DNA from: Cyanobacteria bacterium P01_F01_bin.150
GTDB taxonomy: Bacteria > Cyanobacteriota > Cyanobacteriia > CAKZMO01
Length of the DNA: 64,000 bases
Direction: 5' to 3'
Assembly (NCBI GenBank): GCA_039189765.1
Contig: JBCCYL010000001.1
Span: 64,001 to 128,000, forward strand
Shown in pieces: positions 1-64,000 of the stretch; position 1 is the stretch's first letter; every line of letters begins with the position of its first letter. The notes beneath the pieces are model-generated. The model did no database searches. It was not told the DNA's origin and worked only from the letters and a program-made list of their open reading frames with translations. Made by a program: the position numbers and the translations under genes.

Positions 1-3000
1 TGGGCTGCTGGACCGCACGGTTGAAAAATAGGCCGTGCAGTAGATTGGAGAGGTCGTTGGGTGTTGATCGTTGGGTAGAGTCAACATCTCCATCCGCCGC
101 TGGCAGAAGGGCTACAGTGGTAGCGTTTAGATCTTGTAGACACTGGCGCTGATGTTGGGGGAGGCGATCGGGGAGCAGTTGATTGGAACGAGGGTTGTCC
201 CAAAGAAGGGATTCAGGTGCAGCAAGTACGTGGAGTAAGTCCTTGTAGGCTGCAAACATATCGTCAAGGAGACAATCTGGGAAAAGATCTTCAATGGCAT
301 CCCAGTTAAAATGCAGTGCTCCGCCAATTTCTGAAACCTGATGATCGAGATAAACTTGGGATGTTTGACTGAGGCTGTAGACAATCTCGGACTGCCAGGG
401 GCGATCGCCCTTTGCCTCGCCTAAATCCTGGGTCAAAACGCTGGTGAAGACCACAGGCATTAGTGCCCCAGTGCGCTGTTGCTGACGCTGGGCTAGTTCC
501 CGCAGCACCTGCACACCGCTAACATAGCGATGTTCTAAATCTTGCCAAAGCTGATCTTGAATTCCTTGGGCTAAATCACCAAAAGACTGGTTCGCCTTTG
601 TATGAATTGCCAACAGCACCGATGAGGTAAAGTCACCCACTAATCGATTCACGTCAGGATGAAAGGGAAGACGGTTAAATAGAGTCAGGTTTAGCGTAAA
701 GCTAGACGGCTGGCTCCAAGTATTAAGAATATCCGCAAATGCCGCCAGCAATACACCAGAAGGCGTCACACCAAACTTTGCTGCCCGTTGCTTAATAGCC
801 TGCCAAGCTTCCGGAGCTAACGTACCCGATCGCCGCACAAATCGCGGATTTTCAATCCGGTCAGGGCGCTGGGCCAAGGGCAACTGAGGCGCTGGTGGCA
901 ATGTATCCAACCGCTGCTGCCAATAGTCCCAGGATTGACGATAGGTTTCGGAATCTCGAAATGCCTCTTCTGCTAGCACATAATCGCGGAAGGTTACATC
1001 AATAGGAACCTGAGGTAGCTTGGGCTGAAGCAGATTCTGGGCCAGCTCCTGAGCAATGAGTTGAGCACTCCAGGCATCTCCCATCAGCACGTCAAAGCTA
1101 ACGTGGAATCGAATACGGTCGCCCAATTCTCCATTTTGCGAGGGTAAAAGTGACGCTTGGATATCAAACAGAGGATATCGATCCGTGGGAATAATTTGAT
1201 GGGAGAGGCGATCGCGCATTGCCATCAGCTCTGTCTCGACTTGTGATGGAGGAAGCGATCGCAAATCCGTTGTCTGGATTTTATACGGCGGCACCTCAGC
1301 TAACACCCGCTGTTGCCCATCCGCCTGCACCACCACCCGCAACATATCGTGGCGATCGATTAAGCGCTGAAATGCAGATTCTAGCTGAGCCACCGTTAAT
1401 CCTACTGTCTCAATTTCTCGATAGCCGTGGGTGGAAATATTGCCCAGCTCAAAGGCCTCATTTCGCCCAATCCAGTAGGCATGCTGGATATCCGTTAAGG
1501 GGAATGGTTCGTGGCGACTGGCACGAACCGGAGTAATTTCGGGCAGCTCAACAGCAACTATATTTCTTGCTTCAAGAGATGCAGCCCCATCATTAAGGAA
1601 TTGGAGACCGTTAATTTGTTCCGTAAGTTGAGCCACCGTCGGGTACTGAAACAACAGCCGCAGAGGAATCGACTGATTAACTTGCCGACTGACCTGGCCC
1701 ATTAGCTGTAGTCCGAGCAGGGAATGGCCTCCCAGCTCAAAGAAATTATCGTAAATTCCGACCGCGTCAACTTGGAGGGTGGTTTGCCAGATATGGGCGA
1801 TCGCCTCCTCTAACTCAGTCCTCGGTGCAATGTAATCATTTTCGCTCATCCGCTCAGTCGAGGGAGACGGCAGCGCCCGCCGATTAATCTTGCCGTTAGG
1901 CAATCGTGGGAATTCCTCTAGCAGCATCACTATCCCAGGCACCATAAAGGAAGGCAGCTGTTTAGAAAGAAATCCCTGTACCTCAGCAGTAGAAGGCTCC
2001 TCCCCATCCGTTGGAATCACATAGGCAATCAGACGCTGAGACTGCAACACTTGCGCTTGCTCAGAATTGTCTTGTGGATTGGATAAAACTCGATCGACCT
2101 GAACAATGTCATCCTGAACTTGGGGATGCTGCCGCAACACCGCCTCAATTTCTCCCAGCTCAATGCGATAGCCCCGCACCTTCACCTGCTGATCTAACCG
2201 CCCAAGAAACTCAAGCTGACCGTCTGGGCGATAGCGTACGAGATCGCCAGTTTTGTAAAGCTTTTGGTCGTAGCTTAGATCCCAGGGTTCTAGGTAACCA
2301 TTTGTGGATTGCTCAGATAACTTTAAAGAACCCTGGGATCTGGCGTCTGGGCGATCCACAAATGGGTTTTGAATAAATCGCTCTTGGGTCAGTTCAGGAC
2401 GATTGAGATAGCCACGGGCTACTCCTGCTCCACCTAAATACAGCTCCCCTGGAATACCAACAGGGACGGGCTGTAAATAGCGATCGAGCACGTAGGCTTG
2501 AGAATTGGCAATGGGACGACCTATCGAGGGACTTTGGGTTTTCCGGTCCCCCTCTTGGGAGGGGCTAGGGGTGGGTTGATTTTGGATTTTGGATTTTGGA
2601 TTTTGGATTTCAGATGCATAGGATGTGTTAGACGATAGCCGTAATGCATCATTCGGGATTTTTGCAAACGTTGAATACGTTGTATCCTCTGAAGGGCCGT
2701 AGAGGTTATAAACGCTTTGAATATGAGGGCGTTCATATAGCGCTTGCACTAGTGACGCAGGCAGGGGTTCACCGGCTAGGTTGACGGTGCGGATACTGAT
2801 GGGGAGAGTATGGTGCTGAATAAGCTGGGCGATCGCACTTGGCACCGTATTAACCAACGTCACCTGATCGGCAGCAGAGAGTTCCGGCAGATCTAGAACA
2901 TTTTCGGCCAAAATAACCGAGCCGCCTGTGGTGAGGGGAAGAAAAATTTCAAATACGGATAAGTCAAAGCAAATAGAAGTTGAGGCCAAAACGCCAGCGG

Positions 3001-5365
3001 TAGACTCTGGGTCAAATGTCTCCTGTGCCCATTGCAACATGGCCACCGTATTACGATGCTCGATTGCCACCCCTTTGGGTTTGCCTGTGGAGCCAGAAGT
3101 GTAAATAACGTAGGCCAGATCGGAAGAATTATTGGTGGGTAGTAGAGAACTGGAGCGAGACTGCATGGAAATAAGTTCTTGCTCTTCGCTGTCGCTAAGG
3201 TCAATAAATGACCCCTGCCAGTTTTCAAAATTAGGTTTGGCTCCGCTGCCGATAATCATGGTCATATCAGCATCAGCAACCATAAATGCAATTCGCTCCT
3301 GGGGATAGGCTGGGTCCATTGGGACGTAGGCACCACCTGCCTTGAGGATTGCCAGAAGAGCAACAATCATTTGGGGCGTTTGGCTTTGCCATGCCTTCGG
3401 CAAACGCTCCAAATAAACCCCCACCGTCAGCTCTTCGCCGCGATTCGATGGAGAATCAATCGTTTGAATATAGTGAGCAAGTTGATTTGCCGATTGATCA
3501 AGCTGACGGTAAGTGTAAGGAATATCTTGATAAATCACAGCGATCGCATCTGGCGTACGCTGAACCTGCTGCTCAAACAACCCATGAATGGTCAGCTTAT
3601 CAGCGCTGACCTCGTTATCATAAACACGCTGGGTCTGATTCCAGTCCACCAGCAACTGCTGTCGTTCGGTTGGGGTCAATAACGATAGTAGGCCAATAGG
3701 CTGATCGGGGTTTGTGGCGATCGCCTCCAACAACTGCTGAAAATGCTCGATTAAGCGAGCAATCGTCGTCGCATCAAACAGGTCGGTGCTGTACTCTATC
3801 TGACCGCTAATTCCGGCCTCTGAATCCTGTAAATTAAGCCGCAGTTCGTATTTAACCGTGTGATTGTCCAGCGGTAGGCGCTCCACCGTCATATCTTTCA
3901 ATGCCAACGGTTTTACGGTGGCAAGCTGGAGATCAAACTTAGCTTGGAACAGCGGCGACATCTGGCTAATATTCCGCTCTGGATTTAGCACTTCCACGAG
4001 CTTTTCAAAGGGCAATGCCTGATAGGTAAAAGCCCCTGCCACGGTTTGCTTCACACGCTGGAGATAATCCCGAAAGCTGGGATTGCCAGTGCCATCTAGC
4101 CGCAACACTAGCGTATTGACCAGCAGCCCAATCAATCCTTGGGTTTCGGTACGATCGCGATTAGCAATATCCGTACCAATTGTCACATCATCCTGCTGGC
4201 TGTATCGATGCAGCAAAATGCCAAAGGCTGCTAGCAGCAGAATAAACAACGTTACCCCTTCCTTTGCCGCCAGCTTTTTCAACGCTTGAGACTGGACTGG
4301 GGAGATGGCGATCGCCCTCTGGTCACCCCGATAGGTAGGCACAGGGGGATAGGGCCGATCCGTTGGCAGTTGAAGCATTGGCACATCGGCAAGCTGCTTA
4401 GTCCAATAGGCAATATGGTCCTCCAGCACCTTCCCCTGTAACCACTGCCGCTGCCACACGGCCCAATCACCATATTGAATTGCCAGTTCAGGGAGGGGCG
4501 ATTGCCGTGCACCACTCCCGTTAGCGTCATCATCCAAATAGGCGTTATACAGCAGGGTCATTTCCCTCAGAAATACCCCCACTGACCACCGATCTGAAAT
4601 AATATGATGCACCGTAATCAACAGCACATGGTCTTGTTCACTGACCCGCAAAAGCTCCAGCCGCAGCAGAGATTGGGTTAAATCAAACGGCTTTTGGGCA
4701 GCGGCGATCGCTAAACACTCAAGGGAATTTTGGATTTTAGATTTTGGATTTTGGATAGAGGGTTGGGGTGTTAGATCCCAGGGTTCTTGGTGATGATTTG
4801 GCGATTCTAAAGAGATTTGGCTAGAACCCTGGGATCTGCGCGTCAGATCGACTTCCGTAATTTTTAATGTAATAGGTTCGGCTGGCAACACCACCTGAAT
4901 CGCCTGTTGCCCTCGAAGTCCCGAAGCATCCAGGGCAACCCCATCACTCCCCAACTCCCCAACTCCATCACTCCCCAACTCCCCAACCTTCACCACCGTC
5001 CGCAATGTCTCATGACGTTGCACAAGCTCCGTCAACGTCTGCTCCAACACGGCAATATCCAACGCTCCCTTTAACCGCAGCGCACTAAAAACGTTGTAGG
5101 CAAAGCTGTCAGGCTCTAGCTGTTGGATAAACCAAAGCCGCTGCTGGGCAAACGATAGGGGAGTGGGGCGATCGCCCGATCGCCGTTTAATCTTGCGAGA
5201 TGCCTGAGCCTTATTACTCGTCTTGTTACTTGTTTGGCGTTTAGCTTGACGCTGCTGTAAGCGCTTTTCAAACAGCGCCCGCTGTTCCGGAGATAGATTT
5301 GCTAGCTGCTTTTCAAGCTCGGCAGATGCTAGATTTGTGGACACGTTACCCTTTTGCTTGGTCAT
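1..5365 (-). CDS. NRPS, 3'-truncated by window edge: C-A(Ala)-T-Cy(heterocyclization)-start of next A
   Basis: Not in the ORF track (no stop inside the window). ATG at 5365, just after the upstream stop (5369-5371). Manual translation of segments in this frame gives PLSFAQQRLWF, HHIISDRWS (C), AYVIYTSGSTG, FDLSVFE/VNTVP/NLAGE/NLYGPSEDTTY (code DLFNNALTYK, Ala-type), FELGGHSL (T), then PFPLTDIQHAYWIGR, FDVLMGDAWS, VGDFTS, PVVFTS (Cy motifs). The frame is consistent down to base 2. Confidence 0.92.
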   Translation of the reverse strand, partial: MTKQKGNVSTNLASAELEKQLANLSPEQRALFEKRLQQRQAKRQTSNKTSNKAQASRKIKRRSGDRPTPLSFAQQRLWFIQQLEPDSFAYNVFSALRLKGALDIAVLEQTLTELVQRHETLRTVVKVGELGSDGVGELGSDGVALDASGLRGQQAIQVVLPAEPITLKITEVDLTRRSQGSSQISLESPNHHQEPWDLTPQPSIQNPKSKIQNSLECLAIAAAQKPFDLTQSLLRLELLRVSEQDHVLLITVHHIISDRWSVGVFLREMTLLYNAYLDDDANGSGARQSPLPELAIQYGDWAVWQRQWLQGKVLEDHIAYWTKQLADVPMLQLPTDRPYPPVPTYRGDQRAIAISPVQSQALKKLAAKEGVTLFILLLAAFGILLHRYSQQDDVTIGTDIANRDRTETQGLIGLLVNTLVLRLDGTGNPSFRDYLQRVKQTVAGAFTYQALPFEKLVEVLNPERNISQMSPLFQAKFDLQLATVKPLALKDMTVERLPLDNHTVKYELRLNLQDSEAGISGQIEYSTDLFDATTIARLIEHFQQLLEAIATNPDQPIGLLSLLTPTERQQLLVDWNQTQRVYDNEVSADKLTIHGLFEQQVQRTPDAIAVIYQDIPYTYRQLDQSANQLAHYIQTIDSPSNRGEELTVGVYLERLPKAWQSQTPQMIVALLAILKAGGAYVPMDPAYPQERIAFMVADADMTMIIGSGAKPNFENWQGSFIDLSDSEEQELISMQSRSSSLLPTNNSSDLAYVIYTSGSTGKPKGVAIEHRNTVAMLQWAQETFDPESTAGVLASTSICFDLSVFEIFLPLTTGGSVILAENVLDLPELSAADQVTLVNTVPSAIAQLIQHHTLPISIRTVNLAGEPLPASLVQALYERPHIQSVYNLYGPSEDTTYSTFAKIPNDALRLSSNTSYASEIQNPKSKIQNQPTPSPSQEGDRKTQSPSIGRPIANSQAYVLDRYLQPVPVGIPGELYLGGAGVARGYLNRPELTQERFIQNPFVDRPDARSQGSLKLSEQSTNGYLEPWDLSYDQKLYKTGDLVRYRPDGQLEFLGRLDQQVKVRGYRIELGEIEAVLRQHPQVQDDIVQVDRVLSNPQDNSEQAQVLQSQRLIAYVIPTDGEEPSTAEVQGFLSKQLPSFMVPGIVMLLEEFPRLPNGKINRRALPSPSTERMSENDYIAPRTELEEAIAHIWQTTLQVDAVGIYDNFFELGGHSLLGLQLMGQVSRQVNQSIPLRLLFQYPTVAQLTEQINGLQFLNDGAASLEARNIVAVELPEITPVRASRHEPFPLTDIQHAYWIGRNEAFELGNISTHGYREIETVGLTVAQLESAFQRLIDRHDMLRVVVQADGQQRVLAEVPPYKIQTTDLRSLPPSQVETELMAMRDRLSHQIIPTDRYPLFDIQASLLPSQNGELGDRIRFHVSFDVLMGDAWSAQLIAQELAQNLLQPKLPQVPIDVTFRDYVLAEEAFRDSETYRQSWDYWQQRLDTLPPAPQLPLAQRPDRIENPRFVRRSGTLAPEAWQAIKQRAAKFGVTPSGVLLAAFADILNTWSQPSSFTLNLTLFNRLPFHPDVNRLVGDFTSSVLLAIHTKANQSFGDLAQGIQDQLWQDLEHRYVSGVQVLRELAQRQQQRTGALMPVVFTSVLTQDLGEAKGDRPWQSEIVYSLSQTSQVYLDHQVSEIGGALHFNWDAIEDLFPDCLLDDMFAAYKDLLHVLAAPESLLWDNPRSNQLLPDRLPQHQRQCLQDLNATTVALLPAADGDVDSTQRSTPNDLSNLLHGLFFNRAVQQP
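2277..2341. repeat. 65-nt inverted-repeat element, long form (14-bp arms, 37-nt spacer)
   Basis: AGATCCCAGGGTTC-N37-GAACCCTGGGATCT. Other copies: 4773-4837, 11567-11631, 16496-16560, 20144-20208, 31562-31626. Confidence 0.95.
3380..3403. mobile_element. 24-nt double-hairpin small dispersed repeat (SDR-like)
   Basis: TT-GGC-TTT-GCC-A-TGCC-TTC-GGCA-A. Copies with the same fold: 6482-6505, 17371-17394, 22181-22204, 37028-37051, 38539-38562, 40544-40567. Each adds about 8 codons relative to comparable empty sites. Confidence 0.8.
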
Positions 5366-5368
5366 GGT

Positions 5369-8300
5369 CTACTTCTCCCCCAACTCTGCCGCTACTTCAT
5401 CCGGTGATAGGGCTTGAATTTCCGCTAGTAATGCTGCCATATCTTCAGCATCTTCACCGCCTTCATCGTTGTCCGCCCCCTCATTATCCGTTGCCATTTG
5501 CGTTTCCACGAGTTGTGCAATCCCAGCAATAGTAGGTGCTTCAAATAGAAGGCTCTGCATTGGTAGCTCCACCCCAAACTGTTCTCGCAGCCGTGCGATC
5601 GCCTGAATAGCCAACAGCGAGTGACCACCTAACTCAAAAAAGCTGTCCTCGATTCCCACCTGTTCAATGCCCAGAAGTTCTTGCCAGATGGTGGCGATCG
5701 CCCCCTCCATCTCAGTACGCGGTGCCATATAGGCCGCTGATAGCTGAGGACGCTGGTGCTGGCTCTGCTTTTTCAATGTGCCCGGCGGTGCAGTATCTTT
5801 AGCGATTAGCCCTTCTGGCTGAACTCGAATCCACTGTCGTAACCGCGCATCCAAATCCCCTTTGGAAACAACCACTTGAGCCGTATTTCCCAATGCTAAA
5901 ACCCGTTGAGTAGCTTTCCAGACTTCTTCAGCCGTCAAGGTAAATGGGGCAAGCTGCTGTTCCAATCGACCAGACATTTTGCTCTGTAACTCTGCCTGAT
6001 CGCCTACACTTTCTGCCAAGGTTGCATTATCCATACTATGAAACCCATCCCAATTAACGCTAATCCAAGGAACAGATTGGGACGCAGATTGATCATGGGC
6101 GATCGCATCAATCACATGATTCGCTGAACTGTAGGTACCTAGCCCTAGTCCCCCAACAATGGACGATAGAGACGATTGCAGCAAACAAAAATCGGGACGA
6201 CGCTCGGCCAACACTTGAGTGAGAACTTCTAAGCCATAAATTTTAGTTCTTAAACTGTACTCCCATGAAGCTTTATCTCGCTGTTGCAGCAGTGACATAG
6301 ACTGTTCATTGCTCATCGGAGTCGAGTAAAACACCCCATGAATTTCGCCATGCTTAGCCTCAGCCTGGGTGATCGCCTCCTGCATCTGTTGCAAATCAGT
6401 GATGTTAGTCTCGATAAATACCCCCCTTAGTCCCCCCTTAGTAAAGGGGGAGACCGGAGGCTCGGCCCCCTCCCCTTGATTTTCGCGTAGCGTGTCCGTA
6501 GGACGTAGGGAGGGATGGGGTGGGGTGGTTCCAGGACAAATAATCGAAAGCTTGGCATCCAAGGATTCAATCAAAAACGGAGCGATCGCTTCCCCTAACC
6601 CCTGCTCCATTTGCCCCACAACTAAATAGTGCCCCTGGGGACGAAGGGCAATCGCAGGCTGGACCTGGTCGTCCACTTTTATAGACGTGTATATCTGCTG
6701 CCATCGATGTCGTCCTCTGTAGGCTACCAGGGCATCGACAGGAGGCTGGATTAACTCCTGAGCTAGAGTTTGAAGCATCGCATCAGAATATTTATCACGA
6801 TCTAGATCGATACAGTTGCAGCCCAACGTGGGATACTCCTGGGGAATCACCTGACATAGCCCCAGCAGACTTGCCTGATTAGGATTTAAGGATTCCGTTC
6901 CCGTTACGTCGTGGACATTTTCTGTCACAACAGTAATTTGTACTGGCTGCTGCTTCAGAAATGCCGTTAGAGCTTGGGGAAGCGATCGCAGTCCGTAAAA
7001 CCCAAACCAGTCTTCCATCCCGTGCCACAGGTATAGAATGCGATTGGGCAATAGCTCCCGCAACTCCAGATCATCCAGTAGCTCTCGATAACCATCAGGC
7101 GACTCAGGATTAACGGAAAAAGTACGATACTCAACCTGATCAAACGGTTCTCGCCCTGGAATCACCGTTACCACTTCGTGACCTAGCCCCTGAATCCGTT
7201 GGCCCAACTGAATTCCTAAATCACTACTGTCTGCACTATTTGTTACAACCAGCCAAATCTGTCGATCCACTTGACCCGGAACTGAACGAGGCGATACCCG
7301 CTGCCAGCTAGGAGAGTACAGCCAATCTGCACTGTCGGCCTGAATTTTAACTTGCGATTGCTGCATAGTCGCCGTTACTGCACCTGTATCCTGTGATGTT
7401 GACCCAGGCAGCAGCGACTCATCAGGTTCAATCCAGTAACGCTGCCGTTCAAAGGGATAGGTGGGTAAAGGGACACGCGATCGCCGCTCATTCTTGTAAA
7501 ATCCATCCCAATTTACAGATACACCTTCCAACCAAAGCTGTCCCAACGTCCTCATCAAGTGGAAAATATCAGATTGTTTTTCTTTGGGATGGCGAAGAGA
7601 AGTAAGAATTGGGGAGTTGGGGAGTTGGGGAGTTGGGGAGTTGGGGAGTTGGGGAGTTGCGCCACTCCGGTCCCCCTCTTGGGAGGAGTTAGGGGTGGGT
7701 TCTTCTGCCTTCTGCCTTCTGCCTTCTGCCTTCTGAACACCTTCCACCTTTTGGCTCTGGACAAACGTTGTAAGTGTTCTGCTGGGGCCAACTTCGAGGA
7801 AAAGATGGGAGACATCTTGTTGGAGAAGGTTAATCCCATCGGCAAAACGAACAGGGGAACGGAGCTGTTGCCCCCAGAAACTAGGGTTAGTGGCGTCCTC
7901 ATCTGATAACAAGGTTCCGGTAATGTTGGAAAGCAGAGGAATGGTGGGGGCTTGCAGAGCAACACCTTTGATGACATCGGTAAAGGGTTGAACTGCGTCC
8001 TCCATTAAATGGGAATGGAAGGCATGAGAAGTGTGTAGAAGACGGTGGGAGATATTGTCTTTTTCCAAACGTGTCTGGAGTTTGGCGATCGCTTTTTCAC
8101 TCCCTGACACCACACACAGCTTCGGTGCATTTACCGCCGCTAAATTTAGTCCGTCTGTCAGATATGCTTCAATTTCGTCGGCTGCCACCGAAACTGCGAC
8201 CATACTTCCAGTAGGCTGAGCCTGCATTAGCTGCCCCCGTTTGGCAACAATTTTTAGAGCATCATCAAAGGTGAACACGTTGGCGATCGCCCCTGCAACA

Positions 8301-10426
8301 TATTCGCCAATGCTATGCCCAATCACCACATCAGGCTTAATTCCCCAGGATATCCAAAGCTGAGCCAACGCATATTCAATGGTAAATAGGGCAGGCTGAG
8401 CGTATTGAGTCTCGGTGATTTTAGATTTTAGATTTTGGATTTTGGATTTTGGAGGGAGTTGGGAAGTTGGGGAGGTTCGGTCCCCCTCTTGGGAGGGGCT
8501 AGGGGTGGGTTCTTCCGCCTTCTGCCTTTCATTGTCGGGATAAATTAGCGCTTTCAAATCAATATATAAATACTGATTAAATCCTTCGCAGCAGCGATCG
8601 ACCCACTGACGGAAAACAGACTCAGTGTCGTACAGTTCACGGCCCATATTTTCATATTGGCTGCCTTGGCCAGGGAACATAAAGACAATCGGTCGGTGGG
8701 TTTGAGGCGTGGACGTTCCATCATTGCTGCTGTTGCCAGTTAGGACTTTGGTAAGAGCAGGATTTTCAGAGATAGAGACGGGTTTATCAGCAGTTAGGGT
8801 GGCGATCGCATCCTCAACCGTTTGGCACAAAATCGTCCGACGATAGTCAAATCCTCGACGACCTTTTTGAAGTGTGTAGGCGATATCAGCAAGGGCTTGG
8901 CTTGAAGAATTAGCTAGATTTAGATCCCAGGGTTCTTTGAGAACCCTGGGATCTGGGTCGCCAGGATCTTTGCATTGTTGCAGATAATCTATCAAGCGCT
9001 GCGTCTGAGCTTCCAGAGCCGTCTCTGTTTTTGCCGAAAGAATCAGCAGTTGCCAAGGACGAGAGGGTGATGGTTGCTCTTTAGATTCAAGCGCTTCTTC
9101 CAAAATCACATGGGCATTGGTGCCGCCGATGCCAAAGGAGCTAACGCCTGCCCGTCGTGGGGTGCCGTTGACTTGCCAGTCTTGCAGGGTATGGTTAATT
9201 CGAAAGGGACTGGAGTCTAGCTGCAATTGAGGATTGGGCTGCTGAAAATGCAGGCTCGGGGGAATTTGGCGATGGGTTAGGGATAAAATCGTCTTGAGGA
9301 GGCTAGCAATCCCCGCCGCCGTATCCAGATGGCCAAGGTTAGACTTTACCGATCCCAATGCACAGTAGCCGTTCTCACTTTTATTTTCTCCATCACGTTG
9401 AAACGCTTGGGTCAATGCCGCCACCTCAATCGGATCACCTAAAGGAGTCCCCGTACCGTGGGTTTCCACATAGGTAATCGAACTAGGGTCTACCTCCGCA
9501 ACCGTCTGAGCCGTACGAATCACCTGGGCCTGAGCCTCTACACTAGGTGCTGTATAGCTAACTTTAGAATCTCCATCATTGTTGATGGCCGATCCCTTAA
9601 TCACCGCATAAATCGTATCCTGATCGGCCTGAGCATCTTCTAACCGCTTTAGCACGACTAATCCCAACCCTTTACCCGGAACGGTCCCCTGGGCCTCAGC
9701 ATCAAATGCTCGACAGTGGCCATCGGGCGAATAAATGCCCCCAGGCTGATAAACATATCCCACCTGCTGGGCTGCTGCCACTCCTCCCGTCAAAGCCATA
9801 TCGCACTCACCGCTGAGCAAGCTTTGGCAAGCCATATGCACCGCCACCAGAGACGTAGAGCAGGCCGTCTGCACATCCACGCTAGGCCCGGTGAGATTTA
9901 GCTTGTAGGACGCACGGGTCGTTAGAAAATCCTTATCGCTGGATAGAAAAATTTGGTACGGACTGACCGTTGAGCGGGTTTGGGCATTGCGATACAAATT
10001 CAGCAGATAGCCATTCATCGCCGCTCCTGCATATACGGCGATCGCCCCCTCATACTGCTCCGCATCATAGCCCGCATGCTCCAGCGCTTCCCATGCCACC
10101 TCTAAAAACAAGCGCTGCTGCGGATCCAGAACTTCCGCTTCCCGTGGACTATAGCCAAAAAACTCCGCATCAAACTGATCGATATCCTCCAGCAACGCCC
10201 CCGCCTTAACAAAATTAGGCTGGTTTAGAGTCGCCTCATCCACCCCCAGCGATCGCAATTCCTCATCACTGTAAAAACGCACCGACTCAACCCCCTGCTG
10301 GAGATTTTGCCAAAACTCATCCAGAGTCCGCGCCTGGGGAAATCGTCCTGCCATTCCAACGATGGCGATTTCCAGACCCGTTAAGGGAGTTGAGGAGTGA
10401 GAGAGTTGGGGAGTTGCGGTGGACAT
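5369..10426 (-). CDS. Type I PKS module KS-AT-KR(degenerate)-carrier protein
   Basis: KS: VQTACSTS, HGTGT, NLGHL. AT: FPGQG, GHSIGE, TSHAFHS (malonyl-type). KR-like region has a degenerate Rossmann motif (VVGQMEQGLG) but keeps GTYSSAN. Carrier motif FELGGHSLL. Confidence 0.95.
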   Translation of the reverse strand: MSTATPQLSHSSTPLTGLEIAIVGMAGRFPQARTLDEFWQNLQQGVESVRFYSDEELRSLGVDEATLNQPNFVKAGALLEDIDQFDAEFFGYSPREAEVLDPQQRLFLEVAWEALEHAGYDAEQYEGAIAVYAGAAMNGYLLNLYRNAQTRSTVSPYQIFLSSDKDFLTTRASYKLNLTGPSVDVQTACSTSLVAVHMACQSLLSGECDMALTGGVAAAQQVGYVYQPGGIYSPDGHCRAFDAEAQGTVPGKGLGLVVLKRLEDAQADQDTIYAVIKGSAINNDGDSKVSYTAPSVEAQAQVIRTAQTVAEVDPSSITYVETHGTGTPLGDPIEVAALTQAFQRDGENKSENGYCALGSVKSNLGHLDTAAGIASLLKTILSLTHRQIPPSLHFQQPNPQLQLDSSPFRINHTLQDWQVNGTPRRAGVSSFGIGGTNAHVILEEALESKEQPSPSRPWQLLILSAKTETALEAQTQRLIDYLQQCKDPGDPDPRVLKEPWDLNLANSSSQALADIAYTLQKGRRGFDYRRTILCQTVEDAIATLTADKPVSISENPALTKVLTGNSSNDGTSTPQTHRPIVFMFPGQGSQYENMGRELYDTESVFRQWVDRCCEGFNQYLYIDLKALIYPDNERQKAEEPTPSPSQEGDRTSPTSQLPPKSKIQNLKSKITETQYAQPALFTIEYALAQLWISWGIKPDVVIGHSIGEYVAGAIANVFTFDDALKIVAKRGQLMQAQPTGSMVAVSVAADEIEAYLTDGLNLAAVNAPKLCVVSGSEKAIAKLQTRLEKDNISHRLLHTSHAFHSHLMEDAVQPFTDVIKGVALQAPTIPLLSNITGTLLSDEDATNPSFWGQQLRSPVRFADGINLLQQDVSHLFLEVGPSRTLTTFVQSQKVEGVQKAEGRRQKAEEPTPNSSQEGDRSGATPQLPNSPTPQLPNSPILTSLRHPKEKQSDIFHLMRTLGQLWLEGVSVNWDGFYKNERRSRVPLPTYPFERQRYWIEPDESLLPGSTSQDTGAVTATMQQSQVKIQADSADWLYSPSWQRVSPRSVPGQVDRQIWLVVTNSADSSDLGIQLGQRIQGLGHEVVTVIPGREPFDQVEYRTFSVNPESPDGYRELLDDLELRELLPNRILYLWHGMEDWFGFYGLRSLPQALTAFLKQQPVQITVVTENVHDVTGTESLNPNQASLLGLCQVIPQEYPTLGCNCIDLDRDKYSDAMLQTLAQELIQPPVDALVAYRGRHRWQQIYTSIKVDDQVQPAIALRPQGHYLVVGQMEQGLGEAIAPFLIESLDAKLSIICPGTTPPHPSLRPTDTLRENQGEGAEPPVSPFTKGGLRGVFIETNITDLQQMQEAITQAEAKHGEIHGVFYSTPMSNEQSMSLLQQRDKASWEYSLRTKIYGLEVLTQVLAERRPDFCLLQSSLSSIVGGLGLGTYSSANHVIDAIAHDQSASQSVPWISVNWDGFHSMDNATLAESVGDQAELQSKMSGRLEQQLAPFTLTAEEVWKATQRVLALGNTAQVVVSKGDLDARLRQWIRVQPEGLIAKDTAPPGTLKKQSQHQRPQLSAAYMAPRTEMEGAIATIWQELLGIEQVGIEDSFFELGGHSLLAIQAIARLREQFGVELPMQSLLFEAPTIAGIAQLVETQMATDNEGADNDEGGEDAEDMAALLAEIQALSPDEVAAELGEK
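8480..8509 (-). repeat. 30-nt dispersed repeat CCCACCCCTAGCCCCTCCCAAGAGGGGGAC (usually read PTPSPSQEGD)
   Basis: Other copies: 2546-2575, 7670-7699, 11272-11301, 25210-25239, 28051-28080, 33413-33442, 43874-43904, 45783-45812, 45897-45926, 48978-49007, 53981-54010. An inverted intergenic copy lies at 30051-30080. Confidence 0.92.
8922..8954. repeat. 33-nt palindromic element, short form (same 14-bp arms, 5-nt loop), encoding DPRVLKEPWDL
   Basis: AGATCCCAGGGTTC-TTTGA-GAACCCTGGGATCT. Other copies: 14693-14725, 16214-16246, 42185-42217, 48097-48129, 50056-50088. Confidence 0.95.
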
Positions 10427-10698
10427 ATAGGTGAATTTTAGATTTTGGATTTTAGATTTTGGATTTTAGATTTTAGTTAGGGAGTTTTACCTGGTTCCGA
10501 GACTCTGGCTGGGAGTCCAAACGGGAGACTCTGGCTCCCTAGCACCTCTGGCATTGAGACAGAGCTTTTGGTGAATATTTTCAAACGAAGTCTGAGAAAA
10601 AGGGGAGATTTTGTCTTCTGCCCTCACTGGATTGTTGGGTTTCCTATCGTCAACCCAACCTACGCGGCCTTCTTCCTTCTTCCTTCTTCCTTCTTCCT
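10427..10698. repeat. Intergenic repeat cluster (TTTTRGA heptamers, degenerate hairpin pair, REP family 1, CTTCCTT heptamers)
   Basis: (TTTTRGA)n at 10436-10476; GAGACTCTGGCT twice within 10494-10539; REP at 10634-10664; (CTTCCTT)n at about 10669-10700. Confidence 0.85.
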
Positions 10699-13600
10699 TC
10701 ATTCCCTTCCTCCCGATCGCTTTTGACGACGCTGCTTAAGGCGATCGCGTCCCGCTACCATTTTCTCAACCCGACGGTCCACCTGTTCCTCCAAAGTAGG
10801 TCCATCTTCCCGACTTAAATAATTCGCTAAATCACTAATGGTCGGATATTGGAACAAATCCACCAGAGTTAAACTCGCCCCAAAGTCTTCCTGCTTTAAT
10901 TGATTATGAACGTTAACCACCAGCAGGGAATGCCCACCCAAATCAAAGAAATTATCGTGAATCCCCACAGTCTCCACCTTAAGCACCGTCTGCCAAACCT
11001 GGGCGATCGCCTGTTCAATAGACGTTTTCGGCGCAACATAAGCGGTAGAGACAGCCAATCCACCATCAGGAGCCGGAAGCCGCTTGCGATCGACTTTGCC
11101 GTTAGGTGTTAAAGGCAGCGCATCCAGAACCATATAGCGACTGGGCACTAGATGCTGGGGCAGTTTATCGGTAAGGAACTGCCGTAAGGAATTTTGGATT
11201 TTGGATTTTGGATTTTTGTTGGGGAGTTGGGGAGTTGGGGAGTCAAGGAGTTGGGGAGTTGGTGCACTCCAGTTCCCCTCTTGGGAGGGGCTAGGGGTGG
11301 GTCCTCCAGATTTTGGAGCTTGATGGTCATCTGCTTTGAGGATAACGTACGCTACTAGAATTGAATTTGCCTCTTGAGAGTAAACCGTGACGATCGTCTG
11401 CTGAACATCAGGATGTTGGCTCAAAGCAGCTTCGATTTCGCCTAGCTCAATTCGGAAGCCCCGCAGCTTGACTTGGAAGTCTAAACGACCTAGATATTCC
11501 AGAGTTCCGTCTTCCTGATATCGAACGCGATCGCCCGTTTTGTAAAGCTTAGGGACACTAGCGCTAAGATCCCAGGGTTCTCTATAATCCCCTTTGCTAC
11601 TATCTAATGTTTGGATAGAACCCCGGGATCTGGGGACGAGATGCTCAACAAATCGTTCGCTTGTCAAATCTGGCCGATTCAAATACCCGAGTGCGACTCC
11701 TTCCCCGCCAATATAGAGTTCCCCTGGAATACCCACCGGGACAGGCCGTAGTTGAGTATCCAGAACATAGAAGGTCGTATTGGCGATCGCCTGCCCAATA
11801 GACATCACTCCGGTCTTATCTACTACATCGTCCCGCTCAATCTTGTGAGCAGCAGACCAAATAGTGGTCTCAGTGGGACCATATAAATTCCATAGTTCCT
11901 GGCCATAATCCAGTAGTTGCCGCGCTAACTCACTATCAAGGGCTTCTCCACCCGATAAAATTCGCAGGTCTGATTTACCTTGCCATCCACTTGCCAGCAA
12001 CAATCGCCAGGTCATAGGCGTTGCTTGCATTACCGTAACCTGATGTTGGTCCAACGCCTCGGCTAGCTGTGCCCCATTTCGGGTCATATCACGGGGAGCG
12101 ATCGCCACAGTTCCACCTACCATTAGCGGTAAAAATAGCTCCAGGGCCGCAATATCGAACGACAGAGTCGTTACCGCTAACAGTGTATCCCGTTCGCTTA
12201 GCTGGAGTTTATCCTGCATCGCGTGCAGGAAGTTTGCCAAGGAACGATGAGAAATTTGCACGCCTTTGGGATTGCCTGTGGAGCCGGAAGTGTAGATGGT
12301 GTAGGCGATTTCTGATTTTGGATTTTGGATTTTGGATTTTGGAGAAGGCGTGATTGGGTGATGGGAAATGGTGTCTTGGTCGGTGTCGAGAGTAATTGAA
12401 TTTTGAATTGTGAGTTTTGAATTTTGAATTTGGGTTGTTGACTGCTGAATAATTGTTCTAATGCCAGCATCTTCAACCATGTAGCGGATGCGATCGCCCG
12501 GATAGGTCGGGTCAATGGGTAAGTAAGCGGCTCCCGCTTTATGAATTGCAAGGAGAGCAATTACCATCTCAGCAGATCGCTCCACACAAACACCTACTAG
12601 CTCTCCAGGCTGAATATCCAAGGACTGAAGATAATGGGCTAACTGATTAGCCCGCTGGTCAACTTCTCTGTAGGTTAGGGATTGGGATTGACTGGATAAG
12701 GGATTGATGGTGGTGAGGGCGATCGCCTCTGGAGCCTTATTGACTTGTGCTTCAAATCGCTGGTTAACATAAGCCGTAGGCGATAGGTCAACATCAAGCT
12801 GAGTCTGATTCCAGTCCTCCAAAAGCTGACGCTCTACAGCAGTTAATAACTCGATATCATGAATCGAGACTTCCGTATCAGTCGCACTTTCTGCGAAGCT
12901 TTCCAAGATTGTCTGTAAATGGCCCAACAAACGAGCAATAAACGGCGGAGTCGTTTCACTATCATCATGACCAAACCAGCTCGGATCAAACAAAGCATTT
13001 AAAGTTAGCTGTGCCTCAGCAACGACATAGAGAGACAAAGGCAGGTTTGTTTGTTCGCTAATTTGAACATTCTCAACCGTTAACGTAGAGCGATTGTCCT
13101 TTAGAGTCGCTTCAACTGGATAGTTCTCAAATACCACCACGCTCTCAAACAGCGGCGTGCCGCGAGGCACCTCACTCCATCGCTGAATATCAATTAGAGA
13201 ACTAAATTCATACTGCTGTAGCTCTATGTGCTGAGCCTGAAGCGCTTGCAGCCAGGAAATCACATCCTGATGTTCATTCACCGCCACTCGCAATGGCAGT
13301 GTATTCATCATTAGTCCCACCATCGACTCACTGCCCGCCAATTCAGGTGATCGACCGGAACTGGTTGCCCCAAAGACAACATCGGTTTCTCCACTGTAGC
13401 GGCTAAGCAGTAGCGCAAATGCCCCTTGAACCACAGTGTTTAGGGTCAGTTGCTGCTGCTGACATAAATCTCGAAGCTGCTGAGTCAGGGTTTCACTTAA
13501 GCAAAGCTGCTGACTTTGATTGGCGATCGGCACTCGCCCTTGTTTTGCTTTCGCTCCCGACGCCTCAAATCGAAACGCTGTAGGCGCAGTAAATCCAGCC

Positions 13601-16600
13601 AAATACTCCCGCCAAAACTCTTCAGCCCGACACTGATCTTGCCGCATCAGCCAAGAAATGTAGGCAGCGTAGGGATTTTGGATTTTAGATTTTAGATTTT
13701 GGAAAGCCAGTTGAGGAGTTGAGGAGTTAGGGAGTTGGAGAGTTCCATCTTCTGCCTTCTGCCTTCTGCCTTCTGCCTTTTCCTGATATGCCGTTAGCAC
13801 TTCTTTTAAGACAAGCGGCATTGACCAGCCATCCAATAGAAGGTGGTGATAGGTCCAGATGATGTGATGGTGCTTAGGAGACTGTTGAATTACGACTAGG
13901 CGCATCAGTGGAGGCTGGATAAGGGGGAAATCGCGCGATCGCTCCTCCTTCTCTAAATCAACTAACCGCTGCTGTTGCTCTGCGACAGACATCGCACTCC
14001 AATCCAACGCCTGAACTGGAATCCTCGCATCTTTAGCAACGACCTGTAACGGCTGTTCTAAACCATCCCATACAAAAACAGTTCGAAAACTGTTGTAGCA
14101 ATGCACCGTCTGCTGCCATGCCTGCTCAAACGCAGCACTATCGAAAGTATCTTGATCGGATGCACTGTAAATATCGAAGGCAACCTGAATAGCATACATC
14201 CCAGCCTGGGGTGTAAACAGGCTGTGGAATAGCATGCCCTGCTGCATGGGGGATAACGGATAGATATTAGCGACTTGCTTAAGGTTCAAACGAGTAAGCA
14301 TAGTATCTAACGTAGGTTGCGTTAATGGCGCTAGGGGAAAGTCCGAAGGGGTGTGTCCGCCTGCATCTGGAGAACAGCAGTGTTCGATTAGATCCACCAG
14401 CGCTACCTTGAAGGTTTCAGTCAGAGATTCAATGGCTTCAGTCGAAATTTGTTGAGGGTTATAGGTCCAGGAGAGAGTGAGTTGGGGAGTTGAGGCGTTG
14501 GGGAGTTGAGGCGTTGAGGAGTTGAGGCGTTGGGGAGTTGACGTAATTGATCCTACAATTTCTAGGGCGTAGGGTCTTGGTGCATCACTACTGATGGCTT
14601 GACCACTGGATTCGAGGGCGCGACTCAATAGTTTGGATTCACCTGCGATCGTTAGCTGACCTAAATAGTTAAAGCTTATATCTGCGGGATTGAGATCCCA
14701 GGGTTCTTCAAGAACCCTGGGATCTGAGGCATCGGTAGCTTGCTTCTGCTGGCGAATCTGCTCTTTGATTGACTTGAGAGCATCGACTATTTTGCTAGAA
14801 ATAGAAGTATTCGATTGGTGGGCAGTGCCTACCCTACAGTGGTATGTATTGAGAATTAATGGGGTGATTGTTGTAAACCATCCGACCGTGCGAGATACAT
14901 CTACCTCACTTTCACGGCCATAGCCTTCCAAGGCTACTTTGAAATCAGGTACGTCAAGTGATTCGGCAATCGCCCCTGCCAACGCCGTCAATAACACATC
15001 ATCCATACCCGTGCCGTAAGCCAAAGGCACGTCCGTCAGCAGTGCCTGAGTCTGCTCAGCGCTTAGGGCAACAGATGCCTGTTGTGCAGTTCCCACCGTT
15101 CCATTATCAGCGCTATCCCACAGGCTTTGAATTTCCTTCGTTTCTGATTTGGCAACGACTTGGTCCTTATCAACCTGAACGTCAACACGACTAATCTGAC
15201 CCTGTAAAGACGTTGCCCATGCCTGAATCGAAGTCGTTTTGGGCGGTAATTGAACAGGTTGACCTAAGCAAAGCTGTTGGTAAACTGTCTGCAAATCCTC
15301 TAGCAAAATGCGCCAGGAGACTCCATCAATAACCAAATGATGAACTACTATTAGAAGCCGATGGGATGCCTGATTATCATCTTGATCAGAATCACCTCGA
15401 TCAAACCAAACAACCCGCAAAAGCTCACCCGTGCTGAGCTTTAAGCTTTGATGAACGTTATCAACCGTTGCAGAAAGCAGTGCCTGCCACTGGTCTTCAG
15501 GCATACCCGCTGCATCGATCGCCTTCAGCGATACATTTACTTGCTCTGGAGATAGCAATTCGTGTTGCCATACGCCGTCTTCAGCAGACTGGATAAAACG
15601 CGATCGCAAATTATCGTGATGAGTTAGAAGGTGGGCGATCGCCTCCTCTAGTTTCACTACATTAAGATGTTCTTTAACGGCCAACAATACCGCCTGATTA
15701 AAGTGATTGGGTTGGGGATGCTGTTGAGCAAAGAACCAGTTTTGAATTGGGGTAAGCGGTACAAGTCCGGTCACGATTCCTTGGTCGGCGATCGTTACGG
15801 AATCATTAGAAGGAGGAATAGTGGCAAACGCCGTCAGCTCAGCAATGGTTTGATACTGAAAAATCTGTTTGGGCTTTAGCGATAGCCCAGCCTGATGGGC
15901 ACGACTAACAATCTGAATGGCCAGAATCGAATCCCCGCCCAACGCAAAGAAATTATCGTCAATACCAATATCAGACTGGTGCAGCACCTCCTGCCAGATT
16001 TTCACCAACTGGACTTCTGCATCAGTTTGGGGCTGAGCTTTAGTTTCTCCTGCACGCTGGTCCCCGCCATCTGACCAGTCCACCACAGGTAACGCCCGTC
16101 GATCTACTTTTCCATTTCCAGTCAGCGGCAGATATTCCAGCCACACCACCCGTGCAGGCACCAAATAATCCGGCACCCGTTCACCTAAAAACGCTCGTAT
16201 TTCTGGGGTGAGAAGATCCCAGGGTTCTTTAAGAACCCTGGGATCTGGGCGCTCTGAGCTATCACCAACAACATAGGCGACTAGACGATCCACTCCATAA
16301 TCATCCGTCTGCATGATCACTACTGCATCTCGAATCATGCCATGCTGACACAACAGCGCCTCCACCTCACCCAGCTCCACCCGGAACCCACGAATCTTAA
16401 CCTGTCGATCCAGCCGTCCCAAATACTCGATCGCCCCATCAGGACAGAAACGAACGCGATCGCCCGTCTTGTAGAGAGTTAGGGAATTTGCGCCCAGATC
16501 CCGGGGTTCTTCTAGTAACTTTTGCCCATTACCAGAGACTAGGGTAGAACCCCGGGATCTTTTGAGAGCTTCTGCCTTCTGCCTTCTGCCTTCTGCCTTT

Positions 16601-19600
16601 AAGAATGGATTTGGAATAAACCGATCGCCTGTCAACCCTGGACGATTTAAATACCCCCGTGCCAGTCCGTCTCCCGCAATATAGAGTTCTCCTGGTAAAC
16701 CAGCGGGAACAGGCTGGAGGTACTCGTCCAGAATATACACTTGGGTATTGGAGATTGGCTGACCAATAGGTGGGGACGGATTGCAATCCTCTAAAGCGAT
16801 CGCATGACAGCACGTAAAGGTTGTGCCTTCTGTAGGACCATAGCCATTGATCACTCGGCAGTTGGGATAGGTCTTGAGCAGTTTCTCAAGGTGAGGACCA
16901 GAGAGAACGTCGCCTCCTGCTAGGACTTGTTGAACTGAAGCAAAATTGGCGATCGCCTCATCCACCATCACATGAAATAGCCCTGCGGTAAGCCACACTG
17001 TCGTCACGTTGTAACGAGTAATCACCTCACCAAAGTCCTGAAGCGATGGCTGTGCCTGGGGCATCATAACCACTTGACCACCGTTTAGAAATGCCCCCCA
17101 AAGCTCAAACGTAGATGCATCAAAGGCCAGCGGCGCTGCCTGTAAAATGACTTGTCGATTATCCAGCTTTACATAGTTTGTATTTTTGACCAGCCGCACC
17201 ACTGCCCGATGAGTAACGCAAACCCCCTTAGGAGTGCCAGTGGAACCCGAGGTGTACATCACATAAGCCAAATTGTCAGGCGTAGTCGTCCTGAACGGAG
17301 GGGTGATGGGGTAATGGGAAATTTCGTTTTGGACAGCGTTGAGATTTAGATGAACAAGTTTTGAATTTTGTTCGCTTAGCGTCTCTGTAGGAGAAATTTT
17401 GAGTTTTGAATTTTGATTGGCGCTAATGATCAAAGAAAGGCGAGCGTCTTCTACCATTAAATGAAGCCGTTCAAACGGATAGTCTGGCTCTAGAGGAACG
17501 TAAGCGCCTCCGGCTTTAAGAATGGCTAAAATGGCAATGATCGTTTGGGGCGATCGCTCAGCCCAAACGCCTACTAAAACATCTGGGCCAACTCCCTGAT
17601 ATTGAAAATAGTGCGCTAATTGATTCGCCTGTTTATTAAGTTCTTCATATGTCCATTGATCTGCACCAGACTCTGATGGAAACGTTAGCGCAATGTCATC
17701 ACACTGTTGGTTAGCCTGAGCGTCGAACAGTTCATAAATACAAGCAGTGCGAGGATAATCGGTTGCCGTTTGAGTGCCCCAATCCATAACCATCTGCTGT
17801 TGGTCAGAGGGTAACCACAATAGATCTGAAATAGGACGTTCTAATCCCGATGGCATAGTATCTAATAGCGTTTGAAAGCATGCCACCATCTGCTTAACCG
17901 TGGCAACATCAAACAAGTCCAGGCTGTATTCCCATGTTCCCTCCAGCCCTTCATCCGTCTCGGTCATGACCACCGTTAGATCGAACTTAGCCGTGCCGCT
18001 GTGCTGTTCCATCGGAGTCCACTGGAGATCCTGCTGCTGAGCCATCGACACACGGTTTTCCAAGGAGAACATCACTTGAAAAAGAGGGGTGTAGGCCAGC
18101 GATCGCTCCACATCTAAAGCATCCAATACCTGCTCAAATGGCAAGTCCTGGTAGGCATAGCCGTCCAGAGTAATATCTCGCACCTGCCCCAGAAGATCTG
18201 CCAGGGTAGGATTGCCCGATAGATCCGTACGCAGAGCCAGGGTATTTACAAAAAAGCCGATTAGGGGTTCCACCTCTGCGCGATGGCGGTTTGCAATGGG
18301 AGTCCCCACCACAATATCCGCGTTGCCGCTGTAGCGATGCAAAAATAGATTAAATGCGGCAAATACCGTCATAAACAGTGTGCAGCCTGCCTGCTGACTC
18401 AAAGCTTTCAGGGCTTGAGTTTGAGAATCTGAAAGCTGGAATGAATAGATATCACCGTGTTCACTGCGAACGGCAGGACGAGGATAGGTTGTAGGTAAAT
18501 CTAACGTGGGAGCCTGGTCGAGGTGCGATCGCCAATAGTCAAGCTGCTGCTCTAACGCATCGTTCTCGCTATCGTCCTCATTTTGAGTCGCCTTATCCTG
18601 ATTATCGCTACCCTGACTATCACCATCAAGCCACTGCCGCTGCCATCGGGCAAAATCTCCGTACTGAATCGGCAGCTCCGATAATACCGCTTCTAAATTT
18701 GTATCCTCAGCATTAGCCAGTTGTGCCCTATAAAATGCCGTTAGCTCATGCACCAACACACCCATCGACCAGCCATCAGCAATAATATGGTGCAGAGTTA
18801 ACAGTAAAACCTGCTCAGACTCTGATAGATAAGCTACCTTAACGCGGAATAAAGGAGGCGTAGTCAGATCAAATGGCTGATTGGCTTCCTCACGGGCGAT
18901 CGCTAACAGCCGCTCTTCAATCGACTCTTCTAAACTTTCCTGCAAATCGGTCTGAGAAGAGACGCTCAAATCCACAGTGGCGATATCGATAGCAAGATCC
19001 GGCAGCACTAGTTGGATGGGCTGATTAGTATTTGGATCAATGTCGAAACGCGATCGCAACACCTGATGGCGCATCACCACTTGTTCCAGACTTTTTTGCA
19101 GCAGCGTTAGATCCAAGTCTCCCGTAATTTTGACCGCCAGCGGGATATTGTAGGTCGCTGATTCAGGTTCTAATTGCCATAGCATCCACTGCCGTTGCTG
19201 AGCAAAAGACAACGGCTGCGGAGTCAACGGTTCAAGTCGCTCAGGAGTAATATTCTGAAGTGATGCTGGATCAACTTCCGAGCGGATCAACTCATCGATC
19301 ACGTTAGCTAATGTCCCAAAAGTCGGCTGTTCAAACACCTGCCGTAAGGGCAACTCAACTTGAAACGCCTGTCGCACCTGGGATGCAAATCGAGTTGCAG
19401 ATAGAGAATGTCCCCCCAAGTCAAAGAAGTTATCCTGGGGTCCTATGCCTTCTGTTGTTTGGTTTAGGGCGATCGCCGCCAATGCAATCACCACTTCCTG
19501 AGTCGGCGTTTTTGTCCCCGTATTTTTCTCCGCTACACTCGCAGGAGTTGGAACAGGAAGCGCCCGTCTATTCACCTTGCCATTAGGAGTCAAAGGCAGT

Positions 19601-22600
19601 GCATCCAAGTGCATAAATATGCTGGGAATCATATACGCTGGCAAAGATTCTGCCAGAAACTCACGCAACTCTGTGGGTTTTAGATTTTGGACTTTAGATT
19701 TTGGAGTTTTGGGAGAGGATCGGGGAGTTGGGGAGTTAGAGAGTTGGGGAGTTGAGGAGTTAGAGAGTTGTGGAGTTGAGGAGTTAGAGAGTTGAAGCGA
19801 TTCTGCTTCTGCCTTCTGCCTTCTGCCTTCTGCCTTAAATTCTGCCTTCTGCCTTCTGCCTTCTGCCTTAAATTCTGCCTTTACTTCTCCTTCTGGTACA
19901 AAATACGCCACCAGCATCGGATCGGTATCCTGCGATTGCACGACCACCACCGCTTGCTGCACTTGGGGATGATGGCTGAGAGCTACCTCAATTTCACCCA
20001 GCTCAATTCGAAATCCTCGCAGCTTTATTTGAAAATCGAGCCGTTCGAGGTATTCTAGGGTGCCATCTGGACGATAACGAACGCGATCGCCCGTTTTGTA
20101 AAATCTGGAGATACTAGCGTCAAGAGAACGGGATTCCGCGATCAGATCCCGGGGTTCTTTATAATCATCTTTGCTACGAGCTAATGTTTGGATAGAACCC
20201 CGGGATCTCTGCCCCCCGGGATCCAATACAAAGCGATCGACCGTCAGCTCCGGTCGATTCAAGTACCCGATCGCCACTCCCGCACCGCCGATATATAGCT
20301 CTCCAGGAACTCCCACTGGAACAGGCTGTTGATACTGATTAAGGACTTTTATATCCGTGTTAGCGATCGCTCTCCCAATCGGCACCGCCGTTCCTTCCAC
20401 ATCCGCTGCCGTAACTTGGTGACATAGCGACCAAACAGTAGTTTCCGTGGGTCCATACATATTCCAGAGCGATTGACTCTTACCCAATAGTTCCGCAGCC
20501 AAGGGTGTATCCAAGGCTTCACCACCGCACAGTATTCGCAGGTTTGATTTTCCGTTCCAGGCGTTTGCCAACAGCAGTCGCCAAGTGGCTGGGGTTGCCT
20601 GCATTACGGTGATGTCATGGTCATTTAGCAATGTTTTGAGGCGATTGCCATCCCGCACATCATTCTGGGAGGCAATTACTATCTGACCACCGCATACTAG
20701 CGGTAAGAAAAGCTCTAATCCTGCAATATCAAAGGAAGGAGTTGTTACCGCAAGAAGGCGATCGCCCGCATCAAATCCCGGTACCTCTGCCATTGATTGT
20801 AGAAAATTAATCAGAGCATGGTGGGGAATTTGCACTCCTTTTGGTTTGCCTGTTGAACCGGAGGTGTAGATGGTGTAGGCGATTTTGGATTTTGGAGGGG
20901 GAGTTGGGGAGTTGGAGAGTTGGAGAGTTAGAGAGTTAGAGAGTTGGGGAGTGGATGTCGGATAACGGCGAATTACATCTGTATCAATATTAATACATTG
21001 CAACGCACCCTTAAACTCCTGAACTCCTAAACCCCCAAACTCCTGAACCCTTGAACTCTTAAACTCCTGAACAAGGGTTTTGATACCCGCATCCTCGATC
21101 ACATAGTTAATTCGATCTTGAGGGTAGGTTGGATCGATGGGAACGTAAGCAGCTCCAGCTTTATGAACCGCCAATAGGGCAATAAGCATATGGGAGGAAC
21201 GTTCCAAACATACACCCACTAGCTCATTAAGCTGCACGTCCACAGATAATAGATGATGAGCAAGTTGATTGGCCTGCTGATTTAGTTCCTGATAGGTTAG
21301 CGATTGGCTATCAAACACGATCGCAACTGCATCCGGCGTTTCCTCCGCCCATTTCTCCACCCACTCATGCACCAGACGCATATACTGAGCATCTTCCGTC
21401 GCATTTTGAAAAAACTGGGCACTGTCCACCATTGCCCATTCCTGCTGCTGCCGTTGCTCTGTATCCGTCAGCAACGAGATATTTGCCAGGGTGTGGGAGG
21501 ATTGATCACTCGTCAATGCCTCAGCAAATCCAGTCAGAATGGTCTGAAGATGGCCCCAAAGCAGAGAAATAGGGAATCCGGAATCATTATTTTCACTAAA
21601 CCATTGCCCATCATAGGTTATGCGAAACGATAAACTCTCTCCTGGAATAATGGAAAGAGTAAGCGGATAGTTTGTTCGCTCAAATCCTTTTAAATCCCTA
21701 ATGGCTAGCTGACTATCCCACCCTTTCAGCACAGTCTCAATGGACATGGGATAGTTTTCAAAGACGATTAGACTATCAAATAGAGACACACCTCGGAGTA
21801 CATCACTACAGGCTTGAATATCCACCAAAGAACTGTAGGAATATTGCTCCCGTTCCCGCTGTTCAATTTGCAGCGTTTGCAGCCAGGGCACCAGTTCCGC
21901 CTCTGGAGATAGATTTACCCGTACGGGCAGTGTGTTGATAAATAGGCCAATAATTGATTCCACTTGGGGTAACGTGGGCGGACGCCCCGATACCGTTGCC
22001 CCAAATACCACCTGATTGTCACCGCTGTAGTGACTCATCAACAAACTCCATGCCCCTTGCACAAGAGTATTTAGGGTCAAGTGGTGGTGCTTGCATCCCT
22101 CCTGTAGCGTTTGGGTAATGGATGGTGAAAGACTGGCGTGATATTCAAAGTAATCTACCCCCCTTCGTCCCCCCTTGGTATTGGCGGAGCCTGTTCGTAG
22201 AACGTAGGGGGAGACTGGGGGACGGAACTGAGTTGGAGCAATAATCCCATTAAGCTGCTGTTGCCAAAAGGTTTGGGCCTGATCAACATTCTGCTGCTGG
22301 AGCCAAAGAATATAGTTTCGATAATCAGGAGAGGGAGTTAACGTAACCTGTCGTCCTTGCAAAAGGCCATCATAAACCGCCATCACGTCTCGTAAAAGCT
22401 GGGCGTTACACCATCCATCCATTAGGGCATGATGATGACTCCAAACAAATATAAAGTCTTCTTCTGCTAGTTGAATTAGCGTACAGCGCATCAGGGGCGC
22501 TTGGTCTAGGACAAATCCTTGGGCGCGATCGCCTTCCAAGTAATTTTCTAGCCTTGTCTCTAAATTTGCCTCTACTTTTGCTATTAAATCCTTATTTGAC

Positions 22601-22977
22601 TGTCTTTCTGCCCCTAATTCTCGCCAGTCCAAATAAGTCCACGGCAACACAACATCAGACAGTACTGCCTGAAGAGGCTTTTCAAATTCCTCCAGGAAAA
22701 ACGCAGTTCTTAACACCGGATAGTGATTTACTACCGCCTGCCACGCTTGCTGAAAATATGAGGGTTCAAGTGGCCCTTGTAACCGACAATAGCGCTGCTC
22801 AAAATAGACGCTAGACTCAGGTGCATAAAGAGTATGAAACACCATCCCTTGCTGCATCGGGGATAGCTCATACAAATCGGCAATACCATTACCGCTGTTG
22901 TTTTCTGCCGCATCACTGCCAAAACTATTCGGGCCAGCGCTATTTGGGAATGAGGCACTTACTGAAGTTGTCACCAT
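10699..22977 (-). CDS. Trimodular NRPS C-A(Gly)-T-C-A(Val)-T-E-C-A(Gly)-T
   Basis: 4092 aa. C motifs HHHALMDG, HHIIADG, HHLLLDG. A-domain codes read by eye: DILQLGMVWK (Gly), DAFWLGGTFK (Val), DILQLGLIWK (Gly). T motifs GGHSL, GGDSI, GGHSL. E motifs HHLVIDGVSW, EGYGRE, SRTVGWFT. Confidence 0.95.
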   Translation of the reverse strand: MVTTSVSASFPNSAGPNSFGSDAAENNSGNGIADLYELSPMQQGMVFHTLYAPESSVYFEQRYCRLQGPLEPSYFQQAWQAVVNHYPVLRTAFFLEEFEKPLQAVLSDVVLPWTYLDWRELGAERQSNKDLIAKVEANLETRLENYLEGDRAQGFVLDQAPLMRCTLIQLAEEDFIFVWSHHHALMDGWCNAQLLRDVMAVYDGLLQGRQVTLTPSPDYRNYILWLQQQNVDQAQTFWQQQLNGIIAPTQFRPPVSPYVLRTGSANTKGGRRGVDYFEYHASLSPSITQTLQEGCKHHHLTLNTLVQGAWSLLMSHYSGDNQVVFGATVSGRPPTLPQVESIIGLFINTLPVRVNLSPEAELVPWLQTLQIEQREREQYSYSSLVDIQACSDVLRGVSLFDSLIVFENYPMSIETVLKGWDSQLAIRDLKGFERTNYPLTLSIIPGESLSFRITYDGQWFSENNDSGFPISLLWGHLQTILTGFAEALTSDQSSHTLANISLLTDTEQRQQQEWAMVDSAQFFQNATEDAQYMRLVHEWVEKWAEETPDAVAIVFDSQSLTYQELNQQANQLAHHLLSVDVQLNELVGVCLERSSHMLIALLAVHKAGAAYVPIDPTYPQDRINYVIEDAGIKTLVQEFKSSRVQEFGGLGVQEFKGALQCINIDTDVIRRYPTSTPQLSNSLTLQLSNSPTPPPKSKIAYTIYTSGSTGKPKGVQIPHHALINFLQSMAEVPGFDAGDRLLAVTTPSFDIAGLELFLPLVCGGQIVIASQNDVRDGNRLKTLLNDHDITVMQATPATWRLLLANAWNGKSNLRILCGGEALDTPLAAELLGKSQSLWNMYGPTETTVWSLCHQVTAADVEGTAVPIGRAIANTDIKVLNQYQQPVPVGVPGELYIGGAGVAIGYLNRPELTVDRFVLDPGGQRSRGSIQTLARSKDDYKEPRDLIAESRSLDASISRFYKTGDRVRYRPDGTLEYLERLDFQIKLRGFRIELGEIEVALSHHPQVQQAVVVVQSQDTDPMLVAYFVPEGEVKAEFKAEGRRQKAEFKAEGRRQKAEAESLQLSNSSTPQLSNSSTPQLSNSPTPRSSPKTPKSKVQNLKPTELREFLAESLPAYMIPSIFMHLDALPLTPNGKVNRRALPVPTPASVAEKNTGTKTPTQEVVIALAAIALNQTTEGIGPQDNFFDLGGHSLSATRFASQVRQAFQVELPLRQVFEQPTFGTLANVIDELIRSEVDPASLQNITPERLEPLTPQPLSFAQQRQWMLWQLEPESATYNIPLAVKITGDLDLTLLQKSLEQVVMRHQVLRSRFDIDPNTNQPIQLVLPDLAIDIATVDLSVSSQTDLQESLEESIEERLLAIAREEANQPFDLTTPPLFRVKVAYLSESEQVLLLTLHHIIADGWSMGVLVHELTAFYRAQLANAEDTNLEAVLSELPIQYGDFARWQRQWLDGDSQGSDNQDKATQNEDDSENDALEQQLDYWRSHLDQAPTLDLPTTYPRPAVRSEHGDIYSFQLSDSQTQALKALSQQAGCTLFMTVFAAFNLFLHRYSGNADIVVGTPIANRHRAEVEPLIGFFVNTLALRTDLSGNPTLADLLGQVRDITLDGYAYQDLPFEQVLDALDVERSLAYTPLFQVMFSLENRVSMAQQQDLQWTPMEQHSGTAKFDLTVVMTETDEGLEGTWEYSLDLFDVATVKQMVACFQTLLDTMPSGLERPISDLLWLPSDQQQMVMDWGTQTATDYPRTACIYELFDAQANQQCDDIALTFPSESGADQWTYEELNKQANQLAHYFQYQGVGPDVLVGVWAERSPQTIIAILAILKAGGAYVPLEPDYPFERLHLMVEDARLSLIISANQNSKLKISPTETLSEQNSKLVHLNLNAVQNEISHYPITPPFRTTTPDNLAYVMYTSGSTGTPKGVCVTHRAVVRLVKNTNYVKLDNRQVILQAAPLAFDASTFELWGAFLNGGQVVMMPQAQPSLQDFGEVITRYNVTTVWLTAGLFHVMVDEAIANFASVQQVLAGGDVLSGPHLEKLLKTYPNCRVINGYGPTEGTTFTCCHAIALEDCNPSPPIGQPISNTQVYILDEYLQPVPAGLPGELYIAGDGLARGYLNRPGLTGDRFIPNPFLKAEGRRQKAEALKRSRGSTLVSGNGQKLLEEPRDLGANSLTLYKTGDRVRFCPDGAIEYLGRLDRQVKIRGFRVELGEVEALLCQHGMIRDAVVIMQTDDYGVDRLVAYVVGDSSERPDPRVLKEPWDLLTPEIRAFLGERVPDYLVPARVVWLEYLPLTGNGKVDRRALPVVDWSDGGDQRAGETKAQPQTDAEVQLVKIWQEVLHQSDIGIDDNFFALGGDSILAIQIVSRAHQAGLSLKPKQIFQYQTIAELTAFATIPPSNDSVTIADQGIVTGLVPLTPIQNWFFAQQHPQPNHFNQAVLLAVKEHLNVVKLEEAIAHLLTHHDNLRSRFIQSAEDGVWQHELLSPEQVNVSLKAIDAAGMPEDQWQALLSATVDNVHQSLKLSTGELLRVVWFDRGDSDQDDNQASHRLLIVVHHLVIDGVSWRILLEDLQTVYQQLCLGQPVQLPPKTTSIQAWATSLQGQISRVDVQVDKDQVVAKSETKEIQSLWDSADNGTVGTAQQASVALSAEQTQALLTDVPLAYGTGMDDVLLTALAGAIAESLDVPDFKVALEGYGRESEVDVSRTVGWFTTITPLILNTYHCRVGTAHQSNTSISSKIVDALKSIKEQIRQQKQATDASDPRVLEEPWDLNPADISFNYLGQLTIAGESKLLSRALESSGQAISSDAPRPYALEIVGSITSTPQRLNSSTPQLPNASTPQLTLSWTYNPQQISTEAIESLTETFKVALVDLIEHCCSPDAGGHTPSDFPLAPLTQPTLDTMLTRLNLKQVANIYPLSPMQQGMLFHSLFTPQAGMYAIQVAFDIYSASDQDTFDSAAFEQAWQQTVHCYNSFRTVFVWDGLEQPLQVVAKDARIPVQALDWSAMSVAEQQQRLVDLEKEERSRDFPLIQPPLMRLVVIQQSPKHHHIIWTYHHLLLDGWSMPLVLKEVLTAYQEKAEGRRQKAEDGTLQLPNSSTPQLAFQNLKSKIQNPYAAYISWLMRQDQCRAEEFWREYLAGFTAPTAFRFEASGAKAKQGRVPIANQSQQLCLSETLTQQLRDLCQQQQLTLNTVVQGAFALLLSRYSGETDVVFGATSSGRSPELAGSESMVGLMMNTLPLRVAVNEHQDVISWLQALQAQHIELQQYEFSSLIDIQRWSEVPRGTPLFESVVVFENYPVEATLKDNRSTLTVENVQISEQTNLPLSLYVVAEAQLTLNALFDPSWFGHDDSETTPPFIARLLGHLQTILESFAESATDTEVSIHDIELLTAVERQLLEDWNQTQLDVDLSPTAYVNQRFEAQVNKAPEAIALTTINPLSSQSQSLTYREVDQRANQLAHYLQSLDIQPGELVGVCVERSAEMVIALLAIHKAGAAYLPIDPTYPGDRIRYMVEDAGIRTIIQQSTTQIQNSKLTIQNSITLDTDQDTISHHPITPSPKSKIQNPKSEIAYTIYTSGSTGNPKGVQISHRSLANFLHAMQDKLQLSERDTLLAVTTLSFDIAALELFLPLMVGGTVAIAPRDMTRNGAQLAEALDQHQVTVMQATPMTWRLLLASGWQGKSDLRILSGGEALDSELARQLLDYGQELWNLYGPTETTIWSAAHKIERDDVVDKTGVMSIGQAIANTTFYVLDTQLRPVPVGIPGELYIGGEGVALGYLNRPDLTSERFVEHLVPRSRGSIQTLDSSKGDYREPWDLSASVPKLYKTGDRVRYQEDGTLEYLGRLDFQVKLRGFRIELGEIEAALSQHPDVQQTIVTVYSQEANSILVAYVILKADDHQAPKSGGPTPSPSQEGNWSAPTPQLLDSPTPQLPNKNPKSKIQNSLRQFLTDKLPQHLVPSRYMVLDALPLTPNGKVDRKRLPAPDGGLAVSTAYVAPKTSIEQAIAQVWQTVLKVETVGIHDNFFDLGGHSLLVVNVHNQLKQEDFGASLTLVDLFQYPTISDLANYLSREDGPTLEEQVDRRVEKMVAGRDRLKQRRQKRSGGRE
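14817..14837 (-). repeat. GTAG-type REP (family 3)
   Basis: Minus strand GTAG-GGTAGGC-ACT-GCCCACC. A related copy lies on the plus strand at 26114-26134 (GTAG-GCTGGGC-GAT-GCCTACC). Confidence 0.65.
21013..21071. repeat. Degenerate octamer array (RAACTCCT)n inside an A domain
   Basis: aaactcct gaactcct aaaccccc aaactcct gaaccctt gaactctt aaactcct gaac; encodes QEFKSSRVQEFGGLGVQEFK. Confidence 0.8.
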
Positions 22978-25900
22978 TTATCGTCGCCTCCTTCTCTGTC
23001 GTCCTGAAGTCTGGTTAGAACTCTGGGGAACAGAAGAGCGAGACGGTAAGCTTTGATTTGTCCCTTGGTTTGCCCCTGAGTTTGCCCCTTGGTTTGCCCC
23101 TTGGGCACTACTTTTCTGCTGATTTACTCGATTTAACACCTGGTCTAACTGCTGCTGATTTAACCGAGCAGCTTCAAAATCAGAAGGCGTGTACTCTTTT
23201 GCAGTTGCGCTATCGTTCTGCTCTAGTCGAGTCTGGCCATATCGCAGCAGCGATCGCAGCACAGACATATACCGCTGCACAAGCGGCTCAATATCCTGTT
23301 GGGCATACTGTTCTCTGCTGTAATTCCATTGTGTTTGCAATTGACCGTCCCGCACAAAGCTGTTGATTTCCAGCGCATATAGGCGGGGCATATTCGGGTC
23401 CACGGTAGTCCCTGGCGAGATATTTGAAATCCCCTTCACCATAGAGTCCGCCGCAGAACGCAAATCTAACTGGCCCAAATAATTGAACTTAATCTTGGGA
23501 GGTCGAGGCAACGTCACCGACTGACGCACATTAGTGTCAGGATGAAGATAGCGAAGCAACCCGTACCCTGTACCATTTTTAGGAATCTGACGGAGCTGTT
23601 CCTTAACTGACTTTAAAGCGTCTCCGGGTTGTCCTCCTCGATTTAGCGTCAGCATCACTGGAAATATGGACGTAAACCATCCCACCGTCCGCGATACATC
23701 CAGCCCTAAATTATGACTGTCATTGATGTGATCGAAAACATCACGTCCGTATCCTTCCAAATCAATAACTAAAGAATCCGATTGCCCTAGGCCTATCGTC
23801 TGACTCCATTCCATCGAACGTCCTAACGTCTGTACTAAAGCTGTCAGCATCACCTCGTCCACACGGGTATTAAATACAGACGGCATTTGGGTCAAAAGAT
23901 TCTGAGTCTCGACGTTATCCAATGTGGCGGTTACTTGCTCCGCTGTGGATTGTAGAGGCTGCACCATTGGACTTTGAAGACTTGCATTCTGATAGGTTTG
24001 AGAAATTTCCTCCGCTAATTGCTGCCAATAGCTTCTTTGCTCAAGGATTTGTGATGATTGAGCGTGATGAACTAGCGCCTCTCCCCATGCTTGGAACGAT
24101 GTGGTTTTAGGAGGGAGAGCAATAGTCTCTGCCCCGTCTTTGCCTATCTCACTTTGATCTTTGCGATTATCCTGCTGCTGCCGATAAGCCAACTCCAAAT
24201 CCGCCAGCAATACTCGCCACGACAGTCCATCTACAACTAAATGATGAACAATAATCAATAAACAAGGCTTCTGATTTGCTCCCCTCTGGAACAATACACA
24301 GCGACACAGGCAAGCAGATAAATCGAGGCTAGCTTGGAGATCGTTAGAGAGGGCGGCGATCGCTTCCTCCTGCCCCGCCAATGGAAGCCCCGTCAAATCC
24401 TCTACCAAGAACGTATCTTCACCAGACCCAACCGTTCCGTAGGTTGGATTAGCGACAGCGTAACCCAACAGAGTGTCTTGCGCTGTAGATAGCTTTGTTG
24501 GGTTTCCTTCGTCAACCCAACCTACGTGGCTGAATCGTAATCGCAATGCATCATGGTGCTCAACCATTTCAGTCCATGCCTTAGCAAGATACTCTGTCTC
24601 AATTTCAGACTGTAGTTCCAGTAATAATGATTGGTTGTAATGATGGGGATTAGGTAGATTTTGCTCAAAGAACCAGTGATAGATCGGTAGCCACTCTTGA
24701 ACCCCTGCGATCGCCCCCTGCTCCGGCATAGCCATTTGAGACGGACCCGATTCTGCTGCCACTGCCGCCAATTCTGCCACCGTTTGATGCTGGAATAGCT
24801 GGCGCGGCGTAATCGTCAAACCCGCTTGCTTTGCTCTAGCAATAATTTGAATACTCAGGATGGAGTCTCCACCAAGTTCAAAGAAATTATCGCAAGTGCC
24901 AACTTTAACCCCTAATACCTCTGACCAGATATCAACCAATACCTTTTCAGTATCGGTCTGAGCTTCTTGTCTACTCTGGCCTGAATTGCGACTTTGAGCC
25001 TCCCAATCAGGCGTTGGTAGAGCCGTACGATCGATCTTGCCATTTGCCGTCAGTGGAAATGACTCAACAGGAACGATCGCCGCAGGAATCATGTAGGAAG
25101 GAAGACAATCCTTAAGGAAGGATTTTAGATTTTGGATTTTGGTGGAGGAGTTGGGGAGTTGGGGAGTTGGGGAGTTGGGGAGTTGGGCGTTGAGCGGTGG
25201 GACATGCCGGTCCCTCTCTTGGGATGGGTTAGGGGTGGATGGATTTTGGATGGTCTTTTGCTGAGACGCAAACGTAATGTGGGCGACCAGATGGGAACCA
25301 CGTTGATCATCGTGCTGAAGTGTGGCGATCGCCCCCTCCACCTCAGGATGACGCACCAGCGTTGCTTCAATCTCACCCAGCTCAATCCGGAAACCGCGCA
25401 GCTTAACCTGATTGTCGATTCGTCCCAGGTACTCAATCGTGCCATCTGGACGGTAAAAAGCGCGATCGCCTGTCCTGTATAAAGTTAAGGAGTTGGAGGG
25501 TTGGGGAGTTGGAGAGTTTAAATTTTGGATTTTAGATTTTGGATTCTGGACATTTTGTCCCTCTGCTCCCTTGCTCCCTTGCTCCCTTGCTCCCCTGCTC
25601 CCTTGCTCCCTTGCTCCTTCTGCCTTCTGCCTTCTGCCTTCTGCCTTTAAAAACGGATTCGGAATAAAGCGATCGCCCGTTAAATCAGGTCGATTATGAT
25701 ACCCTCGCGCCACCCCCGCGCCACCGATATAGAGTTCGCCTGGAATACCAACCGGAACTGGATTAAGGTAGCGATCAAGAATATAAAGCTGAGCATTCGC
25801 TATCGGGCGACCAATCGGTACATTGCCTGACGAACTGCTCGCTGATGAAGCCGCAGACGCATCATATACGCAGCATCCCACCACCGTTTCCGTCGGCCCA

Positions 25901-28761
25901 TACTCATTTATCAACCGAGTGTTGGGGGCATGCGATCGCCAATAGGCCAAATGCGCCTCAGTTAATGCTTCTCCACCCAAAACAAACGCATTTGCTCCGA
26001 CGTAGGATGTGTTAGGCGACAGCCGTAACGCATCATCAGATTTAGTGCTGCCCAATAACTCCAGAACCTTCAAATGAGCCGGAGTCAATTTTGCCAAACT
26101 AAACGATTGCCCAGTAGGCTGGGCGATGCCTACCATTTGTCCAATTTTTGAAGTTTCAGAAATTCCGACCAAGAGAGCTTCGGATAAGGCTTCAATTTCA
26201 TCTTCTTCCGGCAACATCGTTACCGTCTGACCCGAGACCAATGGCAACAGCAAACTTGTAATCGTTGCATCAAAGCCAATGGAAGACTGCACTGGAGCAC
26301 CCGTTCCCTCTGTTACTCGATATTCCTCTCGACTCCATCTCAGATAATTCACCAACCCGCGATGGGTAATCATCGTCCCCTTAGGCGTCCCGGTAGAACC
26401 AGATGTGTACATCACATACGCTAAATGCTGACTTATAAGATGACAGCCTAAATTTGTAGATGGAAATTTACGAATAACATCTTGTTCAACATCCAATCGC
26501 GTCTGAGAAATGTCGCCCCACACTTTAGAAGGACTGGCGGAATCCACAATCACGCGGCAACACTCCGCATCCGTCACCATAAACCGGAGGCGATCGTCCG
26601 GCAATGTTGGGTCCAACGGCAAATAGGCCGCTCCAGTTTTCAGTACAGCTAAGATCGCAACTAACAGATTAGGAGTACGTCCCAGACAAATCCCCACAAT
26701 ATCTCCAGAACCAATCTTGTGATAACGGAGATAATGAGAAAGCTGATTAGCTTTGATGTTCAGCTCTTGGTAAGTCATCCCCTCTAACCCCTCTTTAACA
26801 AGAGGGAGAACCGGACTTCCACTTCTCTCCTTGGTAAGGGGGGAGGGAGGGAGGGGAGACGAGGCGATCACATCCACTTGCATCATCCTTACCGCCATAG
26901 CCCCAGGATTTTGTTCAACCTGTTCCTCAAATAACGAACAAATGGAATGGGGTAAATACTCAGGCACCGACGTTTGATTCCACTCCACCACAAGGTGATG
27001 CTGTTCATCTGCGGTTAAAATATCAACTTCAGATAATCGCTGGTCTGGATTGGTAACAATGGATTCCAGCAAGACTTTAAAGTGGCCCAACATGCGCTGG
27101 ATGCGATCGCCATCAAACAGCTCAGTGCAATATTCCACCACTGCCAGCAGACCATCATCCCGCTCAATCGTATGCCAGGTGAGGTCAAACTTTGTTACCT
27201 TGGGCGCTAACCACTGCTGCTCTAGCGTCAATCCTGGTAGCTGTAGTTCCGGTCGAGCCGCATTTTGCATCTGATAGGCAGCGTTCTGGAACTGGAACAT
27301 CACCTGAAATAGAGGATTATGGCTTAAACTGCGCTCAGGCTGAAGCTCCTCTACCAGTTGAGCAAAGGGTAAATCTTGATGCTGAAAGGCCGATGACGCA
27401 GCCGATCGCACCAGCCGCACTACCTCGCGAATAGTCGGAGGTGCGCTTTTGGATAGGTCTTGAAGCCGTGAACGGACCACTACGGAATTTACGAAAAAGC
27501 CGATTAAGCCCTCTAGTTCAGTCCAGTTGCGATTGGCTGTGGGCACTCCAACCACAATGTCATCTTGATCGGTGTAGCGATGCAGCAAAATTTTGAACGC
27601 CGCCAGCAGCGTTATAAAGACCGTAGTCCCTTCCTGCTGACTTAGTTCTTTGATTTGATTGAGCAAATCCAGGGGCAACATTAGTGATGCAGTAGCGCTG
27701 TCAAAGGTTTGAGCCGGAGGCCGGGGGTGATCGGTGGGCAACTCCAGCATGGGGATATCGTGGAGTTGCGATCGCCAGTATTCCAACTGCTGCTCTCGCT
27801 CATGCCCCTGCAACCACTGCCGCTGCCATGCCGCAAAGTCAGCATACTGGATAGGCAATAGACCTAACGGAGATGGTTGTTCTTGACTGAAGGTACGATA
27901 CAAGGCTGACAATTCTTTTAGCAAGATGCCACGGGACCAGCCATCGCCGACGATGTGGTGGAGAGTGAGAAGGATAGTGTGTTGGGGAGTTGGGGAGTTG
28001 GGGAGTTGGGGAGTTGGGGAGTTGGAGAGTCGGGGAGTTAGAGAGGTTCGGTCCCCCTCTTGGGAGGGGTTAGGGGTGGGTTCCTCCGATTTTAGATTTT
28101 GGATGTTGGATTTTGGAGAGGTGGCCTGGCTACCTTCTGCTCCTTCTGCTCCCTCTGCCTTCTGCCTTCTGCCTTCTGCCTTTTGGACGGATCGAATAAC
28201 GCTAACTCGTAAAAGAGGCGGTTGGGTGAGGTCGAAGGGTCGGTTGATTTCCGCTTGGGTGAGGCGATCGATTTCTTGAGCTTGAGCTTCAAGGGAGAGC
28301 GGTCGGATATCCACCACGGGCATAGAAAAAGCTGTGGGTTGAACCGTGAGTTTGGGCTGACCCTTTTCTTCTCCAAATGAGGTCCGCAATACTTCATGAC
28401 GCTGGACAATTTCAGTAAAACTTTTTTGCAGAATCGTAAGATCTAAATCCCCAAAAAGATGCCACTGCATGCCAATGTTGTAGGCAGGATTGTTGGGGTC
28501 AAGCTGATAAAGAAACCATAGGCGCTCTTGGGCGTAAGATAGGGGATAATCGTCTAAATTCTGCCGTTTTTGAATAAAATTCTTACGAGCTTGAGGATGC
28601 TCATCAGTATCAGGCTTATCAGCATCAGACAGGTTAGATATCAAACCAGAAACAGACAGCCCCTTTTGCTTGAGCTGCTGGATAAAAAAGGTCCGCTTTT
28701 CCGGTGGCAACGAATTGATTCGCCGCCGTAGCATCTCTAATTGTTGCCCCTGATCACTCAT
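22978..28761 (-). CDS. NRPS C-A(Asn-type)-T-E
   Basis: HHIVGDGWS (C). A code DATKVGEVGK (Asn-type). GGDSIL (T before E). HHLVVDGLSW, EGYGRD, SRTVGWFT, PKNGTGYG, FNYLGQ (E). Confidence 0.93.
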   Translation of the reverse strand: MSDQGQQLEMLRRRINSLPPEKRTFFIQQLKQKGLSVSGLISNLSDADKPDTDEHPQARKNFIQKRQNLDDYPLSYAQERLWFLYQLDPNNPAYNIGMQWHLFGDLDLTILQKSFTEIVQRHEVLRTSFGEEKGQPKLTVQPTAFSMPVVDIRPLSLEAQAQEIDRLTQAEINRPFDLTQPPLLRVSVIRSVQKAEGRRQKAEGAEGAEGSQATSPKSNIQNLKSEEPTPNPSQEGDRTSLTPRLSNSPTPQLPNSPTPQHTILLTLHHIVGDGWSRGILLKELSALYRTFSQEQPSPLGLLPIQYADFAAWQRQWLQGHEREQQLEYWRSQLHDIPMLELPTDHPRPPAQTFDSATASLMLPLDLLNQIKELSQQEGTTVFITLLAAFKILLHRYTDQDDIVVGVPTANRNWTELEGLIGFFVNSVVVRSRLQDLSKSAPPTIREVVRLVRSAASSAFQHQDLPFAQLVEELQPERSLSHNPLFQVMFQFQNAAYQMQNAARPELQLPGLTLEQQWLAPKVTKFDLTWHTIERDDGLLAVVEYCTELFDGDRIQRMLGHFKVLLESIVTNPDQRLSEVDILTADEQHHLVVEWNQTSVPEYLPHSICSLFEEQVEQNPGAMAVRMMQVDVIASSPLPPSPLTKERSGSPVLPLVKEGLEGMTYQELNIKANQLSHYLRYHKIGSGDIVGICLGRTPNLLVAILAVLKTGAAYLPLDPTLPDDRLRFMVTDAECCRVIVDSASPSKVWGDISQTRLDVEQDVIRKFPSTNLGCHLISQHLAYVMYTSGSTGTPKGTMITHRGLVNYLRWSREEYRVTEGTGAPVQSSIGFDATITSLLLPLVSGQTVTMLPEEDEIEALSEALLVGISETSKIGQMVGIAQPTGQSFSLAKLTPAHLKVLELLGSTKSDDALRLSPNTSYVGANAFVLGGEALTEAHLAYWRSHAPNTRLINEYGPTETVVGCCVYDASAASSASSSSGNVPIGRPIANAQLYILDRYLNPVPVGIPGELYIGGAGVARGYHNRPDLTGDRFIPNPFLKAEGRRQKAEGAREQGSRGAREQGSKGAEGQNVQNPKSKIQNLNSPTPQPSNSLTLYRTGDRAFYRPDGTIEYLGRIDNQVKLRGFRIELGEIEATLVRHPEVEGAIATLQHDDQRGSHLVAHITFASQQKTIQNPSTPNPSQERDRHVPPLNAQLPNSPTPQLPNSSTKIQNLKSFLKDCLPSYMIPAAIVPVESFPLTANGKIDRTALPTPDWEAQSRNSGQSRQEAQTDTEKVLVDIWSEVLGVKVGTCDNFFELGGDSILSIQIIARAKQAGLTITPRQLFQHQTVAELAAVAAESGPSQMAMPEQGAIAGVQEWLPIYHWFFEQNLPNPHHYNQSLLLELQSEIETEYLAKAWTEMVEHHDALRLRFSHVGWVDEGNPTKLSTAQDTLLGYAVANPTYGTVGSGEDTFLVEDLTGLPLAGQEEAIAALSNDLQASLDLSACLCRCVLFQRGANQKPCLLIIVHHLVVDGLSWRVLLADLELAYRQQQDNRKDQSEIGKDGAETIALPPKTTSFQAWGEALVHHAQSSQILEQRSYWQQLAEEISQTYQNASLQSPMVQPLQSTAEQVTATLDNVETQNLLTQMPSVFNTRVDEVMLTALVQTLGRSMEWSQTIGLGQSDSLVIDLEGYGRDVFDHINDSHNLGLDVSRTVGWFTSIFPVMLTLNRGGQPGDALKSVKEQLRQIPKNGTGYGLLRYLHPDTNVRQSVTLPRPPKIKFNYLGQLDLRSAADSMVKGISNISPGTTVDPNMPRLYALEINSFVRDGQLQTQWNYSREQYAQQDIEPLVQRYMSVLRSLLRYGQTRLEQNDSATAKEYTPSDFEAARLNQQQLDQVLNRVNQQKSSAQGANQGANSGANQGTNQSLPSRSSVPQSSNQTSGRQRRRRR
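24438..24526. repeat. GTAG-type REP inverted doublet (family 1)
   Basis: CGTAGGTTGGATTAGCGACAGCGTAACCCAAC ... GTTGGGTTTCCTTCGTCAACCCAACCTACG. Other doublets: 36927-37072, 40470-40588, 45080-45171. Singles: 10634-10664, 30244-30274, 37090-37120. Confidence 0.88.
26001..26034 (+). repeat. GTAG-type REP (family 2)
   Basis: CGTAG-GATGTGTTA-GGCGACAGCCG-TAACGCATC. Copies at 41481-41514 and 2617-2650 (GTAG changed to ATAG). Read on the coding strand as DALRLSPNTSY-like peptides. Confidence 0.85.
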
Positions 28762-28887
28762 TTCCTACCCTGTAATTCCACAACGTATTATGCGATCGCG
28801 CCATGTCCCCTTCCTAATTCTTGGTAACGGATTACACTATCTTTAATCCGCTCTGCAAGATGCTTACAAAAATCTCATTAAATTTAC

Positions 28888-29949
28888 TTAAGCGACTACC
28901 ACCGGCTTTTGGGCACAGTTGTCCTGTAGCTGCTTCAGATAGGGCAAACTCTCCATCACGTAGTCAAAATCCTGAACAAAATCGATAAGACAGGCAACTT
29001 CCGTAATCCCAGTCTGACTCAATTCATCCACAAAAGGTAGACAGCTTTCGGGAGTCCCGATGAGCGATCGCCCCTGCATAAATCCTTCCACCCCGAACAA
29101 TAATAAACTATCAATATCATCCTCAGAAAAATCTTTCAAGCTAATAGTCATTCCCATGCCCTTAGCTAGATTTTCTAACAAATCATAGTGAGTTTTTAAG
29201 TAATCACAAAAGGGTCTTCTCACTTTTTCCTTAACAGTTTCAATGTCTGCTCCCAAAAAAGTATGGAGCATTAGTGAAACCGTCTTTGTTTTTGGATCAT
29301 GCCCATATTTTTCCAAACACTTATGATAGAGCTTTATCTTTGGTTTAATGCTGTCCAAATCTCCGGTTAAAAGTGAGGTCAAAACATTGGCTCCCATCTT
29401 CCCTGCTTCCATAAAGGTTTCATTGGATTGGCAGGTAATCCATAGCGGCAGCGTTGACTGAATGGGATTGGGCAAGGTTTTGACAGTAAAGGACTTACCC
29501 GTAGCGTCCTGCTGACTAATCGCTTCGCCAGACCAAAGTCGCTGGAGCGTATCAATCCCTCTCCACATGGTGGCTTTACGGCTAGCGTGGGGCGCACGGG
29601 ACAGAATAAAGTCATCAACGGTCCACCCTGAAGCAACCGCAACTGCCGCCCGTCCATTGGACAGATTATCGACGACTGCCCATTCCTCCGCAATCCGCAC
29701 CACATCATGCAGCGGAATCACTAAACTACCAGCCCGCAATTGAATATTTTCAGTAATCATTGCCAATGCCGTACTCGTCAATGCGGGGTTGGGGTAAAGC
29801 CCCCCAAATGCGTGAAAATGGCGCTCCGGGGTCCACACTGCAGTAAAACCATTCTGATCCGCAAACTTAGCGGTTTCCAACAGCATTTTATATTTATTAG
29901 AATCGGCAACCGACCCATCACCATCAAAATAAAATAAGCTAAATTTCAT
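28888..29949 (-). CDS. Luciferase-like (LLM class) flavin-dependent monooxygenase of the natural-product (MupA/Atu3671-like) type
   Basis: MKFSLFYF start (ATG 29949, preferred over the track's 30009), AKFADQNGFTAVWTPERHFHAFGGLYPNP, RIAEEWAVVDNLSNGR, SLIGTPE, EVACLIDF. Confidence 0.9.
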   Translation of the reverse strand: MKFSLFYFDGDGSVADSNKYKMLLETAKFADQNGFTAVWTPERHFHAFGGLYPNPALTSTALAMITENIQLRAGSLVIPLHDVVRIAEEWAVVDNLSNGRAAVAVASGWTVDDFILSRAPHASRKATMWRGIDTLQRLWSGEAISQQDATGKSFTVKTLPNPIQSTLPLWITCQSNETFMEAGKMGANVLTSLLTGDLDSIKPKIKLYHKCLEKYGHDPKTKTVSLMLHTFLGADIETVKEKVRRPFCDYLKTHYDLLENLAKGMGMTISLKDFSEDDIDSLLLFGVEGFMQGRSLIGTPESCLPFVDELSQTGITEVACLIDFVQDFDYVMESLPYLKQLQDNCAQKPVVVA

Positions 29950-30117
29950 TATTTTTTCCCTTTCAATATCACTAATCTTAATTAGGTACAAACTCAACCT
30001 ATAAAACAATTTATTTAACTAATCACTCATATTCCAAAATCCAAAATTGACCCTCTCCTAGCCCCTACCAGGAGGGGAACCGAACCATCCAAAATCCAAA
30101 ATCTAAAATCCAAAATT

Positions 30118-33100
30118 CTAAGTCTGCCCTCCTTGTTCCTGAAGCTGGGCTGTGACATCATCCAAATCCATATTTTCGACTTGTGATAGAAGGTCAGCAA
30201 TTTCATTCTGTTCCTGCTCGGTTGTTAATTGTGGGGGAGGGCTGTTGGGTTTCCTATCGTCAACCCAACCTACGGAGTCGGGGTCTTCGTCAGTGCCACC
30301 TTCTACCTTCTGCCTTCTGCCTTCTGCCTTTTGAAAGTCGTCGCTGAGGTTCTCCTCAATAATCTTGGCAATCCCTGCCACTGTGGGCGACTCAAACAAA
30401 AATTCTCGCATCGGTAAGTCTACATTGAATTCGTTGCGGAGGCGAGATACCGCTTGAATCGCCAAAAGTGAATGACCGCCCAGCTCAAAGAAATTATCGT
30501 GAATTCCCACCTGCCCTATTCCCAGGAGTTCTTGCATAGCCTCGGACACCGCCGTTTCAATGGAATTGCGAGGGGCAACATAGGTGGTGGAAAGCTGAGG
30601 TCGCTGGTGAGCATTGGCCGTGCCGTTATTGTTAAAACCATCTGGATCCAAATCCTTGGTAACGGCTAGCTTGCGAGCATCAATAATCCGCTGAGGTAAG
30701 TCAGTGGGAGATGTGGCAATCTGCATTGGTCCAGGCAGGCCAGACGATTGAATAATCTGGGAAAAGAGGCGATCGCATACGTCATCAACTTCACTCGGCG
30801 TCATCGCCAAATCCACTAATGCCGATCCGGTTATGGCACTCTCTGAATCCACTTCATCATCCCGGCAGGCATCCCAATTAACGCTTAGCCACTGGGGACC
30901 TGTATCTAGCATTGCTGAACGATTTCGCTCTGCTGCCAACGCATCCATAAAATAGTTGGCTCCGCTATAGGCCGAGAATCCCACACCACCCACAACCGAT
31001 GATAAGGATGATTGCAGCCAAAAGAACTCTATGGCCCGATTGCCCAAAGCCTGTTCCAGACTCAACAATCCCTGCATTTTAGATTTAAACTGTTTAGCGA
31101 TCGCCTCAGGCGTTAAATCAGCAATCAGACAGCTCGACTGCCCTCCCATCACTCCAGCATGGACGACGCCCTGAATCGGGCCAAGGATCTCTTCTGCTTG
31201 GGTCAGGAGCGATCGCACCCTATCCGTATCGGTCAAATCCGCACTAAAAAACTCGTATTCTACCTCCTGAGCCGCCAACCCCTGAAGCCGACGAATACAA
31301 TTACTCACCGGATCGCGCTGCCCATGTACCCCCAACCACGGCTCCCACTGGTCCGGCATAGGCATCCCTTCGCGACCAAGCAAAATCAATTTAGCCTGGT
31401 GGGTCTGGGCAAAGTACTGGGCAAAGTACAAACCAAGACCGTCAACTAGATCGCCAGCAATCAGAAGAGTTGGGGAGTTGGGGAGTTGGGGAGTTAGGGA
31501 GTTGGAGGCGTAGGGATTTTGGATTTTAGATTTTGGATTTTGGATAGAGAGTTGGGACGTAAGATCCCAGGGTTCTTGGGAATGCTTTGGCTGCTTTAAC
31601 GAGGTTTGGGCAAAACCCTGGGATCTGGACGCGCTTTCATCTATCTTTAGTAGAAGCGGCGTGTAGCTCTGAACCCACCGACAAAACCCTCGATAGGCAA
31701 CCACGCACGTTCTATCTGCCGTATTGGAGGGTAAAGTGATGTCGGTGAGAATCGAAGCGATCAGGGCTTTTGGAATAGAGCCATTGCCCGATGGACTATT
31801 AATGTCAATCACTTGGCAGCGGATGTGGGGATATTCCTGGGGAATCACCTGGCAGGCTCCTAGAAGAGGAGCGTTGTGAGGGTTTAAGTCTTCTGTTCCT
31901 GTAACATCGTGGATTGGAGGTGTTAGAACCGTGATAGTAACTTCAGAGGGTGTGGATAAAGCTTTTTCAGCCGTTGCACCGTTGCCATTGCCGTTGGAGA
32001 TTGACGCTGTACTGTTGGCCGCTTGCTTAGCCATAATGCGATCGACAGCTTGAGCCAAAAATATCAGGCTACTAAATTGGGAAATGCCTTCTTCACTAGG
32101 ATCAGCCTGCGCTGATGTGTCTTGATTATTCACCAGTGACCAGCCATGAATAATCGTCTGAGGCAGTCGATTCGAATTTTTCAAGGCCGCTATCAAATCG
32201 TGATAGTCATCAGGACTGGCTGGATTAATTTGGTAAGTGTCTGCATCAAGTTGGGTAAAGCAACCGCCCTTTTGAACAACAATTACAGTCTGCTGGGTTG
32301 ACTGTAACAGGGAAATAAGAGATTGCATTAGTTGTAATTCAGACTTAAACACTAACCAATGTTCAGGAGAAGCCACTCGCCCTTCAGACAATGGCAATGC
32401 CTCCCGCTGCCAGGATGGCTGGTAAAACCACTGACTTATATCGGGATTTTTAGTAGCGGATTTAGCTGATACTGCGTCTTGGGATGCGGATGTGGACGAT
32501 TGCAGATCAACCCAGTAGCGCTGACGCTCGAATGGATAGGTCGGCAGCGGAACACGCCTACGCTGCTCATAGGCATAAAATCCAGCCCAGTCAATATCCG
32601 TACCGTTAAGCCAGAGCAGCCCCAGCGTCTTAAGAATAAGCGCATGATCGGGCTGGGATTCTTGGGGATGACGCAGGGATGTAAGCACAACACCAGGACG
32701 TTCTGCCTGTGCTCGCTTAGCCAGTGTTGCCAGGGTCCGGCTGGGTCCCACCTCTAGCAAGACAGGATAATCGGACTGCCACAGCTTCTCAATGCCATCG
32801 CCAAAGCGCACCGTTTGTCGAATATGTTGCCCCCAGTAGTTGGGATTCGTCGCCTCATCTGCCGTAAGCCAGGTCCCAGTGACATTGGACATCATGGGAA
32901 TAGAGGGAGGGGTGAGTTTAACCTGACTAACCTGTTCCACAAACTGGGGGACAACGGGAGCCATCATGGACGAGTGGAATCCATGGGATGTCTTCAGAAT
33001 CCGTGCATTTAATCCCTCTTTTTGGCAGCGCTGCTCCAGTTGGACGATCGCCCCCTCCGGCCCAGACACCACACAAAGCTCTGCCCCATTGACCACCGCC

Positions 33101-35352
33101 AACTCCGTCTCCGGTTCCAGTAATCGCACTACCTGAACTTCCGATGCCGCCACCGATAGCATAGACCCAGGCTGGCAGCTTTGCATTAGCTGTCCCCGCC
33201 GAGCCACAAGGGCGATCGCATCCTCCAGGGAAAAGACCCCAGCGATCGCCGCCGCCACATATTCGCCAATGCTGTGGCCAATCAATCCCTGAGGACGAAT
33301 ACCCCAGGACATCCATAGCTTTGCTAGAGCATATTCGATAGTAAAGAGGGCTGGCTGGGCGTATTGAGTCGAATTGATTTTAGATTTTAGATTTTGGATT
33401 TTGGACGGATCGGTCCCCCTCCTCGGAGGGGCTAGGGGTGGGTTCTGCCTTCTACCTTCTGCCTTCTGCCTTGGGTCTGCCTTTTGCCTTGATTCATCGG
33501 GATAAATTAAATCCTTTACGTCTAAGTCAATATGCTTATTGAATTCTTCGCAGCATCGATCGACCCATGTGCGAAAGGTGGGTTCGGTATTGTAAAGATC
33601 GCGGCCCATATTGACATATTGACTGCCTTGCCCCGAAAACATAAAGGTAATGGGCGGATTGTCAGCAACAGGCGATTGGGTAAAACAGTACTGGGCATTA
33701 AGGGTGGCAAGGGCATCGGTGGCGCTGGTGTGATCGGCACAAATGGCGATGCGACGATGGGGGAGCGATCGCCGCCCTCTCTGTAGCGTATGGGCAATAT
33801 TCGCCAACAACTGATTAGGATTGGCGTTGAGATGGTTGGCGAGATCCGTTGTAGCGGTATCCAGGGCGCTGGTGGTTTTGGCGGACAGCAGCAGCAGTTG
33901 CCAGGGACGAGATGGGTTGGCACTGGCAGGTTTAGAGTTTGGCCCTTCCTCCAAGATAATGTGGGCATTGGTGCCGCCCATACCAAAGGAACTAACTCCG
34001 GCCCGTCGAGGTGTGCCGTTTCGGCTCCAGGGTACTAGTTCGGTATTGACCTCAAAGGGACTGGAGTCAAAATCAATTTTGGGATTGGGAGACTGGAAGT
34101 TAAGACTAGGGGGAATCTTTTGGTGGTGCATGGCCAGGGTCGTCTTGATTAGCCCGCTAATGCCTGCTGCCGCATCCAGATGTCCCACATTGGTTTTAAC
34201 AGAACCAATGGCACAGGTTTTGTCGACTCCGTTAGTGGAGCCATTTGAAGCATTGCCCTGGGTATCTCCCTTAGTCGATGAGCGAAAGACTTTTGTCAGC
34301 GCTGATAGTTCAATCGGATCGCCTAGAGCCGTCCCGGTACCATGAGCTTCTACATAATTAATGGTGTCTGGACTCACATCGGCGTGCTCTAGAGCTGCCG
34401 TAATCACTTCTGCTTGACCGGTAACGCTGGGAGCTGTTAGCCCTACCTTTTGGGCACCATCGTTGTTAATGGCTGAACCCTTGACAACGGCATAAATGGT
34501 ATCTCCATCGGCGATCGCCCTACTCAATCGCTTCAATACCACAATGCCAACCCCATTGCCAAATACCGTCCCCTGCCCGTCAGCATCAAAGGCTCGACAA
34601 TGGCCATCAGGGGACAGCACTCCATCTTCCTGAAAGATATAGCCCGAAGGTGTGGGACTACTGATCGATACTCCCCCAGCCAGCGCCATATCACACTCGC
34701 CCCGGAGAATGCTCTGACTAGCGGTATGCACGGACACCAATGATGTGGAGCATCCCGTTTGAATACCGCAGCTTGGTCCGGTCAGGTTCAATTTATAGGA
34801 CACACGGGTGGGCATTAGTCCCATCACATTGCTGATCACAGCCTGTACCCCATCTACCGAATCCCGAAAGGCCGGATTGCTATGGAGATTAATCAGATAG
34901 CTATTCAGTGCCGCCCCACCATAGACACCAATTTTACCTTCGTATTGCTCTGGGTCGTATCCCGCATGCTCCAGCGCCGTCCAGGCACACTCCAAAAACA
35001 GACGATGCTGGGGTTCAATAATTTCCGCTTCCCTGGGAGAATAGCCAAAAAATGCCGCATCAAACCCACCCACATCTTCGCAACTCGCATAGGCTCGAAC
35101 ATAATTGGGGCGATCGCGCTCAGCCGGACCCACCCCCGCTGCATCCAGCTCTTCATCGGACAAAAAGCGAATCCCCACTCGGCCCTGGCTCAACAACTGC
35201 CAAAACTCATCCACCGTCTCCGCCCCCGGAAACCGCCCCGCCATCCCAACAATGGCAACTCGCTCCTGCTTCTCACGCTGGATCGCTTCAATCTGGGTTC
35301 GAGCCTCTTTTAAGGCGCTTAAAATACGTTGGGATGAGTCTAAAGTGGTCAT
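30118..35352 (-). CDS. Type I PKS module KS-AT-KR(degenerate)-carrier protein
   Basis: KS: IQTGCSTS, HGTGT, NVGHL. AT: FSGQG, GHSIGE, TSHGFHS. KR-like: IAGDLVDGLG ... FSAYSGAN. Carrier FELGGHSLL. Same architecture as 5369-10426. Confidence 0.95.
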   Translation of the reverse strand: MTTLDSSQRILSALKEARTQIEAIQREKQERVAIVGMAGRFPGAETVDEFWQLLSQGRVGIRFLSDEELDAAGVGPAERDRPNYVRAYASCEDVGGFDAAFFGYSPREAEIIEPQHRLFLECAWTALEHAGYDPEQYEGKIGVYGGAALNSYLINLHSNPAFRDSVDGVQAVISNVMGLMPTRVSYKLNLTGPSCGIQTGCSTSLVSVHTASQSILRGECDMALAGGVSISSPTPSGYIFQEDGVLSPDGHCRAFDADGQGTVFGNGVGIVVLKRLSRAIADGDTIYAVVKGSAINNDGAQKVGLTAPSVTGQAEVITAALEHADVSPDTINYVEAHGTGTALGDPIELSALTKVFRSSTKGDTQGNASNGSTNGVDKTCAIGSVKTNVGHLDAAAGISGLIKTTLAMHHQKIPPSLNFQSPNPKIDFDSSPFEVNTELVPWSRNGTPRRAGVSSFGMGGTNAHIILEEGPNSKPASANPSRPWQLLLLSAKTTSALDTATTDLANHLNANPNQLLANIAHTLQRGRRSLPHRRIAICADHTSATDALATLNAQYCFTQSPVADNPPITFMFSGQGSQYVNMGRDLYNTEPTFRTWVDRCCEEFNKHIDLDVKDLIYPDESRQKADPRQKAEGRRQNPPLAPPRRGTDPSKIQNLKSKINSTQYAQPALFTIEYALAKLWMSWGIRPQGLIGHSIGEYVAAAIAGVFSLEDAIALVARRGQLMQSCQPGSMLSVAASEVQVVRLLEPETELAVVNGAELCVVSGPEGAIVQLEQRCQKEGLNARILKTSHGFHSSMMAPVVPQFVEQVSQVKLTPPSIPMMSNVTGTWLTADEATNPNYWGQHIRQTVRFGDGIEKLWQSDYPVLLEVGPSRTLATLAKRAQAERPGVVLTSLRHPQESQPDHALILKTLGLLWLNGTDIDWAGFYAYEQRRRVPLPTYPFERQRYWVDLQSSTSASQDAVSAKSATKNPDISQWFYQPSWQREALPLSEGRVASPEHWLVFKSELQLMQSLISLLQSTQQTVIVVQKGGCFTQLDADTYQINPASPDDYHDLIAALKNSNRLPQTIIHGWSLVNNQDTSAQADPSEEGISQFSSLIFLAQAVDRIMAKQAANSTASISNGNGNGATAEKALSTPSEVTITVLTPPIHDVTGTEDLNPHNAPLLGACQVIPQEYPHIRCQVIDINSPSGNGSIPKALIASILTDITLPSNTADRTCVVAYRGFCRWVQSYTPLLLKIDESASRSQGFAQTSLKQPKHSQEPWDLTSQLSIQNPKSKIQNPYASNSLTPQLPNSPTLLIAGDLVDGLGLYFAQYFAQTHQAKLILLGREGMPMPDQWEPWLGVHGQRDPVSNCIRRLQGLAAQEVEYEFFSADLTDTDRVRSLLTQAEEILGPIQGVVHAGVMGGQSSCLIADLTPEAIAKQFKSKMQGLLSLEQALGNRAIEFFWLQSSLSSVVGGVGFSAYSGANYFMDALAAERNRSAMLDTGPQWLSVNWDACRDDEVDSESAITGSALVDLAMTPSEVDDVCDRLFSQIIQSSGLPGPMQIATSPTDLPQRIIDARKLAVTKDLDPDGFNNNGTANAHQRPQLSTTYVAPRNSIETAVSEAMQELLGIGQVGIHDNFFELGGHSLLAIQAVSRLRNEFNVDLPMREFLFESPTVAGIAKIIEENLSDDFQKAEGRRQKVEGGTDEDPDSVGWVDDRKPNSPPPQLTTEQEQNEIADLLSQVENMDLDDVTAQLQEQGGQT

Positions 35353-35487
35353 AGGATAGTGAGTAAATTTTAGATTTTAGATTTTAGATTTTAGATTTTG
35401 GATTTTATAAAGGGGAGTTAGGGAGTTAGGGAGTTAAGGAGTTTTGAATTAGCATTTCTGCCTTTTGCCTTCTGCCTTCTGCCTTTA
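35353..35487. repeat. Intergenic tandem arrays (TTTTAGA)n, (GGGAGTTA)n, (CTTCTGC)n
   Basis: Directly visible between the two PKS genes. Confidence 0.9.
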
Positions 35488-43700
<8,213 letters not shown>

Positions 43701-43704
<4 letters not shown>

Positions 43705-46700
43705 GCACCACCCCCCTGAGCCAATTCCTCAGCCAACAATTCTAACAACTCTTCATCAGAAAACTCACTAAAATCATCCTCGGATGATTTTGGATTTTGG
43801 ATTTTAGACTTTGGATTTTGAAGATCGAGTTGGGGAATTGGGGAGTTAGGGAGTTGTGGAGTGACAGAGGTTCGTTCCCCCTCCTGGGAAGGGCTAGGAG
43901 GGGGTTCTTCTGCCGTTCTTTCCCCTTCATCCTTCTGCCTTCTGCCTTCTGCCTTTAATTCATCCTTCATCCTTCTGCCTTCTGCCTTTAACAGCTTTGG
44001 CAGTAAATGGTTTGCCAACTGATTGACCGTGGGGTAATCAAAAGCGACAGTGGGAGAGAGGGTAAAGCCCAGAGTCGATTGGAGTTTGTTCTTTAATTCC
44101 ACAGAGGTAAGGGAATCCATACCTAAGTCGAAAAATCCTTTGTCCGGGTTAATGTCTTCCGCTTTGAATCCGAGAACTTGAGCAATCTGATGACAGATAT
44201 GGACAGCTAGGGCGGAGTGGCGATCGCTCTCTGGCAACTCCCGTAATATATCGACGAAATTAGAGGTGTCAGAGGGAGCAGAACTGCTGCGGTTTGAGGA
44301 ACTCGATGTGTTTGAAGCTTGCCATGCTCGCTCCAGTTCAGACAAGAATGCCGACTGAATACCGTTTCTAAAGAACTGGGACCAGTTGACGGGCAGGACT
44401 CCCACCTGTGTGGGATTTGTGGTTATGACTTTCTCAAAGGCTCTCACTCCTTGGTTGGGGGCGATCGCTCCAATTCCCATTTCGGCCATGGTTTCATCGG
44501 CTTTGCGCTGGGCGGCTGAGCCAATATCGGACCAGACGCCCCAGTTAATGCTTAATGCGGGTAGCCCTAATGCCCGTCGATGGTGAGCAAGGGTATCAAG
44601 GAACGTATTAGCGGTAACATGATTAGCCTGACCGGGTGAACCGAGCAGTGCCGTGGCAGAGGAGAATAGGATAAAGTGCTCTAAATCTTTTGCGTGGTCT
44701 GACGCTTGGGCCAATTGATGCAGGTTCCAGGCTCCCTGAACCTTTGGACCTAGCACCCGCTCAAAGCGTTCCCAGGTCTGATGCCGCAATACCCCATCAT
44801 CTAGCAATCCTGCTCCATGAATAATGCCCTTTAATGACGGCATGGATTGCTCAAGGTCCTGCATAACCTGGATCATCCCCTTAATGTTAGCCACATCCAC
44901 CGCATAGGTTTGAACCCTTGCCCCCTGAGTCTCCAGGCTTTGAATCCGCTGCTGTTGCTGAGCATCTGGCTCACGACGACTAACCAGGGCAAGATGCTTA
45001 ACGCCTTGTTCCACTAACCAATCGGCAAACTGTAAGCCTAGTCCCCCAAGTCCTCCGGTAATTAGGAAGGTTCCATCCCCGTAGGTTGGGTTAGCGACAG
45101 CGTAACCCAACGGAGTATTTACACTTGCTGAACTATCTTTTGTTGGGTTTTCTTCGTCAACCCAATCTACGTGGGTAATCACAATTTTGCCAACATGCTG
45201 AGCTTGCTGCATGGTGCGGAAGGCTTGGGGTGCATGGTCGATAGGAAATATCATCTGGGGGAGGGGCTGTAAGTCACCATTCTCAAAGTGACGCGCGACC
45301 GCCCCCAACATCTCCTGAATCAGCCCTGGATCTTTGCGGCACTGCTCCACCATATCAACCAAGGTATAGGCAATATCAGGATAAGCTTGGGCAACGCGAT
45401 CGCTACTCCACACATCCCGCTTGCCAATCTCAATAAAGTGCCCCCCCGATTTCACACAGGCCAAGCTCTTGGCAATAAAGTCTCCAGAAAGAGAATTTAA
45501 GACCAGGTCAACCCCTTCGCCTCCAGTCCACTCCATTACTTCATCCGCAAAGTCCAGACTCCGCGAATTCGCCACCCGCGCCACGCCCAACTGACGCACC
45601 TGCTCCCACTTTGCCGGACTCGCCGTAGCAAAAACCTCCGCCCCCGCCAAATGCGCTAGCTGAATCGCTGCTTGGCCAACACCGCCGGAAGCAGCATGAA
45701 CCAAAACGGTTTTGGCTTTTAGATTTTTGGGAGAGGGTTGGGGAGTTAAGGCGTTGGGGCGTTGGGGCGTTGGGGAGGTTCGGTCCCCCTCTTGGGAGGG
45801 GCTAGGAGTAGGTGAATTTTGGATTTTAGATTTTAGATTTTGGAGATCGAGTTGGAGAGTTGAGGAGTTGGGATGTTGGGGAGTTGGCGCACTCCGATCT
45901 CCCTCCTGGGAGAGGTTAGGGGTGGGTTCTTCTGCCTTCTGCCTTCTGCCTTCTGCCTTCTGCCTTCCCAATCCTCCCAAATGATATAGAGCGTAATAGG
46001 CTGTAAGAAATGTCACCGGAAGTGTTGCCGCTTCTTCAACTGTGAGCGATCGCGGACGATAAACCACCAAGTTGGCGTCAATGGTGATGAACTGACTAAA
46101 GCTGCCGGGGGCGATCGCCATCACTTCATCCCCGACTTGAAGAGAATTCTCTCGGCTATCGTTAACCTGACGGCCAACCGCTACAATTCGGCCCACACAC
46201 TCGCAGCCCAGCAGCCCTGGATCGCCAGGGTACAAGTCTAAAGCATTTAGCACATCTCGGAAATTTAGACCTGTCGCCTGTACTTGAATTTCTACTTCGC
46301 TGGGATTAGGCGAGCGCCGTTCAATTGATGCAAAATAGAGATTATCGATCGTGCCTCGTTCTGCAATGGCAAGCCGGAACGGAACCCCACCCCAGCCCTT
46401 CCCTTGGTAAGGTGAGGGGGCCGAACCTCCGCTCATCTCTCTTGCCAAGAAGGTCGCCCCTCCGGTCTTCCCCCTTGCCAAGGGGGGACTAAGGGGGGGG
46501 ATTCTTGAGTTTTCATGGATTGACCACATCTTGTATTGAGTCAAACGAGAGACGTAGCGATCGCTTCCCCTCAAGGCAACTTGATGCTCCAACTGTTTAT
46601 CGCCTTGTTCTGCTTCGGTCTGATAAATTTCATGCCAGAGCGATCGCACTTGCGCCTCTGTCGTCATATTGGCATCTATATCCACGCAGCGGCAGCGTAG

Positions 46701-49700
46701 CTCAGGATATTCGAGGGCGATCGCTTTCCCCATGCCCCACAATAACGATTGGGCCATACCTGAAATCGTTTCAGATTTCTTGCCAGCAGAACTATCAGTA
46801 GAACTATTAGCAGAACTATTAGTAGAAATACCCGTAGAAACGGCATCCTGCGTAATCAGCCATAGCTCTGGTGGTGATGCTAAAGCCCTATGCTCCAAAG
46901 CCTGCACTAGGGTTAACACCTGAGTACAGAGCATTTCTGAATTTATAGACAGTTGCTCACTATCAAGCTGATCGGCCGATGGTGCATCTAGTCCTGCCAG
47001 ATAAATAATCCCGCATAGCTGGGCATGTTGATCGGCGAGTTGATTGATGACCGTATCCAACACCCACCCAATACTTTCAGAAGAATAATCGTCAATAAAA
47101 ATGACTTCAGCATTGCTGGCTGAAGATAGCGTATCGCTATGATTACTAATCAACGAACAGGATTGGGACGGATCGGTGGCAATATGCTGGGCGATCGCCT
47201 TTCCTGCACCCTGCCGATCGGCCCAAATCAGCCAATGCTGCTCTAATTTCTGATTCTCAACACCCTCTACCCTATGTCCAATTCCCCTGTTCTTCCCAGC
47301 CCCCGCCAGCAGGACCGTTTGCTGGGCAATGCCCCCGGCATTTGTCAGGTTAGGAGAAATAATCTGACAATCCTCAAACCCACTATCTGCCAGACACTGC
47401 TGCCAGGTGCTCTCGTCCATTAGCGGATAGTCAGAGCGAACTCTATCATTAAATCGCCACCAACCCTCCGTCAACCCAAAAATTAAATCTAGCCAAAGCG
47501 TTGGCTGAGTGCCCTCCAGAACCACTAGCTGCCCGCCCTCTGCCAGTAGCTGATGCACATGGGTTAACGTTATCTGAATATTTTGAGTCGCATGGAGGAC
47601 GTTGGCGGCAATCACAATATCCCAATGATGTAAAGGCAAGTTTTGGGTATGAGGTGCCTGCTCAATATCCAATACGCGATAGTCCACAAAGGGATACTCT
47701 TGGAATCGCTCCTGAGCATTGGTAAGAAACAGCGGTGACACATCGGTAAACGTATATTCTGTCACTCGATTCTGTAAGTGAGGCAATAGATGAGCGGTGG
47801 TCCCTCCCGTACCTGCGCCAATTTCAAGAATGCGCAGAGGACGATGGGCCGGATAGGCGTTGGCAATTTGGGCGATCACCCCCTGCACCAATTCATTCAT
47901 CAATCGAGGTCCAGGAGAATCCTGATACAGGCGCGTAATCCGAGTTGCATCCCCATTAGGGAACAACAATTGCAGCGGATCGACATCCCCACGCATCACC
48001 GCCGCCAGATTAGACCCACAGTCAGCCAGTAACGATAACTCTGTCTCCGCAACCGGAAATTTCTCCTGTAACTCTTGCTGCAATGCCTCAGGCGTAAGAT
48101 CCCAGGGTTCTTTAAGAACCCTGGGATCTGTGGCACATTCAATCAACCGATCCAATAACCTCTGATGATTGGGCTGAATATTCAAATAGCTAGCTTGAGA
48201 AGGATGCTGATCCCAGCCTAATTCCTGCAATGCTTGAACAGCATAGGCAACGCTTAATTGCTCTAATTGAGGTAGCGCCTGCCCGTAGGTCTGTACCTGA
48301 GATGTTTGAAGCTGCTCAAATGCATGGATAGTAAGGCGATCGCCCACCGTATCCAATCCCGGCAAATCCGCGAGTAACTTCCTACGATGGGGATAAAGCT
48401 GCCAATCAACCCGATAAAACCAATCGTCAATAGAATCTTGATGCTGTACCCCATCAGACGACAGCCGCCCAAATAATTGCGCTGCTGAAACTGGCTGTAA
48501 CCGAACCCCCGTCAAAGTTGCAACTAACTGACCACCACCTTTAGAGAAGCGAATATCAGCAGTCCGATCTTTGGACCGATATTCAACCTCCACCCAAAGC
48601 TGAAGTTGATGGTCATGGCCATCAACTTCACCCTCATTTTCCAATGGATTAAAGACCTGAAAGGAACCAATACCAACAGGCAAATACAGCCCTTGAACCT
48701 TATCTGGCAATGCAGCCCCAATTGATTGCAACCCTGCATCCAATAATGTCGGCTGCAAATTGTAGCGCCTATCAACCCGATTGCTAGGTAAAGATATCTG
48801 AGCGATCGCCCCTCCTTCCCCCTGCCATAATTGTTCAATTACCTGTAGCGAGGGACCATAGTCAATCCCAATCTCTCGATAAGTCCGATAGTAATCAGCA
48901 ACAGCAACAGATTTTAGATTTTGGGGAGAGAGTTGGGGAGTTGGGGAGTTGGGGAGTTGGGGAGTTGGGGAGATTCGGTCCCCCTCTTGGGAGGGGCTAG
49001 GGGTGGGTTCTCCTACCTTTCCAATTTTTCCTTCAGCATGCTGTTGCCACTCATTTGTTGTATTTGATATCGGCTGACTTAGGATTTTGAAGGAATAGTT
49101 ATCGTTGTCCTCTGGGGTTAAAACTAGTTGGACTGTACGCTCGGATGCGTTCGCTCCATCCTTATGTTCCGTATTGTCATCCTCTAAACGATCAGACTGA
49201 TCATCACCAAACACCATCGCTGAACGGATAGCCACATCCTTAACAACCCAAGAACTTTCGGTACCAATAGCTTGCGAATGAGTGGCTTGAGCCGCAGCGA
49301 TCGCCATTTCCAAGTAAGCGGCGGCAGGCAGAATAGCGGCGTCGAGAATCCGATGGTCTTTAATAAAGGAGACGCGATCGCGCTTTAGGACTGACTCAAA
49401 ATGTTTTGTATTGACTCCCGCCAGTGGGACTTGACGATTCAGGAGAGGATGTTTGGAGCGAGTGGATAAATAAGAGGGAGGCTGGGGTTGCTCCATCCAG
49501 TAGCTTTGGCGCTGAAATGGATAAGTCGGTAGAATCAGGCGCTGGCGATTGGGCCAAAAATACTGATCCGATGCGGTTGCATTTGTTGACGTGCCAGAGT
49601 TAACCGCATACATTAAGGCCCAATTAATGTCTTTCCCCTCAACGTAAGCTTTTGCCAAATTTGCAAGAGCCGTTTGGCGTTCAGCTTGCCTAGGGTTTTC

Positions 49701-51596
49701 TGGAGCCAGCAGAGAACGGATTGGAGTAAGGTCGTATTCTGACTTTAGATTCAGGCTAATTTGTCCACAAAAAAATTGGGTGGATTGATCATCTAATCCA
49801 CCACCGTTGCTAAATGCTTCTAATAGCTGACAACATTCTTCAATGGTTGTTGCCACGATGGCTAGGCGATGGCCGTAGTGCGATCGCCCCGTTGCTGCCG
49901 TAAAGCACAAATCATCTAGCGATACATTAGGAAACTGCCGTAGATAAGCCACATAGGAATTGGCTACGGCAGCTAAAGCCTCTAGTGTTTTAGCCGACAA
50001 CACCAGAAGATGGACTTGGGGGTACTCGTTAACGTTGCTATCGTCATCTCCGTTAAGATCCCAGGGTTCTTTAAGAACCCTGGGATCTGGGGCTGAACTG
50101 GGTTCTGGGTCTGAAGATTCAACAATAATATGAACATTAGTGCCGCTCATGCCAAAAGAACTAACGCCAGCAAGAATGGGTTCATTGTCCCTTTGGCTTG
50201 TGTGGAAGGCTGTAAGTTTAGTCGGAATCTCAACCGGAAGGCGGTCCCATGGGATATAGGGATTAGGTGTCTGGAAATACAGGTGGGGCGGAATCTGACG
50301 GTGCTGGAGTGCAAGGATAACTTTAATTAGCCCAGCAACCCCAGCAGACGCTTCTAAATGCCCAATATTAGTCTTAACCGATCCGACCCTCAGGGGCTGA
50401 TGGGGCGATCGCCCTTCCCCTAACACCTTCCCCAGCGTAATTAGCTCGATGGGGTCACCCAACGATGTCCCCGTTCCGTGGGCTTCCACATACTGGATTT
50501 GGGCTGGAGAAATATTGGCGTTGGCGATCGCCTGACGAATCACATCAGCTTGGGCCGAACCGTTAGGGGCCGTTAGACCATTGCTTTGGCCATCATGATT
50601 CACTGCCGAACCGCGAATAATACCAAGGATGCGATCGCCATTTGCCACCGCATCGTCGTAGCGCTTCAGTACAACTATGCCACAGCCCTCTCCGCGACTG
50701 TAACCATTGGCATCCGCATCAAAGGTCTTACAGTGGCCATCTGTCGAAAGCGCCTTTAGCTTACAAAAGCCAATGGATGGTTCTGGCGACAGCATGGCGC
50801 TAACGCCCCCAGCCAAGGCCATTGAGGCTTCTCCTGCACGCAGACTTTGGCAGGCCAAATGTACCGCTAGCAGGGAAGATGAGCACGTCGTATCAAGCTG
50901 TAGCGTTGGCCCTTGCAGGCCCAATACGTACGACAAGCGCCCGACCGCAATACTGCGGGTATTGCCGAGACTGCTAAACGCATCAATCCGCTCTGGATCG
51001 CCGGAACGAACACTGCGGCTGGCATAGTCATCAAAGCTAAGACCAATAAATACTCCAGTCTGACTGCCTCGCAAAGCTTCCGGCGACTGGCCAGCTCGCT
51101 CAATCGCGGTATAGCTCACTTCCAGCAACAGTCGCTGCTGCGGATCAAGACTAATCGCTTCCCGAGGCGAAATACCGAAAAACTGGGGATCAAACTGATC
51201 AATATCGTCAATAAATCCTCCCAGACGGGTATACATTTTCCCCGGAACATCGGGATCAGGGTCATAGAATTCATCAATATTCCAACGCTGTGACGGGACT
51301 TCTACCATCGCATCCCGACCATTACTTAGCAGGGTCCAGTATGCCTCTGGATCATTGGCGCTACCGGGAAAACGACAGTCCATTCCGATAATGGCAATGG
51401 GTTCTATCGATGCAGACGGTTGCGATAAATGCCCTTGCGCCTTTTCCTGTAGCTGAGCCTCTAAATGGCGGTTTTGCTCGTCCAGAGATTCTAGCTCCGA
51501 GCGCATTTGCCGCATCTCAGTCAATGCGTCCAGCAGTAGCTTCTGGTAGTTAATTCTTTGATTATCAGAAACATTATCGCCAGACATAGAGGTCAT
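43701..51596 (-). CDS. AT-less type I PKS module KS-DH-cMT-ER-KR-ACP
   Basis: KS DTTCSSS/HGTGT. AT core absent. DH HPLL...DHRILD...LLDAGLQ. MT LEIGAGTGG. ER VHAASGGVG. KR ITGGLGGLG/LLDDG. ACP GMDSL. 4-bp overlaps with both neighbouring genes. Confidence 0.93.
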
Positions 51597-54500
51597 CTGC
51601 CACCTCGCTGCTGCACCTTGGCAATCTCTGCGGCTAAGAGTTGAGCCAATTCTTTTTCAGTAGCTTGCTCTAACGTTGACCCTTTATGGCGCGATGTCCC
51701 GTAATCTTTTGAGGGTTTTGTCAATGTAGGTCGGATATTTCTGGGTGACTTGCTAATAGCGTTCGGGGACGATCGAGACAAATACTCGGCCAAGGCATCA
51801 ATCGTCGGAAAATTCCATGCCACCGTCACATCTAGAGGGGTGTCCCTTCCAAGCCAGTCTTCCAAATCCTGGGCCAATTCCACAGCCATCACTGAGTCAA
51901 TTCCGTAGTCTGCAAAAGACTTTTGGCGATCGATTTGTGCAGACGCGATTTTGAGGCGATCGCTTAGCCATGTCACCAACCAAGACTGGATTGATTTTAG
52001 AGTTTGGACTTTGGCTTTTGGGGCGTTGAGGAGTTGGGGCGTTGAGGAGTTGGGGTGTTGAGGCGTTGAGGTGTTGAGGTGTTGGGGTGTTTGGTCTTTG
52101 TCGGTGTAAGGTGCCTTTTGCAAGGCGTATCGTACCGATGAGTCACTATCAGACTCTTCTTTACTTCGGTTAAATTTAGCAGGCCTGCTAGCATCATCAT
52201 CTTGATCGCGTTTTAGCCATGAATCTAACGCCCTATCCTCACCCGCTAAGGATTGTTCAATATTGCCAATGGATCGTTTATAGGTAGAGGCAAGATCAGT
52301 CATTTGAGTACCGGACGGGATTATGCTCTTATCCACCGATGCTTCCAGCATTGCCCGGTCAAGAGTCGATTGGAATCGCTGTTGTATCCATAGAAGCGAT
52401 CGCTCCAGTTCTTTACTATCCAAAGCATTAAGCGAACCATGACCATTAGCAATCTTTGTTTGTGATAATTGAGCTGATAACTGAGCCAACGCACACTCCA
52501 CACTCGCCCAGAGTGTTGCCCACGTCGCCAGTTTGCCAATCCAAGTTGAGGCATATTGCTGGGCTGTAATGTTGCTATTAAATACAGCACAGTGCTTAAA
52601 CCGATGCTGTATTTGCGCTACTGCCTCCATTAACCCATCGGCAATATGGGGAACTTTTAAGCTATTTCTCAACCAACCCAGCAAATCATTGACTGTATCT
52701 CCCGCAGTAGATGAAGCCGAACCATTGTCTAAACCAACGGCGTGGCTTAAGCGCGCCCCCAAGAACATTTCTAAGGTCTCAGTTGGCCCTTCAAAAATCC
52801 TTAGAACTCTAGCATCGCGTAGAATTTGAGGCGCTATGTTGGTTTCAATATAGCCTCGCCCCCCCAACGTCTGAACCAGGGTGTCCGCAGCCTGCCAGAA
52901 TAATTCAGGTGCAGCAATCTTACAAGCAGTGTAGGCATCCATAGGAACAGACTCTTCTCGGTCCAGACGCTGAGCAATCTGATTGACCAGGGTTTCAACC
53001 GCAGTAATCGCCATTGTGATGTGGCTTAAACGCGTTAGCGTCACTGGGTTATCCAGCAACCGTCCCGTCGATATAGATCGACGACTGCTGTAACGCACCA
53101 TTAACTGCACACAGCGCTTCATTCCGCCAACGCTAGCCGCAGCGATCGCCAATCGTCCGTACATCATGGCATCCTGGGCAACCGTCATACCTTTGCCCAC
53201 CTGCCCCAATAGCTGGGAGGACTCCACCGGAACCTGATCCAGATACACCGTATTCTGCACCATACTCCGCATGCCCATGGTCAGCGCTTCTGGTCCCTGC
53301 CGAAGACCAGGGGAATTTTGCCGCACCACAAACCCGCTGATGCCCGCCCAGGTCCCATCCACAAGCTGATGCTGGGTAAACACATTGATAACGCCAGCCC
53401 AAGCCGCCGAACCACTCCAAATCTTGGTACCGCTAATTAGAGCGGCCATAGAGTACACAGAGTCCGCTGGCGGCGCAACCGCCTTCGTCTGAATCGCCCG
53501 AGGATTAGACCCCGCAACAGGTTCAGTCAGGGCAAAGGCTGCTAGCTCTCGTCCCGTCGCCAATTGAGGCAACAACTCATCCTTCAAAGCAGACTTGCCG
53601 TAGTTGAGAATGGGGCGAATGCCCAACACATTGTTTAGACCCACAAACAGCGCCAGAGTCGTATCAACAGCCCCCAACTGCTGCATCACCTGCATCATAT
53701 CCAAGTTGCCCAATGCCAACCCTCCATAGGACTCTGGCACCTGCATTCCTAACAACCCCTGATTGCCAAAATCCAGCAATACATGGGGTGAAATCGTCCG
53801 TCGCTCATCCATTAACTGGGAATTAATCCGATGGTCCGCATAGTCCCGCAGCCAGCGGATAAGAGACTGAACCTTAGGATTTTGGATGTTAGATTTTGGA
53901 TTTTGGGGTTCGGACTTAGGATTTTGGGGGGAGAGTTGAGGAGTTGGAGCGTTGGAACGTTGGGGTATTGGAAAAGCTTGGTCCCCTTCTTGGGAGGGGC
54001 TAGGGGTGGGTTCTTCTGCCTTAGCTTCTGCCTTCTGCCTTCCGCCTTCTGTCTTTAATTCTGCCTTCTGCCTTCTGCCTTCTGCCTTAACTTCTGCCTT
54101 TAATTCTGCCTTCTGCCTTCTGCCTTCTGCCTTAATAACCCCTGCCAACTCCCCTGCCAGCCAATCCGTCTTGCACTGCTGGCGCTGAATTTTGCCACTG
54201 GAGGTTTTGGGAATACCGTTGGGCTTAACTAGGGCGATCGCGCCTATCTGAAGCGCATGACTATGGGATACTGCCGCCCGCATTGCCGCCATAATATCTG
54301 TGGTTAAGGCTTCGTCTTTTAGTTTTCGCACCCAGGTCCGTTCAACTTCCTGAACAACCACAATTTGCTGCTGTCCACTTTGGCCATCGGCACCAATGCA
54401 TTCAACGCTAAAAACTGCTCCGTGGCCTTGGCGTAGGGCAGGATGACATGCAGCGATCGCAGCTTCTATATCCTGAGGGTAGTGATTTTGACCCCGAACA

Positions 54501-55915
54501 ATAATGACATCTTTGATGCGACCCGTGATATATAGATCTCCCTGGGATATGAACCCTAGATCGCCAGTGCGGAGGAACGACTCTTGTCGATCCTCAACTC
54601 TGCCGTTAAACACCGCTTCTGTCTCATCAGCACGCTGCCAATACCCCTGGGCCACACTGTTACCAGTTACCCAAACTTCCCCCACTTGTCCGTCATCACA
54701 AACGCCGCAAGTATCTGGATGAACCACTAGAACCGACTGCCCCAACAACGGTTGACCACAGCTAACCCGTAGCGGTATTGCCGTTGATTTGTCATCATCC
54801 TGGGAAGCATCTCGTTGATGGTCATACACAACGCTGGGAACCTCATTTTTCTGCCCCCCCGTGACAAATAGGGTCGCCTCTGCCAAACCGTAACAAGGAT
54901 AGAAAGCCCGTTGCCGAAACCCACAGCCTTCAAAGGCTTGGGCGAAACGCTCTAGGGTTGACCATTGAACCGGTTCAGCACCAGTAAAGGCTACATCCCA
55001 GGAACTCAGGTCAATCTCAGATCGCTGCTCTGGAGGAATTTTCTGAATACAAAGATCGTAAGCGAAATTAGGTCCACCGCTACTTGTAATCCCATAGCGG
55101 GCGATCGCATCCAGCCAGCGCTTTGGCTTTTGCAGAAAGTGGACTGGGGCCATCAGCGTAATTGGAAATCCCCCATACAGCGGCTGGAGAATACCGCCAA
55201 TCAGTCCCATATCGTGGTAAGACGGCAACCAGCTTAATCCGCGACTATCGCTATCATGGTCAAATCCCTGGTAAATCTGCGCCAGATTATGGAGCAAATT
55301 GCCATGGCTAACCATCACTCCCTTGGGCGTTCCCGTTGCCCCAGACGTATATTGGAGTAATGCCAGACTGTCTTCCGTAATCCTTGGCTTTATCCAGGAC
55401 TCAGCTTGACCAGATACATCGTCCGTTGCGATCCATTGAATAGGGAATGAAACGTCATTCCACTGCTGATCACCCAGGGATGACTGTAGTGATGCAATGG
55501 CCTCTGCGGTGGTCATCACAATAGCGGCCTGGGCATCTTGGGCGATCGCCGTTACTCGGTGCTGATGTCGATTATTGCGAGGCAAATAGGCAGGCACTGG
55601 AACCACACCGGCGTAAAGACACCCAAAGAAGGCCGCCACAAACTCCAATCCGGCAGGATAAAGCATTAATGCTCGTTCTCCTACACATTCACTGCCCGAC
55701 TCAGCGTAGAGAGCCTGAATGTGGGCAGCAATGGCCCGCGCCTGCTGATCCAAGGCATCGTACGTTAAGTAGCGCTCGTCCCGTTCTCCATCTGCTAGAA
55801 ATCGGTATATCTGCTGAGGTTGGTGAGCCGCACGCTCACATAGCATATCAACCAATGTTGGCCATTGCCCTAAATTGAAATTCGTAGACAGAGAACGTGA
55901 ATTCGCAACCACCAT
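51593..55915 (-). CDS. Starter enzyme: fatty acyl-AMP ligase (FAAL) - acyl-CoA/ACP dehydrogenase - ACP fusion
   Basis: LQYTSGATGTPKG, WLPSYHDMGLIG, PCYGLAEATL, RTGDLGF, KTSSGKIQR (FAAL). FALTEPVAGS, TKIWSG, RIFEGPTE (ACAD). YGIDSVMAVEL (ACP). Confidence 0.93.
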   Translation of the reverse strand: MVVANSRSLSTNFNLGQWPTLVDMLCERAAHQPQQIYRFLADGERDERYLTYDALDQQARAIAAHIQALYAESGSECVGERALMLYPAGLEFVAAFFGCLYAGVVPVPAYLPRNNRHQHRVTAIAQDAQAAIVMTTAEAIASLQSSLGDQQWNDVSFPIQWIATDDVSGQAESWIKPRITEDSLALLQYTSGATGTPKGVMVSHGNLLHNLAQIYQGFDHDSDSRGLSWLPSYHDMGLIGGILQPLYGGFPITLMAPVHFLQKPKRWLDAIARYGITSSGGPNFAYDLCIQKIPPEQRSEIDLSSWDVAFTGAEPVQWSTLERFAQAFEGCGFRQRAFYPCYGLAEATLFVTGGQKNEVPSVVYDHQRDASQDDDKSTAIPLRVSCGQPLLGQSVLVVHPDTCGVCDDGQVGEVWVTGNSVAQGYWQRADETEAVFNGRVEDRQESFLRTGDLGFISQGDLYITGRIKDVIIVRGQNHYPQDIEAAIAACHPALRQGHGAVFSVECIGADGQSGQQQIVVVQEVERTWVRKLKDEALTTDIMAAMRAAVSHSHALQIGAIALVKPNGIPKTSSGKIQRQQCKTDWLAGELAGVIKAEGRRQKAELKAEVKAEGRRQKAELKTEGGRQKAEAKAEEPTPSPSQEGDQAFPIPQRSNAPTPQLSPQNPKSEPQNPKSNIQNPKVQSLIRWLRDYADHRINSQLMDERRTISPHVLLDFGNQGLLGMQVPESYGGLALGNLDMMQVMQQLGAVDTTLALFVGLNNVLGIRPILNYGKSALKDELLPQLATGRELAAFALTEPVAGSNPRAIQTKAVAPPADSVYSMAALISGTKIWSGSAAWAGVINVFTQHQLVDGTWAGISGFVVRQNSPGLRQGPEALTMGMRSMVQNTVYLDQVPVESSQLLGQVGKGMTVAQDAMMYGRLAIAAASVGGMKRCVQLMVRYSSRRSISTGRLLDNPVTLTRLSHITMAITAVETLVNQIAQRLDREESVPMDAYTACKIAAPELFWQAADTLVQTLGGRGYIETNIAPQILRDARVLRIFEGPTETLEMFLGARLSHAVGLDNGSASSTAGDTVNDLLGWLRNSLKVPHIADGLMEAVAQIQHRFKHCAVFNSNITAQQYASTWIGKLATWATLWASVECALAQLSAQLSQTKIANGHGSLNALDSKELERSLLWIQQRFQSTLDRAMLEASVDKSIIPSGTQMTDLASTYKRSIGNIEQSLAGEDRALDSWLKRDQDDDASRPAKFNRSKEESDSDSSVRYALQKAPYTDKDQTPQHLNTSTPQHPNSSTPQLLNAPKAKVQTLKSIQSWLVTWLSDRLKIASAQIDRQKSFADYGIDSVMAVELAQDLEDWLGRDTPLDVTVAWNFPTIDALAEYLSRSSPNAISKSPRNIRPTLTKPSKDYGTSRHKGSTLEQATEKELAQLLAAEIAKVQQRGGR
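53879..54133 (-). repeat. Composite tandem-repeat cassette (GGCAGAA)n - 30-nt repeat - (CCCCAACT)n - (AAAATCC)n in the FAAL-ACAD linker
   Basis: Translates KAEGRRQ...PTPSPSQEGD...PTPQL...QNPKS. Related cassettes near 7608-7735, 8417-8528, 11190-11301, 13674-13778, 19680-19881, 25125-25240, 25490-25648, 27980-28181, 33377-33490, 43787-43989, 45717-45968, 48910-49007. Confidence 0.92.
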
Positions 55916-56355
55916 AAGCCTTCAACGCGAAATGTTAGTGAAGATTTTTACATGAACTATCGATGCCTATTCTCATTAAGAGAGGACCACTAGATGTCTG
56001 CATCGCCTTAAGTTCTGTTCGAAATGCCTAATTAAATATAATATCTTTGCACCCAGCAACCAATAGATGAGACCATAACGATTTTAATTCTCAACAGTCC
56101 TTGTCAAATAAAGGAAGATTAAAGAATTGCCTCGTTACCGATAAAGCTGACCTCTTCTGACTTTTAACATCCTTATCCTCAACATGTGGGGCAAAAAAGA
56201 ATGTTGGAGCTACGCAAATATTATTGCATACTTTTCCTGATAGGATAACTGGGTGTATTGAATATATAGAGGTTGGGCATAGAGTTCTTCAGATATAACA
56301 TTAGTCTATTTCATTTTTTTTTTTCAGAAGCTTTAATAATTTGTCCAGGAGTATT
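55916..56355. promoter_or_regulatory. Divergent promoter region (biosynthetic genes vs receptor/MFS) with weak Fur-box-like sites
   Basis: AT-rich gap between divergent starts. Imperfect Fur-like strings TAACGATTTTAATTCTCAA (56076-56094) and TACGCAAATATTATTGCAT (56211-56229). Confidence 0.4.
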
Positions 56356-58749
56356 ATGTCATTACGATTAGTATGTTCCAGTGTTGGAGTGACTTGGCTC
56401 TTGCTGTTATGCACGGGACGTCCAGCTGGGTCTCAATCCGTACCCTCTATTATATGTGCAGAACAAATTGTAGGTACTGATTCAGATGCGACCCCTGTCT
56501 ATCAGTCAGCATCGGCTCCTCTCCATCCACTTCAGCCTGTTGGCATTGGTTTGGACGTTAGCCCCAACCAGGAAGCCGTATCTAAGTTACGGTCGGCGGA
56601 AGATACTATGAAATGTCAGAACACACAAAATAGTCATGAGCAGCTATCCCAATCTGTTTCACAGATTGGAGATGAGAGAATCGCCCAGCTAATCGTTCCC
56701 AGCATCGGAGATCTGGATGATGGTGATGAAGATTTCTACGTGCCAGATTCGTCCGCAGGAACTCGAACAGATACGCCAATCATTGAAGTGCCGGCCACCA
56801 TTCAAGTTATCCCAGATGCGGTGATTGAAAGCCAGACTCCATTATCAACTTCAGATATTTTGCGCAACTCTGCGGGGGCAACCACTGGTCGTGTATCCAG
56901 TGATAACTTGGGGTTTCTGCCCATTATTCGTGGATTTGAAAGTCAAATTTTTCTGCGTAATGGCCTACCTGACAGTACATTAAACCGAGTTGCTGGTGTC
57001 ACTAATATTGAAAGTGTGGAGATTGTCCGAGGCCCGATCTCTCTTTACGGCTTATCGAACTTGGGCGGGACCGTCAACTTTGTCACGGAACAGCCTTTAG
57101 ATGATCCCTTTTACAGTGTGGAATACACCCTGGGAGAATTTGGCCTACACCGTCCCAGTCTAGATTTTTCGATACCGCTAAACAGTGACGATGATGATGG
57201 CGACGATGAAAACGGCGATTTAGCCCTAAGGGTTAACGCGACTTATGAAAACTCCAGGAGTTTTCGAGACGATTTTCAAAATCGCTATACCTTTGTATCT
57301 CCGGTGTTAAGGGCTATTGATACTGAAGATACCTCCCTGGTGATTGATATGGAGTATTTTAATTTTCAATCCGATGGCGGAACAGTAGAACTGCCTGCGG
57401 TGGGGACTGTCGTTGATAACCCCAATGGAGAGGTGGATTTGGATGCTAACTTAGGTAGTGATCCAGATTTTGCTAGCGATCGCCAAATTACCACCCGTGT
57501 TGGCTACCTGTTTAGTCACAACATCAATGATGATTGGACCATACGAAATGAATTTTTATATTCCTCCAGAGAGGACGTAGAGTCTACAGGCTTTATTCCC
57601 CGTGAACTTTTAGAGGATCAGCGGACCTTACTGATTTTTCCATTTGAGAACCCTAGCACAGAAACCAATATAAATCTCAATACCAACATTAGTGGTGAGT
57701 TCACCACTGGACCCATTAACCACGATCTATTGGTTGGAGTTGAACTGGCTAGGGCAACGGAAGTCGATATTCTGAACTTTTCAGAGGATACTGTTGATAT
57801 TTTTACTGGGGATAGGGTCAATCCGATTCCGTTTGAAGATCTGATCCAGGATTTTACGACCTTTGAGAATATTGAAAATGAAGTTAATACGGTCGGTGTC
57901 TATTTGCAAGATCAGATTAAGTTACTCGATGATCGACTTATCTTTGTCGCAGGTGGACGCGTCGACTTCGTCGATGAAACCTATGAAGACTTAAATGCCC
58001 CCGAACTCAGTTATGAGCGTAACACGACCGCTTTTAGTCCTCGGCTTGGTTTAGTGTACATGCCGTCTGAAAATATTTCTGTATACGGTAGCTTTGCCCG
58101 CTCGTTTTTTCCAGTGGTCGGTCGAGAGGTTGATGAAAATGATGAGTTTTCAGATGCATTTGAGCCAGAACGGGGGACCCAATTCGAAATTGGGGTGAAG
58201 GCTGAACTTAACGAGAAGCTACTGGCAACTCTGGCGCTTTATGACCTTACCCGTACTAATCTCACCGTTGAAAATCCCTCTGGGCGGGGTCAACTCCAGC
58301 TTGGCGAACAGCAGAGTCAGGGAATTGAGCTAAATGTAACGGGAGAGATTCTATCCGGGTGGAATGTATTTGCTGGCTATGCCTACACAGACGCTAGGGT
58401 GGCCGAAGATGACCAGTTTAGTTCTGGGAATGCCATCAACAACGTTGCCAGGAATGCCGTTAGTCTCTGGACGACCTATGAATTACAGAAAGGAAGTCTG
58501 GAAGGATTAGGGTTTGGTCTGGGACTCTTTTATCAAAGTGAACGGGAAGGTGACCTCGACAATACCTTTGAGTTGCCTAGCTTTCTGCGTACCGATGCCA
58601 CAATTTTCTACAAGCGCGATCGCCTCCGTACCTCTCTGACGGTTCAAAATCTGTTTAACGAAGAGATTTTTGAGGGGGCAAGGAGCAATGTTCGGGTGAT
58701 TCCAGGTGCCCCCCGAACGGTTCTTGGGCAGATTGCCTGGGAGCTATAG
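56356..58749 (+). CDS. TonB-dependent (siderophore-type) outer-membrane receptor
   Basis: Signal-like N-terminus. Plug motifs GTRTDTPIIEVPATIQVIP, IRGF, IESVEIVRGP, GGTVN. Barrel motifs FSPRLG, PERGTQFEIG, NLFNE. C-terminal PGAPRT...WEL. ATG at 56356 is in frame with the track's 56341 start. Confidence 0.93.
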   Translation: MSLRLVCSSVGVTWLLLLCTGRPAGSQSVPSIICAEQIVGTDSDATPVYQSASAPLHPLQPVGIGLDVSPNQEAVSKLRSAEDTMKCQNTQNSHEQLSQSVSQIGDERIAQLIVPSIGDLDDGDEDFYVPDSSAGTRTDTPIIEVPATIQVIPDAVIESQTPLSTSDILRNSAGATTGRVSSDNLGFLPIIRGFESQIFLRNGLPDSTLNRVAGVTNIESVEIVRGPISLYGLSNLGGTVNFVTEQPLDDPFYSVEYTLGEFGLHRPSLDFSIPLNSDDDDGDDENGDLALRVNATYENSRSFRDDFQNRYTFVSPVLRAIDTEDTSLVIDMEYFNFQSDGGTVELPAVGTVVDNPNGEVDLDANLGSDPDFASDRQITTRVGYLFSHNINDDWTIRNEFLYSSREDVESTGFIPRELLEDQRTLLIFPFENPSTETNINLNTNISGEFTTGPINHDLLVGVELARATEVDILNFSEDTVDIFTGDRVNPIPFEDLIQDFTTFENIENEVNTVGVYLQDQIKLLDDRLIFVAGGRVDFVDETYEDLNAPELSYERNTTAFSPRLGLVYMPSENISVYGSFARSFFPVVGREVDENDEFSDAFEPERGTQFEIGVKAELNEKLLATLALYDLTRTNLTVENPSGRGQLQLGEQQSQGIELNVTGEILSGWNVFAGYAYTDARVAEDDQFSSGNAINNVARNAVSLWTTYELQKGSLEGLGFGLGLFYQSEREGDLDNTFELPSFLRTDATIFYKRDRLRTSLTVQNLFNEEIFEGARSNVRVIPGAPRTVLGQIAWEL

Positions 58750-58761
58750 GAGTAAGCAGAT

Positions 58762-60081
58762 ATGCGATCGTTTCTGCGAATTTGGGTCGGGCAGCTTGTT
58801 TCCACCATCGGCAGCTATATGACGGTGTTTGCCCTAATGATTTGGGTGTGGCAACAAACTGAGTCGGCGACGACCCTTGCCCTTATTACTTTTTTCTCCC
58901 AGCTCCCCCGGATTTTTATTACGCCAGTGGCTGGCCTAATTGTCGATCGCTTTGATCGAAAGCGCCTGATGATTTTGGGAGATGTGGTCGCCCTATTGGC
59001 TACGGTGGCGATCGCCCTCCTCTATTACATTGGTGTCCTGCAAATCTGGCATTTGTATGGAGCGGTGGCCATTTATGGCTGCTTTGGTCAAGTGCAAAAC
59101 TTGGCGTATTCCACCTCTATTGCCCTATTGGTTCCTAAGGCGCAGTATACTCGTGCAGAGAGCATGGTGGCGGCAGTAAACTACAGCGGTGCCATTTTCT
59201 CGCCGATTTTGGCGGGAAGTTTGTATCCTCTCATTGGTCTATCTGGGATATTTACAATTGATTTCTCCACCTTTTTAATTGCTTTTGGTACGCTGCTGTC
59301 GGTCACCATTCCTAAACCGGATGCCCCATCGAAGTCTGAAGCTGCGGCCCAGGATAATGCCCCACTTGGGCAAAAGCTCACCTATGGGTTTCGCTATATT
59401 GCTGCTCGACCGGGGTTAGTGGCGATGGTGATTGCCTTCTCTCTGTTTGCGGTTCCTAACGATATTAGTAAAGCGCTCTATAACCCAATGATTCTGGCTC
59501 GTAGCGGTGGCGATGCCCGTATTTTGGGCATTGTCACCACAGCGGCAGGGCTAGGGGGAGTCTTGGGTGCAGTGGGCATTAGTGTATGGGGGGGATTTAA
59601 GCGCAAAATTCACGGCATGCTGGTGGGGTTTGCTGTGGCTGGTTTTTTCAAAATCATCCTAGGGCTGGGGCAAACGTCTTGGGTGTGGATTGCAGCCCAC
59701 TTGTGTTCGACCTTAGCCGTGCCGCTCTTCTATAGCTCTAGTAATGCCATCTGGTATTCTAAGGTGCCACCCTCGTCCCAAGGTCGTGTGCTGGCAGCGG
59801 ATCAAATGATTGGCCTGGTGATTGGGGCGATCGCCCCCCTAATGGCTGGTCCGCTAGCTGATTATGTGATGGAACCAGCTATGTCTAACGATGGCTGGCT
59901 GGTTCCTGTTTTTGGTTCTATCATAGGATCTGGGCCTGGGGCAGGGATTGCCCTGCTGTATGCAGTTATGGCATTTTTAATGATGCTGGTGGGGCTGGGA
60001 GGATATGCCGTTTATACCCTCCGAAATGTAGAAACCATTTTGCCCGATCATGATGAAAGTCCCCCCACTCCCGTACGTTAG
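58762..60081 (+). CDS. MFS transporter (macrolide-efflux/siderophore-export-like)
   Basis: Many hydrophobic segments; WVGQLVSTIGS, MFS motif AGLIVDRFDRKRLMI, QGRV. Starts 12 bp after the receptor stop. Confidence 0.9.
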   Translation: MRSFLRIWVGQLVSTIGSYMTVFALMIWVWQQTESATTLALITFFSQLPRIFITPVAGLIVDRFDRKRLMILGDVVALLATVAIALLYYIGVLQIWHLYGAVAIYGCFGQVQNLAYSTSIALLVPKAQYTRAESMVAAVNYSGAIFSPILAGSLYPLIGLSGIFTIDFSTFLIAFGTLLSVTIPKPDAPSKSEAAAQDNAPLGQKLTYGFRYIAARPGLVAMVIAFSLFAVPNDISKALYNPMILARSGGDARILGIVTTAAGLGGVLGAVGISVWGGFKRKIHGMLVGFAVAGFFKIILGLGQTSWVWIAAHLCSTLAVPLFYSSSNAIWYSKVPPSSQGRVLAADQMIGLVIGAIAPLMAGPLADYVMEPAMSNDGWLVPVFGSIIGSGPGAGIALLYAVMAFLMMLVGLGGYAVYTLRNVETILPDHDESPPTPVR

Positions 60082-60296
60082 GGTTCTGCCATGGTAATAG
60101 GTGCATTGTTCTCATGTTGTGCTGTGCAAATTTTGCACGGTTTTGTGCTTAGGCCGTTTATGGTCTTAATTGAGCGTCCTCGGGTTTCGTTTTGAGACGA
60201 AACAGAATTAACGCAGGAGTAGGCACGACATGCCCACTCCTGCCGCCTAACGTTGATACTCCGTCCTCTGTTGTAAGCATGTCAAGGATTTAAGCA

Positions 60297-61313
60297 ATGA
60301 CAACCGTTAGTTTTTCCATGTCCCGCACTATTTTGGTTGAGACTGAAGATCGGGACCCAACGGACGTTAGACGAAAAGCCAGCGAGGTGACATTTGAATT
60401 CAATCTAGACTCGCCCCCACCGCCAGAAGGAGTAAATATTACCATCACTAGTGATGCCATCCAGATTTTTAGTGCTTTCGTACTTGGCTTCACAGAAGCA
60501 GATATTCAAGTCGTGGGTGCGGATCGTCCCGTTCCTGATTTTGACTTTTCTGCATTTGATCTGAATATCACCAGTCAACGCGCCACCGTTACGCTTAGCC
60601 ATTTTGATGATGAAGATGACACGCCTGACCCAAGCAGCCCATTTCCTTCCTACGATGGATTTAGGGAAGTAACCTTTTTTGTGGAAGACGGAGATGATTA
60701 TGATGTTGATCCAGACAACGATGATGTTCTAGTTTGGTTTGCCGATGAGCGAAATCAGCTACCTCAAAATGCCCGTAATTCCAGGGTTATCGATGTTCCA
60801 AATTTTGTTGGCACTAGGGGCAGTGATACATTTTTAGGAACTAAAGACAACAATATTGTGAGAGGGAAAGGGGGTGACGACACTCTTTCCGGCATACGCG
60901 GAAAAGACACGATTGCTGGTGGTGGTGGGGATGACATCATTAATGGCGGCGGCGGTAGCGATCGCCTCAGAGGGGGCGGCGGCAACGATGAGATATCAGG
61001 GGGCGGCGGTAAAGACAACATAGCAGGCGGCGGCGGTGACGATACCCTTTTAGGAGGCGGTGGCAGCGATACAATTGTTGGTGGCGGTGGTAACGATATT
61101 TATGTTTTGGAACGAAAGTCAGGCCAGGATACGTTTAGAGGCTTTAGAGTCGGTCAAGATCAGTTGGGGTTGTCAAACAATTTAACGTTTGATGGGTTGA
61201 CTATCACTGCCCAGGGAAACAATACCCTGATTCGAGCTGGTAGCAACTCCCTGGCAATTCTACAAGGTATACAGCCAGATGCCTTGTCCGAAGCTGACTT
61301 TATAGTCGTTTAA
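60297..61313 (+). CDS. Secreted RTX/hemolysin-type Ca2+-binding repeat protein
   Basis: Tandem GGxGxD nonapeptides, an acidic N-terminal domain, and a C-terminal DQLGLSNNLTF...LSEADF tail. Confidence 0.85.
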   Translation: MTTVSFSMSRTILVETEDRDPTDVRRKASEVTFEFNLDSPPPPEGVNITITSDAIQIFSAFVLGFTEADIQVVGADRPVPDFDFSAFDLNITSQRATVTLSHFDDEDDTPDPSSPFPSYDGFREVTFFVEDGDDYDVDPDNDDVLVWFADERNQLPQNARNSRVIDVPNFVGTRGSDTFLGTKDNNIVRGKGGDDTLSGIRGKDTIAGGGGDDIINGGGGSDRLRGGGGNDEISGGGGKDNIAGGGGDDTLLGGGGSDTIVGGGGNDIYVLERKSGQDTFRGFRVGQDQLGLSNNLTFDGLTITAQGNNTLIRAGSNSLAILQGIQPDALSEADFIVV

Positions 61314-61361
61314 TCTACTATTTGAATTCATTAGAAAACGATAGACGAGTACTCACCAGCT

Positions 61362-62759
61362 ATGCCAGAACTTAGTATTACAGCCGATCCTTTAATTCTT
61401 ATTGAAGATGAAGGAACCACAACAACCATTACCATCAGTTCCAATGAGCCGCTGCCAGAAGGCGGTCTGACTGTTTTAATTGAAACCGGTAAGCCATTTG
61501 CGCTGGGAGACTTTAATGCCTTTCAAGCTTCCTTTTCTGGGGGAGTTTTGATCAGAGGCTTATTAGATAATAGCGGCCTTGAGTTTCGCTTGACGAACCA
61601 AACGGCAACAATCACCCTTCCGGTATTTGACGATCCGGATCGAACAGCAGATGGAGCCGTAACCGATCCATCAGGTCCGTTAAGAAACGACGATCAGGGC
61701 GAAGAACAAACCACTATCTCCATTGGCTCAGGAGAGGGATACACGGTCAGTCCAACAGCAGGTAGCATCACTCTCACCTTTTTTGATACCGCTCCGCCTG
61801 CCTCCACGCCTACGCCCGCCCCTACGCCTACACCAGACCCCATATCTACGCCCGCCCCCACACCTACGCCAGACTCTACTCCAGAGCTTAGTATTAGTGC
61901 CGATATTCTTACCCTCTTGGAAAATGAGGGCACGGAAACGACGTTTACGATTACGTCTAGTGAGCCGCTACCAGAGGGTGGCTTAGTGATTTCGCTTGAA
62001 ACCAATAAGCTAGGTGCCCTAGATGACTTTGTTGGGTTTACCACATCTTCTCAGCTTTCAACCACTGGGGGGGCCGTAATAGAGGTTGCCCAGGATGGCA
62101 GCGACTTTACCTTCCGTCTAGATTCGCAAACGGCAACCATTCGCCTCCCCATTGATAATGATAACGATACGGGGAAAGAGCAGACCACTTTTTCTATTGC
62201 TACAGGAGACGGGTATACCGTTAGTCAAACCTCTGGAGCGGTTACCCTTACCCTTCTAGACATTAATCCACCCACAAATGGAGCCGATCGCATTCGAGGT
62301 TCAGACACTGCGGATACGATTAGTGGAAATGGCGGTAGAGATATTTTAATTGGCCTTGCTGGCGATGATACGATTACTGGCGGTGCTGGTAGAGACTCTG
62401 TAAGGGGCGGACGCGGCAAAGATTCTCTTTTTGGCAATGGCGGCAACGACAAAATATTTGGTGGTCAGGGGAACGACACCATGTTTGGAGGTGGCGGTAG
62501 CGATATTATTGTCGGAAATAGAGGTCGTGACACGTTTGTGTTGGAGCAAAAGTCAGGTCGTGACACCTTTAGAGACTTTACAGATAGTCAAGATCGGCTA
62601 GGTCTATCTGACGGTCTTGAATTTGATGATTTAAGCTTTATCGATCGAGGAAAGAATGTTCTGATTAGATCTGGTAATAATGCACTGGCTCTAGTGCGAG
62701 GCATCAATGCAGATCAGCTAACCGAGGCTGACTTTGTAGATGTTGAGAGTCCAATATAA
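61362..62759 (+). CDS. Secreted RTX-type Ca2+-binding protein with a duplicated N-terminal domain and PT linker
   Basis: Two copies of PELSI.AD.L.L.E.EGT.TT.TI.S.EPLPEGGL separated by a Pro/Thr-rich linker; GGxGxD repeats; C-terminal tail homologous to the upstream gene. Confidence 0.85.
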   Translation: MPELSITADPLILIEDEGTTTTITISSNEPLPEGGLTVLIETGKPFALGDFNAFQASFSGGVLIRGLLDNSGLEFRLTNQTATITLPVFDDPDRTADGAVTDPSGPLRNDDQGEEQTTISIGSGEGYTVSPTAGSITLTFFDTAPPASTPTPAPTPTPDPISTPAPTPTPDSTPELSISADILTLLENEGTETTFTITSSEPLPEGGLVISLETNKLGALDDFVGFTTSSQLSTTGGAVIEVAQDGSDFTFRLDSQTATIRLPIDNDNDTGKEQTTFSIATGDGYTVSQTSGAVTLTLLDINPPTNGADRIRGSDTADTISGNGGRDILIGLAGDDTITGGAGRDSVRGGRGKDSLFGNGGNDKIFGGQGNDTMFGGGGSDIIVGNRGRDTFVLEQKSGRDTFRDFTDSQDRLGLSDGLEFDDLSFIDRGKNVLIRSGNNALALVRGINADQLTEADFVDVESPI

Positions 62760-62788
62760 TACCCCATTGGTTATCCCAGCCAATATCG

Positions 62789-62811
62789 GTTCCCTGTCCC
62801 TGATGGGGAAC
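62789..62811. terminator. Possible terminator hairpin between convergent genes
   Basis: GTTCCCTGTC-CCT-GATGGGGAAC: 10-bp stem with 2 G-U pairs in the 71-bp convergent gap. No clear U-tract. Confidence 0.4.
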
Positions 62812-62830
62812 TGTATGGTTGTCGAGTAAG

Positions 62831-63901
62831 TTACCGCTGGACTGAACCTACAGTTAAGCCAGAAGCCGCGATCGCCCTTTTGCAGTACTCAGGCCGCTGG
62901 TCCCCTGCAAATACCTGACGATTGAGTCGGTGAGCGACAGCCAGCATCTCAGCATTAGGGAGCCAGGGAAAAATAATGGCGTCATTCGGTTTGGAATAGA
63001 GCTTGATCGTCTGTTCCAACGATTGTCCCTGAAGCATCGCTTCTGGAAGGATTAAAACCGTTGTCGCCGCATCCACTAACCAGTCATGGTCCCAATCATC
63101 GGCAGTAGCAGCAAGGGCAAAGGCTGCGTCTGGAATCATATTGTAAAATTCGGGGGACGCGGTGTCACCGCAAAATATAAAGTGGCGATCGCCCAATAAG
63201 TACCAGCCAGATTGAATAGCTTTGATCTGAATCGATGGCTGAGGAACTGGGGTTACCTGAGAAGCTAGCGTAGTCTCTATCAGCACATTGCCAACGGCGG
63301 CTTCCGAAGCGTGTGGCTGCGGCTTTGTATCCTGCTGTTGAGTTTTCTTATGGGGTATGACCGCAACGATCTCCGGCTTAGCCGCTGCATGGCTAGATGT
63401 GGAGGTTTTGCTATCTTTTGATATAGGCTGATTTTTCTGAGCGTCTGTCTTCTTTACCTTCTTCTCGCGCAGGGCTTGCCTCAAGTCTTTGTGGGTCAGC
63501 TTTTTACCGGATTGGGCCTTTTCCAGATACTCCTGTCTAACCGTTGGGGGCGTTGAAGGAGCCGCTAACAGATATAGTGCCGACGTAGCAATGTCTAGTT
63601 CCTCTAGAGTAGCCTGTTCGCCAAAGCTCTCATATACATTAATAAAATTGTAAGCAGTGCGTCGACTCCAGCCAAATTCAGCTTTTAGCCAAACGTCAAA
63701 CTGACCATATTGCAAATGATCACGCACACTGGCTAACCGCTTGCCGATTTCCCAAATATCCTGAGCGGTGCGGCGTAATCGATCCTGAATTTCGCCCGTA
63801 TGCTGACGCACTAAAGCACGCTGTGTAGGCTCTAATACCTCATAGTTGAAGTGTGTCACAATGTCTTTGCCACTATTCGCGTTAGTCACGGCCCCTCCCA
63901 A
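62831..63901 (-). CDS. DUF3102-like domain protein with a C-terminal degenerate methyltransferase-like region
   Basis: N-terminal FNYEVL...RRTAQDIWEIGKRL...GQFDVWLKAEFGWSRRTAYNFINVYESF...ATSALYLLAAPSTP is DUF3102-like. The start codon is uncertain. Confidence 0.7.
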   Translation of the reverse strand: MGGAVTNANSGKDIVTHFNYEVLEPTQRALVRQHTGEIQDRLRRTAQDIWEIGKRLASVRDHLQYGQFDVWLKAEFGWSRRTAYNFINVYESFGEQATLEELDIATSALYLLAAPSTPPTVRQEYLEKAQSGKKLTHKDLRQALREKKVKKTDAQKNQPISKDSKTSTSSHAAAKPEIVAVIPHKKTQQQDTKPQPHASEAAVGNVLIETTLASQVTPVPQPSIQIKAIQSGWYLLGDRHFIFCGDTASPEFYNMIPDAAFALAATADDWDHDWLVDAATTVLILPEAMLQGQSLEQTIKLYSKPNDAIIFPWLPNAEMLAVAHRLNRQVFAGDQRPEYCKRAIAASGLTVGSVQR

Positions 63902-64000
63902 TGTCTTCCTAAATTAAGTTCTACAGATTTTCTTAACCTGACTTTGTAGGTCCCATTGTGTTCTATATATGCATGACTACTGTCCTAAGCGTGTCCAGTC

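Follow-up and report, generated by a model that had tools for sequence, protein, structure and literature searches.

In-frame palindromic repeats of two fixed sizes, likely of the REP/REPIN type, in a cyanobacterial PKS/NRPS cluster

The window, by which we mean the whole 64,000-nt stretch of a marine cyanobacterial genome (Cyanobacteria bacterium P01_F01_bin.150) analysed here, carries a hybrid PKS/NRPS cluster (Table 1), which also includes a fatty-acyl-AMP ligase/ACAD/ACP starter and a luciferase-like monooxygenase. We identified twelve copies of a palindromic repeat in this cluster, six of 65 nt and six with the same arms and a 5-nt spacer (33 nt); all twelve lie in frame within the giant minus-strand PKS/NRPS ORFs, and all frames of the cluster are open and intact despite the 12 inserts. 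A preliminary description of this DNA had noticed the long copies, but overlooked both the short ones and the in-frame placement. Allowing up to four mismatches per arm, we found no additional full copy in the window, only a partial extra arm at 20194-20224; Rfam 15 gave no match in the window at the gathering score.

Table 1. Repeat copies and host genes in the window (positions are those of the window).
Feature	Coordinates	Strand	Context and remarks
65-nt form	2277..2341	-	NRPS A domain, in frame, between A6 region and YKTGD; read as RSQGSLKLSEQSTNGYLEPWDL; 15-bp stem, 35-nt loop
65-nt form	4773..4837	-	In frame, ahead of or within the first C-domain match; same NRPS as 2277
33-nt perfect hairpin	8922..8954	-	In frame, KS-AT linker of PKS; 12-letter protein reading
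65-nt form, mixed arms	11567..11631	-	A6-A7 loop, third A domain of the 4092-aa NRPS
33-nt hairpin	14693..14725	-	In frame in the 4092-aa NRPS; read as SDPRVLEEPWDL
33-nt hairpin	16214..16246	-	In frame within AMP-binding_C match, second module; 12-letter protein reading
65-nt form, G/C arms	16496..16560	-	A6-A7 loop, second A domain; (CTGCCTT)n heptamers alongside
65-nt form, G/C arms	20144..20208	-	A6-A7 loop, first A domain; partial extra arm 20194-20224
65-nt form, one right-arm mismatch	31562..31626	-	In frame, between KR structural and catalytic parts of PKS
33-nt hairpin, three changes (two form a compensated pair)	42185..42217	-	In frame directly after KS of PKS; 12-letter protein reading
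33-nt hairpin	48097..48129	-	In frame between DH and methyltransferase regions of PKS; 12-letter protein reading
33-nt hairpin	50056..50088	-	In frame directly after KS; paralogous PKS, same alignment columns as 42185
Host genes: hybrid PKS/NRPS cluster	2..55915	-	Four PKS ORFs, three NRPS ORFs

All six 65-nt copies were confirmed and, as first described, have a spacer of exactly 37 nt in every case, but the pattern AGATCCCRGGGTTC-N37-GAACCCYGGGATCT is matched exactly by only five of them (none expected, from 100 shuffles); in the copy at 31562-31626 the right arm has one mismatch (AAACCC...). The copies at 16496 and 20144 indeed have both arms changed together, giving a compensated G...C variant; the copy at 11567 combines, at position 8, a left-arm A with a right-arm C and is thus mixed and uncompensated. 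The spacers had been called strongly divergent and free, which does not hold for all copies: those at 11567 and 20144 are identical at 32 of 37 spacer positions (and at 27 of 28 arm positions, with A-domain flanks 68% identical), and a weak family consensus is present in the spacer. In addition, the copies at 4773 and 31562 share a 115-nt composite (4724-4838, which includes (GATTTTG)n heptamers; and 31513-31627), located in non-homologous protein contexts; this sharing, and the 11567/20144 pair being more alike than its flanks, speak for mobility within the window. Neither the 12 window copies nor the flank consensus show a direct target duplication, and a search for an empty site, a target duplication or an excision joint yielded none.

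The true stem comprises 15 bp, so that the loop is 3 nt long in the 33-nt form and about 35 nt long in the 65-nt form. The core of the stem is AGATCCC(A/G)GGGTTCT paired with its own complement, and each arm, read from the sequence, is near-palindromic by itself. Folded as DNA, the 33-mer reaches -16.4 kcal/mol (z -7.6); the six 65-mers range from -13.5 to -19.1 kcal/mol (z -4.2 to -6.7). The arms covary: in the short class we counted 19 compensated double changes versus 22 one-sided changes (shuffle mean 1.1, maximum 6, in 1000 shuffles), and in the long class 48 versus 39 (shuffle mean 23, maximum 31); in the long class, position 8 is paired as A/T in 44 copies and as G/C in 43, with other combinations in 10. 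This covariation fits a hairpin.

Genome-wide, with at most two mismatches per arm, there are about 176 paired copies, mostly intergenic and spread over many contigs. Their spacer lengths form two discrete classes, of 5 nt (78 copies) and of 36-38 nt (95 copies; 11 with 36 nt, 66 with 37 nt and 18 with 38 nt), rather than a continuous spread; spacers of 6, 35 and 39 nt occur once each, and beyond the two main classes there are six singletons of 67 to 328 nt. No partner was found inside 500 nt for 49 of the 231 left arms. Module duplication cannot explain the family, given that the copies stand mainly between genes and on many different contigs, although it may have placed some window copies that occupy homologous module positions. 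Only 36 of the 176 copies lie in ORFs of at least 300 aa, although such ORFs make up 66% of the genome (P = 1.6e-35), so that copies are depleted from genes; the window, with 12 of 12 copies intragenic, is the exception to this extragenic bias.

Elsewhere in the genome, too, copies are found in frame in host genes with intact Pfam domains, and the hosts of in-frame copies are mainly PKS/NRPS and other giant multidomain proteins. The intragenic copies use a single reading frame in 18 of 21 short and in all nine long cases. Their arms are 93-100% conserved, versus 61-68% identity of the flanking paralogous coding DNA, and the nucleotide conservation includes silent positions and the perfect palindromy; across genomes the arms are conserved and the spacers differ. 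Such a strong frame bias, and arms that outconserve the coding DNA around them, are not what a purely selfish, decaying insert would predict.

Around 30 of the short copies are enclosed by a larger unit of about 88 nt with its own terminal inverted repeats (AATGNCNCTGACWTAAGC), and the hairpin core is also found alone, without these outer ends. The flank consensus is GCAA before the element and GGCCCC after it; TTGCGTAG comes after some long copies. In tandem arrays the arm orientations alternate, and the arms are linked in two ways, by the loop of about 35 nt or by a HIP1-rich outer linker, 13-80 nt long; the array period is about 98 nt in the congener G003, whereas C60 has periods of 78-101 nt and C51 of about 141-143 nt.

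The earlier suggestion that copies might flank an HUH/Y1 (RAYT) gene was borne out in relatives: in G003, arrays of the 65-nt unit (four and five copies) flank a RAYT gene of 189 aa, which matches PF01797 and NF047646 ("REP-associated tyrosine transposase"), the latter with 77 bits, slightly below the 80-bit cut-off. A profile built from 24 members of its clade, in which HUH and Y...NP are invariant, matches E. coli TnpAREP (4er8) with E = 6.8e-9. The same arms adjoin RAYT relatives in G014, G015, and the named marine MAGs L055 and L109. Counting as hairpins all stems of at least 12 bp with a loop of 3-4 nt or 28-43 nt at most 400 nt from the gene, we found the same geometry, with different arm sequences, at 73 of the 80 best RAYT relatives (mostly cyanobacterial), on both sides of the gene in 49 of the 80 loci. 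The total length has its modes at 33 and 65 nt; 191 of 232 stems start with AGA; and there are 3.43 hairpins per kb up to 400 nt from the RAYT gene, versus 0.21 per kb further out. A GTAG tag within 14 nt of these hairpins was found on the 5′ side in only 5 of 85 and on the 3′ side in only 2 of 85. The RAYT motifs (NHYH, FQ, YIHLNP) fit subclass 2.1 of Quentin et al. (2018), and that survey reports no REPs adjoining subclass 2.1 genes.

No G003-clade RAYT turned up in the 350-contig assembly of the window organism, where the best matches are 24-29% identical. Contigs often end near copies, so the RAYT gene may be unassembled, or lost. Of the other Y1 genes of the window genome, four of the nine full-length ones have a copy within 720 nt, at distances of 103-714 nt.

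We consider it likely that the element is a REP/REPIN-type hairpin repeat, scattered by a RAYT (a TnpAREP-type HUH/Y1 tyrosine transposase). The preliminary description had guessed at a REPIN- or MITE-like non-autonomous mobile unit, and the RAYT adjacency in relatives and the discrete spacers support this guess in its REP/REPIN form. Movement is probably by a REP-type tyrosine transposase; RAYT action on the copies is inferred, and any current activity in the window genome is putative. The hairpin would form on single-stranded DNA, where the RAYT would bind, cut and re-join it; such action would scatter copies and build tandem arrays beside the RAYT gene and a few other small genes, with selection keeping most copies outside genes. 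The 12 window copies may then be survivors, which landed in, or were converted between modules into, permissive linkers and surface loops; they are read there as 11- or 22-residue loops of the megasynthases, leaving the proteins unbroken.

Classical REPs carry a GTAG tag that is read by TnpAREP, and REPINs have reportedly been described in Pseudomonas. Similar to REP/REPIN-RAYT systems, the present family has on the order of 10^2 short palindromic hairpins, mostly extragenic, with stem pairing kept by compensatory change; copies are found alone, in inverted pairs with a spacer between them, or in arrays; and in relatives they flank a small HUH/Y1 gene homologous to TnpAREP. Unlike these systems, it has no GTAG or CGTC tag at the hairpin foot, and a perfect 15-bp stem, mostly with an AGA start, in only two geometries (33 and 65 nt); its RAYT motifs are those of a subclass for which that survey reports no REPs. 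In the long form, what corresponds to a "REP" is just a 15-nt arm and not a hairpin of its own. It also differs from classical REPs in that no cognate RAYT was found in the assembly of the window genome, and in that intragenic copies keep to one frame with arms better conserved than the surrounding coding DNA. E. coli BIMEs are REP arrays of alternating orientation with fixed linkers; the arrays described here likewise alternate arm orientation with two linker kinds, but the sequences and the host phylum are unrelated.

In-frame palindromic inserts are reportedly also found in Rickettsia, as the Rickettsia palindromic elements, and REP dimers coding for 20-30 residues are described by Di Nocera et al. 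(2013; PMC3733652). Like these, our repeats stand in frame in intact genes and add residues to the protein, 11-30 over the whole group. Unlike the Rickettsia elements, they reside mainly in PKS/NRPS and giant multidomain proteins instead of replication/repair genes, one frame dominates, and there is no sequence or lineage relation; the likeness is one of behaviour, and the repeat is not a member of that family. Nostoc is said to contain small dispersed repeats, SDR1-8. Similar to those and to the cyanobacterial GTAG REPs, the present repeats are small hairpins, some nested inside longer palindromic repeats. The cyanobacterial REPs GTAG-12, -15 and -16 are defined by the GTAG tag (Di Nocera et al., 2013; PMC3733652), which is absent here; the nesting of GTAG-15 dimers, as given there, resembles our outer unit of about 88 nt. 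According to PMC5861425, SDRs measure 21-27 nt and are reported only in Nostocaceae; our repeats differ in length, with 33 and 65 nt, but the Nostocales form AGATCCCCGACTTCT may be identical to an SDR. Finally, like bacterial MITEs (Correia/NEMIS, RUP, cyanobacterial Nezha), the element is short, non-coding, present in many copies with inverted ends, and occasionally in frame; unlike them, it shows no recognised target duplication or parent IS, and the 33-nt form is merely a stem with a 3-nt loop.

Since the arms resemble terminal inverted repeats, the element might be taken for a MITE, that is, an internally deleted IS remnant moved in trans by a DDE-type transposase. The roughly 30 33-nt copies embedded between the outer inverted ends of the larger unit would suit such an origin, and make a second, MITE-type route of spread possible. 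We nevertheless find it unlikely that the element as a whole arose in this way: the 3-nt loop is too small to hold an IS remnant, the hairpin core exists without the outer ends, target duplication is unrecognisable at the 12 window copies, no arm pair bracketing a gene-sized insert was noticed among the unpaired arms listed from this fragmented assembly, and 73 of 80 RAYT loci have hairpins of this very geometry beside the gene. It is more doubtful that the repeat is a host-serving double-stranded site, in which a hypothetical dimeric protein (a nucleoid protein, gyrase or a regulator) would recognise the arms as two near-palindromic boxes of 15 bp each and the fixed spacing would set the helical phase. 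Binding by a dimeric host protein has been proposed for REP/BIME sequences of E. coli. The near-palindromy of each arm, spacings that lie 32 bp apart (by arithmetic about three helical turns), the 93-100% conservation of arms against 61-68% in flanking paralogous coding DNA, and the constancy of arms across genomes while spacers vary all favour such a site; yet the compensated double changes indicate pairing between the arms, not two independent boxes, and the copies are positioned without relation to promoters or gene ends and also lie within coding regions. A double-stranded site could also have come about by secondary co-option of an element that a RAYT had spread.

Very improbable, in our judgement, is a primary role as RNA, with the stem-loop ending or stabilising transcripts, or slowing ribosomes at megasynthase domain boundaries. 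The 15-bp stem is strong, the window copies occupy loops and the linkers between domains, and Di Nocera et al. (2013; PMC3733652) argue that many REPs act as RNA; but such placement is equally expected from tolerance alone, the palindrome folds equally on both strands, none of the 12 window copies has a T-run after its stem, and Rfam has no match in the window. Scarcely credible is a coding module, in which selection would act on the peptide (11 residues, or RSxGS...EPWDL) for its use as a linker or recognition motif, with the intergenic copies as its decayed pieces: the prevalence of one frame among intragenic copies (18 of 21 short, 9 of 9 long) is what it would predict, but 140 of the 176 copies lie outside ORFs of at least 300 aa, the nucleotide sequence is conserved down to silent positions and palindromy, arrays occur whose period is no multiple of three, and the element is associated with RAYT genes.

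A bolder extension of the REP/REPIN reading, which we offer as a speculation of low probability, is that the repeats and their RAYTs represent an undescribed, widespread REP-RAYT class of cyanobacteria, with relatives in Chloroflexota and Planctomycetota, which would lack GTAG and whose RAYT would recognise a 15-bp AGA...TCT stem in two geometries (3-nt or about 35-nt loop); and that intragenic copies would in addition be kept intact, by RAYT- or arm-guided conversion that recurs or by selection, for a function at megasynthase domain boundaries, e.g., as module-exchange anchors or in translation pacing. A large RAYT-like clade is tied here to a partner repeat of strict geometry, where the survey found none for its motif-assigned subclass, and the system offers a clean substrate for the biochemistry of RAYT-type hairpin reading without a GTAG guide. 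That intragenic arms outconserve the surrounding catalytic-domain DNA, nearly always in one reading frame, raises a testable question. The cluster illustrates that selfish hairpins can persist in frame within PKS/NRPS genes, 12 in one cluster, which is relevant to PKS/NRPS annotation, alignment and engineering, as the added loops show which sites are permissive, and as assemblies break at the repeats.

A search of the window for the pattern AGATCCCRGGGTTC-N(30-45)-GAACCCYGGGATCT gave five matches, each with a gap of 37 nt, where 100 shuffles predict none. The preliminary description had counted six 65-nt copies; five of them are these exact matches, all with 37 nt between the arms, and the sixth (31562) departs from the pattern by a single mismatch, in the right arm. 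Searching the window for arms only, we recovered 24 arms (about 1 expected) and identified six extra elements in which the same arms enclose a 5-nt loop (at 8922, 14693, 16214, 42185, 48097, and 50056). Five of these six are perfect 33-nt palindromes; the exception is 42185, where two of the three changes compensate each other. In total the window holds 12 copies against 1.06 expected (P = 1.6e-9), and a relaxed search of it returned no further full copies. Folding extends the stem to 15 bp, so that the true loops are 3 or 35 nt long. An Rfam scan of the whole window gave no match.

All 12 elements are contained in giant ORFs of the minus strand, which remain open, and Pfam domains identify these ORFs as a hybrid PKS/NRPS cluster. 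The 33-nt form is translated as P, S, or T plus 11 residues, and the 65-nt form as RS(Q/R)GS, 12 variable residues, and EP(W/R)DL. Four A domains each hold one 65-nt copy in the loop that leads from the A6 region to YKTGD, and two paralogous PKS genes each have a 33-nt copy directly after the KS domain, in identical alignment columns. In the cluster's fifth A domain the same loop (A6-A7) is hairpin-free and holds only heptamer and nonamer tandem repeats. Such repeats, (CTGCCTT)n and (GATTTTG)n on the plus strand, also adjoin several 65-nt copies, in frame, and are translated as KAEGRRQKAEG... and a second peptide; the same peptide motifs recur in an unrelated oxidoreductase, in its loops and in those of homologues from other samples. 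The 20144 copy is immediately followed by a degenerate third arm (AGAACCCCGGGATC TCT GCCCCCCGGGATCC), perhaps left over from an earlier tandem unit.

The genome that contains the window (G000) is a fragmented metagenome-assembled genome of 10.64 Mb in 350 contigs, with 4.7% estimated contamination. It has 231 left arms at up to two mismatches, 49 of them unpaired; for the others, the spacer to the next right arm is 5 nt (78 times), 6 (once), 35 (once), 36 (11), 37 (66), 38 (18), or 39 (once), plus six singletons. The spacers thus form two discrete classes, short (33 nt in total) and long (65 nt), which disposes of a continuous spread of lengths, the outcome that the preliminary description had named as speaking against its reading. 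Contrary to the proposal there, the long spacer is not free: 66 oriented long copies share a weak consensus, T.ACATAATCTTT.G..TTG.GCAA.ACACTTTTGCA, with flanks GCAA|...|GGCCCC, and an alignment across genera has a recurrent ...YCGC just inside one arm. Most copies are intergenic: open frames (stop to stop, without gene calls) of at least 300 aa make up 66% of the genome but contain only 36 of 176 copies (P = 1.6e-35). At 1000 aa and above, frames account for 19.8% of the genome, an unusually big share of giant genes, and contain 24 copies, which means far weaker depletion in giant genes than in ordinary ones. Beyond the window, the intragenic hosts are genuine genes, namely an alpha/beta hydrolase, AAA_35, PMT_2, CHAT-CHASE2, an SbmA-like ABC transporter, a pyridine-nucleotide oxidoreductase, a kinase-AAA-GAF protein, TPS-secreted proteins, and a further NRPS. 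Long copies are commonly arranged in tandem arrays (for example, on contigs C51 and C60).

The exact pattern occurs in six of 41 related genomes, G000 included: 118 matches in G000, 14 in its congener G003, three in G015, two in G005, and one each in G011 and G014; a reversed control pattern had no match in any of the 41. In G003, a 189-aa gene is located between two arrays of the 65-nt unit (four and five copies, with a period of 98 nt). It matches Y1_Tnp, and scores 77 bits against the NCBIfam model "REP-associated tyrosine transposase" (RAYT), whose cut-off is 80. A single-sequence search against solved structures gave no match; a profile of 24 clade members retrieved the E. coli TnpAREP (4er8; E = 6.8e-9), with the HUH motif (PNHYH) and Y..H.NP both invariant. 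Relatives of the gene adjoin the same arms in G014, in G015, and in two named marine MAGs, one with the 33-nt form on both sides (L055) and one with the 65-nt form (L109).

A scan of one genome per species yielded at least 589 RAYT relatives, and among the best 80, which we examined, 73 have a hairpin (stem of at least 12 bp, loop of 3–4 or 28–43 nt) within 400 nt: 42 have the short type, 36 the long type, and 49 have hairpins on both sides. Close to the RAYT gene there are 3.43 hairpins per kb, vs. 0.21 per kb farther away. The geometry is that of the window: the stem is 15 bp in 62/85 short and 104/147 long hairpins, the loop is 3 nt in 76/85 short ones and most commonly 35 nt in long ones (48/147), the modal totals are 33 and 65 nt, and the stem begins with AGA in 191 of 232. 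The arm sequence varies by lineage at constant geometry (for example, AGATCCCCGACTTCT in Nostocales, AGAAACCGGGTTTCT in Microcoleus). In a quick RAYT tree the short- and long-loop types cluster; since both types are found near the window's own clade and kin share labels, we draw no claim of co-evolution from it. Two RAYT relatives with flanking 33-nt hairpins are on contigs labelled Sphingobacterium and Gammaproteobacteria (L100, L105), which could be mis-binned cyanobacterial DNA or horizontal transfer. In G003, arrays of the 65-nt unit (contig C202, L008) bracket a small non-RAYT gene of the Uma2 family.

The copies flanking RAYT genes in relatives support the REPIN-like reading, one of several that the preliminary description offered, and the view that the element works like a REP/REPIN in variant form, as judged from sequence. 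Classical REPs carry a GTAG tag, as do those described in Anabaena, Nostoc, and Cyanothece by Di Nocera et al. (2013), who also describe intragenic REPs; we tested for a GTAG tag here and there is none, so the element is not a classical GTAG-REP. The in-frame intragenic habit has precedents in RPE and in intragenic REPs. By motifs only (NHYH, FQ, and YIHLNP), the RAYT fits the subclass 2.1 signature given by Quentin et al. (2018; PMC6006769); the protein lacks the C-terminal extension described there for this subclass, and the same paper reports no REP-like sequences near subclass 2.1 genes. According to Bertels et al. (2017), their Group 4 is the one common in cyanobacteria; the text of Nunvar et al. 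(2010) has neither the word cyanobacteria nor any of four cyanobacterial genus names looked for. The arm sequences (window family, Nostocales, and Microcoleus forms) are absent from the literature searched, bar four unrelated chance matches. Two other kinds of repeat were considered and dropped: CRISPR, because the "spacers" within an array are alike and no cas genes are in view, and integron attC, because no intI genes are in view and the units are too short for gene cassettes.

In G000 itself, no RAYT of the G003 clade was found in the assembly, and a loose tblastn search for a hidden fragment gave nothing convincing. The genome has nine full-length Y1 genes, four of which are 103–714 nt from a copy (on C3, C51, C76, and C86). 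For the C3 gene, a 33-nt hairpin is located 67 nt upstream of the start, a position resembling that in the RAYT clade; relatives of the C3 type in other genomes have no such hairpins. The C51 array (3 + 4 copies) is next to a Y1 gene whose motifs are DHVH...YIRHQEQHH. On C5, a second RAYT-like gene (DHFH...YIHINP) has a different repeat (GGTGCATTACGC...) on both sides, which suggests that G000 also harbours a separate REP family.

The arms covary. Short-class arms have 19 compensated double vs. 22 one-sided changes (shuffle mean 1.1, maximum 6 of 1000), and long-class arms 48 vs. 39 (shuffle mean 23, maximum 31), counts that overstate the number of events since copies descend from each other. 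The compensated changes are spread over eight distinct stem positions; at position 8 of the long class, for example, 44 copies have A/T, 43 have G/C, and ten have others. Relative to the flanks, the 5-nt centre occurs in either orientation (of the 36 copies oriented with confidence, TTAAA 20 and TTTAA 9). In many cases the 33-nt hairpin lies at the centre of a longer unit, about 88 nt in length, that is bounded by imperfect terminal inverted repeats of its own (AATGNCNCTGACWTAAGC). Taken by themselves, the outer-end motifs were counted 107 and 74 times; in one instance, on C108, they enclose a different core. Some 33-nt hairpins are seemingly split in the right arm by an element with inverted-repeat ends (CCTCCTAAGAAACACGACGTG...), which resembles an insertion sequence integrated into the hairpin.

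Coordinates of repeats and associated features (window positions, or contig and positions in G000, the genome that contains the window)
Feature	Location	Remark
Heptamer/nonamer tandem repeats	window 16561-16600, 4724-4772, 31513-31561, 25440-25700	sequence units written on the plus strand
Degenerate third arm	window 20194-20224	
Array bracketing a HicA/HicB-like pair beside a Y1_Tnp gene	C51:1700-4200	locus L135
Second RAYT-like gene	C5:94200-95150	
Units of about 88 nt (examples)	C3:127724-127815, C52:2441-2530, C200:1702-1790	about 30 other places besides C3
Split 33-nt hairpin	C34:59285-59340, C164:16600-16667, also C82:1-62	

For the frame analysis we used frames of at least 300 aa with the copy more than 60 aa from the frame start, which retained 21 of the 28 short and nine of the 19 long copies in frames of at least 150 aa. 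One 15-residue reading accounts for 18 of the 21 short copies (the others being two of RSQGS type and one of IPGF type), and all nine long copies have the RSxGS...EPxDL frame. By direct reading, four of the six frame/orientation combinations of the palindrome are stop-free, so the frame bias is strong, its independence being weakened by some copies that are paralogous duplicates. The larger unit of about 88 nt offers a partial explanation for the short class: about 30 short copies are within it, its consensus, as read, is open in the favoured frame only, and its "DLN" flank is retained in seven of the 18 favoured-frame short copies. In the long class, 49 of the 66 copies are open in the RSxGS...EPxDL frame, more than in any other. 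For specialists, the notable points are how densely the copies occupy one PKS/NRPS cluster, the use of a single reading frame, and the excess arm conservation.

Both inheritance and mobility seem to apply to the window copies. Where old paralogous modules have copies at homologous positions, these could be inherited. Identity over 300 nt is 61–68% for the A-domain flanks, and the two PKS genes (35488-43704 and 43701-51596) are 42–67% identical in nearly every 150-nt window; yet the arms agree at 13–14 of 14 positions, and the post-KS hairpins of the two genes differ at only 3 of 33. No high-identity tract between these two PKS genes ends at a copy, so swapping of modules at the copies is unsupported there. 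We also compared two proteins whose genes contain a 33-nt copy, an ABC transporter and an oxidoreductase, with orthologues from relatives and a large protein collection; the closest are 57–69% identical and the copies lie in hypervariable loops, where no clean gap or target duplication was readable. Contigs of one DNA sequencing data set (probably the source sample) aligned on 11001-21000 break at copies; among the joints listed none skips just one copy, and contigs cannot show rare variants. On the side of mobility, a 115-nt composite of heptamer repeats and element is found at both 4773 and 31562, whose protein contexts are unrelated: the first is an NRPS C-domain region, the second a linker in the KR of a PKS. 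Similarly, the copies at 11567 and 20144 are identical at 32 of 37 spacer positions, with flanks at 68%; the spacer is thus far more alike than the flanks, which indicates that the element is younger than the module duplication, or was converted.
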